In this document: in pieces, positions 1 through 64,000 of the stretch | Numbering within the stretch: the first letter of the stretch is position 1 | How the letters are laid out: every line of letters starts with the position of its first letter | The notes under the pieces: generated by a model | What the model was told of the DNA's origin: nothing | Databases searched by the model: none | Seen by the model: only the letters and a program-made list of their open reading frames with translations | Virus record (IMG/VR): IMGVR_UViG_3300014204_000130 | Coordinates: 44,146 to 108,145 of that record | Source: a virus | Lineage: Duplodnaviria; Caudoviricetes | Length of the DNA stretch: 64,000 nucleotides | Reading direction: 5' to 3' (one strand) | Position numbers and translations under genes: made by a program

Positions 1-215
1 TGTATCGGTTGAAAGCCTTGGCAAAAGAGAAGGGATACAAGTCGGGATATGTCGCCGTGAATTTCCGGAAGATCTTTAATCGATGGCCGACATATGCCGA
101 AGGTGGGAATCCTCCTCGGAGGCAGAGATCTTGGATGAATTACGTTTGGGGAAATGAAGATTCCGATGATGATCCCATGGGATTCGGACATCCCGACGAT
201 TTTGGAGATAATTGA
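1..215 (+). CDS. C-terminal fragment of a gene starting upstream, possibly an SF2 helicase-associated C-terminal domain
   Basis: AKEKGYKSGY...FRKIFNRWP resembles the 'A..RGYK.GW...F..WP' tail of phage DEAD-type helicases; the reading frame is open at the window edge. Confidence 0.4.
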   Translation, partial: YRLKALAKEKGYKSGYVAVNFRKIFNRWPTYAEGGNPPRRQRSWMNYVWGNEDSDDDPMGFGHPDDFGDN

Positions 216-313
216 ATGTTGATTCTTCCCGTGATAGAAAAGATGGCGATTGAATTGGGAATGCTCGTACTGATCTTGACGACGTTGGGATTCATACATC
301 CGGGAGATATAGA

Positions 314-1372
314 ATGATTGAAATGGAAACCAAAATAAATAAAAATTGTGGGATGCGGAAACCACATAATCTAAAAGGATGCATCGAAAGAACTGGTTTA
401 AGTTTTAAAGAATTTGCCATTAAACTTGGAATTCAAACATCCTATTTAATGTCTCTGTTAAATCGGGTTGTTTCAATGCCGAAAAGTACCAAGAAACGAG
501 CATATGCAATTATACGTGAAATTGAAAGTAATTGCCCTTTGCCAAGTAATGAAATTGTAAGGAGTGAGATCATGAAGGATTTGAACATTGAAAATAAACC
601 CGATTTGACAATTGAGGAGATTTCCAAATATCCTAGCAATGTTACCACTGAAAATGTACATCCTTTGAAAATAGAAATAATGAAAACTGGAATTTCATTT
701 TCAAAGATAGCCAGAGAAATTGGTATTGGCGTTGGAAAATTATCCAACATGTTAAATTTATCTGGAACTAGTCGAATGACTCCTGAATATGAAAATCTAA
801 TTCGTGAATTTTTGGAGTTGTCCAAATCAGTTAAAGTAATCACCATAGAAAGTCCTATAATTAAAAAAATTACATTCGAACCAAGTCCTTTGAAAACAGC
901 ATTGGTAAATTTGATCAAAGAATGTAAACAAGAGCGAGATCAAATGAAAAATCTGAAGAATTCAAATCAGAATACTTCTTTGGAGATTGATAATTTACAT
1001 ATTCAAATTGAGAAATTAAATGATGAATTAAATTGTAATATTGAGAAATTAAATGATTCCGATTTGGATAGATTAAATTTGTTGAATGTAATTAATAATA
1101 TGGTTGGAAAATGTCCAGTTTGTGGAGGTTCGCTGGCATGTAATTCGACAGGTGATAGTTTTACTTGTCTTGAACCCGAATGTTTCTTTGCCGAACGAAC
1201 TTTAACTTGGAAGCAATTATGTATTATCCGACAATACGAATTAGAAGAGTTCCCAGATTCATTTGACGATGAGTTGGATCTTTCGGATGTCGTTGACAAT
1301 ATCGATCCTCCATATGAGAGTTTGTTATTCGGGATCGATGGAAATATCTTGAACCCTCGTAAACCCGCATGA
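314..1372 (+). CDS. transcriptional regulator with two XRE-like HTH domains, a coiled coil and a Zn ribbon
   Basis: Two HTH repeats (RTGLSFKEFAIKLGIQTSYLMSLLN; KTGISFSKIAREIGIGVGKLSNMLN) and CPVC...CLEPEC; GGAG RBS. Confidence 0.7.
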   Translation: MIEMETKINKNCGMRKPHNLKGCIERTGLSFKEFAIKLGIQTSYLMSLLNRVVSMPKSTKKRAYAIIREIESNCPLPSNEIVRSEIMKDLNIENKPDLTIEEISKYPSNVTTENVHPLKIEIMKTGISFSKIAREIGIGVGKLSNMLNLSGTSRMTPEYENLIREFLELSKSVKVITIESPIIKKITFEPSPLKTALVNLIKECKQERDQMKNLKNSNQNTSLEIDNLHIQIEKLNDELNCNIEKLNDSDLDRLNLLNVINNMVGKCPVCGGSLACNSTGDSFTCLEPECFFAERTLTWKQLCIIRQYELEEFPDSFDDELDLSDVVDNIDPPYESLLFGIDGNILNPRKPA

Positions 1373-1378
1373 ATAAAG

Positions 1379-1433
1379 CATCCTCCCGCGTGTGCGCGTA
1401 GGAATTGCACGCGGGAGGATGGGAGGGGGGGGG
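1379..1433. other. GC-rich 14-bp inverted repeat followed by a G9 run
   Basis: catcctcccgcgtg (1379-1392) / cacgcgggaggatg (1408-1421); G run at 1425-1433. Confidence 0.7.
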
Positions 1434-1542
1434 TAACACCCTGTCAGAAAATATTTTGAAATTCCAATGAACTCCTGAGTGGTACGTATGGAAAATTACT
1501 TTACGTATAAATTAAATCTTTTGTTAGACGAAGGAATTGTAA

Positions 1543-1782
1543 ATGATATTCGTAATAAATGGAAACTCTGGCGTAATAATGGGACAATTGACAGAAGTGA
1601 AATTTGAAAATGAAGATATTGCTTTCCAAATTCCAATAACTGAAGAACGTAAATTTGTTGAGAATGTCATTTATCATATGAATATTGGAAATGTTCGACA
1701 TGTTGTTCTTGAAGATGGAAAATTTATTCTCCCGAAAGGAATGTTGAAAAATGTATATTTCTGGGGAAAGGAATATGAATAA
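1543..1782 (+). CDS. hypothetical protein
   Basis: ORF with AAGGA RBS. Confidence 0.6.
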   Translation: MIFVINGNSGVIMGQLTEVKFENEDIAFQIPITEERKFVENVIYHMNIGNVRHVVLEDGKFILPKGMLKNVYFWGKEYE

Positions 1783-2012
1783 AGAGGAAATTTCAATTCT
1801 ACTGTATATAATTGCAATAATGAACTGGTCGAAATATCAGATGAAAGAACTTGGGAAAGTACAACGGATAGACAGTCTTTTGTTGGACAGTTTGTGAAAA
1901 AATTACAATGAATGGTATTGAAGATGGATCACATATAGATATTACAACTTTGGACGTATATATCTGTCCCAAATGTGGAACTATGAAATCAGGGAAGGAG
2001 AAGTAGAAAAAT

Positions 2013-2327
2013 ATGAACTGTTGTCGATGTAATTTCCGAGAAGCAGAAGAACATGCGCCATATTGTCATATCTGCGATAAATTTTACAGTAAGGAAGAAG
2101 TGAATCGTATTCTGAAATACGTGGAGGACAATAAATACACAAATTGTAAAATGGTACAGCAAGGAGACTTACAGGTAAAACTGTCTCTCGCCAAAAGTTA
2201 TAAGGAGTTGGAAGAACATGATCGAGAATTAGAAAGAACTGCCAGTTTAACCTTCCGAAGATTGCCGGGAGATAAACGATTAATTTTCATGATAGTGAAG
2301 AATGATAACCGGGAAACCGTCGAATAA
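2013..2327 (+). CDS. hypothetical Zn-finger protein
   Basis: N-terminal CCRC...CHIC; GGAG RBS. Confidence 0.6.
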   Translation: MNCCRCNFREAEEHAPYCHICDKFYSKEEVNRILKYVEDNKYTNCKMVQQGDLQVKLSLAKSYKELEEHDRELERTASLTFRRLPGDKRLIFMIVKNDNRETVE

Positions 2328-2661
2328 TTTCGTCCAACAAAAGACAGTTTGTGAAAAAATCACAATGTATAAGGAATCTGACATGATAACCCTGAAACCC
2401 CTCCCGTATAAATTGGCAAAAAGAATATTCCTTTCAGACCCCGGAGGAATGTTCCATCAGAGAGGAGTAAGATTGAACTTCGGTATAAAATATGGAATAC
2501 AAGGAACGGACATATCGATCATCAATATTCTAAGAGATGTGAATTACGACCATTACAAATTTGCATTCTATTGGTATCCGGGAAAGGAAATTAATTTCCG
2601 GGATATTATGCTTAGAAATAAATTGGAGACGCTGATAAATGGAGGAGTAGAATTTTCGTAA
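2302..2661 (+). CDS. hypothetical protein (start uncertain)
   Basis: ORF in the co-oriented cluster. Confidence 0.5.
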   Translation: MITGKPSNNFVQQKTVCEKITMYKESDMITLKPLPYKLAKRIFLSDPGGMFHQRGVRLNFGIKYGIQGTDISIINILRDVNYDHYKFAFYWYPGKEINFRDIMLRNKLETLINGGVEFS

Positions 2662-2769
2662 TATTTTTTGACAGTCTTTTAAAAGACGGAATTTCCCAGT
2701 AGGACCGTAAACTGTGAATTTGGAATTCCGTCTTTTGTTGGACAGAATTTTGAAAGTTGAGAATTTAAC

Positions 2770-3375
2770 ATGTCACTTTGTCCAAGATGTAAAGTAAATG
2801 AGAAACAAATATTTAAGACAGGTAAAGTCGGTGCATATTGTAGAGAATGCCAGAAACATTACCATGATAGGTATTATTATGGTGAAGGTGGTAAACCTGT
2901 GAAGATTCCGAAACCCCCGAAACTTCCAAGAATCCCGAAAACAATTTGTCCAAGATGTAAAGTAAATGAGAAACATAAATTTCCAAATTGCATGGCTGCT
3001 TATTGTTTGGTATGCGTCCGAGAAGTGGATAAGGAAACACATAAACGAAGAATGTTGGAAGATCCCGTCGAGATAAAACGAAAACATCACTTGGCCGTTC
3101 AAAGATATCAGAGGAAGACAGATCCTGAAAGATTTCGTCGATATAGAAAGATGGGTATGAAGGAAATAGACACTTCATTGACATTGGCATTCGTAATGGA
3201 TTGGTTTAATGGTGAATGTCAGGAATGCTTTAATATCTGTGAATTCGGAGGAGAGTATAAACCAACAATTGATTATATAGTTCCGTTGAAGTCTGGAGGA
3301 CAACATGTGAAGGAAAACGTAAGGCTGTTGTGTAGAAGTTGTATGCAAATAAAATGGAGAAATTCTATTTCATAA
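2770..3375 (+). CDS. HNH-fold protein with two Zn-ribbon repeats and a degenerate active site
   Basis: CPRCKVNEK occurs twice; C-terminal CQEC...TIDYIVPLKSGGQH..ENVRLLCRSCM matches the HNH/McrA pattern but has His->Tyr and Asn->Met. Confidence 0.75.
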   Translation: MSLCPRCKVNEKQIFKTGKVGAYCRECQKHYHDRYYYGEGGKPVKIPKPPKLPRIPKTICPRCKVNEKHKFPNCMAAYCLVCVREVDKETHKRRMLEDPVEIKRKHHLAVQRYQRKTDPERFRRYRKMGMKEIDTSLTLAFVMDWFNGECQECFNICEFGGEYKPTIDYIVPLKSGGQHVKENVRLLCRSCMQIKWRNSIS

Positions 3376-4156
3376 TATTTTTGGACAGTCTTTTAAAAGA
3401 CACCTACCCCTCTTGTCTGTATGGAAAGAGGGGTTTCTTTTTGTCCAACGTTGGAATTTGAGAGCCGAAGGCTTCCTGTTGAGATGGGGTTGTCTAAGAT
3501 TGGACAGTTATAAATTCGTTGCTTGTCTAAGATTGGACTCCTGTTGAGATGGGTAGAGAATTGGGAGGAAAAAGAATGGGTTACGGATGATATGGAAAAG
3601 TTGGTTATGCATCCATATACCACATGAAGTACTGCCGTACCCTCCGCATTTTCCGGAAATGCTCGCATTATTTTATTCCACCGTACAACCCGCATCAACA
3701 CACGTTCTCCACAGTCGTACATATAGCACCGTACTAGCTGTACCGTACTCTCATACCTTGCAAACGCTGATCAATACTCATTTTCCACGAATCAATGATA
3801 TGCACGCCGAAAGTACAAGTCGATATGGTTGGTGCATTATGCACGGCAATGAAAAGTGGAAAACTCGTAGGAATGGCTTAAAATGGAAAAAGGTAGAATT
3901 GCCTGGGAATGGTCGGAAAAAACTTGTCCAGCAAAAGACTGGGAAAAACTGATACTCCTGAGTATCAAAATTTTAAAATGCGGTTTTGTAACCAGTCCGT
4001 GAAATATTGCAGTCTTTTAAAAGATTTTTCGGAATGGCCATTCCTATTGTATTGGCGATTCAAAAATTCTCTCCTCTTCTCCATGGGGAAGTATAGAGTA
4101 GGGGGAAGGGTAAGATTCTATATTGAAAAAATAGTTATCGAGAATGAAGAAAACAT

Positions 4157-4185
4157 TTGACAAGTGCTAGCACTCGGAGTAACGT
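4157..4185 (+). promoter_or_regulatory. sigma70-type promoter heading the early region
   Basis: TTGACA-N17-TAACGT; the spacer contains the palindrome agtgctagcact. Confidence 0.65.
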
Positions 4186-4251
4186 ATTTCTTGTAAGTGC
4201 ATTTTAAAACTTACTCCCTTCTTGGAAGGGGATTGCCCAAAAATTTGAAAA

Positions 4252-4703
4252 GTGAATCGGCAAGAGTAGACGAAAGGCCAAAAATCTCTCCCCCGCCGGA
4301 AACGGCGAAAAACCTAGCTTCAGGGGAGGTAAAGTTTATCAGGATACAACGCCTTAGCATCCGTCTACTATCCAAAACGTGATTAAAGTGTCACGTGTCG
4401 GAACGGCGCAAGGATACGGCGATATCTCGAAAGTCTCCCGAAGTAGAAAATCAGAGATGAGTAGAATACCGTAAGCGTATTAAATGGCAAGAGGTAAGAT
4501 ACCCGGCCACCCGCAAGGGTAAAAGTGAACCGATATACAAGTGATATCACGGGCAATGGTATAACCTACCCTCTCCCCCTACTCTCTCGTGAGAATGTCG
4601 GAAGGACGAAAGTATACCAAAGTGAATGCGGATAGCTAGAAAAATGCGTGTTGTAGTAAGCTTGGTAACTGTTTTTCGTCATGCGATACCCTTACCGATT
4701 CAC
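4252..4703 (+). ncRNA. candidate ~450-nt structured non-coding RNA
   Basis: Closing stem gtgaatcggcaag/cttaccgattcac, nested stems (4265-4272/4362-4369; 4557-4563/4613-4619), several GNRA tetraloop hairpins, no credible ORF, directly downstream of a promoter. Confidence 0.55.
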
Positions 4704-4706
4704 AAC

Positions 4707-4718
4707 GTTCTTTGAAAA
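4707..4718 (+). promoter_or_regulatory. rrn-type boxA-like element
   Basis: GTTCTTTGAAAA, the boxA form seen in rRNA leaders/spacers of many bacteria, immediately before a long-range stem. Confidence 0.4.
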
Positions 4719-4802
4719 GTGCATCGGGAAAACCCCTTTCTACTCAGTAGTAAAAATCATTCCCGTTTCAGGGAATGATAAATTAATTTAAAAGGAGTCA
4801 AT

Positions 4803-5036
4803 ATGAAAAACAATATCATTCTCCCTGAAATTTTCGGCAAGCTTACTTCCGACAACGCCGTGGTTCAGAATACCAATGAGGCATACAAGCGCGGTATTGC
4901 CATGCAAAAAGCAGTAAAGGAAGCTGAAAAAACGGTAAAGTTGGCTAGCGATTCCTTTCAAGCCGAACTCATTGCGCGTGCTTCTGACTTACACGTGGTC
5001 ATTCTGACCATGAAAGCATCTACCATTACCAAGTAA
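4803..5036 (+). CDS. small hypothetical protein enclosed by a 20-bp inverted repeat
   Basis: Strong AAGGAG RBS; inverted repeat at 4713-4732 / 5060-5079. Confidence 0.7.
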   Translation: MKNNIILPEIFGKLTSDNAVVQNTNEAYKRGIAMQKAVKEAEKTVKLASDSFQAELIARASDLHVVILTMKASTITK

Positions 5037-5230
5037 GCACTTGTGACCTGACTTCCGGTTTTTCCCGATGCACTTTTCATCCCGGCTCATGTTGCTTGTA
5101 TGCGTTCGGCTTACTGGTTCTTCAGTTTGCGCGTGCTGCATGTTTTCATGAGCCGGTTGTCCTGTTCTCTTCTGTTTCTCGTATCGGATTTTTTTCCGGA
5201 CAACATTTTTTCCGAAAGGAGATTGCCAAA

Positions 5231-5629
5231 ATGAATACACTTGTAGAATTGAAAAAATCAATTCAGGCTTGCAAGGAAGTTATCTCACTTTGCAAGTCGA
5301 GTAATGGGGAATATTGTCTCTTGGCAATCTCTCCGAGAAAAACGGGATTTGCCCGGAGTATGTTTTTCCGGGCGATTCAAAACAATGTCCGTTCCATTCT
5401 ACCCAAAGGGGTATATGGAACATTCATGGAAGATGGGGAACATGTTACGGTGGAAGTATCGCCGGAACATGTTCCTTGTCTGGTAGAAAGAATGGAAAAG
5501 AAATACATTGTTTCCATTCTGTCTGATTCAAGGATTGACGAGAGACAATCCTTATCACCACGTGAAACACAGTGCAAGAAAACAAGACGAGTTACCGCTT
5601 GCACTTCCTCTACTCGGACAAATAAGTAG
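5231..5629 (+). CDS. hypothetical protein
   Basis: AAAGGAG RBS before ATG 5231 (MNTLVELKKS). Confidence 0.65.
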   Translation: MNTLVELKKSIQACKEVISLCKSSNGEYCLLAISPRKTGFARSMFFRAIQNNVRSILPKGVYGTFMEDGEHVTVEVSPEHVPCLVERMEKKYIVSILSDSRIDERQSLSPRETQCKKTRRVTACTSSTRTNK

Positions 5630-5686
5630 GGAGAAATTCCCTACCATGTTTTCCCGGTTTAAAAATTCATTCTCAAAATAGGTTTT

Positions 5687-5782
5687 TGTATCTTTTCCAG
5701 ATCTTTGGAGGGATACAAAAACCTTGTTGTCGTTCCCGGAATAATCTGTATCTTTTCCAGATCTTTGGAGGGATACAAAAAC
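5687..5782. repeat. two identical 36-nt hairpin-forming repeats separated by 24 nt (mini-array-like)
   Basis: tgtatcttttccagatctttggagggatacaaaaac at 5687-5722 and 5747-5782. Confidence 0.85.
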
Positions 5783-5805
5783 ATTGCATTTTGCAATGTC
5801 CACCA

Positions 5806-5960
5806 AAAGATGCACAACGGTTTATCATTTCCGTTGTCATCTTGCATCTTTCTTCAGTTAAAAATGATAAAGATCATTTGCAGGCCGTTTCAACGACGGT
5901 GACTGCAACGGCTTCAATGCCGTGAAATGATATGTATCCGGTTCGTTTCAGAACTGGAAA
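5806..5960 (+). ncRNA. candidate pseudoknotted structured RNA or leader upstream of cca
   Basis: Stems aaagatgca/tgcatcttt and caacgg/ccgttg; the 10-nt loop tttatcattt is complementary to aaatgataaa (5862-5871); further hairpins follow. Confidence 0.5.
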
Positions 5961-5981
5961 ATTCGTAAAGGAGGTGTCATC

Positions 5982-7385
5982 ATGACATCTCAAAACAACG
6001 TCGCCAACTTAATCGGAAGTCTTCCGGCTTCCGTAAAAAATATTGCGACCGCCGTTTCGAAAGTCGGCGGTCGATCGTTTCTGATCGGGGGAGCCGTTCG
6101 CGACTTCTTCCGGAACGGCTCCGACCCTAAAGATTTCGACCTTGAAATCCATGGGTTGCAACTGGAAACCCTGAAAGGGGTTCTCGACGGTCTTGGAATG
6201 GAAACCAAGACCGTCGGAGAATCCTTCGGGGTTCTCAAGGTTCGCGACGAGGAAGGGAACGACCTTGACATCTCCCTTCCTCGTCGAGACAACAAATGTG
6301 GCGTCGGCCACAAGGGGTTCACCGTCGAAGTGGACCCCAACATGACTATTCGGGAAGCTTGTTCCCGTAGGGATTTCACCATCAACACAATGATGGTGGA
6401 TATCCTCACAGGGTCTATCGAAGACCCATTCGGAGGATTGGAAGACCTCCAAAAGGGAATCCTTCACCATACCTCGGAGCAATTCTCCGAAGACCCATTA
6501 CGGGTTCTCCGGGGAATGCAATTCCTTTCCCGGATGGGATTCCGGGCTTCCCAGGAATTGGAGGAAACCTGTTCAAAATTGGTTTCCTCCTTCTCCGAAC
6601 TTCCCAAGGAAAGAGTTTGGGAAGAGTGGAAGAAGTGGGCTGCAAAAGCCCAATCTCCTTCGAAGGGATTGGAATTTCTCCGGAATTCCGGATGGGTTTC
6701 CAACTTTCCGGAGTTGGAGGCACTCATCGATCTCAAACAAGAACCCTCCCATCATCCCGAAGGGGATGTGTGGGAACACACGCTGCATACGGTCGATGCA
6801 GCGTGTAAGATTGCCGGGAGGGAAAATCTCCCGAGTGACCGGAAAGTTGCCCTTATGTTAGGGGCACTTTGCCACGATTTCGGTAAGGTAACAACCACCG
6901 AAGTTATCGATGGGGTTATCACATCCAGGAAACACAACGTAGCCGGGGAAGAACCAACCCGGTCATTCATGGCGCGGATAGGTGCGCCAAAAGACCTCAC
7001 CGAAGAGGTCGTCCATCTGGTCCGTGAACATATGATTCACGTCTTCGGTGAACTGACGGACAGCGTTGTTAAAAAGCTGTCCTCCCGGATCAACGGGAAA
7101 ACCACCGTAATAATGGTTTCACATGTGATCGAGGCTGATCACGGTGGCCGACCTCCATTCGCCGCCGTTCATCCTTGTCCCCAAATCCTGGAAATGGCAG
7201 CGAGATTGAATGTTCTCGCCGCACAACCGAAACCTTTCCTGACCGGACGACATCTCATCTCGCTCGGGTTCAAACCCGGTCAGGAAATGGGAAAGGTTCT
7301 CAAGGAGCTTTTCGACCTTCAACTGGAGGGAAAGATTGCCTCGGAGGAGGAGGCAATCACATTCGCGAAAACAACTCGGGATTAA
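5982..7385 (+). CDS. cca: CCA-adding tRNA nucleotidyltransferase with HD domain
   Basis: GGAVRD, DFDLE, RRDFTIN and EDPLRVLR motifs; HD domain HHPEGDVWEHT...LCHDFGK; AAGGAGGT RBS. Confidence 0.92.
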   Translation: MTSQNNVANLIGSLPASVKNIATAVSKVGGRSFLIGGAVRDFFRNGSDPKDFDLEIHGLQLETLKGVLDGLGMETKTVGESFGVLKVRDEEGNDLDISLPRRDNKCGVGHKGFTVEVDPNMTIREACSRRDFTINTMMVDILTGSIEDPFGGLEDLQKGILHHTSEQFSEDPLRVLRGMQFLSRMGFRASQELEETCSKLVSSFSELPKERVWEEWKKWAAKAQSPSKGLEFLRNSGWVSNFPELEALIDLKQEPSHHPEGDVWEHTLHTVDAACKIAGRENLPSDRKVALMLGALCHDFGKVTTTEVIDGVITSRKHNVAGEEPTRSFMARIGAPKDLTEEVVHLVREHMIHVFGELTDSVVKKLSSRINGKTTVIMVSHVIEADHGGRPPFAAVHPCPQILEMAARLNVLAAQPKPFLTGRHLISLGFKPGQEMGKVLKELFDLQLEGKIASEEEAITFAKTTRD

Positions 7386-7500
7386 TCCTCTCCCATGCAT
7401 CCACGATCTTGTGGAAGGAATGCATTCACGTCGAGTCGTGACATGGGAATTGCAAATTCTGTCTTTTGTTGGACAGAAAATTAAACGTAGGAGAATCTAT

Positions 7501-7695
7501 ATGGAAAATTTTGACATTCATTTCAACGGTTCTGTTCGGCCTACAATTTCCGACTTCGAATGGAAGCGGAAAAAACAGGAACGGGAATTCAACTTCAAAA
7601 CCAAACGGAATGACGACAAGAGGAACAAGCCTCTCCGGAACGTCGGATTCCGTGCTCTCTTCACGTATGCAACGGAGGAATCCGACAATGAATAA
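7501..7695 (+). CDS. hypothetical protein
   Basis: AGGAG RBS after a palindrome copy. Confidence 0.6.
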   Translation: MENFDIHFNGSVRPTISDFEWKRKKQEREFNFKTKRNDDKRNKPLRNVGFRALFTYATEESDNE

Positions 7696-8341
7696 TCATA
7701 AAATTCTTCAAAAACTCCATGCGTGTTCGGAAGCCGTAAAATGGGCTTCACAGTTTCCCACGTTACAAGAGGCATGGAAATCATGTCCTCGCGGGGATTG
7801 GATGTTGTGGGTAGCGTCCAAATTAAAAATTGACCAACGAGCACTATTCCTCGCAAGAGGACAATGTGCAAACACTGTCCGGCATCTCATGAAAGATGCC
7901 AGAAATATCGCGGCGGTGGATGCAACCATCGCCTTCGGCAAAGGGGAAATCCCAGAGATTCCAAAAGATGTCATTGCAGCAGCATATGCTGCTGCTGCTG
8001 ATGATGCTTCTGCTTATGCTTCTGCTTATGCTTCTGCTGCTGCTTATGCTGCTGCTGTTGCTGCTGATGATGCTTCTGCTTATGCTTATGCTTCTGCTGC
8101 TGCTGATGCTGCTGCTTATGCTGCTGCTTATGCTGCTTCTGCTTATGCTTCTGCTTATGCTTCTGCTGCTGCTTATGCTGCTGCTGTTGCTGCTGATGAT
8201 GCTGCTGATGCTGATGCTGCTTATGCTGCTGCTTATGCTGCAAGAAGCGAAAATAGACAGAAAACCGCAAATATCTGTCGGGAAATTCTAACCGATGAGG
8301 TATTCTCAAAGTTGAAAAAATTGGAGGATTCCGACGAATGA
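7688..8341 (+). CDS. phage protein with an Ala-rich low-complexity repeat
   Basis: LHACSEAVKW...AWKSCPRGDWMLW head, (A/Y/D/S)n tract and RQKTANICRE tail; GGAGG RBS. Confidence 0.75.
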   Translation: MNNHKILQKLHACSEAVKWASQFPTLQEAWKSCPRGDWMLWVASKLKIDQRALFLARGQCANTVRHLMKDARNIAAVDATIAFGKGEIPEIPKDVIAAAYAAAADDASAYASAYASAAAYAAAVAADDASAYAYASAAADAAAYAAAYAASAYASAYASAAAYAAAVAADDAADADAAYAAAYAARSENRQKTANICREILTDEVFSKLKKLEDSDE

Positions 8342-8508
8342 CTAAGGAATACCTCGGCGATTCGGTCTACATCGAGTTCTGTGACCATGAACAAATGGTC
8401 ACAATCACGACGGAAAATGGATTGATTTCTCCAAGCAACACCATTTTCATGGACATGGAGACGCTTGCAAAGTTGGTTAAATTTGCAATTGATAACAAGT
8501 TGGTTTGA
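8338..8508 (+). CDS. small hypothetical protein (MTKEYLGDSVYIEF...)
   Basis: ATGA overlap with the upstream gene and GGAGG RBS; shorter than the ORF-track cutoff. Confidence 0.55.
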   Translation: MTKEYLGDSVYIEFCDHEQMVTITTENGLISPSNTIFMDMETLAKLVKFAIDNKLV

Positions 8509-8517
8509 GGATTGAAC

Positions 8518-8742
8518 ATGCAATTGGAAAAAGAAGTCGATCAAACATTCAAAGTGGGCGATTACAACCCCACCATGGAACAACGGATTGCACTTCGAAA
8601 GAAGTTCGACCAGAACAATTCCGGATTCCATACATTCCACGAATTTGCATCATCTTCTCAGGTGATGTATGGATCTACTCTGGCTGTAAGATGGGGAAAA
8701 ATGGTTCTAGTAATTGAACCAGATGGTCACTGTCATTCATAA
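8518..8742 (+). CDS. hypothetical protein
   Basis: GAGGA RBS; ends IEPDGHCHS. Confidence 0.6.
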   Translation: MQLEKEVDQTFKVGDYNPTMEQRIALRKKFDQNNSGFHTFHEFASSSQVMYGSTLAVRWGKMVLVIEPDGHCHS

Positions 8743-8753
8743 AATCATTTCAA

Positions 8754-8782
8754 TTGACAATGGGACTTGCATAGTTTAATAT
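8754..8782 (+). promoter_or_regulatory. sigma70-type promoter
   Basis: TTGACA-N17-TAATAT. Confidence 0.7.
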
Positions 8783-8824
8783 CTGATGTCCTGTTGCAAT
8801 AAAATCAAATCAAAGGAGTTATGT

Positions 8825-9070
8825 ATGATTATCAAACTCTGGGCGGTTAATCCGCCAATTTCTGAAAAGAAAGAGCGTTCTCTCATGATGAAATGTATTC
8901 GGGAGAAGAAAATCCCGACCAATCCACATCCCACAAAGAAACGTTCTCTGGGATATGGAGATTTAACGATTAACCTCGACAAAAACACAATGAAACTCAA
9001 CCATCTCGGGATTGTGGATGGATTTGTTCTACAATATTCCCGGAAGGTTGGGGAATTCATCGCCGCTTAA
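8825..9070 (+). CDS. hypothetical protein
   Basis: AAGGAG RBS. Confidence 0.6.
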   Translation: MIIKLWAVNPPISEKKERSLMMKCIREKKIPTNPHPTKKRSLGYGDLTINLDKNTMKLNHLGIVDGFVLQYSRKVGEFIAA

Positions 9071-9134
9071 ATTTCTGAAACTCTGTCCAGAAATGGACAA
9101 AAATTAATGCCGAAAGGCAGAAAGGTTACACAAT

Positions 9135-9740
9135 ATGACTACTCCAGTTGCTAAGAAGACCATTGGATCTAAGGTTGCTGCTCCCGCCAAGACCGTTGTT
9201 GCTCCAGTTGCAATGGCATCTGCTACTAAGCAATGCCCTCCGAATCCTCCACTTAACGCAACCCCGGTGAAGCCCGTTCTTCAAGCGGCAACCGTTCTTT
9301 CCTCCGTTCTTGAAAAGAAGCGCGGTGGTGGGTTGACCAAGGAAGCCAAAGCCAAGAAGGAAGCCGAAAAGACGGCCAAGCTCAAGATCATTCGGGGAAA
9401 ACTGGTCGCCTCACTCCTTGCCGATTCCACTCTTCTGGCTGACCCGTCGGAAATGGCAGCCGCAATGATCTCACTAGAGGATAAGGTTGTCCTCCAATAC
9501 GACCTCGAAAACCCTTCCGGTCGTGTCAAATCCGACGGCCATGATGGACGCGGCTATACCCCACAAGAAGTGGCTCAGGTTGCCGTCTTTTCTTGGACGC
9601 AGAAGTATGGTAAGAACATGACAGAGGAACAGGTAATGGATGCTTGGAAATTCGCCATGTGTAACCCGAAGGCTCCTCGTGCAAAGACCAAGAGCGTGAA
9701 GCCTACGACTCCCCCGGCGATTGCTGAAATTCCAGAATAA
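9135..9740 (+). CDS. Lys/Ala/Pro-rich hypothetical protein
   Basis: 201-aa ORF preceded by a palindrome variant and an RBS, followed by a terminator. Confidence 0.7.
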   Translation: MTTPVAKKTIGSKVAAPAKTVVAPVAMASATKQCPPNPPLNATPVKPVLQAATVLSSVLEKKRGGGLTKEAKAKKEAEKTAKLKIIRGKLVASLLADSTLLADPSEMAAAMISLEDKVVLQYDLENPSGRVKSDGHDGRGYTPQEVAQVAVFSWTQKYGKNMTEEQVMDAWKFAMCNPKAPRAKTKSVKPTTPPAIAEIPE

Positions 9741-9759
9741 ATATTCAATTTGGTTTCAC

Positions 9760-9797
9760 ACGGGCATTGTGCTTACATAGACAATGCCCGTTCTTTT
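9760..9797 (+). terminator. intrinsic terminator
   Basis: 11-bp stem acgggcattgt/acaatgcccgt followed by TCTTTT. Confidence 0.6.
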
Positions 9798-9813
9798 ACA
9801 ACGGAGAAATATT

Positions 9814-10191
9814 ATGTATATTGGAATGCATCCAGATAGTGAGCAGTTTATCAGATTGCAAAACAAGAACAGATTTAATATTGAAAAACTTCAAGAGGTT
9901 GATCTTGAAGAACTTGGACATGTTAAAGTCCAGATACTTTTGGACATCGTAGAGGATGAATATGAATGTCCGAAGTGCGAACGGCATGACAAAGATCTTG
10001 AGAATTGGAAGGAACAGATTCACGAGATGATTTCAGAGATGTATGCCCTCGTGAACTCTGTCCGGGAAAACATGACAGATGATATTACTCCCGAAGAACG
10101 CAAAAAGTATTTCGAAGAACATTGCAAGAAATTACAAAAAGCATACTCCGATTGCACATTCATCGGAGACGATTTCAATTTCGCAGAATAA
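9814..10191 (+). CDS. hypothetical protein
   Basis: GGAG RBS; CPKC. Confidence 0.6.
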   Translation: MYIGMHPDSEQFIRLQNKNRFNIEKLQEVDLEELGHVKVQILLDIVEDEYECPKCERHDKDLENWKEQIHEMISEMYALVNSVRENMTDDITPEERKKYFEEHCKKLQKAYSDCTFIGDDFNFAE

Positions 10192-10234
10192 TCTGTCCAA
10201 TATTGGACAGAAATTAAATACAGGAGCATTCATT

Positions 10235-10432
10235 ATGCGACAAGCACAATTCGATTCAACCGACTTCGACCTTCTTTCAGAACTCGTGAAGCCTCAACAC
10301 TTCACGAACATCCCACCAATCATCCTTCACCGGTGGGTTGTGTGTTCTCAGTGTAAGCGAGACATCGACCGTTCCAAGGATACGGTCATCGTAACTGGTG
10401 GCAAAACTATCTGCCACAATTGCTATTTGTAA
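10235..10432 (+). CDS. small Zn-finger protein
   Basis: CSQC...CHNC; AGGAG RBS after a palindrome copy. Confidence 0.6.
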   Translation: MRQAQFDSTDFDLLSELVKPQHFTNIPPIILHRWVVCSQCKRDIDRSKDTVIVTGGKTICHNCYL

Positions 10433-10446
10433 AAAAGGAATTGAAT

Positions 10447-10704
10447 ATGAAACCTCAAACAATCATTCTTCCAATCTTCGAGATAGTCGTTGAAATATTT
10501 CCCGGAGGATGTGCAACCATCACTTCCAATTTGAAGAAGGGATATGGTTCAAAGTCGAACTACGATCCTCCAATCAATGTTGCAATTGATGTAGTTGAAA
10601 GTTTGATTCTTGCCCATGCATGTGCTGGAATTGATATCACAGATCGAAGGTATCAAGAAGGAATCAAAACAACGGTTGAGAAGATTGTAAACGTTTATTC
10701 TTAA
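10447..10704 (+). CDS. hypothetical protein
   Basis: ORF with RBS; ESLILAHACAGIDI. Confidence 0.65.
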   Translation: MKPQTIILPIFEIVVEIFPGGCATITSNLKKGYGSKSNYDPPINVAIDVVESLILAHACAGIDITDRRYQEGIKTTVEKIVNVYS

Positions 10705-10754
10705 ACAACTTCGTCTTTTTAATAGACGAAAATTAAACCATAGGAGATTTCCAA

Positions 10755-11894
10755 ATGAGCATTCAACAAAAGTTTTCTGACAATGTGAAACAACATCGCG
10801 GTATTCTCAAACATCTTCTCATCGAACGGGAAGAGATCATAGACGCATTACATATCGCACTTCTTTCCCGAAAGAACGTATATCTCATCGGTCCCGGTGG
10901 TGAAGGCAAAACAAAAATTGCAAAAGACTTTTCCAAGTTGTGTTCCATGAAATTCTTTGATCAGCAATTCCATTCATTCACGAAGGTGGACGATTGGGAA
11001 GGAATCGTTGATCTTAATGAATTCAAACAAGGAAGACTCATTCGTAAAGTTGCCAATTTCGCTCCCGGTGCGGATATCCTTCTTGCCGATGAAATTGGAC
11101 GTGGTGGAGCTGTCCTATCTTGCATGTATCGATTGCTTAATGAAGGCACTTACATGGAAGATGGAGTAATGAAACAAGCTCCAGTTGAATTGGTATTCGC
11201 CGGTTCCAATTCCATGTTACCGACTGAGCATGATGCACTGTTCGATAGGTTTCCATTCTTCTTCGAATGCAAAAAGGTTTCCAATGAAAACTTATTGGAA
11301 ATCTTGATGGATGATGATAAAGAAGTCATCCTTCCAGAGAATGAAAAGATTACAAAGGTAATGGTGCATGAAGCACGATTGGAAATGTTGAAGGTAAAAC
11401 TTTCAAAAGACATTGCAATGATGATTGTGGATATCAATGCAAAATTGGAAGAAGAAGGTATCCACATCTCCACTCGACTCAATCGTTGGAGTCGAACCAT
11501 CCTCCAGTCTTCTGCATATTGCGAAGGAAGACAAGAAGTAATCGATGAAGATGTATGGGTTCTTCGCAACGTATACGCCAGAACACTCAAACAGAAACCC
11601 ATTGTCGCAAAGATATTGAGATCGATATGCAATCAGGAACTCGACTTGATGTTGCTCACCTTCGACCAGTTGGATGCGTATTTCAACAAATGGGAACAGA
11701 ATGCATGTCCTAGAATGTTGGATGGTGGTGATTGCGCAGAGAGCGCGAAGGAATTGCTGAAGGCGATTGAATCGGTAAAGCCGAAGGATATCAACAAGGC
11801 AGAACATTCAAGGCTTGTCCTGCAAGGGAAGGCCAAGGTTGCCGCGATCTCCGCATCGGCATTGGCGAAACGTCGGCAGGGCGTGAAGGAATAG
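10755..11894 (+). CDS. MoxR-family (RavA-like) AAA+ ATPase
   Basis: LIEREE, Walker A GPGGEGKT, Walker B LLADEI, LLNEG, ALFDRF. Confidence 0.88.
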   Translation: MSIQQKFSDNVKQHRGILKHLLIEREEIIDALHIALLSRKNVYLIGPGGEGKTKIAKDFSKLCSMKFFDQQFHSFTKVDDWEGIVDLNEFKQGRLIRKVANFAPGADILLADEIGRGGAVLSCMYRLLNEGTYMEDGVMKQAPVELVFAGSNSMLPTEHDALFDRFPFFFECKKVSNENLLEILMDDDKEVILPENEKITKVMVHEARLEMLKVKLSKDIAMMIVDINAKLEEEGIHISTRLNRWSRTILQSSAYCEGRQEVIDEDVWVLRNVYARTLKQKPIVAKILRSICNQELDLMLLTFDQLDAYFNKWEQNACPRMLDGGDCAESAKELLKAIESVKPKDINKAEHSRLVLQGKAKVAAISASALAKRRQGVKE

Positions 11895-11992
11895 CCACTC
11901 GCGCCGCCAGACAAAGGGGAACACACATCGGGAACCCGGCGTCCAATATTGGACGCCAAATTAACATCCCTTAAATGGGAAGGAGTATTACC

Positions 11993-12937
11993 ATGAAGAA
12001 ACTCAATCCAGTTGAACGGCCTAACCGAACCGTATTCTCTGCAACCAACAAGGCCGGGAAGTCCTTTGATATCATCGCATATCAAATCGTATTCGGGTTC
12101 TCAATCAAGTCGCTCGACATGCAAGTCCTTCACGATGAATGGACGCGGCTTGGATTTGATCCCAAATATATGGGAAAAGTTACGAAGGATGGTGTAATCA
12201 AACGCGCCATTGCCGAAACTGTACAGGATCTCCGGAATTCCAATTACACATACAAAAAGATTGGAGATGAGAATTCCGATGTTGTTGTCTACAAAATCTT
12301 CAAGATGGAGTGTGAATCCATCAATGGAAAACTTGATGGTGAGATGAAACCATATGCTCACATCACATATCGAAAACAATCGGAGATGATTGAAATCGAT
12401 AATCCAGAAATCGAATCCATGTTGAATACACATTACAAATTCTTCACCTTGAACTACATGAATCTCGATTACACACGTTATACCAAGACCATGATTGAAC
12501 GGGAATCTGTATGTCTTTCACTTCGGCCTCAAGGTGGCGTCTACATTGTCCCGGCGAAGGACAAAGACATGGTTTACAAACTCAAAGAATTGTTCAATCG
12601 GGTTGATCCTGATGGTGACTTTCATATCACCGAAATTCCAGATCTCGATGGTGCCAAGGAGTCCATTGCATCGGCATATCAACCGGTGATGCAAGACATG
12701 TGTGCAAAACTGGAAGAGAAGATCACGGAATTGGAATCCAAGGGAAAGCAACTTTCGTCCAAGAAGCGGCAAGAGTTGTTCGACGAGGTTTGTTTCCTTG
12801 GAAAAGATATCGAACTCATGATGGACGTGTCCGAATACGATTTATCCAGCGGTAAGGATATGTTGATCAAGGTGAACGAACATATCATGAACTTTACTCC
12901 AATTGCAAAGGATGAAACTGAAAACAAGGAGGACTAA
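11993..12937 (+). CDS. hypothetical protein between the MoxR and vWA genes (possibly DUF3150-like)
   Basis: LRPQGGVYIVP motif and position in the AAA/vWA module. Confidence 0.6.
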   Translation: MKKLNPVERPNRTVFSATNKAGKSFDIIAYQIVFGFSIKSLDMQVLHDEWTRLGFDPKYMGKVTKDGVIKRAIAETVQDLRNSNYTYKKIGDENSDVVVYKIFKMECESINGKLDGEMKPYAHITYRKQSEMIEIDNPEIESMLNTHYKFFTLNYMNLDYTRYTKTMIERESVCLSLRPQGGVYIVPAKDKDMVYKLKELFNRVDPDGDFHITEIPDLDGAKESIASAYQPVMQDMCAKLEEKITELESKGKQLSSKKRQELFDEVCFLGKDIELMMDVSEYDLSSGKDMLIKVNEHIMNFTPIAKDETENKED

Positions 12938-12938
12938 C

Positions 12939-14183
12939 ATGTCCATCGTCGAAAAGAATCCATACGCTGACTTTAAGTATGGGCAGTGTGTCCGTAATGA
13001 TCGTCCATTCCAAGACAAGATCATGTGGGAGGAGAAATATGATAAAGGTTTCTCCGAAGACTGCAATGATCTGTTCCAAAGTTTGTATCAGAAAGACGTG
13101 AAATTTAATGGAGAAGGAAGAATTAAAACTCTTCTGGATTCCATTAAAGACAGCAACGACTTCAAGCAATTGAAGGAACGCACAAAAGGGAATCATGTCC
13201 TTGCATATATCGCCATGAAGGACATGATTCCCCAACTGCAACAGATTGCAAAGGAACTTCCGAAGGACAACAAACCGCAAGACCAAAAGTCCAAGGATCG
13301 TATCCGACAGGGTATGCGGCTTGCAGTTCAAGAAGCCGCAGATACCGTAGAGGAAGCCGAGGGTATGATCGATGTTCTCGGTATCGGTAAAGAGGGTGGA
13401 ATTACTACCGATGAAGACGTTGGATCTGCAATTGAATCAGCCAATCGTTTCGCCAACGATGAAGTGTTCAAAAGAATCATGGAAATGGCGGGACGGTTCG
13501 AACGTCAGGCAGATAGCCAGATTAAAACCAATTGCAGTCACGGACTGGACGAATTGGTAGGAATCGATAGTTCAGACGACATCGCAAATGTTCTCCCGGA
13601 AGAATTGGCCGATGACGATCTATTCAATTTGAACTTTGTCGAATCCAAGTTGCAAGTGAATAAGTTCCGGGGTAAAGAACCCAAAGAGAAAGGAGCCAAG
13701 ATTGTTTGTATTGATCGATCCGGAAGTATGGATGGATGGAGATATGAATTCTCCAGTGCAATCTTGTTTGCAATGTATCTGGTTGCCAAACAAGATGAAC
13801 TTCCAATGTTCGTGAATCTCTTCGATGTAAATGTTATCTCTCGTGAAATCAAATCCACGAAGGATATCATGTGGATCATGGGGAAATATATGGGTGGTGG
13901 AACCGACTTCAATCTTCCACTCACCCGGTCATTCGAACAAATAGAATCCAATCCCGAATTCGAGAAAGCCGATATCGTATTCATCACAGATGGATTCGAT
14001 ACACTTTCCGAAGATGTTATGAACAAAATTCAATCAACGAAGAAACGAATTTCATTGAAGATCATTTCATTGTTGATTGGACGTGGAAGCACAGAAACAT
14101 TGAAAGGATTCTCCGACAAAGTATTCCAATGTTGGAACGAAGCAAGCAGTAAAGAATTTTGCGAGGAGGTATTCACGGTATGA
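12939..14183 (+). CDS. von Willebrand factor A domain protein (ViaA-like)
   Basis: MIDAS motif CIDRSGSM, GGGTDF, ADIVFITDG. Confidence 0.88.
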   Translation: MSIVEKNPYADFKYGQCVRNDRPFQDKIMWEEKYDKGFSEDCNDLFQSLYQKDVKFNGEGRIKTLLDSIKDSNDFKQLKERTKGNHVLAYIAMKDMIPQLQQIAKELPKDNKPQDQKSKDRIRQGMRLAVQEAADTVEEAEGMIDVLGIGKEGGITTDEDVGSAIESANRFANDEVFKRIMEMAGRFERQADSQIKTNCSHGLDELVGIDSSDDIANVLPEELADDDLFNLNFVESKLQVNKFRGKEPKEKGAKIVCIDRSGSMDGWRYEFSSAILFAMYLVAKQDELPMFVNLFDVNVISREIKSTKDIMWIMGKYMGGGTDFNLPLTRSFEQIESNPEFEKADIVFITDGFDTLSEDVMNKIQSTKKRISLKIISLLIGRGSTETLKGFSDKVFQCWNEASSKEFCEEVFTV

Positions 14184-14482
14184 GATTTGTATTTCGAGGA
14201 ACTAATAAACAAGATGGTTTCATTGTTGGGTGTGTTGCAACTGCCGAATTGGAAAAGTTCAAATCCAATACGGTCTATGAAATGGTATTGGTAATGGATA
14301 CATGGGTTCTAAAAGAACTCGGACCTTCTCATATTCCAATGACCAAGAAAGACATTACACCAGAAACATCCGAAGTAGCATGGTCAAATGGTGCGGCAAT
14401 GGTTGTTAAATGCAATTTCGCAGATGTAGTTCTTACCAAGGAAGAATACAACAAATTTCAAAAGGAGAATGCCAATGGATAA
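14180..14482 (+). CDS. hypothetical protein
   Basis: ATGA overlap; GGAGG RBS. Confidence 0.6.
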   Translation: MRFVFRGTNKQDGFIVGCVATAELEKFKSNTVYEMVLVMDTWVLKELGPSHIPMTKKDITPETSEVAWSNGAAMVVKCNFADVVLTKEEYNKFQKENANG

Positions 14483-14702
14483 CAAACCGATGACAAGTAA
14501 AGAGATGGCAACCAAATATCAAATCAATATGGGAGACTGTCCATTGTGTGGTTCGGAAGATGGTATCGTTGTTGAAGATAGAGATTATGCACATTGTATT
14601 GTATATGAGAACTGTCACTGTTCTTATTGCAGAAAACAATTCACATTCAAATATGAACTGACAGAGATCATCAATGAAGATACGGAGGTTTCAAATGGGT
14701 AG
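14469..14702 (+). CDS. Zn-ribbon protein, paralog of 15425-15652
   Basis: KYQINMGDCPLCGS...CSYC. Confidence 0.65.
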   Translation: MPMDNKPMTSKEMATKYQINMGDCPLCGSEDGIVVEDRDYAHCIVYENCHCSYCRKQFTFKYELTEIINEDTEVSNG

Positions 14703-15150
14703 AGGAAATACATTACCAAACATTCCACGGGATGCAAATGGCGAATTCGTCCTAAAGTATGAGATGTTCTACGTCAACCCTTCATACAATGAAGAAGGTG
14801 AGATTACTGATGATGACGATGAACAATTCCATTCCGATCTGGATTCCATTCTTCCTAAGTCATTCGATAAGCCATCCACTCGATTATATAATCCCGGTGG
14901 ATATGGACAGGATGAATTGATATACGCTTACAATACAATGGTTCAAGTATGCTTCAAGGACAATGAGCGTTCTCTCGCCGTTATCATTCGGGAAATCCAA
15001 GACAACGATAGACCCGAAAGAAACTTTGCACCAAAATATATCGGATATCTATACAAGAAACTCGCACTTGGTCTTCTTGATATGGGATATGAACTGTCCG
15101 TTCGTGATGGTGCATGGTGTTCGAAGAAACTTACAAAGGAGATGCTCTAA
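14695..15150 (+). CDS. hypothetical protein
   Basis: GGAGG RBS before MGRGN. Confidence 0.65.
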   Translation: MGRGNTLPNIPRDANGEFVLKYEMFYVNPSYNEEGEITDDDDEQFHSDLDSILPKSFDKPSTRLYNPGGYGQDELIYAYNTMVQVCFKDNERSLAVIIREIQDNDRPERNFAPKYIGYLYKKLALGLLDMGYELSVRDGAWCSKKLTKEML

Positions 15151-15422
15151 TGTATAAATACTATTACAAATACATTCCCGGAGTTGAAAAGGGATTTGAG
15201 AATCAATCATATGGAAGACAACTTGATTCTTTGAAAGCAATTCAATACTATAAAACGACCGCCATTAGTATATGGATCTCATGCAAACGAAGATCATTCA
15301 ATACAGCTCTCAAAGAATTCAAAGATCTGTATCGTCCAACAAGTTATTTCGTTAAATATAGAATTCCAGATGAATTCTATTCCGATGATTGCGTTGAAGT
15401 ATTTTATAAAAAAGGAGATTAA
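15150..15422 (+). CDS. hypothetical protein
   Basis: TAATG coupling; AAGGAG RBS. Confidence 0.6.
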   Translation: MYKYYYKYIPGVEKGFENQSYGRQLDSLKAIQYYKTTAISIWISCKRRSFNTALKEFKDLYRPTSYFVKYRIPDEFYSDDCVEVFYKKGD

Positions 15423-15424
15423 AT

Positions 15425-15652
15425 ATGGCTGAGAAAGTATTTACATCAGAACAGAGGGCCGTTAAATATCGAACTAACATGGGTGACTGTCCGGAGTGCG
15501 GGTCTTCCGCTGGATTGGAAGATCTCAAGTGCATGTTTGGATTTGTAATCACGTATCGCAAGATGAAATGTAATGCTTGCGGTAAGATCTTCCGGATGCA
15601 GTATTTCCTGGAATCTATGGCAGCTTACGATAAGGATGATAATGAATTATGA
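15425..15652 (+). CDS. Zn-ribbon protein, paralog of 14469-14702
   Basis: KYRTNMGDCPECGS...CNAC. Confidence 0.65.
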   Translation: MAEKVFTSEQRAVKYRTNMGDCPECGSSAGLEDLKCMFGFVITYRKMKCNACGKIFRMQYFLESMAAYDKDDNEL

Positions 15653-15855
15653 ATATTCGAACGTTTCGCATTATTGGACCATCTGGCAAATCTTTCATTA
15701 GACATGGAGTGAGTGTGGTTGATGTATTGGCGAAGACATACACAGCATACAATCCATTATTGTTCTGTCGTATGTCGAGTCCGGGAAGATACTTGTTCCG
15801 AGGATTGAAAGGCCATAAAATCTACAACTTCTACGTTCAAGTTATTTCAAATTAA
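15649..15855 (+). CDS. hypothetical protein
   Basis: ATGA overlap. Confidence 0.55.
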   Translation: MNIRTFRIIGPSGKSFIRHGVSVVDVLAKTYTAYNPLLFCRMSSPGRYLFRGLKGHKIYNFYVQVISN

Positions 15856-15885
15856 ATCAATGGTGAGCGCAAACGAAAATTCTTA

Positions 15886-15914
15886 TTGACATTCTTAAAA
15901 TTCTCTGGTAATAT
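15886..15914 (+). promoter_or_regulatory. sigma70-type promoter
   Basis: TTGACA-N17-TAATAT. Confidence 0.7.
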
Positions 15915-15972
15915 CTACACGTAAGCTATCTCTACCATTACGGTTGAGAAATTAAATCAATGGAGATCACAT

Positions 15973-16377
15973 ATGAAAATTTCAACAGCAGTAAATCATC
16001 AGCGTCGATTCATCCAGCGGGTTCGTGATGTCTACTCTCATGCAAACATCTGTATGTGGAGTCATGAAGAATTGATCAAACACACACTCGAAATCAAGAC
16101 ATCCCCAGAATTCAAACGATGTCCTCGACATGTCACAGAATATGTCCGGGGATATGAGATGGCATTGTATGATCAGCTTTGGAATAAGATGGTTTCCTGT
16201 TTCATATCATTGGAAAGCGGAACCATCTACTTCGGGAAGTATCCTGAAAGTCCGTCCAAGATTACATTCCTTGGACATGCATGGCCGGGATTGAAATCCC
16301 CCGATCTCAAATTCTATACCAAACGTCCCGATGATGAAATTACACAAGAAAGATTAGACAGAGGAAAATTCAAATGA
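15973..16377 (+). CDS. hypothetical protein
   Basis: GGAG RBS. Confidence 0.65.
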   Translation: MKISTAVNHQRRFIQRVRDVYSHANICMWSHEELIKHTLEIKTSPEFKRCPRHVTEYVRGYEMALYDQLWNKMVSCFISLESGTIYFGKYPESPSKITFLGHAWPGLKSPDLKFYTKRPDDEITQERLDRGKFK

Positions 16378-16595
16378 ATATTAAACGTCCAAATTTATTA
16401 CGTGACGCTCTACATAATACACATACGATGTCTGGTGCTTCCATCGACTATGGGAGAGGATGTGTAGTATCTGCGGTTGCAACTCTTATGTCGATTGGTG
16501 AAACATTCGACAATGCATGGAAGACAGTTCAATCATGTCTACCCGTTGGATATCGAATTGAATGCATTCCAGAAACATGGAAGATTGAGAAATGA
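16374..16595 (+). CDS. hypothetical protein
   Basis: ATGA overlap. Confidence 0.6.
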   Translation: MNIKRPNLLRDALHNTHTMSGASIDYGRGCVVSAVATLMSIGETFDNAWKTVQSCLPVGYRIECIPETWKIEK

Positions 16596-16690
16596 GACAC
16601 GTTTACAATTCAAAATGGGAACGACAATCGTAACGCGCATTAAAATCTGTCCAATCTTGGACAAAAATTAAAATACAAGGAGAATTACAA

Positions 16691-17056
16691 ATGGACTTTT
16701 CAAAATTGAGTGAAACTCGTGGAATCATTCTTTCTCGGCTTGAACTGATCGATGATCTGATTACTGTTCCGTCAGGATTTACACAGAGTATCCGAATCGG
16801 ATATACCAAGGATGATCAACCGACATTCATATCTCTTTCAGCCAAACACGGTCTTGCATATGCAATCGATGAAGGATATGAAAATAAATATCTTCAATTG
16901 AATGAAATACCGAAACATCTTCGCCGTCTTGCACTTAATGAAACAATCAATCTTTTGAAGTCTCTTGAAATTTGGATTTCAAAAGAAACAGACTTGAATA
17001 TGCAATCAATCCTCAATGCCGACGAATACATTAAATCTTTGAAGAAAGGACAATAA
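16691..17056 (+). CDS. hypothetical protein, tandem paralog A
   Basis: MDFSKLSETRGIILSRLELID...SILNADEYIKSL. Confidence 0.75.
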   Translation: MDFSKLSETRGIILSRLELIDDLITVPSGFTQSIRIGYTKDDQPTFISLSAKHGLAYAIDEGYENKYLQLNEIPKHLRRLALNETINLLKSLEIWISKETDLNMQSILNADEYIKSLKKGQ

Positions 17057-17119
17057 GAACACACGTCGGAACCAAAGGTCCAATATTGGACAAATATTAA
17101 AAATATAAGGAGAATTTAT

Positions 17120-17494
17120 ATGGACTTTTCAAACTTGCATAAAACTCGTGGAACTATTCTTTCTCGTCTTGAACTCATTGATCAATTTCTTACGGTTCCA
17201 ACTGGATTTTCAAAACATATCAAACTTGGATATGTCAATGAAGATGGATGGGATATGTTTATCTCCGTGACATCCAAATATGGACTTGCTTTGGCTATTG
17301 ACAATCAATCTGATACATATGAATATCAAAAATTAAAATATATTCCAATGCATATCAGAAGAATTGCTCTTGAGAAAACCCTCGAAATTCTCAAAGATCT
17401 CGAAAAGTGGTATACGACACAAACCGAATTGAATGTTAAAAGTATTCTCGATGCAGATGAATACATTAAATCCTTACTGAAGAAAGGAAATTAA
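17120..17494 (+). CDS. hypothetical protein, tandem paralog B
   Basis: MDFSNLHKTRGTILSRLELID...SILDADEYIKSL. Confidence 0.75.
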   Translation: MDFSNLHKTRGTILSRLELIDQFLTVPTGFSKHIKLGYVNEDGWDMFISVTSKYGLALAIDNQSDTYEYQKLKYIPMHIRRIALEKTLEILKDLEKWYTTQTELNVKSILDADEYIKSLLKKGN

Positions 17495-17496
17495 AT

Positions 17497-18138
17497 ATGA
17501 AATTCAAACTTACGGAAAATTTTAAAATTGTTAATGGTATTAAGTTTTTCCAAATTCAGGCTTTGAAATCTTTTGAACGTATAATCTCTGGTGAGCTTGG
17601 AGGTTGGATTGAAAAAGACTCCAATCTTTCACAAGAATTAAATGCTTGGGTATATGGGGATGCTCGGGTATATGGGGATGCTCGGGTATATGGGGATGCT
17701 TGGGTATCTGGGAATGCTCAGGTATATGGGAATGCTCAGGTATCTGGGAATGCTCGGGTATATGGGGATGCTCGGGTATATGGGGATGCTTGGGTATCTG
17801 GGAATGCTCAGGTATATGGGAATGCTCAGGTATCTGGGAATGCTCAGGTATATGGGAATGCTCAGGTATCTGGGAATGCTCAGGTATATGGGAATGCTCA
17901 GGTATTTCATGTAGAACATATTAATGTAGTAAAATGTTTACAACTATCGATCCATCATATAACAATCGATGGAGAATTTTTAAACATCGGATGTTGTTCT
18001 TTTAAAATCGAGCATTGGTTGAAAAACTATAAAGTAATTGGAATTAAAAACAACTATTCTGAAAGTCAGATAGAAGAATATGGAAACGCTATCCGATTTA
18101 TAAAAAGAACTTATTTCAAGAAGGAGAAATCTAAATGA
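17497..18138 (+). CDS. phage hexapeptide-repeat (beta-helix) protein
   Basis: FQIQALKSF..GELGGWIE head followed by 18-nt repeats encoding G[DN]A[RWQ]V[YS]. Confidence 0.85.
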   Translation: MKFKLTENFKIVNGIKFFQIQALKSFERIISGELGGWIEKDSNLSQELNAWVYGDARVYGDARVYGDAWVSGNAQVYGNAQVSGNARVYGDARVYGDAWVSGNAQVYGNAQVSGNAQVYGNAQVSGNAQVYGNAQVFHVEHINVVKCLQLSIHHITIDGEFLNIGCCSFKIEHWLKNYKVIGIKNNYSESQIEEYGNAIRFIKRTYFKKEKSK

Positions 18139-18307
18139 AATATTGTATTGTTTTCAACATCAATGGAAATGATGTAAAATCAATCGGATCATTTGAAAAT
18201 GAATCCGATGCAATTAACTTTGGATTAACAAATTTAAAAGTTACTTTTTGGACAACAACAGTCATTACTCCAGAAGGATATATTTTATTAAACAAGGAGA
18301 AATCTAA

Positions 18308-18730
18308 ATGAAAATTCCAGAATTCACAATGCCCGAACCCATCACAGAACAAACACAGATTCAAATGCTTGAATCTCGTATCAAGGAACTTGAATATCAA
18401 CTCAATTCTCTCAACAAGTTCGAAGGGAAACCCTTCTATCATAAGGCCGATTTGGTTCATGTATCGATGGGATTGAACGATGAACAATTCCACGATCTTT
18501 CTAAGATTGTAAGATATTGGTTGAACAAATACGTTGGTTCTGGAGAACCTTCCAGAATCTTTCAGGAGATCGAAGAAGCCCCTCTATCTCTCCGTGAGAA
18601 GATCTATCTCACATATAAAATATCTGCCAACTTGGTTGGTGGCCCCGGAGGTGGAGGATGTGGCCCAAGCATCAAAGTTGGATCATTGGAGGATTTCATG
18701 AAGATGATCCAAGCAGGTTTACCAAAATGA
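18308..18730 (+). CDS. hypothetical protein
   Basis: AAGGAG RBS. Confidence 0.65.
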   Translation: MKIPEFTMPEPITEQTQIQMLESRIKELEYQLNSLNKFEGKPFYHKADLVHVSMGLNDEQFHDLSKIVRYWLNKYVGSGEPSRIFQEIEEAPLSLREKIYLTYKISANLVGGPGGGGCGPSIKVGSLEDFMKMIQAGLPK

Positions 18731-18966
18731 AGATAATTGACAAGATTAGAATTCGCGATACAAAAAATATTTCAAATTATGGACATAAACTTACAAAATT
18801 TAAACATCTTGTTATCTATGATGTAACTGATAAACTTCTAAGGATTTTGGCACAGTGTAAAGTCTGTCATGGAGGTATCATGATTACATTTAACACACGT
18901 TATAAAACTATTAACCGAACTGGAAACTTAATTGGTAGTCATCTGATATGTAATTGTGAAAAATGA
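18727..18966 (+). CDS. hypothetical protein
   Basis: ATGA overlap. Confidence 0.5.
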   Translation: MKIIDKIRIRDTKNISNYGHKLTKFKHLVIYDVTDKLLRILAQCKVCHGGIMITFNTRYKTINRTGNLIGSHLICNCEK

Positions 18967-19181
18967 CACGAGAACAAAAAAGATTAATAGCCTTCAATGT
19001 TGCATCGATCATATCTACATCGTCGGATGTTAAATCTGACATGATAGATATGATCGATAGACTTGCAATTGTGTTTGATATAGATCCAAATTATGTCAGG
19101 GAAGAATCATTCTATCATTCAACCATAATTGCTTCAATGCTTGAACATTACAATATCAATCAAACAACAATGGTTAGTTAA
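18963..19181 (+). CDS. hypothetical protein
   Basis: ATGA overlap. Confidence 0.5.
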   Translation: MTREQKRLIAFNVASIISTSSDVKSDMIDMIDRLAIVFDIDPNYVREESFYHSTIIASMLEHYNINQTTMVS

Positions 19182-19213
19182 TTAACCATTTACTTAATCT
19201 AAGGAGAATAAAA

Positions 19214-19774
19214 ATGTTTCGTAACTTCAATAATATTAAGATCACAAAGGATTCAATCTTGTTCGTGATGGAAACAACTTTGGAAGAAGTATCGATTAAA
19301 TATGATTTGAATATCGATTGGATGTCCGAAGTTGTAAAAACTTTGCATGGAACCGAAGGAGAATCCATGTTCCTTGGTGGTAGTTGGTTGATTATTCGTA
19401 AAAATAAAATCGAATATAAAGTCTACATGCATCCAGTTATCAGATATTACATCAACAAATCATTGAATGGTACTGGAGAATTCGATCTCAACTATCGGAA
19501 ACAATTGCGCGGCCAATTCTCCAGAAAGCATATGGATGTGTTCTTTATGGATGCCATTGATCAAGAATATGTGGGAGATGAAATCTTTCAAGAGGCTATT
19601 AATAATATAAAATTATTGGCCGAAGAATTCTCATTTGGTATTGAATCCAAACCAACCATTATATTTGCTCCTGCACTTACATATTTAATTGATGATCAAC
19701 AGGGTAATGAAGATCCAATGTTCTCATACATCATCATCAAGAATTCCAAGGTGGTAAATGAAGGAGTTCGCTGA
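19214..19774 (+). CDS. hypothetical protein
   Basis: AAGGAG RBS; 186 aa. Confidence 0.7.
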   Translation: MFRNFNNIKITKDSILFVMETTLEEVSIKYDLNIDWMSEVVKTLHGTEGESMFLGGSWLIIRKNKIEYKVYMHPVIRYYINKSLNGTGEFDLNYRKQLRGQFSRKHMDVFFMDAIDQEYVGDEIFQEAINNIKLLAEEFSFGIESKPTIIFAPALTYLIDDQQGNEDPMFSYIIIKNSKVVNEGVR

Positions 19775-19943
19775 TGATTGAATTAATTGAAATCGTTGGA
19801 TTAATATTTCTGTTTATAATTCGGATTACTGCATTGTTCTTGTATGTATATGTAGTTGGATTGATTGCACTTTGCGCACTCATGTTATTCCCATATGTTG
19901 TGGGAATAATGTGTGTTGGAATCATGTTGAAAGGAGTATTGAA

Positions 19944-20267
19944 ATGATTCGACAGGATATTACATTGGTTGAATATGCTCGATCTCTAGGATATAGAATT
20001 GATCGTGGAAGAGATGACTTCTTATTGGTTAATGGAAAACTTCCAACCTACAAATATGGAAGAGAAGAACATATTGGTTGTTCTGGAGATAGTTATAAGT
20101 TTTATCGTGGGAAAATAGCTATCTGGTTGGCAAGTAGAGTTGTTGGTAATAATCGAGTAATGTGTTGGATATGTGCCACTTGTAATGAAGAAGGAGGCTT
20201 TCTATTGAATCCTCAATATTATGATGATCTTAAAATAGCATTAGATGAAGGAGTATTGAAATGTTAA
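19944..20267 (+). CDS. hypothetical protein
   Basis: The junction aaggagtattgaaatg is repeated before the next gene. Confidence 0.6.
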   Translation: MIRQDITLVEYARSLGYRIDRGRDDFLLVNGKLPTYKYGREEHIGCSGDSYKFYRGKIAIWLASRVVGNNRVMCWICATCNEEGGFLLNPQYYDDLKIALDEGVLKC

Positions 20268-20593
20268 TTCTTTCTGAAGAAGAATATCTTTCAATCAATG
20301 GTGCAAGTAGACAAGGCATTGGAGATTGTGCCTTGCATAAAAACATTAAGGAGAATCAAAAACAAGAACTGGTTGAACGACAAGCACAAAAGGATCGTGA
20401 GTTGTTGGATCGTCGTGAAACTCTTCGTAAAGAATATCAACTCAAATTGGAAGCTGGAGAAGTCCGACCTCCAACCAGAACTGAACGATTGATTATGACT
20501 GCCAATGGACATGATGATCGTGGAGACGTTAAAGCGGCTCGGAGAATTCTTGAAAAACAAGGAATTGAATGGAGGAATGTAAAAGTTATATGA
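20261..20593 (+). CDS. hypothetical protein
   Basis: AAGGAG RBS. Confidence 0.65.
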   Translation: MLILSEEEYLSINGASRQGIGDCALHKNIKENQKQELVERQAQKDRELLDRRETLRKEYQLKLEAGEVRPPTRTERLIMTANGHDDRGDVKAARRILEKQGIEWRNVKVI

Positions 20594-20817
20594 AAAAAGT
20601 TACACGTTGGGAATCCATTGATGGTAGATCATTCAAGACCGAACATGAATGTATGTTGTATGAGACAGAAGATCGACTGATAAACATGTTGATTGAATTG
20701 ATTGACAATTATATCATTGGTAATGAACTGGACCATGCAAAGTTCACAGTCCGATTCAAAGAATTATTCACATTGGGAATTCGGGAACTCAAGAATACAA
20801 AAGGAGAATCAAAATGA
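20590..20817 (+). CDS. hypothetical protein
   Basis: ATGA overlap. Confidence 0.55.
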   Translation: MKKVTRWESIDGRSFKTEHECMLYETEDRLINMLIELIDNYIIGNELDHAKFTVRFKELFTLGIRELKNTKGESK

Positions 20818-21206
20818 ATAACAAAGAAACATTGAAATGTTTTGACATCATGAGTGCATTTATAGATGGAAAGATTGTTCAATGTAAATGGAGAACTGAT
20901 GTCGAATGGCGTGAATTGTCAACCATTGACCCAGTTTGGAATTGGACTGATTTTGAATATAGAATCAAAGCCGAACCATCGTATCGTCCTTGGAGAACCG
21001 TGGATGAAGTTCCAGTTGGGGCAATCATTCGCGATAAAAGATCTTCTAATTTGAGAACGATGATTGGAGGTGTATGGACTCGAAAGAATGGAGAATCAAC
21101 GGTTGTGAAGTTAATGGCAGGTCATACAGATCCCGTTACTACCCCATGGCTATTGGAAAATTACACATTGGATGATGGTTCGCCCTGTGGCATAAAGATA
21201 GAATAG
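20814..21206 (+). CDS. hypothetical phage protein
   Basis: AFIDGKIVQ...PVWNW..EYRIK.EP.YRPW...DDGSPCG pattern common in phage ORFs. Confidence 0.7.
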   Translation: MNNKETLKCFDIMSAFIDGKIVQCKWRTDVEWRELSTIDPVWNWTDFEYRIKAEPSYRPWRTVDEVPVGAIIRDKRSSNLRTMIGGVWTRKNGESTVVKLMAGHTDPVTTPWLLENYTLDDGSPCGIKIE

Positions 21207-21230
21207 TCGTCCAACAAAAGACAAATCTGC

Positions 21231-21266
21231 AACCCCACCAGAACATCGGTGGGGTTTTTTGTTGTC
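21231..21266 (+). terminator. intrinsic terminator, copy 1 of a 36-nt direct repeat
   Basis: aaccccacc-agaacatc-ggtggggtt followed by a T tract. Confidence 0.8.
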
Positions 21267-21331
21267 AATTTCATGACGATTGCGTATCATGTATGCGTGG
21301 TAATCATGCCGCCAGTTAAAGGGGGAGATAT

Positions 21332-21820
21332 ATGAAGGTAGGTGATATATACAATGAATGCGAAGTTATGGAATTGCTTCCAGATCCAAAGTGTCCCATT
21401 GGTGGAAGACATCCAACTGCAAGGGTCAGGTGTTTTTGTGGGAAGATATTCATTTGCCAACGTGGAAACTTATCTAATGGCAATACCCGTTCGTGTGGTT
21501 GTTTGAATATTCAATTATTAATTGGAAGATCAACTACACATGGTATGTCGAAGACTCCAATCTATCATGTCTGGGAAGATATGATATCCAGATGTTCAAA
21601 TCCGAATTCATGCAATTGGGATAACTATGGTGGACGTGGAATTGAAGTTTGTGAACGATGGAGAAAGTTCGAAAACTTCTTTCAAGATATGGGAGATATC
21701 CCGGAAGATGGATTGACAATTGATCGTAAGAACAACGAAGGCAATTACGAGAAAGACAATTGTCGATGGGCAACCCGGTTACAACAAGCAAGAAATCGAA
21801 GGCCGCATATAAAAGAATAA
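21332..21820 (+). CDS. HNH homing endonuclease
   Basis: CFCG, TRSCGC, HGMS, W..MISRC, YGGRGI.VCERW, TIDRKNNEGNYEKDNCRWAT..QARN. Confidence 0.9.
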   Translation: MKVGDIYNECEVMELLPDPKCPIGGRHPTARVRCFCGKIFICQRGNLSNGNTRSCGCLNIQLLIGRSTTHGMSKTPIYHVWEDMISRCSNPNSCNWDNYGGRGIEVCERWRKFENFFQDMGDIPEDGLTIDRKNNEGNYEKDNCRWATRLQQARNRRPHIKE

Positions 21821-21837
21821 TTGTCCAACAAAAGACA

Positions 21838-21873
21838 AACCCCACCAGAACATCGGTGGGGTTTTTTGTTGTC
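21838..21873. terminator. terminator between converging transcription units, copy 2 of the 36-nt repeat
   Basis: Identical to 21231-21266. Confidence 0.8.
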
Positions 21874-21882
21874 TATTTGAAT

Positions 21883-22491
21883 TCAGATTTTCAACAGGTC
21901 TTCTGGTATGTCTTCCAATTCAAGATCTGGAGTAGATGTTTTCTTGAATGTCACTACTTCCAATTTTGAATCTTCATCCAGTTTTGCAAGTTCAAGTGTG
22001 TGACCATTCTCTATTTCTTTCTGAGAAATAATTGCACTCACAGCAGTCTTTTTCATGGTATCCATGAATGATCGCAACAATTCCATTTTCAATTGCTTTG
22101 CCTCTTCATCGGTTCCAGTTACTCGGGACTGTTCAAATTTCTGTGAAATGTTTTGAGTATCCAGATATTCTTTCAATATTGATTCGGTATCATTCATCTG
22201 CGTCATGGTTTTCAAACCATAATTTCCGACATATTTGAACAATGAAAGAATCTTATCTAATGGCATTGTTGCCATAGATTCATCAGAGAACAATCGCTTA
22301 TCTAGTTTATCAATCCACTCTTCCAATTTTATCAACAACTTCTGTCGGATATTGGTTGATAACTTGAGAGTCTGTAACAATTGACGTTTTCTGAGAATCT
22401 GAACTTTTCTATTCAAATTATCAATGGTTGCTGAACGATCTTCCAATACACAAAGATCATTCCTACCAATTCGAATTGTTTCATTTTTCAT
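21883..22491 (-). CDS. hypothetical helical protein
   Basis: 202-aa ORF with ATGA coupling. Confidence 0.65.
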   Translation of the reverse strand: MKNETIRIGRNDLCVLEDRSATIDNLNRKVQILRKRQLLQTLKLSTNIRQKLLIKLEEWIDKLDKRLFSDESMATMPLDKILSLFKYVGNYGLKTMTQMNDTESILKEYLDTQNISQKFEQSRVTGTDEEAKQLKMELLRSFMDTMKKTAVSAIISQKEIENGHTLELAKLDEDSKLEVVTFKKTSTPDLELEDIPEDLLKI

Positions 22492-22820
22492 TTGTGATGG
22501 GCCTCAAATAACTTTGCCTGTGTGTAATAGTCGTGTTTCTTGTCTATTATACAATTTTCATGTGGAGTTGCATAGACAAATGATAACAGTCTGAATAAAT
22601 ATTTCAAAATGTGGTTGTTTCTGTACTTTTTCAGACTATTCTTTCGGATTGATCTGATATAAGACTGTGGAATATGACATGATTCTGGATCGTATTTCTT
22701 GAGAATTCCAAAAAATAATCTCAATGCAACCATCCGATGTTCATAACTACATTTAATCTTCGACGTAGTTATCATTGAATCAAATAATTGATTTAAACTT
22801 TTTTCAATTTGATTAAACAA
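22488..22820 (-). CDS. hypothetical protein
   Basis: ORF within the operon. Confidence 0.5.
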   Translation of the reverse strand: MFNQIEKSLNQLFDSMITTSKIKCSYEHRMVALRLFFGILKKYDPESCHIPQSYIRSIRKNSLKKYRNNHILKYLFRLLSFVYATPHENCIIDKKHDYYTQAKLFEAHHK

Positions 22821-23700
22821 AACAGATTCTCAGGAAGTTCTTGTATAGATTTCCAAGATTTCGTTCACCTAACAATTCATGTAATCGATCTTTACTACTC
22901 TTTGTTTCATGTTGGATTAAATATTTAATCCGAGTTTGCAATTTTTCGTCCAAGATTGGAATTCTCAAAGACATGAGTTTAATATTTCTATTTAAAATAT
23001 CAATCCCTTCGATCATCGCTATTTCTTTCTTACTTCTGTCGGACTTCCCGGCAATGCCATCCAATATGGCTTGGAGTCCACCGTATTCCTCAATCAATTT
23101 CTTGGCCGATTTAGGACCAATTCCAAAGATTCCGGGAATATTATCGGATGTCTTGGAGTTCTCACCCACCATACATTTGTAATCTAAGAAGTATTTCTTT
23201 TCAATATCCATTACATATTTGAAATTCTCTTCATCGATTGTAATGCCTTTGGTTGGTTCAAACACTACAATATTTGGTCCGATCAATTGCAATAAATCTT
23301 TGTCAGTTGAAACCAGAATTACATGATTATGTGCTTTAAGCATAGATGCAACACATGCAATATAATCATCAGCTTCGTATCCAGCACCTTCCAATGATAT
23401 GAATCCACATGCTTTAATTAATTCAATGAAGAATTTATTATCTACACGATAACGTAATCGTTCCTCTTCGTTATCATCCTCTTCTCTTCTGGCTTTGTAT
23501 TCCGGATATAAAGTACAACGCCTTTCAGATTTACATGTATCGAATGTAAAAACGAATCTTTTGTCAGAATGTTTTTCACGGAATGACAGAAAAGAATTCA
23601 ATATTGATTCAAGATATCCAGCGTTTTTACGATCAATTGCATAATACAAACGACTGAATAAATTCTTTCCGTCGATCACCATTACTTTCTTTTCTGACAT
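22813..23700 (-). CDS. 5'-3' exonuclease / flap endonuclease (PolA N-terminal or T4 RNase H family)
   Basis: VIDGKN, YPEYKARR, YEADD, STDKDLLQL, SDNIPGIFGIGPKSA. Confidence 0.92.
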   Translation of the reverse strand: MSEKKVMVIDGKNLFSRLYYAIDRKNAGYLESILNSFLSFREKHSDKRFVFTFDTCKSERRCTLYPEYKARREEDDNEEERLRYRVDNKFFIELIKACGFISLEGAGYEADDYIACVASMLKAHNHVILVSTDKDLLQLIGPNIVVFEPTKGITIDEENFKYVMDIEKKYFLDYKCMVGENSKTSDNIPGIFGIGPKSAKKLIEEYGGLQAILDGIAGKSDRSKKEIAMIEGIDILNRNIKLMSLRIPILDEKLQTRIKYLIQHETKSSKDRLHELLGERNLGNLYKNFLRICFV

Positions 23701-23714
23701 TTGAGAGTCCTTTT

Positions 23715-23750
23715 AAATAAAATAGAGGGTAGGTTGCCCTACCCTCTTAT
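23715..23750 (-). terminator. intrinsic terminator
   Basis: Stem agagggtagg/cctaccctct with a U-rich tail on the - strand. Confidence 0.6.
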
Positions 23751-23766
23751 TCTACCACATGGAGAA

Positions 23767-24120
23767 CTACTTTGCAACCTTAGTCGCCTTTACGGGAGCC
23801 GCGACAACCGGAGTAGCAACGGCAACGGGAGCTGCTTTCTTTCCACGCTTCTTTGCCGCTCGTGCAGCGCGTGCATCGGCCATTCTGGCCTTTGTCTGGT
23901 CACTGATATTGCGCCTTCTAACTGGAAGTGCTGCTTTCATTGATTGAAGTTCTGCACGACCAAGACTACATGCTTTCCGAATTGCAAGGAAACACTTTCT
24001 TGCAACGGCTGCGGAACGCTTCTTGTTGTCCGAAATGAATTTGTAAATCTCACCTTCAACCATTTGCAGGTTGCTTTTGATCTGTGAAAGAATCGGTTCA
24101 AACTTGTTATTGGTGCTCAT
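23767..24120 (-). CDS. histone H1-like (Hc1-family) nucleoid-associated protein
   Basis: KF..DNKKRSAAVARK..L.I.K....R.E motif and a Lys/Ala-rich tail; has its own promoter and terminator. Confidence 0.6.
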   Translation of the reverse strand: MSTNNKFEPILSQIKSNLQMVEGEIYKFISDNKKRSAAVARKCFLAIRKACSLGRAELQSMKAALPVRRRNISDQTKARMADARAARAAKKRGKKAAPVAVATPVVAAPVKATKVAK

Positions 24121-24153
24121 ATGAAACTCCTTGAATTTTAAAATTGTATTTTT

Positions 24154-24182
24154 ACAATAACATGAACTGTATTGCTTGTCAA
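24154..24182 (-). promoter_or_regulatory. sigma70-type promoter
   Basis: TTGACA-N17-TATTGT with TG extended -10. Confidence 0.6.
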
Positions 24183-24548
24183 TTAGTTAGCCAAGATTAT
24201 TTTCTTTTCCGGTGGAAGTGCAATGTCACATTTTGCAGATGCACATTGATCAATCATTTCAACCAATACATCATAACGTGGATCATTTCCATGAATTTCT
24301 TCATAAGCCATAACCATCGAAACATTCAAATGCTTTGAATACTTCGGATTATCGCCATTGATAGTCGTTTGAACTTTTTTCCCGTTTATTGCACGAGAAA
24401 ATGAATACATGAAATCTTCCGGAGAAACTTCCAGAAAATTATTATTCAATCGAAACTCAGAAGAAAGCACCATTGTAAGTCCATCGCCTGCTGTTGTGGA
24501 AATACGGTAGATCGTGTTCTTTGCCGTCATTGCTTCCCGAACATTCAT
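24183..24548 (-). CDS. hypothetical protein
   Basis: AGGAG RBS. Confidence 0.6.
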   Translation of the reverse strand: MNVREAMTAKNTIYRISTTAGDGLTMVLSSEFRLNNNFLEVSPEDFMYSFSRAINGKKVQTTINGDNPKYSKHLNVSMVMAYEEIHGNDPRYDVLVEMIDQCASAKCDIALPPEKKIILAN

Positions 24549-24551
24549 TAC

Positions 24552-25787
24552 TTAACTCCTATCGATTCTTAATCTTTCAAAAACTGGATGTCGTAACGAT
24601 TTATCTTTCGTTACTTCCATATACGTTATTTCGATCAACTTGTCAATCATTTTATCTTTTTCCATCCAAAATGATTTCCTTTGTTCATCCGTAAATCCCG
24701 AACCAACATTTACTTTTACTCCATAGAAATCAACAGTAAATGCTCCAAGCATTCCTTCATACTTGGTTCCTTTATCTCCTTCAATACAACAAATTACTCT
24801 GACATCTTCACTGTGCTTGTCTTTGAATTTCAACCACATCTTTGAACGTTTGAATTCATATTTTGATTGAGGATGCTTAACCATTATCCCCTCTTTACCT
24901 TGATCAATATATTTACGTGCAAGTTTCAAGAGTAAAGGATAACTAGAAGCCAGCTTTACATATGGAACAAAACTTACATATTCCGACGATTTCAATGTTG
25001 ATAGTTGAAATACTCTTTCAACAAGTAGTCTTTCAGTATCAATTACATCAAAGATTGCATATTTACATTGATTTCGGATGATCGTATTATCCAAGTCGAT
25101 TGTCTTTCGTTGGACAATTTTCATCAACTTCTGGAAATCGGAAGCGTAAATCTCACCGTCAAGAGTGATATTCAAATGTCCAAAATTCCTGATAACATCT
25201 CGTTTAATATTCTCCAAAAGGAATTCCGGGAGGACATGACCATCCCGAGAGGTGAAAGTTGCAACGCCATCCTTAATCTCACACGTCGCACGAATCCCAT
25301 CGATTTTCAGGTTCACATATACCCAAGGGGTATCGGCGAATAAACGTGTGAAGTCTTCTTCAGTCGCTTTTGTCGCAAGCATGATTCCCATCTCCTTGAG
25401 AAGACCGGGAAATGCTTTGTTGATTGTCTTAACAGAAATCCCAATTCCAAGATCCCGATCAAGACCTCTCAAGAAATATTCTTGAACGAGTTTGGTATGC
25501 ATGGTGAGAAAGGTCTGGATCAATTGGATCTTTGCATTCCGGCCATCGGTTATTAAAATCTTATTAAACAGATGAATCGGAAATTTATTATTCAATCCAG
25601 ATCCATTCAATTTGATCTGTTTGGATGTGATATCAAATGTAATATCCTTTGAATATACAAATTGAAAAAGTGCTTTCAAATCATCTTGATTCTCAGTTGC
25701 ATCTGCATGAGAATAGAATTTGAGAAGTCTTACTTTTTCAGTTGATGAATTTGTATGTTTAATCTGTTCAAGTAATTCTGCTATCAT
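24552..25787 (-). CDS. lig: ATP-dependent DNA ligase
   Basis: KIDGIR, LDGEI, FDVI, EGIMVK, WLKFK, VGSGFTDEQR, SLRHPVF..LR. Confidence 0.93.
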   Translation of the reverse strand: MIAELLEQIKHTNSSTEKVRLLKFYSHADATENQDDLKALFQFVYSKDITFDITSKQIKLNGSGLNNKFPIHLFNKILITDGRNAKIQLIQTFLTMHTKLVQEYFLRGLDRDLGIGISVKTINKAFPGLLKEMGIMLATKATEEDFTRLFADTPWVYVNLKIDGIRATCEIKDGVATFTSRDGHVLPEFLLENIKRDVIRNFGHLNITLDGEIYASDFQKLMKIVQRKTIDLDNTIIRNQCKYAIFDVIDTERLLVERVFQLSTLKSSEYVSFVPYVKLASSYPLLLKLARKYIDQGKEGIMVKHPQSKYEFKRSKMWLKFKDKHSEDVRVICCIEGDKGTKYEGMLGAFTVDFYGVKVNVGSGFTDEQRKSFWMEKDKMIDKLIEITYMEVTKDKSLRHPVFERLRIDRS

Positions 25788-26314
25788 AATTTCATCGTTT
25801 CCTTTTCCATATTATCATATTGGTTAAACATGATTTCCAGATCATTCGAATCCAAAAGTAATTTCTCTTTTTGCAAAAATACTCTATCGTATCTATTTAC
25901 AAATTCAAGGAATTCAAGTCTTTGATCAAGAGTATATTTTCGTCGTTCAAATTCAATTTCAACACGGCGATAATCGGATAAGTCCAACAATGGACGACGA
26001 TCTAAGGCTTTCTTGAAATAGCTTTCCAATGTCGCCTTAACTAATTCTTTTATCTTCATGAGATGAAAGATATTTCGAATTGAATATTTTTCAATCAACT
26101 CTGTAAGAATTTCAATTCCAAAGTTGAATATGAAATCTGTGATGAATGTAACTCCCAAATTTGAGGAATTGCACAAGACATAAATATACGACATTTTTGC
26201 ATAGATATCCGTGGGAATGACAAGTTCAACCAATCTGAATTGTTTCTTTTCAAATGCTTTAAGAATTTTATGCTTTCCATAAATCTCCCTAAGCGTTTGC
26301 AATCGCTTCGACAT
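25784..26314 (-). CDS. hypothetical protein
   Basis: 176-aa ORF within the operon. Confidence 0.6.
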   Translation of the reverse strand: MSKRLQTLREIYGKHKILKAFEKKQFRLVELVIPTDIYAKMSYIYVLCNSSNLGVTFITDFIFNFGIEILTELIEKYSIRNIFHLMKIKELVKATLESYFKKALDRRPLLDLSDYRRVEIEFERRKYTLDQRLEFLEFVNRYDRVFLQKEKLLLDSNDLEIMFNQYDNMEKETMKL

Positions 26315-26888
26315 TGGTTACTCCATTCTCAATTCGGAATCGATATACTTTATCAGATTTGTCGGCAATCTGATCTTCATGTGTGATCATGATAAATTGC
26401 ATTCCGAATTCCTTGGATACCTGACATAACCATTCAACTGCAAGATTAAGTCTTTCACTGTCCAAATTCTTGAAGGGTTCATCGAAAATGATTGTCTGTC
26501 GAAGTGTTGCTGAAAACATTCTAACAAAAGATATTCGCAATGCCGTAGTGATGATATCCATAACTCCCCCACCCTTGGCATCTGTAAGTGGAGTTAAGTT
26601 TCCATCAGTTTCCATATACATGTCATATGCAATGATCTTCTTACCCTTATTCACAATGATCTTGAACTTGATTTCTTTATCGACATAGATGCATTTCAAG
26701 GCACTGTTCGCCAAAGATTCAAGTTTATTCTTAATAATGGACCGGGTGTGTTCTGAAAAGTCCATCAAAAGATTTTTGACGTTTGACAACAAAATCAAAT
26801 CCGACTTCATCTTCTCAATCCTATTTGTATTTTCTTCAAACTGATTGAGAAGATGTTTGTATTTTGATTTAACTTCGATGTTATCCAT
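26289..26888 (-). CDS. sbcC: SbcC/Rad50 ATPase, C-terminal half
   Basis: Signature-like AKGGG, Walker B/D-loop IIFDEPFKNLD, H-loop MITHE. Confidence 0.8.
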   Translation of the reverse strand: MDNIEVKSKYKHLLNQFEENTNRIEKMKSDLILLSNVKNLLMDFSEHTRSIIKNKLESLANSALKCIYVDKEIKFKIIVNKGKKIIAYDMYMETDGNLTPLTDAKGGGVMDIITTALRISFVRMFSATLRQTIIFDEPFKNLDSERLNLAVEWLCQVSKEFGMQFIMITHEDQIADKSDKVYRFRIENGVTNVEAIANA

Positions 26889-27147
26889 TCAAAAGATTCT
26901 CCAGATTAACCACATGAACCTTCATCTTTTCAATATTTTCCAAGATGATCTTCTCGGAATCGGATATTTTCTTTTCGAATTCTGCAATGTTTGTATCTAT
27001 TTCGGAAAGTGATTCGATTTGAAATTCATCTCTCAACATATTCATGTGTGCTTCATGTTTGGCATTTGCCGCTTGAATTCCTTTTTCAACTTTCGACTGC
27101 CGAAGTGTAAGAGTTGAAATTTCTTTCTTAATTTCATCAATATTCAT
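26881..27147 (-). CDS. coiled-coil protein, possibly a middle segment of SbcC
   Basis: Heptad pattern; adjacent to the SbcC C-terminal half. Confidence 0.55.
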   Translation of the reverse strand: MNIDEIKKEISTLTLRQSKVEKGIQAANAKHEAHMNMLRDEFQIESLSEIDTNIAEFEKKISDSEKIILENIEKMKVHVVNLENLLNG

Positions 27148-27165
27148 TCTACATTCCTCCTAGCG

Positions 27166-28077
27166 TTAATATGGTAGTTCTATACCATGAGTAAATCTGA
27201 TAACATCCCTCAACTTTAAAGGACCGTCCATACAATATTTGTAAAGTTGTGGATGTGTTTCAAATAGTCTATGAAACCTAGTTGTTTTATTCTTTTTCAA
27301 TTCCATACCCACACCGAACATACAGAATATACATCCTGTTCTTGTGTAACCCATATCATATATTTTTGAATACTGGACATCTTTTGTTTTTATGTATTCC
27401 CAAATGTCCGATTCCAACCAGAAAGATAGAGGTCTTGAGGAAGGTCTATTCGCCTTAAAAGCATTACATCCATCTCTCAAATAAGACGCTTTTCTCTGAT
27501 CCCCATCAGATGCCATTGTTCCAATAAATGGATGATCTCCTATGAGATCCATTGGTTTTTTTTCCAATTCCCGACAGCATTTGTCGGAAATCATAAAAGG
27601 TGCTTTTAAAAGATGTTTCCAACATTCTGAAACTTTAGATATTTGCATATAAGATCCATCTGATCGATAACCAGTTTCGCGCAATCTTCTTAAAATATCA
27701 GATTTTGTTTTTTGATGTTCTCCAACATATTGAGCTATCATCTTTGAAACTACCGGATACCCATATTTTTGAATGACTTCTAAAAATGATATTTTTGGTT
27801 TCACCCATTCTACATTTTTAATTGTTTTTACGAAGTCTCTAATTTCTGGAAATTCCAATCCAGTATCGGCAAATATTGCTTTTGTTTCGGGAAATATACT
27901 TCTAATTAAATGTAATAAAACAGTTGAATCTTTTCCTCCGGAAAAACTTACACAAGCCGCCGGAAATTGGGAAAACCATTCATAAATTCGTTTTATTGAT
28001 GCGTTTATTTTTTCTTCCAATGGAAGTGACTGCATTTGAACCAATTTCACCCATCGAATTTGTTCATCGATATTCAT
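27166..28077 (-). CDS. PAPS-reductase-family (PP-loop) protein
   Basis: SFSGGKDSTVL, DTGLEFPE, CC..L.KKP, RTGCIFC; flanked by a 28-bp direct repeat. Confidence 0.88.
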   Translation of the reverse strand: MNIDEQIRWVKLVQMQSLPLEEKINASIKRIYEWFSQFPAACVSFSGGKDSTVLLHLIRSIFPETKAIFADTGLEFPEIRDFVKTIKNVEWVKPKISFLEVIQKYGYPVVSKMIAQYVGEHQKTKSDILRRLRETGYRSDGSYMQISKVSECWKHLLKAPFMISDKCCRELEKKPMDLIGDHPFIGTMASDGDQRKASYLRDGCNAFKANRPSSRPLSFWLESDIWEYIKTKDVQYSKIYDMGYTRTGCIFCMFGVGMELKKNKTTRFHRLFETHPQLYKYCMDGPLKLRDVIRFTHGIELPY

Positions 28078-28078
28078 T

Positions 28079-28993
28079 CTACATTCCTCCGAATGCTTTC
28101 AAAATATAATTCACAGTTTCATCTGTATGATTGATTCTTTTTGCAAATGATCTTAAAGCATCATTGATATTTGTGAATGAAACTTGTTCATCAATGAGAT
28201 TTTTCATGTTTGTAATCTCATCTTTAACAGTTGTATTGTCTGCTATAGATTCTTCAATTTCCAATCGGAGATTATTACTCCAGACATCTTTTTCACATTT
28301 AATATCCAATTCTTTTGTTTTGATTATTCCATTTTCAACTTGGATATATACACATTTTGGAATTCGATCAATGTCATGTTTGGTTTTCTTACGTCTGGAC
28401 AATGCACCTGGAGCAATAAATTTAATTCCACTCACATCTTCAATGCCCTGATATGGATGGTAATGTGCAACGCAAACTATTTCCACGGGAACTTTGAAAT
28501 CTTCCCACAAATAATGTTCGAAAATAACTGGACTTTTGGTAAGTGTGTGATGTGTCAGTAAGATGTTGGTGTGTGACTTGGATGAATATTCATTTGAACT
28601 TATAACTGGATCTGTTCCATGTCCAGCTCCAATAACTCGGACATCCCCAAACTCTTTATATGTTCGAATTATTTCAACAACTCCAACACTGTTGAGTAAT
28701 TCAAGTGGTGATTGTTCGGGATGACCATCATGTCCTTCATTTCCCATAACAACATGCAATTTCAATCCACGTTCAATGTAAGAATTCAATAAGTTAATAA
28801 GAGGATTAAATGCAAGAAATCCAATCTTCGGAGAGTCAAACAGATCTCCACCATACAACAGGACACATTCATTTTTGTATGCTAATTGAAAAACTCGTTC
28901 TAGTTTTCCAAGGATAGATTTATTGTAATCATCCTTGCGATTCACGGGTCGGGCACCGTAATGTAAATCGGTGAAATAAATAAATTTTCTCAT
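28079..28993 (-). CDS. sbcD: SbcD/Mre11-family metallophosphoesterase nuclease
   Basis: TDLHYG, GGDLFD, MGNEGHD, LTHH, AHYH, PGALSR. Confidence 0.85.
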   Translation of the reverse strand: MRKFIYFTDLHYGARPVNRKDDYNKSILGKLERVFQLAYKNECVLLYGGDLFDSPKIGFLAFNPLINLLNSYIERGLKLHVVMGNEGHDGHPEQSPLELLNSVGVVEIIRTYKEFGDVRVIGAGHGTDPVISSNEYSSKSHTNILLTHHTLTKSPVIFEHYLWEDFKVPVEIVCVAHYHPYQGIEDVSGIKFIAPGALSRRKKTKHDIDRIPKCVYIQVENGIIKTKELDIKCEKDVWSNNLRLEIEESIADNTTVKDEITNMKNLIDEQVSFTNINDALRSFAKRINHTDETVNYILKAFGGM

Positions 28994-29139
28994 GGTTCGT
29001 CCATCCAAGTTGGAAACAATTCCATTGCCAAATTCATTGCCTCATGCCAACAAGCTTTACCATCACTATTGTAGCTGAGAAACATCTTTACACATTTCTC
29101 AAGTTTTTCAATTCGTTCTTTCTGTTCAAGTTCATCCAT
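28990..29139 (-). CDS. small hypothetical protein
   Basis: GGAG RBS; ATGA coupling. Confidence 0.4.
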   Translation of the reverse strand: MDELEQKERIEKLEKCVKMFLSYNSDGKACWHEAMNLAMELFPTWMDEP

Positions 29140-29232
29140 ATTATTTATGTCTCCGGAAATATCAGAATAGATAAGATACGCTACCAACTACAAACAATAA
29201 CAGCACTTGCCAAAGTAATTATTGCATGTCAT

Positions 29233-29448
29233 TTACCTTGTCTGAATGCAGGGATCTTGCATATCTGGAACTGTATCATCCTGTAAGAGTTCTTCAAATT
29301 CCGTACCATCTATAAACATGAATGCTTTCTGAAGAACTACAGACATACAATCAAGGCAAAGATAGAAGATCTTAACTTTGTATGATGTGTATGCATATAC
29401 TTGAGTCTTTCGTTTACATAGGTTGCAAGTTGCATGTTCAATGTTCAT
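29233..29448 (-). CDS. small Zn-finger protein
   Basis: CNLC...CLDC; GGAGG RBS. Confidence 0.55.
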   Translation of the reverse strand: MNIEHATCNLCKRKTQVYAYTSYKVKIFYLCLDCMSVVLQKAFMFIDGTEFEELLQDDTVPDMQDPCIQTR

Positions 29449-29449
29449 A

Positions 29450-29716
29450 TTAAAGCCCTCCCAATGCGAAGAATTTATCACCAAATACCCAAAACAATTC
29501 ACAAAACAATAAAACTGACATCATCCAAAATTCGGCATGGTTCATTCCCAATAATTTAAGAAGATCACAATAATATCTTCCAGCTTTTTCATTTTGAGTT
29601 TCTTTGTCAGACATCATAATAATAATACTTGTAGTCAACACCAACACAGCATTCAACACATATGAACTTCCAGTTACCATCCATGCAATTGTTGTTAAAA
29701 ATATTGCAACTTTCAT
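29450..29716 (-). CDS. small membrane protein
   Basis: Hydrophobic segments. Confidence 0.5.
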   Translation of the reverse strand: MKVAIFLTTIAWMVTGSSYVLNAVLVLTTSIIIMMSDKETQNEKAGRYYCDLLKLLGMNHAEFWMMSVLLFCELFWVFGDKFFALGGL

Positions 29717-29724
29717 GTTCAATC

Positions 29725-30909
29725 CTACAATTTCAATTTTTTCAAACAGGACACACAATACTTGTCGTCTATCAATGGACATTTCGAATCACCAAGACAC
29801 ATATTATGTTGTTCTCGTAAAGTAAATATTTGTTTTTCAATAATTCCAAGACTTCCATTTTGTTGAACTCCAAATACACTAAGTTCTTGTATCTTGGAAT
29901 TCAAGATTTGCAATCTTGATAATTTCTTTGAGAAGAATTCCAAATCAGTTGCATCCGGCACTCGATAACAACTTACCGGAGTATCGATTCTCCTTGGGAG
30001 AATAGAAAGTCTCTTGAGCCTGTCCAATTTTTGGACGAGTGGTAGGAATTTCTCCCGATAATACGTCTCGACTGTCTTGATATTTTTCGAGATTTTCTCA
30101 GCCTTGGGCAACTCCTTAGCAAGAGTATAGCACCCTTTGAGCGTTTCCCGCAACTGTTTTAATCGGATTACTTTATTTTTCAGTTGTGTGAGTTCTTTTT
30201 GCTTTTCTTGAATATTCATTTCAAGAGAGATGATTTCTTCGTAATCCTGCTTCCCATTCTTAATTTTATGATCAATGGAGATATTATCTTTCATCAATGA
30301 TTCAGAAAGTATCTTCTTCTCTTGTAAATCGGTTCCAACTTTTTTCAATAAGACATCTACTTTATCAGAATCGGGAACAAGGCATGACAAGATTTTATTA
30401 CGCGCACCACCGGCATATGTCGGGCCAATGAAGAACATATCCTGATGCTGAGATGCAAAATTCAATTTCTCTTGAATATCGACAAATGAAACTTCTTTGA
30501 ATTTCAAAACATCCGTAATGAATTCTGGAAGTTTTACACCAAACTTTTCCTTCTCGATTCCATCAATGGAATATTTGTCAGATGTAACAGTCTTGTCGAT
30601 GATTGCCAAACATTTCGGACATTGAGGAGTATTTGATTTTACGGGTTCCTTACATGCCGGACATTTCCTCGTCTCCGCAATCGTTTGTTCTCTACGTACA
30701 CAGGCGTTGGAAAGTTGAGCCTCGACCCACCCATCAGTCGTAAAGTTCCGCATGTAAAAAGGGCCACGGTAAATAACGGAATTCAATGCCCGGAGGAAAG
30801 AGGATTTCCCCGCGTCAGACAGTCCAACGATGGACGTAAGACTTGGGGAAAGTTCAATCTCGGAATCCACATGTGATTGGAAGTTGTGAATTTTAATGGA
30901 TTTGATCAT
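29725..30909 (-). CDS. sbcC: SbcC/Rad50 ATPase, N-terminal half
   Basis: MIKSIKIHNFQSH, Walker A GLSDAGKS, Q-loop FASQH, coiled coil, C-terminal CPL...CVSC; internal CPAC/CPKC insert. Confidence 0.85.
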   Translation of the reverse strand: MIKSIKIHNFQSHVDSEIELSPSLTSIVGLSDAGKSSFLRALNSVIYRGPFYMRNFTTDGWVEAQLSNACVRREQTIAETRKCPACKEPVKSNTPQCPKCLAIIDKTVTSDKYSIDGIEKEKFGVKLPEFITDVLKFKEVSFVDIQEKLNFASQHQDMFFIGPTYAGGARNKILSCLVPDSDKVDVLLKKVGTDLQEKKILSESLMKDNISIDHKIKNGKQDYEEIISLEMNIQEKQKELTQLKNKVIRLKQLRETLKGCYTLAKELPKAEKISKNIKTVETYYREKFLPLVQKLDRLKRLSILPRRIDTPVSCYRVPDATDLEFFSKKLSRLQILNSKIQELSVFGVQQNGSLGIIEKQIFTLREQHNMCLGDSKCPLIDDKYCVSCLKKLKL

Positions 30910-31430
30910 TACAATTTACCATCCAATCTTTTTATAATTTTATCAACGATAAAATGATCTTCATCTCGGATTTTTATATTTTCCTTATTTTTCAAATACC
31001 AATCGCGAACATCCCATCTTCCGGTAATCGTTCGACCCGCACCAGCCCAATCAGCTACCATTTCTGACAATGCTCCGAGTGACATTCCTACTGGAAATTC
31101 TTTTCCAGAATCCTCAATCAGATACCAATATTGCCAGTGGTGATCATTTCTTTTTTGATGTTTACACCATGAAATACTAAACTGGTCTGATGGGAAAAAT
31201 CCGTATGGTGCGGCTTCACAACATCCAAATTTTCCAAATGCTTCCATAGTTTTGTCGTTAACCTTTTTGAGGTCGTAGAAATAATCGACATAAGAAAACC
31301 ATTCAGAAGGAAGGAATTTACTGAGATCGTGAGTTAGTAATCTCCAAATTGGTGTTCCAATTTTCAATCCAGCAATCAATACAAACCATTTATGTAAAAT
31401 TATATATTTCAAATATTTAAGATGTTTCAT
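30909..31430 (-). CDS. HD-like phage protein (DUF5662-like)
   Basis: HKWFV, HDLSKF.PSE, HQKRNDHHWQYW, EMVADW.GA. Confidence 0.7.
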   Translation of the reverse strand: MKHLKYLKYIILHKWFVLIAGLKIGTPIWRLLTHDLSKFLPSEWFSYVDYFYDLKKVNDKTMEAFGKFGCCEAAPYGFFPSDQFSISWCKHQKRNDHHWQYWYLIEDSGKEFPVGMSLGALSEMVADWAGAGRTITGRWDVRDWYLKNKENIKIRDEDHFIVDKIIKRLDGKL

Positions 31431-31639
31431 TTTCGAACTCCAATAATTACCAATTTAGTTTCAACGAATTCAACTTCTGTTTCAATTCCCGAGAAAGAAT
31501 CCAATTCAAATGTATTCAATCTGATTACTTCAAACAACCCTTTAATCTTCAGAAAGTAATTCCCTTCAAATTTGAATACATCTCCAGGTTTCAAACTTCC
31601 AAATGGTAGTTCAACTCCAGAAACATCTTCGATTTTCAT
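31427..31639 (-). CDS. hypothetical protein
   Basis: F.SLKPGDVF motif; ATGA coupling. Confidence 0.6.
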   Translation of the reverse strand: MKIEDVSGVELPFGSLKPGDVFKFEGNYFLKIKGLFEVIRLNTFELDSFSGIETEVEFVETKLVIIGVRK

Positions 31640-32133
31640 TTTTTGGATTCCTTTTCTTTCTTCGTTTCCATATCACTTCCATACATCGCAATTGCCAATG
31701 CTGAAAACATATCCTTTGCAAATCCAAACAATGGACCGGGATTCTTTTGGGTTCCTTTCGGACCAAAGGTATCAATCATAAATTGATGTATGATTGCATC
31801 ATTTGCCTTTGGATTGTCTGTATGGTGTGTAACAATAGTCTTTCGAAAAGCCATATTCCATTTGATTCCAAGACTATTACATCTTTCCTGAACCATACCA
31901 ATGAACTTTGCTGTATCAAACATACTCTTGCCGACGCCTGAACCATATTGAGCAAGATCTTCAATGTAACAAACAATTCCTTTATTGGAATTCTTTGTAA
32001 TGTAGTTCAAAATTGATTGATTTGGAACCTTCCCCTTTGCAATGATTCGGGACGATTCATGTTCCCCGGACGTATGCTTATAAAAAACAAATCCTGTCTC
32101 TTCACTTCCCGGATCAATTGCAAAAATAACCAT
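31636..32133 (-). CDS. ruvC: RuvC-like Holliday junction resolvase
   Basis: IFAIDPGSEETG, YIED, DMFSALAIA. Confidence 0.75.
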   Translation of the reverse strand: MVIFAIDPGSEETGFVFYKHTSGEHESSRIIAKGKVPNQSILNYITKNSNKGIVCYIEDLAQYGSGVGKSMFDTAKFIGMVQERCNSLGIKWNMAFRKTIVTHHTDNPKANDAIIHQFMIDTFGPKGTQKNPGPLFGFAKDMFSALAIAMYGSDMETKKEKESKK

Positions 32134-32655
32134 CTATGACTCCAATACATTCAGTTTATTTTCATATATACCATGACTGACACAATAATCATTATATGCT
32201 TTGGCGGCTTCAATCTCAGTCATAAAATTTCCAATATGAATTCTCCTCTTATTCATCGTAATTCTAGCTGTCCATTTTTTATTTCCAACTTGTGTGCGTC
32301 TATATGTGACACCGTAGTATTTTGAAGCTGATTTCATTCTCAATTTTGTAATGATTGCATGATAATTATTTTGAGATACATTACACCATTCCAAGTTGGA
32401 TGCATGATTATTCTCTTTATTACCATCTTTATGATTGACCATACAATATCCATTGGTATTTGGAATATATGCCAATGCGACCAATCTATGAATAAACATT
32501 TTCTTAGGAAGATTAAACTTATCTCTAGGAGTAACCTTCATATATCCATCTTTGTCGAAATATGGATTTAATTGCTTATTATAAATCAGTGAAAATATAT
32601 TTCCATCGATACCTATCAGATATCTTGGAAACATCTCTAATTCAACTCCAATCAT
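32134..32655 (-). CDS. HNH-AP2 homing endonuclease
   Basis: IHRLVA, VNHKDGNKENNHASNLEW; AP2 domain SKYYGV..KW.A.I...HIG.F.TEIEAAKAYN. Confidence 0.9.
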   Translation of the reverse strand: MIGVELEMFPRYLIGIDGNIFSLIYNKQLNPYFDKDGYMKVTPRDKFNLPKKMFIHRLVALAYIPNTNGYCMVNHKDGNKENNHASNLEWCNVSQNNYHAIITKLRMKSASKYYGVTYRRTQVGNKKWTARITMNKRRIHIGNFMTEIEAAKAYNDYCVSHGIYENKLNVLES

Positions 32656-33800
32656 TCCGAATCTTCCCCACTTTCAATTTCCAATTCTTCCAGTTCTTCC
32701 GGTTCTTTTTCTGTGGAATCTTCAACATCGGATGCAATTTCTTCTGCATTTTCATTTTTCTTGAAAACGAAATTGTCGGAAGGTTTAATGTCGAACAAAT
32801 TGATTCCCATTGAACTTTTGATATGTTCTACAATTTTATTAATGTGCCCAATTTTGAACTCATCTGGATACCAATTGCTTTCTTTGAATTTATAAACTTT
32901 TCTTGGTAATGCAACAACCATTCCAATATCTTCCAGATATTCAACCAATGAAATTTCACGAACAAATCCACGATCATAAAGATATGTCATTGTGGACATT
33001 GCTTTTTCATTTCCACAAATCTTGTTCTTCAGTGAAGTTACATCACAAGTGTATCCGATCTTTTTTTCGCCATCTTTCAGAGTTTTCCGACGTTTCAATT
33101 CCAATCGAAGATTTGCAGAGAACTTCTGTTGATTACCACCGGGAAGAACTTTCTTCGGGGCGAACGGTTGAGGATCTTGATTATCAATTTCCTGATTGAT
33201 AAGAATCAAAGCCGTATTTGATTTTCTCAATACGAAAGTGGTTCTACGTAAGAACTCTGTAATAATTGCTGCCCGTCTATTACGCTGACCCTTTTCACCA
33301 AGATCTTTATCAAGAATTGCCTTTGAATCAAGCTTTGCCAATGAATCTACAATGATGAAATCATAAATATCATCAACGATTGCATTCTCTGCAATGACCA
33401 ATGCATCTTCTGTATTCAAAGGAGTTACTTGAACCCGAGACGTATCGATCTTTTTGAATTTCAAAAAAGATTCAGTTAATGAATTCTCAACGTCGATGAA
33501 CAGACCATTACAATTTGGATCTTGATCCAATGCATATCGAATAGAATCCAAACAAAGTGTTGTTTTTCCTGTACTTTCCGCACCGTGAATTAGCGTCATT
33601 CCACCCCGAGGAAGGCCACCAATGCCGGAATTGATCCAATCAATATTGGGAAATCCTGTTGGAAGTGGTTTGAAATTTCCAACTTCACTCGATCTATATA
33701 AAACATTTGCGCCGTATGATTTTTGAAACTTGGTATTTGTTTTCTTCAGAAAATTCGCACATCTTTCAGCACGAGAAAGAACCTGTTCTTTACTTGCCAC
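32652..33800 (-). CDS. recA: RecA/UvsX recombinase
   Basis: GGLPRG, GAESTGKTT, FIDVENS, IVDSLA, LILINQ, PGG...KF; GTG start with AAGGAG RBS. Confidence 0.92.
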   Translation of the reverse strand: MASKEQVLSRAERCANFLKKTNTKFQKSYGANVLYRSSEVGNFKPLPTGFPNIDWINSGIGGLPRGGMTLIHGAESTGKTTLCLDSIRYALDQDPNCNGLFIDVENSLTESFLKFKKIDTSRVQVTPLNTEDALVIAENAIVDDIYDFIIVDSLAKLDSKAILDKDLGEKGQRNRRAAIITEFLRRTTFVLRKSNTALILINQEIDNQDPQPFAPKKVLPGGNQQKFSANLRLELKRRKTLKDGEKKIGYTCDVTSLKNKICGNEKAMSTMTYLYDRGFVREISLVEYLEDIGMVVALPRKVYKFKESNWYPDEFKIGHINKIVEHIKSSMGINLFDIKPSDNFVFKKNENAEEIASDVEDSTEKEPEELEELEIESGEDSE

Positions 33801-33903
33801 TTATGATTCTCCTTGAAATTATTATTCCCATAAAGGGAATCCTCACCTTAGCCAGCCAAGCCGGACCCATCCATACAGCGCCAAATCACGCCTTGATTCA
33901 ACT

Positions 33904-33932
33904 ATCCTACTAGATTTTATTGAAAAAGTCAA
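33904..33932 (-). promoter_or_regulatory. sigma70-type promoter of recA
   Basis: TTGACT-N17-TAGGAT. Confidence 0.55.
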
Positions 33933-33938
33933 TGGAAA

Positions 33939-34286
33939 TTATTCTTTTGTTTTCTGTTGCATCAAATTAGTAACGATCATGGATTTAATCATCGATTTAA
34001 CAGCTACTGATGCTCGGAGAAATTTTTCTTCCAACCAAATAACTTCCAGATCAAATACTTTCAAAAATTGTTTTGTTTTTAAAATTCGTTCAACTTCCCA
34101 ATTGTTCCCAGTATAAGATTTCTTATATCTTTCCAGGAATGTATGTAATTTTGTATGATCTGAATTACGAATTACAATTAAATTATTCGGATTGTTGTTT
34201 GTGTTGATTTCATCCAAATGATGGACAGTGTTCGCGGAAAGTTTAAAATCAATTCCAGTTAATAAACTTGCTATTTGGAAGTGCAT
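33939..34286 (-). CDS. HNH-domain protein, possibly the 3' part of a frameshifted gene with 34271-34507
   Basis: TVHHLDEINTNNNPNNLIVIRNSDHTKLH. Confidence 0.65.
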   Translation of the reverse strand: MHFQIASLLTGIDFKLSANTVHHLDEINTNNNPNNLIVIRNSDHTKLHTFLERYKKSYTGNNWEVERILKTKQFLKVFDLEVIWLEEKFLRASVAVKSMIKSMIVTNLMQQKTKE

Positions 34287-34507
34287 GGAATTAAATTATC
34301 TTTCCGAATCCAACGGTGCAATCTTGTTTCATCCGAAAGAAAATATCCAAAGATATAATCTCTTTTTAATTCTTCTTGGAATCTTTCGGAATGCACTCGT
34401 TGATATACTTCTCTCTGTCTATAATCATTACATTCAGCGACTACCGAATTTGCTTCGAATTCCTGATCTGTAAAAATTTCAACTTCAATAGTTTTGAAAT
34501 AATTCAT
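34271..34507 (-). CDS. hypothetical protein, possibly the N-terminal part of the HNH gene
   Basis: Overlaps the HNH ORF by 16 nt. Confidence 0.45.
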   Translation of the reverse strand: MNYFKTIEVEIFTDQEFEANSVVAECNDYRQREVYQRVHSERFQEELKRDYIFGYFLSDETRLHRWIRKDNLIPCTSK

Positions 34508-34755
34508 GATATTCTCGCAAAATTCTTTTTATGTATCATATACAACTTCCGATTATTTCTGAATCTTCCAACTATCCAATTGTCGGAAATAACATCTTCA
34601 TCTGGAAATATAGTTTTCCATTTAGATATATAGTGTTTCCAATCTTCTTCGTTGCATTCTGTAAACAAACTTCCATGTGGAATATTTCCGGGAAATATTT
34701 TAAATTCGCGATTGGTTATGAATCTTCTGGGCTTTGTCAAAGATGGAAGTTTCAT
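34504..34755 (-). CDS. hypothetical protein
   Basis: GAGGA RBS. Confidence 0.55.
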   Translation of the reverse strand: MKLPSLTKPRRFITNREFKIFPGNIPHGSLFTECNEEDWKHYISKWKTIFPDEDVISDNWIVGRFRNNRKLYMIHKKNFARIS

Positions 34756-34962
34756 TTTATTTCCTCAAGTAAAGATTTTTCAATCAATCGATATCCGGAA
34801 ATATTACTTGGAAATTGAATTAGAACATATCCAGATTTCAGAAAATTTCGAGATGCTTCCAATCCAAAAGATACATATGTTTTTGAATATATTGCTTGAC
34901 TCGCTTCGACTGCCAATGTTCCACTGGAACTATTATTACATCCTTCTTCAATCCTGTTGTAT

Positions 34963-35190
34963 TTATTTTAATTTCATGTACAACTTTGAAATTTCGCATT
35001 TCAAACCTTTCAATTCCGAATTCTCCTTTTCAATGATTTTAATTATAAAGTTAAAAAGTTCTGATTCATTCTTCTTTAATCCATCTGCCAACTTGAGATT
35101 AAATGTCATTTCAAGAGATATGAAAATATCCTGTCTAGCATCTCTACATTCGGAGTAGAACTTCACAAGTTCATCAATATTAGATTCCAT
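34963..35190 (-). CDS. hypothetical protein
   Basis: ORF directly downstream of the tRNA-like element. Confidence 0.5.
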   Translation of the reverse strand: MESNIDELVKFYSECRDARQDIFISLEMTFNLKLADGLKKNESELFNFIIKIIEKENSELKGLKCEISKLYMKLK

Positions 35191-35217
35191 ATTATTCCCT
35201 TTCAATTTTGATTCCAG

Positions 35218-35295
35218 TTATCTCGGTGAGATTCGAACTCACAATAATACCTATTCCTATCGACTGGTACTGTTTACCAATTAACTTACGAGATA
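35218..35295 (-). tRNA. tRNA-like element with an expanded (~14-nt) anticodon loop; identity undeterminable
   Basis: Acceptor TATCTCG/CGAGATA, D-arm with TGG, perfect T-arm GTGAG-TTCGAAT-CTCAC; anticodon arm AGTACC-AGTCGATAGGAATA-GGTATT; no encoded CCA. Confidence 0.6.
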
Positions 35296-35358
35296 TCCGC
35301 GACGATTGATAGGAGTTTTATTTTGGGGCAAAAGACAACATGCCAACCTTTTCAACTG

Positions 35359-35607
35359 CTACTTGTTATCAACAGAGTGCATCTTTCTCTGTTTAACCTT
35401 GAAGGTGCATTGTGGCAACCTTGTTGAAGGGTATTTATATGTAGTCATGTCTACACAACCAGTTCTGCTCGTCAGACACCATTTATGCGGTGTCGCAGAG
35501 GAGAGGCAGAGATTCAAATCTCTGCCAACTCCCGATTGCATTCGGGTCGTTCCATTTCCCGTTCCGGTTACGGCTCTCCGTGATGTTAGATCTTTATTCT
35601 TTGTCAA
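35359..35607 (-). CDS. hypothetical Cys-containing protein
   Basis: ORF within the operon. Confidence 0.4.
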   Translation of the reverse strand: MTKNKDLTSRRAVTGTGNGTTRMQSGVGRDLNLCLSSATPHKWCLTSRTGCVDMTTYKYPSTRLPQCTFKVKQRKMHSVDNK

Positions 35608-35818
35608 ACAATCGTTTCAATTTCAAAAAAAACTTTGAATCGACAATCGTGAATTCCTTATGAACTCCAAATTCTTTCACAAGATTCAACGCAGAACTAC
35701 CATCTTTTTCTACAACCGATTCTGAAGTTTCAACACCAACTACTTTGTAATTAATCTCTCCCATCTCAGTATCTGTCTGTTTAACCATGTTACTTAACGC
35801 ATTCACATACACTTTCAT
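35594..35818 (-). CDS. hypothetical protein
   Basis: AAGGAG RBS. Confidence 0.6.
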   Translation of the reverse strand: MKVYVNALSNMVKQTDTEMGEINYKVVGVETSESVVEKDGSSALNLVKEFGVHKEFTIVDSKFFLKLKRLFDKE

Positions 35819-35830
35819 AATAATCTCCTT

Positions 35831-36016
35831 TTAAATCTTTACCAAATATCCACAACAACAGTATCCAGTTTCCCGGAATGCTTTACATATACATTTTGTA
35901 TCTTCATTTTGAACTGGAACACATGGACAATAACCACCATTTTTACTTAACATACCTTCAATGGCCTCCCGATGTTTTGGATGTTCATTCAACTTGTAAC
36001 CTTCTGGAATTTCCAT
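35831..36016 (-). CDS. ferredoxin-thioredoxin reductase catalytic-subunit-like protein
   Basis: GYCPC...KCIC..F...GYCCCGY pattern, compared with the family motifs CPC/CPC/CHC. Confidence 0.7.
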   Translation of the reverse strand: MEIPEGYKLNEHPKHREAIEGMLSKNGGYCPCVPVQNEDTKCICKAFRETGYCCCGYLVKI

Positions 36017-36018
36017 CG

Positions 36019-36243
36019 TTATTTCCTCGTAGAATTTCTTGATTCGAATCTGAGCCTTATTGCTTCAAACAAATCACTATCAATGGTTTCATCAAGTAAA
36101 ATAATCCCATTGATATTTAATCCAAGCATATCTTGTACTTTTGATACTTCACAATATGTGAAGTATGATGAATCAAGCGATTTCAAAAATTCCAAATATT
36201 TCACATGATCTTTGGTTACTACACAGATACTTTTGGTATTCAT
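36019..36243 (-). CDS. hypothetical protein
   Basis: AGGAG RBS before MNTKS. Confidence 0.55.
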   Translation of the reverse strand: MNTKSICVVTKDHVKYLEFLKSLDSSYFTYCEVSKVQDMLGLNINGIILLDETIDSDLFEAIRLRFESRNSTRK

Positions 36244-36393
36244 TGTTAGACTCCTAATTGATTGTTTGAAGTAAGAAGATATGAACTGTTTCTTGATTAC
36301 GAAAGTTTGACTTCCAACCACCAATTGAACATTAAGTTAGTGAAGCAAAAAGCCCTCGTGGTGGGATAGACATCCATTCATATCTTCCAACAT

Positions 36394-36487
36394 TGGGAAG
36401 AGTGGGATTAGAACCCACGGGAATCCTTCTTTAAGGACTCTACGACACGTTACAACGTCGTGCAATAAACCACTCTGCCATCTTCCC
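36394..36487 (-). tRNA. type II (long variable arm) tRNA, Tyr(GTA)-like, with an 8-nt anticodon loop
   Basis: Acceptor GGGAAGA/TCTTCCC plus discriminator A; D-arm GCAGAGTGGTTTATTGC; anticodon arm CGACG-TTGTAACG-TGTCG; 8-bp variable stem; T-arm GTGGG-TTCTAAT-CCCAC; no encoded CCA. Confidence 0.75.
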
Positions 36488-36596
36488 ATGAGAGGTGTTG
36501 GTGTCCGATAAACAAACTCCACCGTTTATAAGACACCAACACCATAGACGTATATCCGGCCTAGATTTTCCAATCAGATATACGCCCGCGAACTCT

Positions 36597-36626
36597 ATGT
36601 TAAAACATCAACAATGAAAATGTCAA
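36597..36626 (-). promoter_or_regulatory. sigma70-type promoter upstream of the tRNA
   Basis: TTGACA-N18-TAACAT. Confidence 0.5.
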
Positions 36627-36628
36627 TG

Positions 36629-37762
36629 TTAAAATGGGATTCCTGAAAATTCCACTTCGGGAACTTCGATTTCTTTCTTCTCTTTCAGAAGATTGAAAAT
36701 CAATTGAATGTTACTGTTGAGCTTTCCAGAATCAGCAATCAATTTGGATTTCAAGAAGAATGCATTGATTGCATCTACAAATTCCTTATTCTTTGTATTT
36801 GATTTCAGGATATCAGGAGTAATCTTTTTCATTGTTGGAAGTTCTGGTTCCAACTCCAACGATTCAACCGAATCCAATTCAAGATCATCCATTCCAATAT
36901 CTTCCGTTTTTTCACTTTGAATCTCGGATTTTCCATCCAATTCATCCAACGAAAGATTTTCGGAATCGTCGATAATTACCGTAGGATCGTCATGCTTGTG
37001 GGAAGTATTGGAATCCACATCTTCTTCGATTTCCCCACCTTCCAACAAGGCTTTGATTTGGGCGGGAGTGCGCTTCCGAATCACACAATCTTCCAAATCA
37101 ACTTCTCCACCGGATTCGTAATCACGGGCACGAAGATCTGAAAGTCTGGAATATAAGGACTTCGCTTGCTTCTCCAATTCGGGAGAATCGACATTCATCA
37201 GTGAGTAATCAACCTTCTTCTTGTCAGACATGGTTTTCGTATAGAACCAGACCAAATCTTGAATTCCTGAGATGGGTTTCTTTTCACGCTTTCTGGCCGT
37301 TTCAACGATTTGCTCGATCTTCAACCCTTGAACCCTAGTGAACCGGACAGCATAAAATTGTTCTTGTTCGTCGTCAATCTGAATGGCATTCACGTAGATT
37401 TCTTCACTTACAATCAGATTGATCTTGGCTTGAATATCCTTCAACTGTTCTTGATTGGCCTTTGAATCGGAATCCTTGCGAGATTTTACGATCTTCCAAA
37501 CATTCCAAAGTTTTTCCACTGGAACACAAATCGGACACCCCTTACCGCGTTCGTTTGGATGTTGATTTGAACAATCAATGACATCAAACTTTGCATTTGG
37601 AAAAAACTTTTTCACATTGAAATGCATACGATGATAACAAACAACCAATTCTGGAATCCAAAGTTTGTACTGCTTTCCGATTTCCATTTCCTTCTGAGCA
37701 ATCTTGCGGAATTCCCGAGTTCCAGATGAACTTTTAAGGTCCGACATTCGATACAGAGCCAT
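36629..37762 (-). CDS. single-stranded DNA-binding protein (gp32-like)
   Basis: H...C...CPIC Zn motif, long acidic region, C-terminal ...GIPF; located in the replication cluster. Confidence 0.6.
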   Translation of the reverse strand: MALYRMSDLKSSSGTREFRKIAQKEMEIGKQYKLWIPELVVCYHRMHFNVKKFFPNAKFDVIDCSNQHPNERGKGCPICVPVEKLWNVWKIVKSRKDSDSKANQEQLKDIQAKINLIVSEEIYVNAIQIDDEQEQFYAVRFTRVQGLKIEQIVETARKREKKPISGIQDLVWFYTKTMSDKKKVDYSLMNVDSPELEKQAKSLYSRLSDLRARDYESGGEVDLEDCVIRKRTPAQIKALLEGGEIEEDVDSNTSHKHDDPTVIIDDSENLSLDELDGKSEIQSEKTEDIGMDDLELDSVESLELEPELPTMKKITPDILKSNTKNKEFVDAINAFFLKSKLIADSGKLNSNIQLIFNLLKEKKEIEVPEVEFSGIPF

Positions 37763-37774
37763 GTTTATTCTCCT

Positions 37775-38566
37775 CTAATCTTCGACGATGGTGTGGATAT
37801 TATAAAAGAATCCAACTCCATCCGTAATCAAAATGGATTTCGGGGCGAAATACATCTTTACATTTTTCCTATCAGACTCCTTTTCGATTGCGTTTACCAT
37901 TTCCCGGAAACCTGCTCCAACCATTACCATTGGGATATCGCCGGTCCCAATTTGTTGAATGGTTTGCATCTTTCGGTTCAAACATTGTCCAATGGTTTGG
38001 TCTTCGATGGAACAGTTCAAGATTTTATTCTTCACAAAAAACTTGTAGAATTCCAACTTAAATGCTTTTGCATCTTTCAGAATAGTTGATAATGCTGAAA
38101 CTGGAACTTCATACCCTGAAAGATATTCGATTGATCCATTGAAATATGTCAAGTTCAATTGATCAAAGAACTTCTGACTTGTATCTTCATCATATGTTTT
38201 CAAACGTTCATATGACTGCAAACAATCTGCTCCGCTTGCAGGAACCAATTCAACCTTCATTCTACCAACTGCCGAACCATCGGTAATGATGTAAAGATTA
38301 TCCGTTGATTTTACACGGATAATATCGGTTTCAATTCGATTCAAAACTGCATAAACCTGTTCAAGTTTCGCAATCCGAATTTCCCCATCTTCCGTTATTT
38401 TGAGATTCTTTTCATAAACCTCACAATAAATGTTTGAGTTTGAGTTTGTGAATTTTGCAAAAAGTGTTCCATTTGCCGAACGTAAATACAAATCTTGGAT
38501 GAGGCCGGAAAGCATACACTTATGTAAAAACTGCTTGAACACCTCTACGTTAACCTGAAAATCCAT
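37775..38566 (-). CDS. putative sliding clamp (PCNA/gp45-like)
   Basis: ~263 aa with alternating beta/alpha pattern, next to SSB and helicase, in a genome with PolB and RFC; no diagnostic motif. Confidence 0.5.
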   Translation of the reverse strand: MDFQVNVEVFKQFLHKCMLSGLIQDLYLRSANGTLFAKFTNSNSNIYCEVYEKNLKITEDGEIRIAKLEQVYAVLNRIETDIIRVKSTDNLYIITDGSAVGRMKVELVPASGADCLQSYERLKTYDEDTSQKFFDQLNLTYFNGSIEYLSGYEVPVSALSTILKDAKAFKLEFYKFFVKNKILNCSIEDQTIGQCLNRKMQTIQQIGTGDIPMVMVGAGFREMVNAIEKESDRKNVKMYFAPKSILITDGVGFFYNIHTIVED

Positions 38567-38586
38567 TTGTGCTTCCTCCGTGATAA

Positions 38587-38615
38587 ATAGTAACATGCTT
38601 CATTCTAACTGTCAA
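38587..38615 (-). promoter_or_regulatory. sigma70-type promoter
   Basis: TTGACA-N17-TACTAT with TG extended -10. Confidence 0.65.
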
Positions 38616-38643
38616 GTAATAACTTTAAGAGAATAATTATTTA

Positions 38644-40299
38644 TCAGTTCGCTTCTGCCAACGCTTTTTCTATGTCTGAATCATCCATAGCATCAGGGTT
38701 TACAGCCGTTGTGTTTACCAACGTTGGGACATCCTCAATACCGATTTCGTAATTTATGTCGGATTCTTTTCGAACTCGATCAGGAAATTTGTCCAACGTT
38801 GGACGGTCCACTACTTCGACGATTGGATTGGTATTTTTTACGGTTTTCGTTTCGATATTCTTATAATCTCCCGCTTCTTTTGCGAATTCAAATTCATCTT
38901 CAATCCAATTCATCTTGTAGAATTCTGGAATAATATATGTTATCAATCGAACTCCAGAACGTACTTTAAACTCACGAGCTGTCAATCGACCTTCAATAGT
39001 ATTTCCATCGGTTCCTTTATGAATATGCAATTTATCTGAATCGCTTTGTTCTATTGCAATCAACAAATCTGCAATCGAAGAAGCTTTATCGGAAGATGCA
39101 CCTGTTTCGTCGGAAATCTTCTTTGCTCCCCGATTTGTCTGTTGAGCACTGAATATTACACACTTATGTTTTCTTGCAATTGATTTCATTTTTGTATACA
39201 AATGAGCTTGAGATTTCCAATCTTGTTCTACAACATTCTTCAATCCAGAAATCATATCTCCGATGTAATCCACAACCACTAGATCAGGTTTGAATGGATT
39301 ATCGGAAATTATTTTATCCACAACTGCCGGAGAACAATTTTCAGGAACCCCATAAATCATGAGATCTGTATCATTGTTTCCATAATCTTTAATCTTATCC
39401 CGCCAACTTTGTAACTTTGCAGGACTCTCAACGATATGAGCCAAAGAGAATTCTTCGGTATGTTTGAACTTTGTAATATGTGAATCCATACGAAATGCAT
39501 ACTCATTGGCAGACATCTCAATTGTGATTATGATGACCTTAATTCCTTTAACTTTACCCTTTTGTTCAGGTTTGTGAAATGCTCTTGAATATACTCCACA
39601 ATAATTACTGAGTGCAACTCCCATCAAAAACATCGACTTGCCCATATTTGTTCTTGCTTGAAACATGGCAAATGAACCGGGTTTCAATGGAGGGTTGAAA
39701 TTGTCAAAGTTCTTGAATCCGGTCCAAACTACTCCAGCTTGTTCCGGATTATTCTTCAGTTCTTGTAAGTATAATATGCGCTGCTCAATGTTTCCTTTTA
39801 ATGAAACCAATTCAATATTAGAATCATAATTTATGGATTTCTTGATAATATCAATTTTCAATTCTAAGTCTTGAACGGATTCCTTAGATGTTTTAACACC
39901 CACTTCCGCAACAGTTTGTGCCATCGCTTTAACAATTTTTCTATTGTGGGAATGCTCTTTTAATTGTTGAGCATATGAGATACAATCAATATCTGCAATC
40001 TTACTTTCTTTAATTTCCAACAAAGATGCTTTAATCTTTACCTTGTCTTCATCTCCTATTTCTGGAAGCCCTATTGCAAAATTATAGAAGCCAGAGAACG
40101 ACACAAGGTTATTAGTTTTTAAATATTCGTCGTTGAGGATATTGTAAATTTGTCTATAATTTGGGAATGCAAAATCTTCAACTTCGACCAGTCCACGAAT
40201 GATTTCAAATGTAGTTACACCATATTTGAAAATAGCAAACAGTAAAGAAGATTCAACATGTTTGTTTTCAGTTTTTCTATTATCTCTTTGTTCGGACAT
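38644..40299 (-). CDS. dnaB: DnaB-family replicative helicase
   Basis: TGF..FD, ARTNMGKS, TIEMS, VVDYI, SAQQTNR, ADLLIAI. Confidence 0.88.
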   Translation of the reverse strand: MSEQRDNRKTENKHVESSLLFAIFKYGVTTFEIIRGLVEVEDFAFPNYRQIYNILNDEYLKTNNLVSFSGFYNFAIGLPEIGDEDKVKIKASLLEIKESKIADIDCISYAQQLKEHSHNRKIVKAMAQTVAEVGVKTSKESVQDLELKIDIIKKSINYDSNIELVSLKGNIEQRILYLQELKNNPEQAGVVWTGFKNFDNFNPPLKPGSFAMFQARTNMGKSMFLMGVALSNYCGVYSRAFHKPEQKGKVKGIKVIIITIEMSANEYAFRMDSHITKFKHTEEFSLAHIVESPAKLQSWRDKIKDYGNNDTDLMIYGVPENCSPAVVDKIISDNPFKPDLVVVDYIGDMISGLKNVVEQDWKSQAHLYTKMKSIARKHKCVIFSAQQTNRGAKKISDETGASSDKASSIADLLIAIEQSDSDKLHIHKGTDGNTIEGRLTAREFKVRSGVRLITYIIPEFYKMNWIEDEFEFAKEAGDYKNIETKTVKNTNPIVEVVDRPTLDKFPDRVRKESDINYEIGIEDVPTLVNTTAVNPDAMDDSDIEKALAEAN

Positions 40300-41227
40300 T
40301 GGTAGGTCGATCCTTTCCAATGTTATCCAAACTTGTATCTTCTGGAATATTTGCAATTGGAACAATTGAATTTTTTACTGAAATGGTTTTCGATTCGCTC
40401 AATTTAAAACAATTAGCTAAGTCTGGATCACTCGATGATAGTTTTGCAATCGGAGAGTGTTTGAACTTACCAGAAATCGTTTGAACTTCGATTGGTAGAT
40501 AATTGTTCTCAATGATGGTCGCCAAAGATCCCTGAAAAGTTGAATGTAACTGCTTCCGGGTATAATTGGTTGCAATGATCGTAAACCGACCATGAGTTTT
40601 ACGATCATTTAAAAATTCAGTCATTTTATTATAAGCAAATCCTCCAAGTGCAAACTTCTCAGTTTCAGTAAGATTGAATGCATCTATCAATAAAATAGGG
40701 ATATTTAATAACTTATCCCTAAGTTTTGCTCGTTCAATGTTTGTTTCTGTTTTATCTTTTTCAAAATTAAACACGGTATCTTTTAATCTTGCAAAATCGA
40801 TTGATGCACCTTCATATTCTAAATCGATCAACCTTTTAAACAAAATTGTTGCAGCACTTCCAGATCCATATGATATTCCATCATCATGGATATAAACAGC
40901 CAGAGAGTATTTTAAAACCAAAAATTGAATTTTGTTATATATTTGCTGGAATCTTTTGTAAAATTCTGGAACAGCAATGATTTTCAAATCTGCCAATGTA
41001 TGTTCAATGTAATCATTGTTTATATTACATTTAAGATAATCAATAATCTTATACAACTTACCAGTACACTCTGGACAATCTCGAAAATATGTTCCATCTT
41101 CTTTTTCAATTACGACATGTCCCTTACCACCACATTCTTTATTTGGACAAATCTTTTTAAGCTCATCCAACATTTTTTTACATTTTGCAAATTGTTCTGG
41201 AGAATCAAACGTAATTTCTTTTCTCAT
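40280..41227 (-). CDS. DnaC/IstB-like helicase loader with a degenerate ATPase
   Basis: N-terminal CPNKEC...CPEC, LLIDAF, LNDRK...TIIATNY; Walker A is eroded; directly upstream of dnaB. Confidence 0.6.
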   Translation of the reverse strand: MRKEITFDSPEQFAKCKKMLDELKKICPNKECGGKGHVVIEKEDGTYFRDCPECTGKLYKIIDYLKCNINNDYIEHTLADLKIIAVPEFYKRFQQIYNKIQFLVLKYSLAVYIHDDGISYGSGSAATILFKRLIDLEYEGASIDFARLKDTVFNFEKDKTETNIERAKLRDKLLNIPILLIDAFNLTETEKFALGGFAYNKMTEFLNDRKTHGRFTIIATNYTRKQLHSTFQGSLATIIENNYLPIEVQTISGKFKHSPIAKLSSSDPDLANCFKLSESKTISVKNSIVPIANIPEDTSLDNIGKDRPTNVRTKR

Positions 41228-41706
41228 GATATCCTTCCGAGAATCTTTTCAATGAATTCCTTCGAATTTATCACACACGATTCGCGATCCTTCTGAACTT
41301 TCAGATATTCAATGAGACTATAAATGATATCCTTTCGTTGAAACATTATCATTCGCAAATCCAAACAAAGATCAGAATTCAATTTTGCTTGGTTATGCTT
41401 TTCTTTTAATTTAGAATATTCCTCTTGATAAATTGCAATTACTTGATTGTCAATTCCATCCTTTGTTATGTTCTTTACTGAATTTTTATCCAGATTTTTC
41501 TTAACAGATACTCGTCTATCTGCCATAAACTTCTCAAATTCCAAATCAATATTATTGAATGCTTTTTCAAATTCAGCACGCAATTCTACAAGTTCAATTA
41601 GCGTTTGCTGAGTTTTATTGGCTTCAATTAAAGCTTCCTGAATACTGGCGACATTATCCAAGAAAATACGGTTTAAATCACAATATTTCTTCAGTCGAGA
41701 ATCCAT
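41224..41706 (-). CDS. UvsY-like helical recombination mediator
   Basis: Coiled coil with a T.DGIDN.V...Y..L pattern; genomic context. Confidence 0.45.
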   Translation of the reverse strand: MDSRLKKYCDLNRIFLDNVASIQEALIEANKTQQTLIELVELRAEFEKAFNNIDLEFEKFMADRRVSVKKNLDKNSVKNITKDGIDNQVIAIYQEEYSKLKEKHNQAKLNSDLCLDLRMIMFQRKDIIYSLIEYLKVQKDRESCVINSKEFIEKILGRIS

Positions 41707-41746
41707 GTGGCATCTTACACCTTTCTCATATAATTATCAAGGAGAA

Positions 41747-44056
41747 TTACCACAAATCCATTCTACCCTGCCGAGAGTTCGCCATCTTCTTTGTCGATCC
41801 AAAGTCCTTATAGCGGGACCAATCCGTTTTGGGGAAGACGGATTCTAATATCCTCTCCAAAGCCGGGTAAAGTTTCTTGGCCCAAAAATAAAGTCTGTCG
41901 AATTTTCCATCGAAAAATCGGGCGGCCTTTGGAATTGGTTTTCCTTCTCGATCTTGAGATTCTATGAAATAATCAATTTTGTCTCCTACATAGACTTGGA
42001 TTCCCTTACTCCGGAGATCTTCAACGACTTTCAAATGTGCAAGATCAACTGCATACTCTTCAACTTCCTTTGTAAGTTTTTGAGCAATCTTTATCATTTC
42101 AATGTCGTTCAATTGATAAAGAACGAAATTGCGAAGTTTATGAATTAAATCCTTCATTTGTGTTTCAGATGTATCCCCATCCAAACATTTAATGATCAAC
42201 GCCTTCTGTTCTTGTTTAAGCAACTTACTTGAATCAGTCCTAACGTATTCAAGTCCTTTAACATATAATTGAGATGGAATTTCTTTCCCATCCATATATG
42301 TCAAATAACCAGCATATCGTTTCTTTGCTTTCAAGATCATTAACTTCTTGAATGTTTTATCGTGTTCCATTGAAAGATGGCTTACATCGCAATTGAATTG
42401 ATTTATTACTTTATCTTTACAGATAGCATTTATCTTTTCTACAATCCCTGGGATTGCATTTCTATCTTTTATAGATAAAAACAAGGAATCTGTATCTCCT
42501 GCAAGTATCTTATGTCCAATTGATTCCAAATATGATGCAATTGTCTTTGTAAAAAATTGTCCTCCAAGTGTTGTAGATTCTGCAATTCGAACATCGTAGA
42601 ATCTTGAAGTCCTCAATCCCATAGCTCCATAGAACGACAATGCAAATGCCTTGAATGCATATGCAGAACGTTCTGCATTTTTATATTCAACACTTGATTT
42701 GTCAGAGCATGATTTCATAATTCCCTTATATTTGTCACGCATGTTGGAAATATTCATCATCAATTTTGGAATAATCCCAATCATATCTTTTCGGAATTTA
42801 TGTCCGGCTGGAGTAGTAATTGTCAAATTCTCCGGAACATTCATTTCTTTTTCAATGATTGTATCTGGTGAAATATTAAACGTTTGAACAACTGTGACGT
42901 ACAACGCATGGAAATCAAGAACATTTACATCTTCATATACTCCAGAAACTGGATTAAATACAATTGCCCCTTCAAATGATCCTTCATCGTCTAATTCTTC
43001 TTGTGATTGTTTAACTTTTGTTTTGAAATGAAACAATTGATCTTCATAAGTTTGCCTTAGCAACAAATTATCAATTTTCCGAGTAATGTATATGTCATCA
43101 CACGGACACTTACCAACTAGATTCATCTCTCTTGCTATTGAAAGAAATTTGGTTTTCGCTTCGATTTCAAACATTCTACGAACATCTATCAGATTGTATT
43201 CCCGGAGTTTCGGTTTATTACACAAGAACAATTCGAATATCTTTTCCTCATGTTCCATCTTACCTTCACCTGTTACGGCTTTAGCAACATAGTCCAGAGA
43301 ATAACTTGGAAGTTGAGGTCCAAGTTTCTTGTAAATCTGCATATGATCTTGAAGGAATTTCTTTCTCCAATCTATTTGAATACCATACATTGCAAATCTG
43401 GTTTTCAATACAGGAGCATCAAATCCAAGTAAGTTCCATCCGCAAAGAACGTCGTATGTTGCTATTACTCTTGCTATAAGTTCCAGAACTTCTTTTTCAT
43501 GTTCATCTGATCTGGATTTTGCACATACCCATGCTTCTTTACCCGTAATAAAATCTTTGAATGCACAGGATAATACTTTACATCTTGAAGGATCTATCTG
43601 ACCTGTAAGATGCTCATCGTCCGTTTCAATATCCAACCCGACTATCTTGAATTCCGATTCAAATTGAATGTCATTGTCGATCATCCAACGTTTATGCACC
43701 AACAAATCAGCTTCATATGTTTGGATATTTCTTGATCGTAAAAGTTCTTTCACTTCAAAGAATTCTCGATCCCGATATTCCCATACGAAATTACAATCTT
43801 TATCAAGCAACTCCGATGCATGTGTTCTGTCAATATAAACCCGAGTATAATGAGACTCTTGTTCATACTTTACAACTTTACGCTGTTCTTTCAACAATGT
43901 GAACGTGGAACGATGAGTTTCATAATCTGAATTCTTTACAAAGAAATACCAATCGAATTTGGCTTCTCCAAGATTGGTTCGTTTGGTTTCTTCATCACGA
44001 TACACGTATTTGACTTTATTATGGCCCGCGTCCCAAGCCCGCATTATCTTATGCAT
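41747..44056 (-). CDS. polB: family B DNA polymerase with 3'-5' exonuclease
   Basis: LDIETD, GWN..GFD, YSLDYVA, YN..DV; polymerase motifs DFHALY, KAFALSFYG, GDTDS, KKRYA, KGLE. Confidence 0.93.
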   Translation of the reverse strand: MHKIMRAWDAGHNKVKYVYRDEETKRTNLGEAKFDWYFFVKNSDYETHRSTFTLLKEQRKVVKYEQESHYTRVYIDRTHASELLDKDCNFVWEYRDREFFEVKELLRSRNIQTYEADLLVHKRWMIDNDIQFESEFKIVGLDIETDDEHLTGQIDPSRCKVLSCAFKDFITGKEAWVCAKSRSDEHEKEVLELIARVIATYDVLCGWNLLGFDAPVLKTRFAMYGIQIDWRKKFLQDHMQIYKKLGPQLPSYSLDYVAKAVTGEGKMEHEEKIFELFLCNKPKLREYNLIDVRRMFEIEAKTKFLSIAREMNLVGKCPCDDIYITRKIDNLLLRQTYEDQLFHFKTKVKQSQEELDDEGSFEGAIVFNPVSGVYEDVNVLDFHALYVTVVQTFNISPDTIIEKEMNVPENLTITTPAGHKFRKDMIGIIPKLMMNISNMRDKYKGIMKSCSDKSSVEYKNAERSAYAFKAFALSFYGAMGLRTSRFYDVRIAESTTLGGQFFTKTIASYLESIGHKILAGDTDSLFLSIKDRNAIPGIVEKINAICKDKVINQFNCDVSHLSMEHDKTFKKLMILKAKKRYAGYLTYMDGKEIPSQLYVKGLEYVRTDSSKLLKQEQKALIIKCLDGDTSETQMKDLIHKLRNFVLYQLNDIEMIKIAQKLTKEVEEYAVDLAHLKVVEDLRSKGIQVYVGDKIDYFIESQDREGKPIPKAARFFDGKFDRLYFWAKKLYPALERILESVFPKTDWSRYKDFGSTKKMANSRQGRMDLW

Positions 44057-44418
44057 CAGAATTTTCCACACCTTTCATTAGAACTATGAATCTCTCCACA
44101 TCCACAACGATATGGTTTCTTTTTTTGTGTTGGATCAATATCCAATACAAGCTCCAAAAGCGTTAATTGTTCTGCCAATCCGGTTGCTGCAACGTCAGAA
44201 CCAGAAATCGTTAATTCGGCTGGAATTACTTTCCTCATGAAAATTAGTAGGTTTTCGGAAGCAGTTTCCACATTTCGTAATCTATGTTCCAATTCATGAA
44301 TCTTCTTTCCACATTCACCATGAACTTTATCATTCTCATCCCAATATCGATTCATCTTATTCAACTCCATTTGTTCAATCTTCAGTTTCGTAAGTACAAG
44401 TCTTTGGTTATGATTCAT
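44056..44418 (-). CDS. hypothetical protein
   Basis: Translationally coupled ORF. Confidence 0.55.
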   Translation of the reverse strand: MNHNQRLVLTKLKIEQMELNKMNRYWDENDKVHGECGKKIHELEHRLRNVETASENLLIFMRKVIPAELTISGSDVAATGLAEQLTLLELVLDIDPTQKKKPYRCGCGEIHSSNERCGKF

Positions 44419-44771
44419 TCTTCCACTTCGATTTCATCTTCGGATTCGTCCAACGTTGGACTGTCATCTTCTTCGATCTCGATCTTTTTCACAACTTCAA
44501 AATCCGACATTTCCCGAGGACGTTTTCCAAAGCGATAGGGAAACAATGGACATGTCGGAACTGTACATTTTTCCACTTCGGAATATTGATATCCCGCGCA
44601 ATCCAAACACTTTGCCCGGATTGCCTTGATGGGAGTTTTCAGATCAATCCCAGATGCTATTAGATTTTCCCGCTGTTCCGCTCCCGCCTTCCGGGTGAGT
44701 TGGGCCTTCCGCTGCATTTCAATGCGCTGTTCTGGTGTAATTGATGCTAAGCCTTTTGGTTTCTGATTCAT
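44415..44771 (-). CDS. Zn-finger protein of the 'KAIRAKCLDC' type
   Basis: TPIKAIRAKCLDC...EV.KC...CPL.PYRFGK.P. Confidence 0.7.
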   Translation of the reverse strand: MNQKPKGLASITPEQRIEMQRKAQLTRKAGAEQRENLIASGIDLKTPIKAIRAKCLDCAGYQYSEVEKCTVPTCPLFPYRFGKRPREMSDFEVVKKIEIEEDDSPTLDESEDEIEVEE

Positions 44772-44938
44772 TTATGCTACTCCATTTATCTTTGGTATTT
44801 GTGACATTACTCTTAAAAACAAGTGACATGCTTCTTCACTATCAAACACAGCCAATTGATATTTATCCGTTTTAGTTATTTTGAATTCCGTTGCTAACAA
44901 AACCCATTGAGATTCATAATTTTTCGTAATTTCAAAAT

Positions 44939-45214
44939 TCATTTCTTTTTACCTTTCTCTTCCATCTTTTTAAAACTCAATGCGATTGATTCAACGGCAA
45001 AATCGTATAAGATTATAATCCACGCAAAGACAGACTTGATCGTATCCCAACCATTCCAACTTGTAACTCGTTTATTGCTATGGATATCATACCATCCATC
45101 TCCAAATGTTTGATCTTTATTTAACCATCGAATAACTGGAGCACAGATCAAACCAATCAACATGTAAATAAGCATGTAAAATATTGGAGTGGATAGAAAT
45201 TGATACAACATCAT
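44939..45214 (-). CDS. small membrane protein, paralog of 45211-45414
   Basis: Shared G.I.AP.IRW..KD...WN..DT motif. Confidence 0.6.
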   Translation of the reverse strand: MMLYQFLSTPIFYMLIYMLIGLICAPVIRWLNKDQTFGDGWYDIHSNKRVTSWNGWDTIKSVFAWIIILYDFAVESIALSFKKMEEKGKKK

Positions 45215-45414
45215 TTCTTTTCACCTTTATTTTCGAATGTTTTCAACCAATCGGATGCAAATGCGATTCCATAATGTATGAATAATATGGGCCAAAGACC
45301 AATGGTTACTACTGTATCCATAACATTCCACTTGTAATCTGTATATGAAGAATCCTTTCTACTCCATCGTATGAACGGTGCGGTAATCACACCAAGGATG
45401 AAATACAGAATCAA
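45211..45414 (-). CDS. small membrane protein, paralog of 44939-45214
   Basis: Shared motif; both end K.EKK or KGKKK. Confidence 0.6.
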   Translation of the reverse strand: MILYFILGVITAPFIRWSRKDSSYTDYKWNVMDTVVTIGLWPILFIHYGIAFASDWLKTFENKGEKK

Positions 45415-45597
45415 TCAATAGATTGTCATTTCTTCGATAGACATATTATTCCTTTAGATCTGAAAGTCTTTCGGCTAATACTATTAAAACCATCGCTATG
45501 TAAATTTCCACACCCAATTTCCAATTATCCAATCCACCTTGGGAAATAATACATAGCAAACAAGCAATCGTTCGGAACATACAAGCAACACTTTTCT

Positions 45598-46056
45598 TCA
45601 TCTCATATTCTCCGGTCTTCCAATAGCTTTCCAAAAGATTTTTGCCGCCTTATTCGGACTGCCATGTAATTTAGCTTTGCCGTCCTTCAGCGATATTTCT
45701 ACCAATATCTTCCCGTCCTGATCCACAATGTTAAACGATTTCGGCCTTACCATGTAATTTTTTACCCGAAAGTCATCGTTGGGAACCATAAATGTAGCTG
45801 TATCAAACAATGTCGTATTTGTGGTTGAGTCATGAATTATTCTGCAATACTTTCCCGACAACACATCGTATATTTTATCCTCTGTTTCCAATAAGTCTTT
45901 GTATGCTTTGGTTAATCTCTTTGCCGCTGAATTTGTAGCCTTCAACGACGCAATCAACTTAGTTTGTACTTCTTCCAAACTCCATTCATGTTGTTTCGGT
46001 TCAACACTCAACAACCAGCAAAACCAACTGAGCTGACATAATATTGTTAATATCAT
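45598..46056 (-). CDS. hypothetical protein with an N-terminal hydrophobic segment
   Basis: Translationally coupled ORF. Confidence 0.55.
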   Translation of the reverse strand: MILTILCQLSWFCWLLSVEPKQHEWSLEEVQTKLIASLKATNSAAKRLTKAYKDLLETEDKIYDVLSGKYCRIIHDSTTNTTLFDTATFMVPNDDFRVKNYMVRPKSFNIVDQDGKILVEISLKDGKAKLHGSPNKAAKIFWKAIGRPENMR

Positions 46057-46247
46057 AATGTTTTCACCAAGTATTCCATGAGTGCTTTCTTATCCTTATA
46101 ATCCTTATAAGCACTCAAGATGAATGGTTGCCTCTTTTTAATTTCAGATTTCATATCTTCAAATACCTTATCGTCTTCCCAATCTCCATAAGTCTCGAAG
46201 TGTCGTTTCAATGTCTCTATATTGTCTTCGTATTCTTCATCAGTCAT
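46053..46247 (-). CDS. hypothetical protein
   Basis: ATGA coupling. Confidence 0.5.
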   Translation of the reverse strand: MTDEEYEDNIETLKRHFETYGDWEDDKVFEDMKSEIKKRQPFILSAYKDYKDKKALMEYLVKTL

Positions 46248-46435
46248 GGTTTCTTAACCTTTGTTTCTTTTCCACTCCAAGGATTCTTAATTGTAATTGG
46301 TTGTTTTGAAACCAATCCACAATGATCTACAATCCACATTGCACAAAATTCTTCTTGGCATTTCTCAGAATCTTTTTCAAAATCACAACTTGAAATCATA
46401 CATCCCATTGCTAAGAACGGACACATCTTTTTCAT
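46244..46435 (-). CDS. small Cys-rich protein
   Basis: K.CPFL...C....CAMW...CGL. Confidence 0.55.
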   Translation of the reverse strand: MKKMCPFLAMGCMISSCDFEKDSEKCQEEFCAMWIVDHCGLVSKQPITIKNPWSGKETKVKKP

Positions 46436-46578
46436 TTCAATCCACCTTTACTTTTGGATACTTAATTTTTATTTCACTTGTTCCAACTTTTAAACAGACA
46501 TTAAGCGATTTAATCTCAAATGTCATTGGACATGAAATATCAATTGATACACTTTCAGAGTTTTCGTGACATATTCAC

Positions 46579-47430
46579 TCATTTCAATCCCCCAAGCATA
46601 TTAGCAATGAATACGTTCTTGATTGCAGCATAGTTCATATTGGCCTGAGTGGAAGCCATGATATCAATATTGATCCATGCTTTCTTTTCTTGAACCATTT
46701 CCCAAACTTTCTGATATATCATTTCAGGATCTCCATCGAATGCCAATCCAAATCGTTGATCCTTTGACATTCCCATCAGTTTCTCCCATGTCATTGAATC
46801 CCATGTTGCATTGTCCTGAGATGAATTTCCCTCCAACATGTTAAGAGCCGCCCGGATATCCCCATTGGCTTTCTTGGCAATGGCAATCAACTTCTTATCG
46901 TCGAATCCAAGATTCTCGGAAACGTTAATCTTTTTCAATCGCTTCGCCAATGTAACGATATCGACTCCAGAAACTTCATACTTTACAAACCTAGAAAGCA
47001 TTGCCGGAATAAGTTTGTAAACTTGATTACATGCAAAGATGAATCTGGTTGTCTTGTGATATGTTTCGATCAAACGTCTGAAACATGCTTGTGCTTCCGG
47101 AGTTAGATAATCTGCTTCATCCATGAAGATAATTTTATAAGGAAATCCAAACTGGGTTGTTTTGCATAATGAAGTGACTTTTTCACGAATGACATCAATT
47201 CCACGATCTGAAGATGCATTGATTTCATAAAAGAAGTTTGATTTCTTATCTCCATAAATTTCATTTCCAATCACATGTGCGATGGAAGTTTTCCCAGTGC
47301 CTTGGGGTCCGTAGAATAAGATATGTGGAATTCCATCGGGAGATGCCATTTGCTTCTTGATATCTTCAATGATATTATCCCGACAAATGATATCTGTGAA
47401 CAACAATGGGCGAAACTTTTCTGTTAGCAT
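46579..47430 (-). CDS. rfcS: replication factor C small subunit-like clamp loader
   Basis: EKFRP, PHILFYGPQGTGKTS, EINASSDRGIDVIR, IFMDEADYLT..AQ, SRF, GDIRAALN. Confidence 0.9.
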   Translation of the reverse strand: MLTEKFRPLLFTDIICRDNIIEDIKKQMASPDGIPHILFYGPQGTGKTSIAHVIGNEIYGDKKSNFFYEINASSDRGIDVIREKVTSLCKTTQFGFPYKIIFMDEADYLTPEAQACFRRLIETYHKTTRFIFACNQVYKLIPAMLSRFVKYEVSGVDIVTLAKRLKKINVSENLGFDDKKLIAIAKKANGDIRAALNMLEGNSSQDNATWDSMTWEKLMGMSKDQRFGLAFDGDPEMIYQKVWEMVQEKKAWINIDIMASTQANMNYAAIKNVFIANMLGGLK

Positions 47431-47436
47431 TTAATT

Positions 47437-47817
47437 TCAATCCTTATTAGAAATCTTCCAATTTGGAGAAAGAATTTCTCCAATTAGAACTGGCTCAAAC
47501 TTTTCACGATTATCCAATTCCAATCGTCGAAGGTTTGTATATGTAATTTTAATATCATCAAAAGATCCTCGACATTTTTCGATCCAAAATGGAACTCCAT
47601 TTATATCACGACATTTTTCGATGATTCTATAAATCGAAGACATTACCATCTTCTCAACCGCGTAATTTGATTCCATTATTTCATTTCCATTTCTTATCAG
47701 TTTTATTGAATCGAACATACGATTCATCGGGAGCATCTTCAAGTTCAATTTCATGAAGGCAGACAATGCAGATATTTCCAATATGTATCTTTGGGAGAGC
47801 CTTGCCACACACTTCAC
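47437..47817 (-). CDS. hypothetical protein
   Basis: ORF within the operon. Confidence 0.5.
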   Translation of the reverse strand: MKCVARLSQRYILEISALSAFMKLNLKMLPMNRMFDSIKLIRNGNEIMESNYAVEKMVMSSIYRIIEKCRDINGVPFWIEKCRGSFDDIKITYTNLRRLELDNREKFEPVLIGEILSPNWKISNKD

Positions 47818-47846
47818 ATTTCTTGGCTTTGATTTCTTCAGACATG

Positions 47847-48815
47847 TTATTTTCCATACTCCAAGTTGATTACTTTGAATGAAAGACGTTCACCCATGAT
47901 AGTTTCTTCTTCGATAGGCCGAAACACTAATCCTTCCCGTGGTTTATCGTTTGGATAATTCCCCTTCGCCATATCCTGTAACCATTTGTTGGATACATCT
48001 TCAGGAAATGTTCCAACAAGATCAACAACCACCATTGGAAGTTGATTTAATCTGCAAAACTCCGTCAATTCCAGATAGCCGCAGTATTTGTGCTCTTCAA
48101 TACTGTAAAGATTGAATACTCGCAAATCTTTCTCAGGGAGTCCCATCGGATTACCCTGAATACTTGGTCCAACCATTTCAAATTGAATAGCATATCCTTC
48201 AGGAAGCTTGTTAACAAGATCATACTTTCTTGCAAGACACCAAATCAAATTATGTGGGGTGTCTTTCATTGAAAGATTTCTTGAACAACAAAACATTTCC
48301 CCTTTGTATTTTCCAATGGTTCCTGAACTCCCATCGGCCTTCACAGATGCATAGTACGATTTACCTTTCAATGCATCTACAAGATGAGAAGCCGTTTGGA
48401 AGTTTGGTTCGTCTGTCTTTGGCATGAAACCGGGGAAGTTACCAAGTGCATCGCCAGCAATACTTGGATCAATTGGTTTCTCATACTTGATGACTTTCAT
48501 TGCATCACCAATATCATCACCAATTGTCATATCACAACCAACATTCGGCATGATGAGAACTTCCGACGCAACACCTTTGAACTTGCACATGGTTACACGG
48601 AACTTTCGTTTCCTCATGAATTCAAACCGTTCAAGTTCTGGAACAATTGCATCTGGAAGATATACTTCAACATAGTCACCAATTTGCATTTCTTTGCTGA
48701 CAACACCATGCCATTTCCCACCCTGACCGCAAACTACTTCAGCTTGAACGATCTTGTCTGCATCTTTAATAGGATTGATGTTGATGATCTTACCGATGAA
48801 TGCTAAACCTTTCAT
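47847..48815 (-). CDS. RNA ligase, DRB0094 family, with an N-terminal OB-like domain
   Basis: I.PI.DADKI..A, FP.FMPKTDE, KADGSS, CSRN, QFEMVGPSIQGN, REGLVF, SFKVI. Confidence 0.85.
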   Translation of the reverse strand: MKGLAFIGKIININPIKDADKIVQAEVVCGQGGKWHGVVSKEMQIGDYVEVYLPDAIVPELERFEFMRKRKFRVTMCKFKGVASEVLIMPNVGCDMTIGDDIGDAMKVIKYEKPIDPSIAGDALGNFPGFMPKTDEPNFQTASHLVDALKGKSYYASVKADGSSGTIGKYKGEMFCCSRNLSMKDTPHNLIWCLARKYDLVNKLPEGYAIQFEMVGPSIQGNPMGLPEKDLRVFNLYSIEEHKYCGYLELTEFCRLNQLPMVVVDLVGTFPEDVSNKWLQDMAKGNYPNDKPREGLVFRPIEEETIMGERLSFKVINLEYGK

Positions 48816-49384
48816 GATTCTTCTTCCTCTTTCTTTTTTGGATATAGCCAATCGAATCGCCAAATCTGTTCACATTTCATTTCAAATGCAATCTTTGCAC
48901 AAACTACTTCATATTTCACACGATAATAATTCTTGCAAAGCCATTCAGTTACTTCTTGATTTGCTTTATTTTTAAACTTTGGATAATTACATGAGAAGAT
49001 CATCATAAGAACATACAAACTATTCTTCGTATCTTTCAAGTAATTGTATAATAATTCTCGATCATTGCATGAGAAAACATATTTTACAAGTTCAAATGGA
49101 TTGACATCTTTCTGTGTATCTTCCGATAGTTTTGTAATTTTGTATTTCTTTGTCGATGCGCGTTTACCTTTCAAAAGTTTGTAATCGTGAATTACAATTG
49201 TAAGATTAACTCCACTTTCAATAAGAAGATCAATGTCTTTCTTCTTCAAATTCAATTCATCGGAATATGCAACAAGGTTTTTGTCTTTGGTCATGAAGTT
49301 CTTATTGATACTTGCGGAGGTTATCTCAGAGATTACGAAATCGTTCTTCTCAAGTTCATATTCTCCGTAAATGAAATGGATCAT
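48812..49384 (-). CDS. hypothetical protein, possibly an inactive clamp-loader subunit
   Basis: MIHFIYGE start is reminiscent of HolA-like subunits; near rfc. Confidence 0.35.
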   Translation of the reverse strand: MIHFIYGEYELEKNDFVISEITSASINKNFMTKDKNLVAYSDELNLKKKDIDLLIESGVNLTIVIHDYKLLKGKRASTKKYKITKLSEDTQKDVNPFELVKYVFSCNDRELLYNYLKDTKNSLYVLMMIFSCNYPKFKNKANQEVTEWLCKNYYRVKYEVVCAKIAFEMKCEQIWRFDWLYPKKKEEEES

Positions 49385-49698
49385 GAGAATTCCAGATGTG
49401 TTTTTATTGCTTTCTCTTGTTCAATTGATAGATCCATTGGAATTTGAAGCAATTTCAATCTTCGTTTGAGTTCTGTAACCTCACGATAATACGGTGTACA
49501 AATTTGACCACCTTGAGTTCCACATCCAAGTTGACAAGCATGACCATTGTTCGGAAATCCATTTGGTATGAACTGTGGGCATTCACCACATTTCTTATCA
49601 GTTGTTGAAATGTAACAACTACAATACGCCATACCATCCATGAATTCTGGTCTGAGGTCATTGAAAACAAGATCTTTTTTCACTCTATTTGTAGTCAT
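49381..49698 (-). CDS. Cys-rich hypothetical protein
   Basis: Multiple Cys residues; GGA RBS. Confidence 0.5.
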   Translation of the reverse strand: MTTNRVKKDLVFNDLRPEFMDGMAYCSCYISTTDKKCGECPQFIPNGFPNNGHACQLGCGTQGGQICTPYYREVTELKRRLKLLQIPMDLSIEQEKAIKTHLEFS

Positions 49699-49699
49699 A

Positions 49700-49951
49700 T
49701 TATCTGTCCATCGACCATCTTTCAAAGAGATTCCACAATTTAATACATCCTACCATTAAGATACTACCTCCAAGTATCAAAGTAAGCATAGCAGCAATCA
49801 TGCAAAATGCTGCGAGTTGTGGCATGATGGAATTTAAACATGTTGATATCAATATCATCGATAACGTAAATCCCAACAATCCAACTCCAATAATTATCAA
49901 CAGTAAGTTTGGCAAATATCTTTTATATTTTTCAATCATTTTCATCTCCAC
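49700..49951 (-). CDS. small two-helix membrane protein
   Basis: Two long hydrophobic stretches. Confidence 0.55.
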   Translation of the reverse strand: MEMKMIEKYKRYLPNLLLIIIGVGLLGFTLSMILISTCLNSIMPQLAAFCMIAAMLTLILGGSILMVGCIKLWNLFERWSMDR

Positions 49952-50178
49952 GGTTTAATAATCAAAATTTCTGGAAGTTGGCCTTTGAAAATTCTATTTG
50001 AAAAATGTTCTTCCCATTCCAAATCCCATTCCAAACATGCTTGATGTTTGTCCGACATAACCATATCTGCATTGCATCTCGGACAATGTATTCTTCGGTC
50101 CTGCCGACTGAATCTTTGAACAACATAATATTCATGCCCAAAGATCCAACATTTAAACTTGTTCCAAAATTGATTCAT
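49942..50178 (-). CDS. small phage protein (DUF1660-like 'CWIFGH')
   Basis: KCWIFGH...CPRC. Confidence 0.55.
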   Translation of the reverse strand: MNQFWNKFKCWIFGHEYYVVQRFSRQDRRIHCPRCNADMVMSDKHQACLEWDLEWEEHFSNRIFKGQLPEILIIKPWR

Positions 50179-50453
50179 TCTTGTTCCTCATTATCGAATA
50201 AAAAATCATCTGCAAGTTTTATTCGAAGATAATCGGTAGATGTTTTTTCTTGAACATTTACTTCTATACACTGTTTCAAAGATTTTATCAATTTCAATGC
50301 ATCCTGTTTAAATCGTTGATGTTTGCTTTTTAACTCATCCAATTCTATTTGGATTTTTTCTTTATCAATTGGAATATATGGTCTGGAAGTAAATCCACAT
50401 TCACATGGATCTTCCCAACATTCTGGACATGCTGATTTTATTCCAATTGACAT
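50175..50453 (-). CDS. hypothetical protein
   Basis: CPECWEDPCECG motif. Confidence 0.55.
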   Translation of the reverse strand: MSIGIKSACPECWEDPCECGFTSRPYIPIDKEKIQIELDELKSKHQRFKQDALKLIKSLKQCIEVNVQEKTSTDYLRIKLADDFLFDNEEQE

Positions 50454-50683
50454 ATTACCAAAACCAAACCGTCTTAACAACTTGAACAAGAACTACAACA
50501 AATCCAACAGAAAATAATGTTGATATCAAAACATATGCAGCATATATGGCCGCAAGTATACATCCATCCTTCCAAGTATAGACAGTCTCCCGTGGTGTGA
50601 ATCCACCCTGATTGATCTCCATTTTGGAACCTCCTTTTCGATGCTTTGATCTTAACAGATATGCTAGAGAAACGCAAGGACTT

Positions 50684-52417
50684 TTAAGAAAATTCTTTCA
50701 TGACCGCTTTTTCAATTTCTGCTTCAATTTTTTGCATTTCTTTGTCATTTAATGTCTCTACGACCGTCTGGATTACTTCTTTCTTCAATAGGAATTGCTC
50801 GTGTATCTTTTCCTCTACGGTATCGTTAACGATGAAGGAATAGACATGAACATCATTCTCTTGGCCTGTTCGATACAATCGACCGATTCGTTGTTCTTCT
50901 GTGGTTGGCTTAAATGGTTTTTCCCACTGCACCATGTATCTACAGAACTGGATATTATGTCCGAAGTTAACCTTATCCGTGCATAATAAGAATCGTCTAT
51001 CAGAGTTCTTGAATTGCTGGATAACTGTAAGAGCATCTTCTTTTTCATCTCCGGTGATCTTGAAACATTTCTGTCCAATATTGGACAAATATTCTTCCAA
51101 CATTCGGATTGTACATTTATAAAATGAAAACACAACAATTTTTTCATCCGTCTGTTCAAGTATCTCTTGGAACTTTTCAAGTTTTGGATTTTCTTTGTAT
51201 TTTCCTCTTGAAGTATCACATAGAAATTGTCGTGCAGCATGATAACCAGCCGATGCATTTCCCTTATGTTCAAGTTTTACATCATCGTAACATTTCAACA
51301 TTTCTTTCGAAGGATCGATAAATATGTCTGTTGGGTATAGATCAACTTTCAACCGTAATTTCTTCCGGATGATCATCGGCTTGATTAACTTGTGCAAATA
51401 ATCATCATTCTTAAATCCTTTGGCTTTCGATTCAGTTTTGACGACATATCGATTCATCATTCTACTCCAGAATCGAAACGATACATCTTCATACTTTATG
51501 AAGTTTGTCTGGAAGAATTTCTGACCTCCAAGTATATGTCCACCATCGATAAGTTTGAATATCGGATACAAATCAAATAATTGATTTTCAACTGGAGTTC
51601 CCGACATTGGTACTCGATATAATGGTTTCCAGAAATTGATTACTAAGTCGAAGAAATTCTGACTTCTGGTTGCAAATAGAAAATTCTTCATATTATGGAA
51701 CTCATCCACAATCAACATATCGGGATTCAACTTTTGTATTTCTTTATAATCGAAATTGCATTTGTCGTAGTTTATGACAATCATCTCGATCATCGGATTT
51801 ACAACGAATTGATGATACTTTTCAATCCGTTTCTTTTTGTTGTCAGTTTTGTTGATATGTAAAATTCCATGTTTTCCAAAAAACTTAATGTAATCTTCCG
51901 TGTAATTCTTTACTAACGCAGCCGGAAGCATCACTAGGGTTTTCTTAATATGTCCAAGTTCCTTCAGACATTTATGAGCGGTATTTACAACTATGGTCTT
52001 CCCGGTCCCGATGTCGTTGGCGATGATCACCCTCTTCCCCAACATGATATATGCCACCGATACGTCTTGTCCCGGCATGAGGGAGAAACCATGTTTCTTC
52101 TGAATCGAATAGATCGTAGAGCGTATTTCTTCTGGGATCTCCTCTCCCATAGTCGGCATATCCTTTATGCGTTCCAGTAATTGCCGTTTGGATGTTTTAT
52201 CTTGGTAGAATTTTTTGAGGGTTGGGGAAATCTGGACAGGATATCCAATTTTCTTCGCCACATTCAACAGGATAGGGAGGGAGACGTAGGGAACTGTATA
52301 ATCCCCACGGATACATTCGTAACAAAGGTTGAATGTCGTATGATCCTGAAGCTTTACAAAGTTCTCACTTGGATCAAGATGTATTGAAATCTTATTTTGG
52401 AAAAGTGAAAGTTTCAT
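50684..52417 (-). CDS. SNF2-family helicase
   Basis: ANDIGTGKT, IVDEFH, MSGTPVEN..DL, PKL, KIVVFS, G.NIQ, QRIGRLYRTGQ, TVEE. Confidence 0.9.
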   Translation of the reverse strand: MKLSLFQNKISIHLDPSENFVKLQDHTTFNLCYECIRGDYTVPYVSLPILLNVAKKIGYPVQISPTLKKFYQDKTSKRQLLERIKDMPTMGEEIPEEIRSTIYSIQKKHGFSLMPGQDVSVAYIMLGKRVIIANDIGTGKTIVVNTAHKCLKELGHIKKTLVMLPAALVKNYTEDYIKFFGKHGILHINKTDNKKKRIEKYHQFVVNPMIEMIVINYDKCNFDYKEIQKLNPDMLIVDEFHNMKNFLFATRSQNFFDLVINFWKPLYRVPMSGTPVENQLFDLYPIFKLIDGGHILGGQKFFQTNFIKYEDVSFRFWSRMMNRYVVKTESKAKGFKNDDYLHKLIKPMIIRKKLRLKVDLYPTDIFIDPSKEMLKCYDDVKLEHKGNASAGYHAARQFLCDTSRGKYKENPKLEKFQEILEQTDEKIVVFSFYKCTIRMLEEYLSNIGQKCFKITGDEKEDALTVIQQFKNSDRRFLLCTDKVNFGHNIQFCRYMVQWEKPFKPTTEEQRIGRLYRTGQENDVHVYSFIVNDTVEEKIHEQFLLKKEVIQTVVETLNDKEMQKIEAEIEKAVMKEFS

Positions 52418-53196
52418 TTGAAATTCTTGGGTGGATTCGACCGATTCCACATATTCCGTAAGGCATTTTCTTCAGCTTGATATGCCAAAACTTCTTCATC
52501 TTCTTCGGGATTTGGAGGTGTTCTATTCAGATATGCATCATATTGAGATTGTTGATAGTCATCAAACAATTCATAATCCGTTTTGTCTTTTGTTGTAATT
52601 GGTTTCTTAATTGATTGATCTTCAATAACATGCAATTCATAAGTATCATCAACATACTTCAAATAGATTTGATGGATTCTATAAACATTGAATTTTATAT
52701 CCTCTGTGAACTTAAAAAATCCAAGTTCTTTAATATAAACATCATCATTTTTCTCATCTCCATCAAATGTAATCTCCGCAAGTTTCTCAGATTTGAAAAA
52801 AACTTTTTCTTTCGGAATATTAATCCTATTTCCTGGCAATTTTCGATATTCTGGTTTTTTCAAAAATTGTTGATAGTTATTAAGAACCGAGTTTATAGTT
52901 TCCATTATAACAATATCAATTAAACCATCCCGATAATACATTCTATCAATTGAACATTTGAATTCCTTCGTTAAAAAATCCATATGAATGGCTTTTAATT
53001 CTCTTTTGATTTCCGGAGCTGTAAATCCTTTACTTGGATCAATTACTTTAATGTTCTGTATGCAAATATTATGTGTAAATGATTTTAATCCTCGAAGAGA
53101 ATTCAAAAAATTATAATTGGATTCTTGATAAATTATTTTGTTATCTTTTCCAATCTCATGACACAAAACAACAGATTTATCAATTAGAGTCTTCAT
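52414..53196 (-). CDS. hypothetical protein
   Basis: 260-aa ORF with its own promoter and AAGGA RBS. Confidence 0.65.
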   Translation of the reverse strand: MKTLIDKSVVLCHEIGKDNKIIYQESNYNFLNSLRGLKSFTHNICIQNIKVIDPSKGFTAPEIKRELKAIHMDFLTKEFKCSIDRMYYRDGLIDIVIMETINSVLNNYQQFLKKPEYRKLPGNRINIPKEKVFFKSEKLAEITFDGDEKNDDVYIKELGFFKFTEDIKFNVYRIHQIYLKYVDDTYELHVIEDQSIKKPITTKDKTDYELFDDYQQSQYDAYLNRTPPNPEEDEEVLAYQAEENALRNMWNRSNPPKNFK

Positions 53197-53233
53197 GTAT
53201 TATTATTCCTTCAAGATATAATTTTGTTGAGTT

Positions 53234-53262
53234 ATAATATCAGAAATATTTATAGAAGTCAA
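53234..53262 (-). promoter_or_regulatory. sigma70-type promoter
   Basis: TTGACT-N17-TATTAT. Confidence 0.6.
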
Positions 53263-53269
53263 CATTAAT

Positions 53270-53720
53270 AAGGGAGGGGTTCGGCGGTAATGGGGAGGGA
53301 TTCCTTCAGTAGTCTGTAAAGTGTTCGAAGAGAACACTTGTCCTATCTGTTGGTAACTTCATCTCATAAAGAGATGACGATGCCCTACGTTGGTCCTTAG
53401 AAGTCGAGCACGCTAGTGCGAGATTGTCCTATCTGTTGGTTCCCAAGTAAACTAGACTTTGAAAAATATCTAAGTTTGAACTTGGGAAAAAGAGATGTTG
53501 GATCTACTGTGAAAATTTGGTTTGAAAGTTTTTTAAACAGAGTTTCCACTGTAGTTTACAAAAGCACTTCGACTAGCGTCTCAGTTCCGGAAACAGAAGG
53601 ACATCATCTCACAAAAGATTAAGATGCACAAAAACCGCCACATTTCAAAAGTGTTCGAAGAGAACACTTGTTCTTTTAAAGGAGATAAACGTTTTTCTCA
53701 ACAGAAGGACTCTCGCATAA
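53270..53720 (-). ncRNA. candidate structured ncRNA or origin with repeated hairpins
   Basis: 24-nt hairpin repeat twice, 17-nt repeat twice with complementary partners, promoter immediately upstream on the - strand, no credible ORF. Confidence 0.45.
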
Positions 53721-53725
53721 ACGAA

Positions 53726-53754
53726 GTTATAGCATATTTTTTTTCAAAAGTCAA
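53726..53754 (-). promoter_or_regulatory. sigma70-type promoter firing into the non-coding structured region
   Basis: TTGACT-N17-TATAAC with TG extended -10. Confidence 0.6.
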
Positions 53755-54042
53755 GTCAACTGACTGGCATTCCAACCTGTAGCAGTCTGAGTTACAATGA
53801 GGATTTTTGCTATGGAAAAATATATTTTCATAGAACTTTGAAGAGTTTTGAGTATCGTTATTTGTGGAATTTTCACACCTCTGTCACAGGGTCAACATTG
53901 TTGAAAATGATACTTTTTTGGGCTACACGTTCTAAACGAAAGTGTGTACGGCATTTCAGATTTCGACAATTTTGGAAATATAAGTATCATTTCTGGAAAT
54001 CTTTTGATGGACTTTCCTTCCGGGTTGTGGTAATATTTGGAG

Positions 54043-54405
54043 ATGCGCCATGAAAAAATTATAACACAGAATGGTTTAAGTGGAATTTTAAGAACTTTCC
54101 ATCGTCTTTCCAATGAAAAGAGTAAGAATTCAATCTCTGAGATCACAATAGAAGTTACAGATAAAGAAACATTGGAAAAGATAGAAGTCCCGATTTTCGT
54201 AGAAAATCTTGCATTGGCAAACAAATTATCTTTGCAAGATATGATTTCCTGTATTCTGAAATGTTTCATTGTTGATTATACACAAGGACGAGTTGAGTTT
54301 AATAAATCTCTTCTCTCCCATATTAAGGACTATCCGATGTCGGATTTGGAGAAGTTAAAGTTGGTTGCATACCTGACTGAACAAGTCAGTAAAAAATTAC
54401 CATAG
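54043..54405 (+). CDS. hypothetical protein upstream of parB, possibly leaderless
   Basis: TGGACT-N17-TAATAT places the expected transcription start at about the ATG at 54043. Confidence 0.55.
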   Translation: MRHEKIITQNGLSGILRTFHRLSNEKSKNSISEITIEVTDKETLEKIEVPIFVENLALANKLSLQDMISCILKCFIVDYTQGRVEFNKSLLSHIKDYPMSDLEKLKLVAYLTEQVSKKLP

Positions 54406-54415
54406 GAGATTTTAC

Positions 54416-56203
54416 ATGTCTGATATTATTACCAGTGAAGATGACTTCGATTTAATCACACTCGACGAAAGCCCTGTTACCCCGGCGAAGGTTAAGAAAG
54501 AACCGGAACCGATGGATTCCTTGGATGATCTGGATCTGGACGACAATACCCTTTCTCTTCCTCCCGTTGTGGATGAAATGGTAAAGGAAATCCAGGTGAA
54601 GCCGGAATCCAAGAAGATCCAGATTGAAAAATCCATTGCAGTCCCGGTTAAGGCGAAACCCGTGGAATGCGATGATTTTGAAATCAATTTGGATGACGAT
54701 GATTGTCATCAAATGGATGCAAAACATGAACTCGAAAAATCCAAGATTGATTCAGGATTGTTTGAGGGAATTGAAGATACAAAGGAGTTGGTTCGGCCAG
54801 ACAGTTTACCCGAAGAGGAAATCGTCTTGGATGAACAACCCTTGGTGGATTCACCGGAACCGAAAGGTGTTGTCCTCCTCACAACCCCAAAAGTAATTGT
54901 TCCGGAAGAGAAACCGAAGAAGTCCCATAAGAAGAAAGAAGTTCCCGTTGTCGTTGAACAAGGAACGATTGATGTTGTTGAAAAAATGTTGGTTGCTCCT
55001 ACTCCGAAAACAACTGTATCTGAACCAGAAATCAAACTTGATGAAGATGTATCGGATACAATTGAGTTGCAGGATTCGTCCAAGATTGGAATGTCTGTGA
55101 TAGAGCCTATTTCCAAGGACATGTGTGAAAAAGGCTCAAAAGATAAAGAAAAATTTATCCCGGAATCGGTCGATTTGTCCAACGTTGGACAAGATAAAGA
55201 AAAATTTATCCCGGAATCTGAAATGTTATTCGACCCCATGTTCGATATTTCCAAGATCAATATCGACCGGAAATACCAGACTCGTGTGATCCAACGGAGT
55301 CCAGAACAAATCAAGGCATTCGGGGAAATCATCACATCTCAGGGTCAGTTGGAACCCGTTCACCTCCATAAAGAGGGAGATGAATATTTCCTGATTGTTG
55401 GATTCGGTCGGTATGATGCCATGACAGCTCTTGGTGTGAAAACCATTAAGGTTATCATCCATGAGAATCTGTCGGATTCGGAACTTGTTAAGCTTTCCAC
55501 GGGAACGAATGAACATCGATTACAACTTGGGGAGTGGGATAAAATTGCATCTGTCGGCCTGTTCGCAAAGAATCATCCTACAATTGATAAGGATGGACCA
55601 GATACACCCAATTGCCTGACAGGTATCTTTGGATATTCAAGGGCAACAGTTTACAGTTACGTTGAGATGTATGACTACTTCCATGATAAAGATTTGATCG
55701 TGGAGTATTTCAAACGAACCGACGTTAAGCAGTTTATTTTCAAGGCAATTCTCGGGGTAAAGAAACATATCACCGACTTGGAAACGTTCGTGAAATTTCT
55801 GGAAGAGAATAAAGATGTCGGCAAGCGTGAGTTTGAAATTGCATTGCAGACATACATTTCAAACAAGCATCTTGATGAACGCCTGTTGAAGCAGGAAATC
55901 AACAAGAACGTCGATGTCGGTATTCAACTCGATCCGGAATCGGAACCTCCCACAGCATTCGAAAAAGACGTTGATAAAATGGTGAAGGATGCAGAAACCA
56001 AAAATCCTATCAATGTCGAAATGGTGAAGAAGGTTTCCGAATTCATGACGGATTTGATGAAGAATATCGGAACGGTTGAAGAGACTATGAAGAATCTCTT
56101 GGCCGTCGAAGATGTTAAGAATCTCATGGATAACGCACGAATCGCTTCATTTCAGAAGAAATTTGGAAATCTCCAGAAGATCTATTTGAAATTCTGGGCT
56201 TAA
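54416..56203 (+). CDS. parB: ParB-family protein: long acidic disordered N-terminus, ParB/Srx domain, HTH, C-terminal helices
   Basis: YQTR...I..QGQLEPV....Y.LIVGFGRYDA...G...I..I...N..R.QL..WD; HTH LTGIFGYSRATVYSY. Confidence 0.8.
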   Translation: MSDIITSEDDFDLITLDESPVTPAKVKKEPEPMDSLDDLDLDDNTLSLPPVVDEMVKEIQVKPESKKIQIEKSIAVPVKAKPVECDDFEINLDDDDCHQMDAKHELEKSKIDSGLFEGIEDTKELVRPDSLPEEEIVLDEQPLVDSPEPKGVVLLTTPKVIVPEEKPKKSHKKKEVPVVVEQGTIDVVEKMLVAPTPKTTVSEPEIKLDEDVSDTIELQDSSKIGMSVIEPISKDMCEKGSKDKEKFIPESVDLSNVGQDKEKFIPESEMLFDPMFDISKINIDRKYQTRVIQRSPEQIKAFGEIITSQGQLEPVHLHKEGDEYFLIVGFGRYDAMTALGVKTIKVIIHENLSDSELVKLSTGTNEHRLQLGEWDKIASVGLFAKNHPTIDKDGPDTPNCLTGIFGYSRATVYSYVEMYDYFHDKDLIVEYFKRTDVKQFIFKAILGVKKHITDLETFVKFLEENKDVGKREFEIALQTYISNKHLDERLLKQEINKNVDVGIQLDPESEPPTAFEKDVDKMVKDAETKNPINVEMVKKVSEFMTDLMKNIGTVEETMKNLLAVEDVKNLMDNARIASFQKKFGNLQKIYLKFWA

Positions 56204-56206
56204 TAT

Positions 56207-56246
56207 AATTTGGACTCCGGGATGTAAAAGTTCCGGAGTCCAAATT
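56207..56246 (+). terminator. strong hairpin after parB (terminator or processing site)
   Basis: 14-bp stem aatttggactccgg/ccggagtccaaatt. Confidence 0.5.
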
Positions 56247-56263
56247 GAAAGGAGTTAGAAGAT

Positions 56264-56617
56264 ATGCCAGACATTGTATGGATTGGATTGTGTATTTTTG
56301 GATTGTATATGGTATTGGAACCTACGAGAACCGATGATTCGAAGAATAAGTGTTACTTCAAAGCACCTCCACCTCCATTACCACAATCGAATTTGAATAT
56401 ATCAATGCCAAAGTGTAAACCACCCAGATTCGATAATTCCGATTTAATAATTTTATTATCTCAGACCCATGAAATTGTAAAACATAGAAAAGTAAGACAA
56501 GAAATAATTATATGTAAAAATTGTTCGGCTCCAAAACAAAAATATTCCAAATGTGAATATTGTGGAAGTGGCGAATATCTTCCTGAAATGCCAAAATGTC
56601 AATCTGATTGGGAGTAA
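56264..56617 (+). CDS. membrane-anchored Zn-ribbon protein
   Basis: N-terminal hydrophobic segment, poly-Pro, CKNCSAP...CEYCGS. Confidence 0.6.
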   Translation: MPDIVWIGLCIFGLYMVLEPTRTDDSKNKCYFKAPPPPLPQSNLNISMPKCKPPRFDNSDLIILLSQTHEIVKHRKVRQEIIICKNCSAPKQKYSKCEYCGSGEYLPEMPKCQSDWE

Positions 56618-56831
56618 AATATGCCAGCACCAATTTTATCTATGCCTTCTTCAAATCCATCCAAACGAGAATTGTATCTTGAATACAAAACCAAAATTTA
56701 CAGATTTAATCTGATGGCAAATATAATTATTATATCGTTTATGATTGGGATTGGATTCATATTTGTTTTATTGCAATGAAAGTATTTGGTTTATAAACAT
56801 GTTCAATAATATAACTGAAAGGAATCGAAAT

Positions 56832-57905
56832 ATGGAACTTCTTAATTTTTTACGCAATGGTGGAAAACCGGAAGAGTTAACTGCGAAATATGCAATCAAA
56901 GTAACATCACATAAAAAATTTCCTAATTTACTACTGTTTAAATACAATCAGATTGACTCCCCGATGGGTGAGCGTATTGTTCAAGAATGCCGTGGGATTA
57001 TTCTGGATTCTACAGACAATTGGAAAGTTGTTTCATTTGCATATGAAAAATTCTTTAATCACGGCGAAGGACATGCTGCTCCCATCGACATGTCTACGGC
57101 CAAAGTAATGGAAAAATTAGATGGTTCAATAATGACGGTTTTCTACTATGCAAATGATTGGCATGTTGCTTCTTCTGGTATGCCTGATGCTGCTGGACAA
57201 GTAAATACATTACTTGGAGATACCTCATTTGCTCAATTGTTTTGGGCAACATGGAAAGACCTGAAATATTCAATGCCAGTAGATAAGACTCGATGTTATG
57301 CATTTGAGATGATGACCCCATATAATAAAATTATATGTATCTATAAAAAATCGAACATTGTTCTGCATGGCGTTCGTGATCTTAATACTTTACAGGAACT
57401 TGAGCCAGAGCCTATTGCTGTTAAACATGGATGGGAATGTGTTAAATCATATAAAATGAATTCATTGACTGCTGTTGCTGAAATGGCTGCAAGTTTGAAT
57501 CCAATCGACTACGAAGGATATGTCGTAGTTGATCAAAACTTTAACAGAGTTAAGGTTAAAAATTTATCTTATGTTTCTCTTAGTCATATAAAAGAGGGAA
57601 TGTCATTAAGAAGAATGATTGAAATTGTACGCACTAATGAATCTGAAGAATTTTTAACATACTTTCCTGAATTTGAGAAACTATATCGCGAAGTTCGTAA
57701 AGCATTTAATGAATTAGTGCAAGAGATTGAAGCAACTTACGAACAACATAAAAACATTGTCGTGCAAAAAGATTTCGCTCTTGCAATCAATAAGAAACCA
57801 TATACAGGTGTTTTGTTTGCGTTGCGTAAGGGTGATGTTACATCTGCGAAACAAGCTCTCCGGGGAATGAACATAGACAGACTTGGCGAATTGCTTGGTT
57901 TATAA
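56832..57905 (+). CDS. T4 RnlA (Rnl1)-family RNA ligase
   Basis: LFKY, ECRGIILD, KFFN.GE, EKLDGS, AFEM, EGYVV, RVKVK...Y. Confidence 0.88.
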   Translation: MELLNFLRNGGKPEELTAKYAIKVTSHKKFPNLLLFKYNQIDSPMGERIVQECRGIILDSTDNWKVVSFAYEKFFNHGEGHAAPIDMSTAKVMEKLDGSIMTVFYYANDWHVASSGMPDAAGQVNTLLGDTSFAQLFWATWKDLKYSMPVDKTRCYAFEMMTPYNKIICIYKKSNIVLHGVRDLNTLQELEPEPIAVKHGWECVKSYKMNSLTAVAEMAASLNPIDYEGYVVVDQNFNRVKVKNLSYVSLSHIKEGMSLRRMIEIVRTNESEEFLTYFPEFEKLYREVRKAFNELVQEIEATYEQHKNIVVQKDFALAINKKPYTGVLFALRKGDVTSAKQALRGMNIDRLGELLGL

Positions 57906-57907
57906 AC

Positions 57908-58906
57908 ATGTTCAATAACATAATTGAGAGCATTCTTGTTCGATTCAATATGGAATACAAACTAATTTCCAATGGATATAAATTTTTATTAAAATGTCCA
58001 TTTCATAAAGAATCCAATCCATCTTTAACCATAAGATCGGATACTGGATTGTATGGGTGTTTCTCTTGCAATACAAATGGTCCAAACATTGCACACTTTT
58101 TGAAACGATTACTTGGAAAAGATGTAGATATCCGAGAATTCGTTTCTGAAAAGGATGAACTTCAAATGCAATTGAATAAGATATATTCCAAGTCGGCAGA
58201 TAAACTTTTGCAATTTGATACATATTCCGAATTCTTGGAAGTGTATAAATATGAATCTCAAAATTTTGTTCCGGCAATGAACAATCCATGTTCAAGTAAT
58301 TATCTGATAAATGAACGCAAATTACATAAGAGTATAATTGAAAATTTTAACTTGAAATATGCAACATGTGGACAATATGAAAAACGAATTATTATTCCAT
58401 ATATGAATGGAAAAAAGACAATCGGTTTCAATTCCAGATTGATTGGAACTGATAAATCACAAGGTAAAGAACTAAGATATAGATATTTTCTATCTCCGAA
58501 AGAATTTGAAGGATACTTATATAATCTTGATCATGTTTCGAATAGAAAATATTGCATTCTGGTTGAAGGTCCATTTGATCTGATGTATCTTGTTCAATGC
58601 GGATTTAAGAATGTAATATCAACTTTGAATACTCGTGTAAGTAATGAACATCTTTTGAAAATATCTGAGTTTGAAAAGATTATCTTTTGTTTCGACAATG
58701 ATGAAAAAGAAACTGGAAAGAACTCCATGTTGAAAGCCGCGAAACATATTTTGAATATTCTTCCAGAGAAAGAGATTTATTACATAGATCTCCCATTTGG
58801 CAAAGATCCCAATGAATGTTCTCCTGGAGAATTGAAACTTGCATTTTCGAAAATGAATCGTCTAATATTGGACAAAAAAGAAGACCGCCATTTTCAGGCG
58901 GTCTGA
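57908..58906 (+). CDS. dnaG: DNA primase (CHC2 Zn finger plus TOPRIM)
   Basis: CPFHKE.NPS, CFSC, RIIIP, GFNSR, LVEGPFD, CFDNDE.G, KDPNE. Confidence 0.9.
   Translation: MFNNIIESILVRFNMEYKLISNGYKFLLKCPFHKESNPSLTIRSDTGLYGCFSCNTNGPNIAHFLKRLLGKDVDIREFVSEKDELQMQLNKIYSKSADKLLQFDTYSEFLEVYKYESQNFVPAMNNPCSSNYLINERKLHKSIIENFNLKYATCGQYEKRIIIPYMNGKKTIGFNSRLIGTDKSQGKELRYRYFLSPKEFEGYLYNLDHVSNRKYCILVEGPFDLMYLVQCGFKNVISTLNTRVSNEHLLKISEFEKIIFCFDNDEKETGKNSMLKAAKHILNILPEKEIYYIDLPFGKDPNECSPGELKLAFSKMNRLILDKKEDRHFQAV
58874..58904 (-). terminator. terminator at the convergence point
   Basis: Stem agaccgcc/ggcggtct with an A tract on the left, adjacent to the palindrome at 58860. Confidence 0.55.
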
Positions 58907-58938
58907 TCAAAAGGCATATCAAGAGGACTTTCAGTATA

Positions 58939-59568
58939 TCATCCCTTAGCGATAAATACATCCAATTCTTTTCTGGTTTCGGCGATTTTCTTTTGAATAT
59001 CGACGTTGGAAGTTTTGACTTCCGGCGTAACAGGTGTTTCAATGGTCTTACCCATTGCTTTCGCTTTCGCCTTCACATCAATGACCAATTGTTCTGGGTC
59101 GGGTCTGGCTTCTAAAGGAATCGCCATGATGTTCGCATTGACTTGGGGAACGGCCATCTTTTCTTTGGCTTCACCGAAAACCTGTTTCAATTCTGGAGGA
59201 ATGGCTTGGTTGAATCCTTTACCCCAATCCATAGAAAGTATCAAGTTTGCCAATCGACCACCAATCAATGCCGGTTTCCCCTTGAGAATGAATCCAACAG
59301 AATCCCAAAATTCATCCGTTCCAATCATGGATTCGGCATATCTAACCCCTTGTGTAACGGCTCCATCGTAATCCCGATGAACCCATTCCGGAAGGTTGAT
59401 ACCTGTCACATTTTCAAACTTCTCATCAATAGATGTGAGAGTTGCAACAACCGGAGCTTCCACTCCGCGAATCCAAGATGCAATCATTTTCATGACCTTC
59501 GGAATGATGAGTGAAAGCAACCAAACGCCACCACCACCAAGTGCGCCACCAATGAGTGTTGTAAGCAT
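58939..59568 (-). CDS. hypothetical membrane-anchored protein
   Basis: N-terminal Gly-rich hydrophobic helix; near the amidase. Confidence 0.6.
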   Translation of the reverse strand: MLTTLIGGALGGGGVWLLSLIIPKVMKMIASWIRGVEAPVVATLTSIDEKFENVTGINLPEWVHRDYDGAVTQGVRYAESMIGTDEFWDSVGFILKGKPALIGGRLANLILSMDWGKGFNQAIPPELKQVFGEAKEKMAVPQVNANIMAIPLEARPDPEQLVIDVKAKAKAMGKTIETPVTPEVKTSNVDIQKKIAETRKELDVFIAKG

Positions 59569-60353
59569 TAGTATGATTTTCCTTTCTTTCTCTTTGCAGA
59601 TTTTACAATCGGAAATGGTTCATCGAGGATTTCTATTTGTTCTGGTTTTCCAATGACTTCACTTTCCAAACGCAAAGGTATTTGATCTGGAATAGGTTCC
59701 GGAATTTGGGTTGGTTCTGGAATAACAACCGGAATTGGGGCATGTGCAATGACATACTGCACCCATTTGTATTCTTTGAACATGGCTTGATTCATCCATG
59801 TTTCATCAAGTCCAGACCCAATAACTGTCATTCCAGCAACTTTGAAATGTTTGTACCAGATATCTTTTGAAAGTCCGACGATGTGTGTTGGATCATCATT
59901 TCCACTTTCACTGAGTTTAATGACTTCTCCACATGTTGCAAAGTAAATAACTCCATCTGGTTTCAATACTCGTTTCAATTCTGAAAGAACATTCAACAGT
60001 TGATTCTCGGGAATATGCTCGATGACTTGTGCGGAATGGATGAAATCGAAATGTTTGTCCGGAAATGGAAGAGTTCCGTCGTATGTAAACATTCGCCCCT
60101 TGAGATTTCCAAAGGGACATTCCTTCACGTAGAAATCCGAAACGTCCACTCCGAGCATATCCACCCCGGCATCGACGAACGCGGAAGTCTGTGATCCCAA
60201 TGCACATCCGAAATCAAGACATTTCTTACCATTGAGATCTCCGAAGACCGACCGGATATACTCAACATATCGCTTTTGCCAATCTCCCTTGGCTTTCATG
60301 TCGAACAGATTCTTATTCTTACAGTATTCGTAATACTCTTTACCGTATTCCAT
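59568..60353 (-). CDS. class I SAM-dependent methyltransferase
   Basis: CLDFGCALG, GVDVS, LPFPDKHFDFI...VIEHI, RVLKPDG. Confidence 0.88.
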   Translation of the reverse strand: MEYGKEYYEYCKNKNLFDMKAKGDWQKRYVEYIRSVFGDLNGKKCLDFGCALGSQTSAFVDAGVDMLGVDVSDFYVKECPFGNLKGRMFTYDGTLPFPDKHFDFIHSAQVIEHIPENQLLNVLSELKRVLKPDGVIYFATCGEVIKLSESGNDDPTHIVGLSKDIWYKHFKVAGMTVIGSGLDETWMNQAMFKEYKWVQYVIAHAPIPVVIPEPTQIPEPIPDQIPLRLESEVIGKPEQIEILDEPFPIVKSAKRKKGKSY

Positions 60354-60355
60354 TT

Positions 60356-60895
60356 TCAAACACCTTTCACTTCAGATTCCATATGGTAGAGGGTTTCTTT
60401 CATGGTTTTAATAGCGAAAATCAAAGAATAAAGATTTTGTCCAGGACATTCTACATCTGCAAAATCTTTATGTCCATATAATTGTCTTGGTAAATCCAAT
60501 TGTGGATATTTGATTTTGATAAACTCTAATGTTTGTTTGAGAGATTTGATTTGATTTTGAGAAGGTTCTTCAATTTCCATATTCCCAATCAATGCAATTC
60601 CAATATTTCCATTATTATTGGATTTAACATGATTTCCTAGAACATCAAATGGAAGTCCTTGATAAATATTGCCAATTGGAGAAATGATTACATGAAAAGG
60701 CATATCCTTGGCATAAAGTCGATCTTGATACATTCTTTGAATGGATCTTATACTTGAAAATTCTTTGAACCCATATTTGAAAGGTTTCTCAATGTGATGG
60801 ACAGTTACTTTATCCGGATAATGCTTTTCAAATGCATATCTCGGAGAAGTAGCTTTCCATTCTTCACGCGAGATTATGTGGATTTGGTCGGTCAT
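60356..60895 (-). CDS. N-acetylmuramoyl-L-alanine amidase (PGRP/T7-lysozyme-like), probable endolysin
   Basis: IISREEW.A, VTVHH, G.IYQG, GNHV...N..NIGI.LIGN, YGHKD....CPG..LY. Confidence 0.85.
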   Translation of the reverse strand: MTDQIHIISREEWKATSPRYAFEKHYPDKVTVHHIEKPFKYGFKEFSSIRSIQRMYQDRLYAKDMPFHVIISPIGNIYQGLPFDVLGNHVKSNNNGNIGIALIGNMEIEEPSQNQIKSLKQTLEFIKIKYPQLDLPRQLYGHKDFADVECPGQNLYSLIFAIKTMKETLYHMESEVKGV

Positions 60896-61061
60896 TTTTA
60901 TGAGATCGCCTTTCTTGAAGTTCTGACTTGTCTTTGTAATATTCTTTGGTCAATATGGAACACATCTTCAAATAACATTGTCCACAACATCCAGGAACTA
61001 TCAATTCTGAATCAGATACCAATTTATTACAACGAAGACATTGGTTGGGTTGAATGGTCAT
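60864..61061 (-). CDS. small Zn-finger protein
   Basis: CLRC...CGQC. Confidence 0.45.
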   Translation of the reverse strand: MTIQPNQCLRCNKLVSDSELIVPGCCGQCYLKMCSILTKEYYKDKSELQERRSHKNDRPNPHNLA

Positions 61062-61713
61062 TTTTGAGTTCTTTCTTCAAGAAATCATTGTAATCCACAT
61101 GAAATTTTATGTAATCTCCATGAAGATTTATACATCTTACAACTTCTTGGGTATAAAGTCGAGACTCTTCCCAAATTTTGGGATCTACGCAAAATCCCGA
61201 TTTATCTTTTTTACAAGTTTCGATTACACAATTACTAGCACAGTCGGTTGTTTGATTACATCCACATAAGTGTAATGGATATCTATCATGTAACATGCAC
61301 CAGAATATTAGTAATTGCAAAGAAGTTCCGTGATTGTGGAAAATATAGTCATTTTTCCACCAATTTCTAGGAGAAGTAAAAATCATATCTACTTCTTCTT
61401 CTATTTTATAAAATGGAAGTTTTTCAGAGTTATGGTATTTAATTGGATCGTTTAAGATTCCAGGAAATAAATTTGGATATCTATCAAAGTGATTAACCCC
61501 ACTACTTGGAGCAATTGGTTCTACCCCAATAATATTTTTCAAAGTAATTCCATGTGATAAATAATCTTTAATCTTGAATGGATAACAGGAAAATGCCATT
61601 TTTGTTTTAAATAATATTGCTATATCGTTCATTCCAATTGTATTCTTATCATCAAAGAATCCATCTGGGTATGTTAATATGCTTGCATTCTTTCCAATTA
61701 TCCAAGTTTCCAT
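61027..61713 (-). CDS. putative glycosyltransferase (MAF/sialyltransferase-like)
   Basis: WIIGKNASI, IGMND, GTS, LHLCGC, compared with the IIG.GPS...I.L.G.D pattern. Confidence 0.45.
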   Translation of the reverse strand: METWIIGKNASILTYPDGFFDDKNTIGMNDIAILFKTKMAFSCYPFKIKDYLSHGITLKNIIGVEPIAPSSGVNHFDRYPNLFPGILNDPIKYHNSEKLPFYKIEEEVDMIFTSPRNWWKNDYIFHNHGTSLQLLIFWCMLHDRYPLHLCGCNQTTDCASNCVIETCKKDKSGFCVDPKIWEESRLYTQEVVRCINLHGDYIKFHVDYNDFLKKELKNDHSTQPMSSL

Positions 61714-62321
61714 TACTTATTGAAAACCTCTTTTCTAAGAAGTTTAACAAGATCCCAATTCTGACTTGCAAAAAAGAATCCTCTATCGGTTCTTTCTCCA
61801 AGTCTTGAAATGCAATCTTCAACAGTTTCAAATATTGCAAGTTTTTGATATGTATTTTTCAACATTCTTGCACCTTCACACTCGCCAAATCCAACATGAG
61901 TTGAATTTGAATCATGTGCAGCAATATGTTTAATATTATTTTTGAGCATTAGATTTACTTCTCGTTCGACATTCTTCAATGAATGATCGCCATCTATCAA
62001 TACAAAATCAAATTCTGTACTGTTCAAAGTGATATGTGAACTTTGTTTGGAAATTGTAATTTTATTGGGATGAATTGCTTTCCCCATTACATTCAGAAAT
62101 CTTGGTTGAAATTCAAGATCACAAAACGTAACACTTTGAATATATTCATCATTAAGTGCTTGAATAAATGCAATTGCACTTGCACCATCAAACGATCCAA
62201 CTTCACAAACATTTTCAAATTTTCCAAGTTTCAGAATTTGATACAACATTCGAATATGTGTAAGATCCATATTCATCTTGGTTATCGGTTTAATCAAATC
62301 TTCAAGTTCTTGGGATATCAT
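61713..62321 (-). CDS. SAM-dependent methyltransferase (Methyltransf_24-like)
   Basis: CEVGSFDGAS, FDFVLIDGDHS, IAAHD. Confidence 0.8.
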   Translation of the reverse strand: MISQELEDLIKPITKMNMDLTHIRMLYQILKLGKFENVCEVGSFDGASAIAFIQALNDEYIQSVTFCDLEFQPRFLNVMGKAIHPNKITISKQSSHITLNSTEFDFVLIDGDHSLKNVEREVNLMLKNNIKHIAAHDSNSTHVGFGECEGARMLKNTYQKLAIFETVEDCISRLGERTDRGFFFASQNWDLVKLLRKEVFNK

Positions 62322-62953
62322 GTGAAATATTCCTCTCGATGTTTTGAAATAGTTTCAAACATACTTGGTGGATTTTGGAATCCACCAAAAGAATAATGTC
62401 TAATAAAAGATTTATTCCAGAGATCCCAACCGTCTTGTTGTTTTGGATACAATGTATTCAATTTATCTGGAAGTCGATTAACGTCGATATGATCTTTACA
62501 AATTTCATCATTCAAATAATACTGTTCATATGATGGATATGTTCCAGGTGCATATTGATTATAAATATTTTCACACCATTTTCCAAGGCTTTTTGGAACT
62601 CCAATCAATCCACCATTATATTTAAATGTCTTTGGATTGTATACTTCATATCCAAGAACAACACTGGAATCATAACACATGTTAAGTTTTGAGAAATCTG
62701 TATAATCTTCAATGTTTGGAGTGCTGTTCAATGGAAGTAAATCCAAATCCCAATTGAAAATGAAATCATTATCTGGAAACATTTTATAAGACAACATTTT
62801 CATCCAAGATGGATGTGCATTTTTAACATTGAATTTACTAACATCAGTAACAATTTCATATTTCAGATTATATTTGTTAAAATAATCTGACAATATTTCA
62901 ATTGCCGGTTCAGAATATGATAAATTTCCAATATTAAAAACAACTATCAGCAT
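62318..62953 (-). CDS. GT-A fold glycosyltransferase
   Basis: HPSWMK, WDLDL (DxD), YNGGL, YEQYYLN, F.RHY. Confidence 0.7.
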   Translation of the reverse strand: MLIVVFNIGNLSYSEPAIEILSDYFNKYNLKYEIVTDVSKFNVKNAHPSWMKMLSYKMFPDNDFIFNWDLDLLPLNSTPNIEDYTDFSKLNMCYDSSVVLGYEVYNPKTFKYNGGLIGVPKSLGKWCENIYNQYAPGTYPSYEQYYLNDEICKDHIDVNRLPDKLNTLYPKQQDGWDLWNKSFIRHYSFGGFQNPPSMFETISKHREEYFT

Positions 62954-62968
62954 GAGATTTGTCCAATA

Positions 62969-63517
62969 TTAGAATTTTGACAACCAAGAAGTCAACCAAG
63001 ACCAAAGACGATAATACCATTTTGCCGGAACTTTTGCAGGTAAAATTCCAAGAATTTCATACGCCGTATTCGTAGGCCCACCTTGATTATATATTTTCAT
63101 GAAATTCGCATGTGTGAAATGTTTGGCTTTCATGTCAGGAGTTCCGAAATCCAGTTCTATATATGCTGGGGTGTATTCGTCTCCCTCATATACACGCCAT
63201 AATATCGTCCAATGTTGGATTCCCCACGATTCATTCCACCACGTTGCAGGATCATCATTTGAATGTATGAGAATGATTGTGTTTCCATTCTTGCATTCGC
63301 CATTGAGTATCTGATTTGCATCTACGATTCTATAATTCAGGTTGAGATCACACATAGCACTTTCTAAATTGGCAGGGGTGTCTTGTAAGTCTTTGAAATT
63401 GTTTATATCTGTGCAATTGTAAGCTTTATCAACTTGTTGTTGTGTTATTCCGAATTTTTCAGCCACCACACCCAAACAATCTGGACCACATGTTGCAGGA
63501 CCGCGTTGTATATGCAT
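62969..63517 (-). CDS. C39-like cysteine peptidase
   Basis: Q....CGP.CL and QHWTIL; AAGGAG RBS before ATG 63517. Confidence 0.6.
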   Translation of the reverse strand: MHIQRGPATCGPDCLGVVAEKFGITQQQVDKAYNCTDINNFKDLQDTPANLESAMCDLNLNYRIVDANQILNGECKNGNTIILIHSNDDPATWWNESWGIQHWTILWRVYEGDEYTPAYIELDFGTPDMKAKHFTHANFMKIYNQGGPTNTAYEILGILPAKVPAKWYYRLWSWLTSWLSKF

Positions 63518-63579
63518 AATTCTCCTTGTACGAGCGCCCGCCACCAACACAGATGCATCTGATGACGGGCGATAGGTCG

Positions 63580-64000
63580 TTAATGGATCGTTGCGGCTTC
63601 GAGCTTTTCGAGACGCTGAGCAAGATCCTTGATGACGAGAGCCTGAGCAGAGATAACCATGCTCAAGTTTCTACCTGAGCTATCTGATACAGTCTCCGTA
63701 ACAGTCTCTGGCTCCTCGACAACCTTAGTGACTTCGCGAGTCGTCACCGGCTCTTTACCTTCCTCAATCGCTTCACGCTCCTCAACGGGGATCTCGACCG
63801 TTTCCGTGATCGTTTTTGAGATCATGCGCCCCGTGGGAGTGATGAGAGTTTTTGTACCATACGCCAATGGAGATAATTTTGAATGGTCCACTTTCCCGTT
63901 CTTGGTTTCGTGGGAATTCACGATCTCATACGCCTGCGCGAGCGTATCAGGTGCCGCTGAACGGTCAACAAAATCGCTTGCAGTGACCATACCCTCAGCA
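63580..64000 (-). CDS. C-terminal end of a tail fibre/spike protein with an intramolecular-chaperone-like coiled coil (partial)
   Basis: GRNLSMVIS....IKDL..RLEKLE terminus; reading frame open at the window edge; GC-richer than its surroundings. Confidence 0.6.
   Translation of the reverse strand, partial: AEGMVTASDFVDRSAAPDTLAQAYEIVNSHETKNGKVDHSKLSPLAYGTKTLITPTGRMISKTITETVEIPVEEREAIEEGKEPVTTREVTKVVEEPETVTETVSDSSGRNLSMVISAQALVIKDLAQRLEKLEAATIH

Follow-up and report, generated by a model that had tools for sequence, protein, structure and literature searches.

We found that the genome of an uncultured phage (108 kb) carries about 46 copies of a 14-letter palindrome, placed both inside and between genes at a density of about one site per 2.3 kb along the entire chromosome. 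These palindromes are probably docking sites for a DNA-binding reader of some kind encoded by the phage. We hypothesize that a dimeric, sequence-specific phage protein would dock on them in double-stranded DNA, and that the sites may have been placed where they cost least, in short intergenic gaps, and otherwise written into genes. As for the identity of the reader, our tentative choice is the ParB/Noc/KorB-like protein encoded at 54416-56203.

In the 64-kb stretch of DNA that was analysed (the window), the pattern GTCYWWNNWWRGAC has 24 matches where 0.34 are expected, and each of 100 dinucleotide shuffles yields at most two. A preliminary description of this DNA had claimed an excess over chance and listed 22 coordinates; the excess is clear and all 22 are exact matches, with two further exact matches (9585 and 29767) missing from that list. 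The array extends beyond the window, the 108,145-bp record holding 34 strict copies and not one copy of the reversed control pattern. A symmetrised weight matrix, with its threshold set at no more than 0.5 sites per shuffled genome, finds 46 sites in the record. Even spacing of the sites was tested and is not significant (CV 0.85, P = 0.19).

Selection for the palindrome acts at the level of the nucleic acid, as had been proposed: genes of at least 100 aa contain 19 strict copies compared to a mean of 0.90 and a maximum of 4 in 200 synonymous-codon shuffles. Sites are indeed found, in differing frames and strands, within the genes for DNA ligase (25102..25115), an SbcC-like ATPase (30822..30835), DnaB helicase (38791..38804), SNF2 helicase (51073..51086), ParB (55177..55190) and primase (58860..58873, in the final 47 nt of the gene and followed by a terminator). 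Others lie within genes 9135-9740 (9585..9598), 25784-26314 (25982..25995) and 44415-44771 (44448..44461) and where genes 29450-29782 and 29725-30909 overlap (29767..29780), and one-mismatch sites fall within the 5'-3' exonuclease gene (22948..22961) and parB (55078..55091).

While 26 of the 46 sites are in genes, about 20 are intergenic, so that non-coding DNA, about 8 % of the total, holds about 43 % of them; the preliminary description had not stressed this share. The intergenic sites are found directly after stop codons and ahead of ribosome sites or terminators. Sites follow the stop of gene 2013-2327 by 4 nt (2332..2345, GTCCAACAAAAGAC), that of the HNH gene 2770-3375 by 12 nt (3388..3401, with a terminator hairpin immediately after) and other stops by 3 nt (10195..10208, which scores best and forms the centre of TCTGTCCAATATTGGACAGA, a perfect 20-bp palindrome) or 2 nt (21209..21222, and 21823..21836 after gene 21332-21820). 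Upstream of genes, a small ORF starts 19 nt after 1875..1888 (GTCTTTTGTTGGAC), the HNH gene 26 nt after 2730..2743, gene 11975 20 nt after 11941..11954 and an ATG 36 nt after the near-match GTCCAGAAATGGAC (9085..9098); after site 7461..7474 come AGAAAATTAAA, a ribosome site and an ATG. Further sites precede genes 16691 (16649..16662), 17120 (17078..17091) and 10755 (10713..10727, the 15-bp variant GTCTTTTTAATAGAC with N9 spacing). Other copies in the window are the intergenic GTCTTTTAAAAGAC (2674..2687), GTCCAACGTTGGAA with one mismatch (3443..3456), the pair of GTCTAAGATTGGAC sites at 3492..3505 and 3525..3538, the near-match GTCCAGCAAAAGAC (3926..3939) and, where gene 62318-62953 gives way to gene 62969-63550, a site with one mismatch (62961..62974).

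The outer GTC/GAC triplets are one helical turn apart. The TGT...ACGT...ACA form described earlier fits the best copies only: the centre varies (TA, CG, TC, CA and others) and a T precedes GTC in about half of the half-sites. Three distinct half-sites, GTCCAA, GTCTTTT and GTCTAA, occur in the pairings a-a', b-a' (as at 1875), b-b' (as at 2674 and 3388) and d-a', with GTCTTTTGTTGGAC recurring letter for letter 11 times. Relative to transcription, 13 asymmetric sites point one way and 8 the other, and sites 1875 and 2332 have mutually inverted cores next to identical downstream flanks. This absence of strand bias indicates that recognition most likely occurs on DNA.

An RNA hairpin at cistron junctions, with a 5-bp stem and a 4-nt loop lengthened by the flanks, could instead serve processing, stabilisation or translational control. 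Many sites are indeed followed by a Shine-Dalgarno sequence after 10-16 nt or by a terminator after 3-10 nt and, in the unrelated phage G004, the palindrome often forms the tip of a longer hairpin that resembles a terminator. However, 8 of the 21 asymmetric sites would carry a C-A mismatch on the sense strand that leaves only a 3-bp stem, stems of the GTCTAATATTAGAC type are very weak, and a purely structural role leaves the same sequence in unrelated phages and the 26 in-gene copies unexplained. An Rfam search gave no match for the element. We consider this the least probable of the explanations.

The palindromes might also have spread by duplication as selfish or recombinogenic elements, whether landing pads, by-products of nuclease-gene mobility or slippage hot spots. 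The site at 55177 is part of a 51-bp in-frame insertion in parB, not found in homologues, between 28-bp direct repeats (55140, 55191), and the 3492/3525 pair is enclosed by 15-bp direct repeats (3474, 3539). In addition, sites lie on both sides of the HNH gene and of gene 21332-21820, in the second case as two copies of a site plus terminator unit, and site subtypes cluster by region. Yet, with the 3492/3525 pair taken as a single site, flanking repeats exceed chance at just 2 of the 46 sites. A Pfam search of 21332-21820 gave no nuclease domain, and the dispersed repeats of Cluster O mycobacteriophages play no part in rearrangements (PMC4351075). Mere spread would also leave unexplained how the sites are maintained against synonymous drift. 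We regard this origin as very unlikely.

The candidate we favour for the reader, the orphan ParB-like protein of 595 aa (54416..56203, plus strand), begins with about 270 acidic, disordered residues, continues with a ParB_N domain and then an HTH (GYSRATV), and is helical at its C-terminus. The ParB plus HTH protein described earlier is thus real, with ParB_N assigned by both Pfam and PHROGs, although the Pfam hmmscan score of 23.7 is under the curated cut-off of 26.3 and the GERR motif is degraded to GFGR. Its profile matches solved ParB chains across the GxxR segment, and its top Foldseek matches are Noc-NBS, Spo0J, ParB-CTPgS, ParB-parS and KorB (about 200 columns, probability 0.97-1.0), the best being Noc (7ol9); the HTH is modelled at pLDDT 78-93. 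No ParA is found anywhere in the 108,145-bp record, extending the same observation made for the window.

Each 14-16-bp palindrome would nucleate or load ParB dimers, which may then cover or clamp the DNA nearby. Because there is no ParA, the role of ParB would not be partition. By analogy to KorB-OB on RK2 and Noc-NBS on Bacillus, ParB may organise the genome as a whole, act in silencing or as a roadblock, or protect the phage DNA. The ParB reading is partly supported: we count in its favour the enrichment, the dyad recognition, the fold, the missing ParA, the two sites inside parB (55078 and the lineage-specific 55177), the co-occurrence with ParB_N proteins in the phages G003 and G004, and the parallel with the mycobacteriophage Corndog. 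Against it we count relatives that have ParB and lack the motif, repeat arrays upstream of parB, phages with the palindrome and no ParB, the GFGR sequence and a spacing that is not significantly even. The architecture and orphan status agree with the earlier proposal that ParB binds the sites, but nothing links ParB specifically to the motif.

The motif is missing from all of about 73 kb of sequence in nine syntenic metagenome loci that encode homologues of ParB (29-40 % identity), and no other dispersed palindrome is significant in them, in a test of low power. In four of the nine, lineage-specific repeat arrays lie 1.5-2.5 kb upstream of parB, where a cognate parS is expected, and count against a link between ParB and the motif. 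In the phage studied here, the non-coding stretch upstream of parB has two copies (53319 and 53649, spanning 53319..53669) of a different 21-bp palindrome, AAGTGTTC-N5-GAACACTT, which could be the true binding site of ParB in place of the dispersed motif, or else an origin.

The densest site cluster (8 sites in 1.7 kb, 1875-3538) is 51 kb away from parB and begins 500 bp downstream of the gene for an orphan early protein of 352 aa (314..1372, plus strand), which the preliminary description had named as the alternative binder. The protein combines a pair of Xre-like HTH segments with a coiled coil and a CxxC zinc ribbon. It is possible, if somewhat doubtful, that this protein is the reader. It would dimerise through its coiled coil, bring four Xre-type HTH units together and form palindromic, stoperator-like roadblocks inside operons; bound sites would time or shut down gene expression. 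Its gene is the second of an early operon with a consensus promoter, and, if its two HTH units differ, they would be a good match for two kinds of half-site and for the palindromic outer flanks (TAAT..AATTA). Protein and motif are both lineage-specific, no homologue of the protein being found among 5.8 billion proteins. Nevertheless the HTH calls are weak (PHROG E = 1.8e-6, nothing above the Pfam cut-off, and Atlas scores of 0.76-0.82, a range in which a first match of at least 0.8 arises by chance about a third of the time), none of the five strong sigma-70 promoters seen carries a site, and 26 in-gene sites are more than an initiation regulator would need. Taken together, we regard this protein as about as likely a reader as ParB.

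Four unrelated phage lineages also have arrays of this palindrome, two of them without any ParB domain. Together with the phage studied here, this makes five lineages that have hardly any proteins in common and whose GTCYAA-N2-TTRGAC arrays are in every case densest at gene junctions; the palindrome is multi-copy in 60 of 118 loci compared to 1 of 103 for a composition-matched control. In G003, and perhaps G004, genome-wide arrays accompany ParB_N proteins; these are methyltransferase fusions that resemble ParB 54416-56203 only in the N-domain and differ from it in their HTH helices. G001, G002 and CRP-1 have no ParB_N and carry the motif only as an early-region cluster. Complete phages thus have the motif without parB, but all are non-relatives, which weakens the ParB claim without refuting it. 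The marine podophages of the HMO-2011 type (CRP-1, CRP-345 and G001) have the core GTCCAA-YR-TTGGAC directly upstream of early-gene ribosome sites and within a few genes, as here. They differ in having just 4-8 copies within about 3 kb, oriented flanks (GAAACC...ACTTT), no ParB_N domain and no proteins in common with the phage studied here.

One explanation for the same palindrome in unrelated phages of unrelated hosts would be another factor, either an unrecognised phage protein or a widely conserved host protein, and no DNA-binding family common to all five lineages was found. We consider this unlikely. The hosts are far apart (marine Alphaproteobacteria for CRP-1/HMO-2011, a HIP1-rich cyanobacterium for G004 and a host from landfill or groundwater here), and we know of no universal bacterial DNA-binding protein with such a site. 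The absence of the motif from the phage's relatives also fits a phage-side determinant better than a host factor.

Several known systems resemble this array. Noc, a ParB paralogue of Bacillus subtilis, is likewise an orphan with no ParA; it recognises palindromes at many places on the chromosome and has an N-terminal membrane-targeting helix. It differs in serving the host chromosome rather than a virus, and ParB 54416-56203 has instead about 270 acidic disordered N-terminal residues. Stoperators belong to temperate phages, and no integrase was seen among the scanned proteins of the phage studied here. In Cluster A mycobacteriophages they are similar to the present array in that short repressor sites, numbering in the tens, occur inside operons and often where genes are separated by small gaps (PMC6550527), but they are asymmetric and oriented with transcription (PMC4351075), while the sites here are palindromic without orientation bias. 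KorB, among the Foldseek matches of ParB 54416-56203, is a CTP-dependent clamp of the ParB family whose dozen or so palindromic sites (OB) are scattered over one replicon, the IncP plasmid RK2, and it is used for gene silencing beyond partition (PMC11790492). RK2 differs in that KorB works with KorA and IncC (ParA) at promoter-related sites, while here no partner is seen and recognisable promoters are avoided; any CTP binding by ParB 54416-56203 would involve a degraded GERR motif.

The closest published case is that of Cluster O mycobacteriophages, Corndog and its relatives, with 34 dispersed palindromes, a 17-bp repeat TGTTCGG-N3-CCGAACA and an orphan ParB-like gp90; the authors assigned the repeats no function and set the ParB-like protein aside (PMC4351075). 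We confirmed 10 repeat copies in 14 kb of Corndog and ParB_N in gp90. The two systems differ in sequence, spacing (7-3-7 compared to 6-2-6), host and phage lineage, Corndog half-sites are invariant while three types are mixed here, and gp90 resembles ParB 54416-56203 in the N-domain only. Like the phage studied here, Cluster O phages are non-temperate tailed phages with more than 30 dyad-symmetric repeats genome-wide, about 40 % of them intergenic and the others within or at the edges of genes, neither linked to promoters nor oriented to transcription, together with a single ParB-like domain protein, gp90, and neither parA nor integrase (PMC4351075).

The exact pattern GTCYWWNNWWRGAC matches the window 24 times against an expectation of 0.34, with a maximum of 2 in 100 dinucleotide shuffles, and all 22 copies listed in the preliminary description are among these matches. 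The window covers bases 44146-108145 of the 108,145-bp record (37 % GC), in which we counted 34 strict copies and none of a reversed control pattern. An iterated, symmetrised weight matrix, used at a score cut-off giving no more than 0.5 sites per shuffled genome, finds 46 non-overlapping sites in the record. Genes of at least 100 aa hold 19 strict copies compared to a mean of 0.90 and a maximum of 4 in 200 within-gene synonymous-codon shuffles; selection on the nucleic acid therefore maintains the copies inside genes, as had been claimed from the sequence alone. The array is real and under selection. In the reads of four metagenome runs, none of the 40 strain differences listed (40 + 488 in all) falls in a site, a share too small to bear on site conservation. 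Taken over all sites, spacing shows no significant excess of regularity over random placement (CV 0.85 versus 0.97, P = 0.19).

The sites take forms such as GTCCAACGTTGGAC, GTCCAATATTGGAC, GTCTTTTGTTGGAC and GTCTTTTAAAAGAC, the third of which is present in 11 letter-for-letter copies. Their invariant parts are the outermost GTC and GAC, which are separated by 8 bp of A/T-rich interior, putting the two centres about one turn of the helix from each other. The most frequent half-site is GTCCAA (39 of 84), followed by GTCTTT(T) (19 of 84) and GTCTAA (8 of 84), the rest being GTCCAT, GTCCAG and others; with half-site types denoted by letters, the pairings seen are a-a', b-a', b-b' and d-a'. The outer flanks are A/T-rich with partial symmetry (TAAT..AATTA), and the best sites are 20-bp palindromes, for example TCTGTCCAATATTGGACAGA at 10195. 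Subtypes are regional: sites with a b half-site are concentrated in the + strand block at 37-66 kb in genome coordinates, and perfect palindromes with a CG centre are found mostly in replication genes.

After correcting spurious small ORFs, about 20 of the 46 sites are intergenic, in the approximately 8 % of the DNA that is non-coding. A typical intergenic site lies 2-14 nt past a stop codon and 20-36 nt ahead of the next start. Sites 7461, 9085, 10195, 11941, 16649 and 17078 are followed on their 3' side by an A(G/A)AAATTAAA element and then AGGAG; this element could serve in translation initiation or form the outer arm of a longer dyad. It is conserved 5' of many + strand genes between 7475 and 17120, where it stands between the palindrome and the AGGAG ribosome site, and at 15973 it is present without a palindrome. 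A second conserved element, GAACACAC(A/G)TCGG(G)AACC, is found directly 5' of two palindromes (11915-11940 and 17052-17077).

We considered what kind of signal the palindrome could be. The five strong TTGACA-N17-TATAAT-type promoters of the + block are all free of sites, and on manual inspection the sites fit neither sigma-70, sigma-54 nor ECF spacings as promoters themselves. A virion RNA polymerase using hairpin promoters was also dismissed, the large proteins being tape-measure or tail-like or without a match. If the palindromes acted as RNA hairpins or intrinsic terminators, a stable stem in the transcribed strand would be expected, with a U-tract in the case of terminators. Sites do occur 3-10 nt ahead of a terminator hairpin, at 3388, 21209, 21823, 58860 and genome position 23421, and the sites themselves do not have the features of intrinsic terminators or RNA hairpins: only one scores as terminator-like, on the antisense strand, and the sense-strand stem is lost in 8 of the 21 asymmetric sites. 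Asymmetric sites face transcription in both orientations (13 versus 8), and sites 1875 and 2332 have inverted cores with an identical downstream flank. Both observations favour symmetric recognition of duplex DNA over an RNA hairpin, which we regard as the least probable of the readings weighed here. The array probably consists of DNA docking sites for a dimeric protein encoded by the phage.

Two places in the window may bear on how sites arise. Within the parB gene, which contains two motif copies (55078 and 55177), 23 bp with the perfect palindrome of 55177 stand between the copies of a 28-bp direct repeat, AAGATAAAGAAAAATTTATCCCGGAATC (55140-55218). The unit measures 51 bp from repeat to repeat, or 17 codons in frame, and is missing in 4 of 4 ParB homologues; judged from the sequence, the site seems to have arisen here through a recent duplication or insertion. 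At 3474-3553, the identical sites 3492 and 3525 stand between 15-bp direct repeats, TCCTGTTGAGATGGG. These are the only two cases among the 46 sites where flanking repeats exceed chance, and the idea of a target-site duplication was dropped on this ground. That the palindromes are a selfish or recombinogenic element is a very improbable reading. A unit of about 50 nt, consisting of GTCCAACAAAAGAC and a CCCCACC...GGTGGGG terminator, is also duplicated on either side of gene 21332-21820 (21200-21290 and 21815-21900). That gene matches no Pfam family at E <= 0.01, and its homologue in locus L062 is not adjacent to the motif copies of that locus.

By its genes this is a large lytic tailed phage without a close cultured relative. 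They encode a family B polymerase, DnaB, a DnaG-type primase, an SNF2 helicase, an ATP-dependent ligase, an SbcC-like ATPase and a 5'-3' exonuclease, as well as a T4 Rnl1-type RNA ligase, a CCA-adding enzyme, a MoxR/VWA pair and an HNH endonuclease. No integrase was found among the subset of gene products scanned. The only tRNA call in the window (ARAGORN) is a tRNA-like gene with a four-base anticodon (gtaa) and no amino-acid assignment, at 36393-36488 on the minus strand. DNA of this phage occurs in landfill, groundwater and aquatic metagenomes; over window positions 44000-63999, the aquatic runs X3-X5 contain strains about 92-98 % identical, in which several segments are replaced (49384-50630, for instance, is skipped). 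INPHARED holds no close relative by DNA or by ParB protein, the polymerase matches being distant at about 25 % identity, and neither does IMG/VR; a search of genome contigs gave one weak, irrelevant match.

One candidate for the protein that reads the sites is the product of 54416-56203 (+), the only ParB_N gene in the record. Residues 1-270 are acidic and predicted to be disordered, and are followed by the ParB_N domain, which scores 23.7 bits by hmmscan (cut-off 26.3) and 26.8 bits in a six-frame search. The protein matches PHROG ParB-like families (best E = 1e-12), and a profile of five homologues matches solved ParB chains across the GERRxRA segment, which here reads GFGRYDA (GERR to GFGR); the ENL of box III (ENLQR) is kept. 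The AlphaFold model is confident in the helical region 370-490, including an HTH (GYSRATV), and poor elsewhere (mean pLDDT 48). The HTH helices, modelled at 401-405 and 409-422 with pLDDT around 90, follow the N-domain. Foldseek aligns N-domain and HTH over about 200 columns, with Noc-DNA complex, Spo0J, ParB-CTPgS, ParB-parS and KorB as best matches (probability 0.97-1.0); as E is only about 2e-3, these probabilities and the sequence matches carry most of the weight in assigning the fold. The product of 54416-56203 is thus a ParB/Noc/KorB-type protein with a plausible sequence-specific DNA-binding domain. Phage ParBs that activate thymine dioxygenases, described in 2026, are without a DNA-binding domain (PMC13229309); since the present ParB has such a domain, we do not place it in this 5mYOX-associated class.

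The absence of ParA that had been noticed in the window holds for the entire 108-kb record (88 % complete), which has no AAA_31 match, while controls matched in 14 of 14 genomes. A role in partition is unlikely because of this absence and because of the lytic gene set.

A profile of ParB homologues retrieved nine metagenome loci syntenic with this phage (40-45 % identity in SNF2, 40-45 % in primase and 29-40 % in ParB). The palindrome has no copy in their approximately 73 kb, and no other dispersed palindrome exceeds shuffled expectation, a scan of low power, given that over the corresponding 14 kb our phage itself has only two perfect copies. One candidate dispersed motif in L120, TCAA-N7-TTGA, does not exceed the shuffled maximum. 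Four of these relatives (L120, L121, L125 and L126) do have arrays, each specific to its lineage and made of 4-10 short repeats, at 1.5-2.5 kb upstream of parB. In the interval from the SNF2 operon to parB, L126 carries five 23-bp palindromes, ATACTACCGATGATCGGTAGTAT, and five tandem 22-bp repeats (840-1265), L125 four tandem 22-bp units with CCAACC/GGTTGG arms (7677-7763), and L120 a hairpin unit of about 30 bp in four to five copies (5322-5612). At the same relative position in our phage, the non-coding stretch 53200-53890 upstream of parB holds two copies each of a different 21-bp palindrome, AAGTGTTC-N5-GAACACTT (53319 and 53649), and of TTGTCCTATCTGTTGGT (53338 and 53424). This stretch is a candidate for an origin or for ParB's own site. 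Local repeats upstream of parB, here and in relatives, stand where a cognate parS or origin is expected, and this is the main reason why we rate ParB as a possible reader of the array, and tentatively the first choice, rather than a probable one.

The second candidate is the 352-aa product of 314-1372 (+), with two Xre-like HTH segments (residues approximately 18-55 and 115-160), a coiled coil and a CxxC zinc ribbon. Its gene is the second of an early operon with the promoter TTGACA-N18-TAGTAT, and the densest cluster of sites (1875-3538) is immediately downstream of it. We found no homologue among 5.8 billion proteins. We consider this tandem-HTH protein a somewhat less probable reader than ParB and on the unlikely side. 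Should the reader be an ordinary early repressor, the array would amount to a large operator regulon.

The same palindrome is present in other phages. An exact scan of IMG/VR for TGTCCAAYRTTGGACA returned at least 118 loci, and among the loci listed 60 of 118 have GTCCAA-N2-TTGGAC in two or more copies, compared to 1 of 103 for a composition-matched control palindrome. Among the multi-copy loci listed, 44 are HMO-2011-type marine podophages, whose DNA is about 74 % identical to that of the Roseobacter phages CRP-345 and CRP-1, and have 4-8 copies in about 3 kb of early region in the arrangement GAACC-core-ACTTTAAACGGAG-ATG. Loci L234-L236 (genome G001), L119 (CRP-1), L057 and about 40 others in IMG/VR have 4-8 early-region copies of GTCCAA-YR-TTGGAC, usually in this arrangement, and some copies in HMO-2011-type loci lie in low-complexity coding stretches encoding PSNVGQ. 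A literature search on HMO-2011 and the palindrome found nothing useful, and searches for the 14-mer motif strings gave no match for any.

Arrays differ in their extent. G001 (HMO-2011 type, 55 kb) has 7 copies in an early-region cluster and G002 (54.7 kb) has 12 clustered copies, both without ParB_N; CRP-1 also has no ParB_N domain. G003 (44 kb) has 9 strict copies (11 with a looser pattern) genome-wide and encodes a ParB_N-HTH-methyltransferase fusion. G004 (67.6 kb, loci L243-L246), a cyanophage-like genome with direct terminal repeats and 157 HIP1 sites (GCGATCGC), has 34 genome-wide copies of GTCTAATATTAGAC, more evenly spaced than random (CV 0.60, P = 0.001), and a weak ParB_N match in a Dam methyltransferase. 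The densest G004 cluster is just upstream of this 690-aa protein, and several copies in the genome cap longer terminator-like hairpins. In all motif-bearing lineages sites are concentrated at gene junctions, and these lineages have almost no proteins in common with each other or with our phage; the ParB-like proteins of G003 and G004 resemble that of 54416-56203 in the N-domain only.

Since arrays exist in genomes without ParB_N, the motif does not need ParB. Neither HTH_3 nor Sigma70_r4 is common to the motif-bearing phages, and the sigma-r4-like matches look like small terminase subunits. That another protein or a host factor reads the sites is decidedly unlikely in our estimate. Genome-wide arrays go with a ParB-domain protein in 3 of 3 cases and early-region clusters are without one in 3 of 3, in small numbers and uncorrected, which tentatively links genome-wide spread to ParB-domain proteins.

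It is conceivable that GTCYAA-N2-TTRGAC is a mark of phage chromosomes shared across lineages, which in large lytic phages forms a genome-wide lattice loading an orphan ParB-type clamp. One palindrome would have been exchanged among, or reached by convergence in, unrelated phages whose hosts are unrelated too, and the clamp loaded on the lattice would organise, silence or shield the viral chromosome. We offer this as speculation and consider it unlikely in full. If true, it would be a use of ParB outside partition for which our literature search found no description in a phage. Identifying one reader would reveal the way in which a virus labels its entire chromosome and the end that this serves, be it compaction, silencing, self-recognition or roadblocking. 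Such a role could then also be tested for the many orphan ParB-fold proteins that a 2025 survey found to be common in phages, often as methyltransferase fusions, and for which site arrays are not mentioned (PMC12704722).

Among known systems, Cluster A stoperators are asymmetric and oriented with transcription, whereas the sites described here are palindromic with asymmetric variants facing both ways. In the ParB family, the silencing system that is understood best is that of KorB and its dispersed OB sites (PMC11790492). Our sites are likewise palindromic and dispersed, with a ParB-family protein as a candidate reader only; KorB sites, however, are related to promoters and KorB acts with the co-repressor KorA, while here the five strong promoters seen in the + block are free of sites and no partner was identified. 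The closest likeness is to the Cluster O mycobacteriophages, which carry 34 copies of TGTTCGG-N3-CCGAACA across about 70 kb, 14 intergenic, 10 near gene 5' ends and 10 internal, off promoters and without orientation; they lack integrase and parAB and have a protein with a ParB-like domain (PMC4351075). In Corndog we confirmed 10 repeat copies in 14 kb and the ParB_N domain in gp90. The authors predicted a dimeric binder with a role other than transcription initiation (PMC4351075), and such genome-wide dyad repeats, known from lytic phages since 2015, still lack an explanation. Our phage likewise has 30 or more dyad-symmetric copies spread over its genome, in intergenic gaps as well as within genes, off promoters and without orientation, together with one orphan ParB_N protein, no parA in the record and no integrase among the proteins scanned. 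The array is a new, independent and larger case of phage-wide dyad repeats of the Cluster O type. To that precedent it adds in-gene copies kept against synonymous drift, the reappearance of the same palindrome in five or more phage lineages that are unrelated, and the tendency of genome-wide arrays to go with ParB-domain proteins while ParB-less phages keep early-region clusters only.

Follow-up and report, generated by a model that had tools for sequence, protein, structure and literature searches.

The stretch from 4252 to 4703 is, as judged from its sequence, a real, non-coding element which is closed by a long-range stem and stands in a setting similar to that of a ribosomal RNA in its operon. 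The reading that we tentatively favour, and to which we would give somewhat less than an even chance, is that it forms the cargo of a non-coding RNA cassette excised by RNase III at the head of a boxA-controlled, rRNA-operon-like phage operon. The DNA analyzed, hereafter the window (64,000 nucleotides, to which all positions refer), covers the right-hand 64 kb of an IMG/VR virus record of 108,145 bp, from an uncultivated phage with an estimated completeness of 88%. Phage-like genes in the window include an HNH endonuclease (2770-3375) and a CCA-adding enzyme (5982-7385), and further phage-like genes are a family B DNA polymerase, helicases, a UvsX-like recombinase and a ligase. All genes neighboring 4252-4703 lie on the plus strand. 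The features on which the argument depends are the following:

4157..4185, plus strand: sigma-70-like promoter (-35 TTGACA at 4157-4162, 17-nt spacer, -10 TAACGT at 4180-4185)
4193-4198/4209-4214 and 4216-4221/4225-4230, plus strand: two small hairpins of the 5' leader, from fold and sequence scans
4240..4251, plus strand: degenerate boxA-like leader AAAAUUUGAAAAGUG..., in which UUUGAAAAGUG is kept and the GUUC of a full boxA is missing
4252..4268, plus strand: 5' arm of the closing stem P1, or clamp (inverted repeat I7, 17 nt, 88%; pair probability 0.9-1.0)
4269..4686, plus strand: non-coding cargo, with a GAAA hairpin at 4287-4329, a hairpin at 4377-4396 and a multi-hairpin domain at 4451-4592 as its robust parts
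4451-4592, plus strand: central domain of the cargo, with a GUAA hairpin at 4465-4481 and a GCAA hairpin at 4509-4520 in the predicted folds
4687..4703, plus strand: 3' arm of P1 (inverted repeat I7, predicted fold)
4705..4718, plus strand: rrn-type boxA ACGUUCUUUGAAAA, overlapping the 5' arm of the second clamp
4713..5079, plus strand: second clamped unit, a stem of 4713-4735 with 5057-5079 (inverted repeat I1, 22 of 23 pairs, 23 bp) around a 77-aa gene
4803-5036, plus strand: 77-aa gene (RBS AAAGGAG, codon score 0.23)
5036..7060, plus strand: hyper-structured rest of the operon, comprising a 132-aa gene, hairpin repeats and most of the CCA-adding enzyme gene
5231-5629, plus strand: 132-aa gene (ATG at 5231, RBS AAAGGAG)

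Non-coding status

Of all stretches in the genome that lack an ORF of at least 65 aa in the six frames, 4161-4802 is the longest, with 642 nt compared with 412 nt for the next. A codon-usage score derived from the 42 longest ORFs stays flat in every frame over ~3240-4800 and jumps at the 77-aa gene. The small ORFs inside the element have codon scores of ~0 and are not preceded by an RBS, which is in accordance with the original prediction that no ORF with an RBS is present there. No Pfam match was obtained for the element, its read-through translations included. A protein read under code 4, or with TAG as glutamine, was considered and rejected; no frame carries a coding signal. A frame of 194 aa opens if TGA is read as tryptophan, but the genome has 92 shadow frames of this kind, this one included, and its codon score is -0.02; TGA serves as a stop in nine of the 42 long ORFs of the training set. 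The GC content is indeed above the genome average, as had been predicted (45.7% in the element, 37.3% for the genome mean), and falls within the top 6.5% of windows. Transcription of the minus strand was rejected because minus-strand genes are absent nearby and GNRA loops are found on the plus strand only.

A GC-rich (0.50-0.55) and ORF-poor stretch was also noticed at the contig end, at the start of the record (window -44144 to -42800; record 1-1350). Two windows sampled from it (genome positions 570 and 1172) fold with ordinary z values of -2.3 and -1.4, and it gave no match in Rfam.

The closing stem and its paralogue

The predicted terminal stem between 4252-4264 and 4691-4703 is present, with one mismatch (C4261/A4694), and the repeat finder extends it to 17 nt. 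Complementarity over 4252-4268 and 4687-4703 amounts to 15 of 17 positions, and in the predicted fold the pairing can be extended by 4269-4278 with 4671-4680. We estimate that a P1-like stem would be expected by chance ~0.014 times anywhere in 617 nt; on this estimate P1 is not a chance feature.

In sequence, P1 is a paralogue of the stem round the 77-aa gene, its core GTGAATCGG corresponding to GTGCATCGG in the second stem. The 77-aa ORF itself has no relative in IMG/VR. Common to both stems is a 9-bp core, GTGMATCGG/CCGATKCAC, in which an A-T pair of P1 is changed to C-G in the second stem, a compensatory change; outside this core the arms of the two stems diverge in sequence yet still pair. 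The 5' arms of both open with one 20-nt word (90% identical). The corresponding direct repeat, D3, relates 4244-4263 to 4711-4730 at 90%, and in our own alignment 16 of 21 positions are identical to 4707-4727. The 3' part of the rrn-type leader word, AAAGTG[AC]A, has six plus-strand copies in the 108-kb genome, four of them within 4249-4723. A scan of IMG/VR with the clamp word returned 32 matches, all attributable to chance, and the word was not found in other phage contigs. One IMG/VR contig with a 22-nt match was rejected, as the match is antisense and lies inside an open frame of 1131 codons.

Promoter, boxA and the layout of an rRNA operon

The predicted promoter at 4157-4185 is plausible. 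Its extended -35 element, TTGACAA(A)(A)GTGCTA, is common to three plus-strand promoters, situated at -4445, -149 and 4157 of the window (39700, 43996 and 48302 of the genome). The -10 element TAACGT has only three of six matches, and the site does not appear in the list of a generic promoter scan. The spacer holds a perfect palindrome, AGTGCTAGCACT, which is possibly an operator. The original prediction had also called the RNA the first early transcript. It does head its own operon; similar promoters are nevertheless found upstream, and its early timing is presumptive.

The leader between the promoter and P1 would contain the two small hairpins and the degenerate boxA. The rrn leaders of B. 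subtilis likewise start with a small hairpin followed by boxA (PMC13753749). The sequence between the two clamped units, GUUCUUUGAAAA, taken with its flanks, agrees at 11 of 13 positions with the B. subtilis rrn boxA consensus AUGAUCUUUGAAA (PMC13753749). Positions 4708-4727, i.e. boxA and the start of the second clamp, are identical at all 20 positions to a leader sequence that precedes the 16S rRNA by ~200 nt in two Bauldia (alphaproteobacterial) MAGs, which marks this 20-mer as a bona fide rrn-type leader word. Since the word that follows boxA (AAGUGCAUCGG) is also found in the Bauldia 16S leaders, it is part of a widely used rrn leader and not an invention of the phage. When the combined pattern of boxA and clamp was searched in GTDB genomes, seven matches were obtained, two of which are true 16S leaders and none a homologue of the RNA.

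The order of the parts is promoter, small hairpins, weak boxA, clamp containing the RNA, strong boxA, clamp containing a gene, and further genes. The paralogous stems, together with a true boxA after the RNA, indicate a layout that copies the rRNA operon, with the RNA in the position of 16S.

Proposed maturation of the RNA

According to the scheme that we favour, transcription would start at ~4192 from the 4157-4185 promoter. Past the small hairpins and the degenerate boxA, 4252-4268 (possibly to 4278) would pair with 4687-4703 (from 4671) into a duplex of ~17 to 27 bp that would correspond to the processing stalk of 16S rRNA. Host RNase III would most likely cut this stalk and free a plus-strand RNA of ~420-450 nt with GNRA-capped hairpins. 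No intrinsic terminator was found between the RNA and the next gene, so that release of the RNA would need processing. The full boxA at 4705-4718 would then load antitermination factors of the NusB/S10 type, and antitermination would carry RNA polymerase through the second clamp with the 77-aa gene and on through the structured message of the 132-aa protein and the CCA-adding enzyme. From the sequence we infer NusB/S10 loading and antitermination at boxA, as well as transcription, RNase III cleavage, stability of the freed RNA and any action in trans. An early decoy or scaffold role has been proposed for other large phage RNAs, and it would be a guess that the freed RNA is likewise an abundant, trans-acting structured RNA of this kind, made early.

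In favor of an excised cassette we count the longest ORF-free gap, P1, the core shared by both stems, boxA, the plus-strand GNRA hairpins, the promoter family and the raised GC in an AT-rich genome. Against it we count the homologues not found, the ordinary fold z value, the good fold of the minus strand, the three nearly equal folds and the degenerate first boxA.

Predicted folds and the possibility of a structured leader

The words proposed to form nested helices are all present as stated: agtagacg (4265-4272) with cgtctact (4362-4369), acgtga with tcacgt (4377-4396), aatac with gtatt (4465-4481) and tggtata (4557-4563) with tatacca (4613-4619). However, the minimum free energy (MFE) fold of the plus strand is not the nesting claimed but a rod, with 4252-4373 paired to 4630-4703. 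Relative to the MFE, the agtagacg/cgtctact helix costs just 4.4 kcal/mol, and with tggtata/tatacca added the cost is 15 kcal/mol. Within 6 kcal/mol there are three distinct folds, and all of them contain P1, the hairpins at 4287-4329 and 4377-4396, and the 4451-4592 domain; the predicted pairing of the rest of the cargo is ambiguous. As modeled, the fold is not uniquely defined. Among the GNRA-capped hairpins that had been listed, cgccg-GAAA-cggcg (4294-4307) and accc-GCAA-gggt (4509-4520) are real, but ac-GAAA-gt has only 2 bp. Counting those with at least four Watson-Crick pairs, two GNRA hairpins occur in 617 nt, compared with 0.29 per kb genome-wide, which is a mild excess; the minus strand has none here.

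Folding z values are -5.6 for 615 nt and -4.3 for 470 nt around the element. In 55 random 470-nt windows of the genome the mean z was -1.6 (sd 1.7), and six of the 55 (11%) reached -4.3 or lower. The minus strand folds as well or slightly better, and 43 of ~141 pairs are common to the optimal folds of both strands. The description of the element as highly structured was therefore an overstatement, given the share of random windows that fold this stably, the equal folding of the minus strand and the three folds within 6 kcal/mol.

A sliding fold over the genome placed the outliers at 5184-7064 and not at 4252-4703. Positions 5036-5985 have a z of -9.5, and 6124-6593, inside the CCA-enzyme ORF, a z of -9.6 against dinucleotide shuffles and of -7.5 against shuffles of synonymous codons that keep the protein. 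The same part of the CCA gene in two homologues from other phages, the two that were tested, gave a z of ~-3. GC3 of the phage CCA gene is 0.57, versus 0.30 in its other genes. These values point to strong selection for hairpins or RNA structure across the whole early transcription unit, most extreme in the coding sequence, with the non-coding head as the least extreme part of the structured unit. As the downstream coding part is far more structured, the structure in 4252-4703 may belong to the whole transcript and not to a dedicated RNA, and the structured CCA gene (z = -9.6) may be a more testable lead than 4252-4703. In the same region, an ORF listed as 177 aa (TTG at 5096) more likely starts at the ATG at 5231, which has a ribosome-binding site (AAAGGAG) and gives the 132-aa gene; no family match was found for it. 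Two 40-nt hairpin repeats, 98% alike and 60 nt apart, are situated at 5687-5726 and 5747-5786, between the 132-aa gene and the CCA gene.

These results bear on the main rival explanation, which we consider possible but distinctly less probable than excision, namely that the 450 nt are the long 5' UTR of the operon and act in cis. Such a leader, folded and equipped with boxA, would block the loading of Rho and resist ribonucleases, P1 would act as an RNase III site like those of T7, trimming the leader or stabilising the message downstream, and the excised piece would have no function. It is known that boxA and Nus antitermination counter Rho on untranslated RNA (PMC13753749), and co-transcription with the genes, no terminator intervening, is what a leader would require. 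Selection for RNA structure over the whole unit from 4190 to 7060, strongest in the coding sequence, is in accordance with this explanation, as are the only moderate structure and the ill-defined fold of 4252-4703. On the other hand, a 420-nt cargo, forming the largest non-coding gap of a compact phage genome, would be costly for a leader, and the GC-rich GNRA hairpins suggest tertiary contacts. Moreover, the cargo is enclosed precisely by its clamp, just as the gene of the second unit is by its own, an arrangement that speaks for excision of the unit.

Possible decay, upstream repeats and possible control at the DNA level

Besides the arms of the two stems, extra half-motifs AAAGTGAA occur at 4522 and 4619 without a complementary partner. 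This would be expected of decayed clamp arms, and it is one of the observations that speak for evolutionary debris, i.e. for decayed copies of boxA plus clamp, or the decayed gene of the first clamp, being kept because the promoter and the clamps are needed. The degenerate first boxA, the poorly defined fold with a z within the range of the genome and the 800 nt upstream (3376-4156), which also lack coding signal, are compatible with the same explanation. However, a search for an internal tandem duplication, which was rejected as an origin of the element, detected none beyond the motif, no frame retains a residual coding signal and the read-through translations have no Pfam match. GC and GNRA hairpins are raised in the element, whereas the upstream non-coding DNA folds at a z of only -1.9. 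We regard debris as improbable.

The upstream stretch itself, 3376-4156, comprises ~780 nt without coding signal between the terminator of the HNH gene (~3404-3440) and the promoter. It contains CCTGTTGAGATGGG twice and TTGTCTAAGATTGGAC twice as direct repeats, and about five copies of CCGTAC. Its fold z of -1.9 equals the background, and it is possibly a control region or an origin.

More improbable still is that the AAAGTG[AC]A words and the inverted repeats are protein-binding sites, such as operators or an origin, of one DNA-level control region covering the 1.4 kb of non-coding sequence from 3376 to 4802. A related word, AAGTGCTA, does lie beside the -35 element in three promoters, the two strands fold equally well, as DNA palindromes would, and other direct repeats are found just upstream. 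Yet true rrn leaders carry the motif as the 3' part of their boxA, a signal that acts in RNA, and GNRA loops are restricted to the sense strand. The stems are also long-range, their arms being 420 and 320 nt apart, and the second brackets a transcribed gene, so that pairing in RNA fits and a cruciform does not.

Search for relatives and known RNA families

The searches for a homologue of 4252-4703 in phage, plasmid, IMG/VR, metagenome and GTDB sequences found none. Searches with blastn against GenBank phages and PLSDB plasmids gave no similarity. Around 100 IMG/VR loci anchored on the CCA enzyme, obtained from a single-protein search and a 13-sequence alignment, have no neighboring gene in common with the phage, and over them no match was obtained with nhmmer or with a covariance model of the 4448-4595 domain. 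A general link between phage CCA genes and large RNAs was rejected. The 291-aa ORF has eight weak partial relatives, at whose loci neither synteny nor the RNA was detected. For two 20-mers taken from the GNRA hairpins, IMG/VR contained no match. Three spaced AAAGTGAA words gave at least 120 matches in metagenomes, none related among the 120 loci checked, which indicates that the pattern is too common to be informative.

Rfam 15 gave no match at gathering score over the whole 108-kb genome, and only noise over 3900-5100 at E<=10 with permissive filters. The original prediction had found no hallmark motifs of tmRNA, RNase P or group II intron domain V, in agreement with the lack of a match among 4227 Rfam families, even at E<=10, and with ARAGORN, which finds no tmRNA. 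Models of group I and II introns, RNase P RNA, tmRNA, HEARO/omega RNA, 6S and known ribozymes are all among those without a match, and the Rfam scan proposed along with the original prediction thus assigns the element to no known family. Of the observations that were to refute the prediction, neither a match in Rfam nor homologues lacking conservation turned up. A reading as a divergent relative of a catalogued large RNA (ROOL, GOLLD, group I or II intron, RNase P, tmRNA, HEARO) has next to no probability: the element's size, phage setting, GNRA loops and tRNA-related neighbor gene do resemble ROOL and GOLLD, but with no gathering-score match in 108 kb, noise alone at the permissive threshold and no tRNA genes nearby, the sequence comparison effectively refutes it at the sensitivity of Infernal.

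The phage that carries the element belongs, by sequence comparison, to an isolated lineage and is an orphan. Its DNA polymerase is ~25% identical to those of cultured phages and has no relative in IMG/VR. Its MoxR-like ATPase (10755-11894), encoded 6 kb downstream of the element, has only three relatives among 5.8 billion proteins (52, 49 and 38% identity), two of which come from Logan assemblies, where the only known relatives of the phage are found. Rfam detects no tRNA gene in the whole 108-kb genome. ARAGORN makes a single doubtful call, with a 4-base anticodon, at 36393-36488 on the minus strand, 32 kb from the element. A full-length CCA-adding enzyme is thus encoded by a phage without a recognisable tRNA gene in 108 kb.

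The claim that the element is a large non-coding RNA of an unrecognised class can be retained in part. It is non-coding and located, on the transcribed strand, downstream of a plausible promoter, its stem exceeds chance and it is not in Rfam; a class, however, needs relatives, and none were found. What was found is a clamped element, and to read it as an ornate RNA of a new class goes beyond what has been shown. It is rather unlikely that the element is the first representative of a class of large phage RNAs not yet described, matured like 16S rRNA through boxA-modified transcription and excision from an RNase III stalk, and made early together with the CCA-adding enzyme by a phage that lacks tRNA genes. 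Should this be so, manipulation of RNA ends or of the tRNA pool could be envisaged, or a decoy against host defences. If the RNA is real, the phage has copied the production line of rRNA, antitermination signal and excision stalk included, to make its own large RNA, and has put this stalk to a second use around a protein gene. The clamp would then be a portable module, and a new route to abundant structured phage RNAs would exist beside that of the tRNA-linked ROOL and GOLLD. As the sequence is a single orphan, this significance is potential and not demonstrated.

Comparison with known systems

ROOL and GOLLD resemble the element as large phage non-coding RNAs of comparable size with hairpins, GNRA loops and a tRNA-related gene in the neighborhood; ROOL averages 581 nt (PMC5737381). 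Neither the ROOL (RF03087) nor the GOLLD (RF01998) covariance model matches here. [quoted passage not shown] Both were defined by covariation across many members, whereas the element described here is a single sequence. The tRNA island typical of ROOL is not present either, and since the phage has no recognisable tRNA, the comparison with both families fails on the tRNA neighborhood.

The lambda-type nut sites have in common with the element a host boxA used for antitermination at the head of an early operon, which is predicted in the present case. In contrast to them, the phage has an rrn-type boxA that continues into a long-range stem and is not directly followed by a boxB-like hairpin that could bind N, and no gene resembling N was identified.

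Phage transcripts and stable RNAs processed by RNase III include those with the early RNase III sites of T7, species 1 and 2 of T4 and the stable RNAs of T5. In these systems, as in the element, a standard duplex brackets the units of a polycistronic RNA, and here the core of the clamp is reused for different cargos. The present cargo is, however, several times longer than those stable RNAs and has no tRNA-like handles.

In layout the element resembles the leader and 16S stalk of the bacterial rRNA operon. The phage differs from it in its cargo, a 420-nt orphan RNA without similarity to rRNA, in its degenerate first boxA and in its second stem, which encloses a protein gene; RNase III cleavage and the loading of Nus factors are, for the phage, predictions. 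Two traits of the rRNA arrangement, a long-range helix formed by the sequences flanking the RNA and a boxA word in the transcript, are nevertheless both found here, and the parts follow in the same order, including the second boxA and the second long-range stem.
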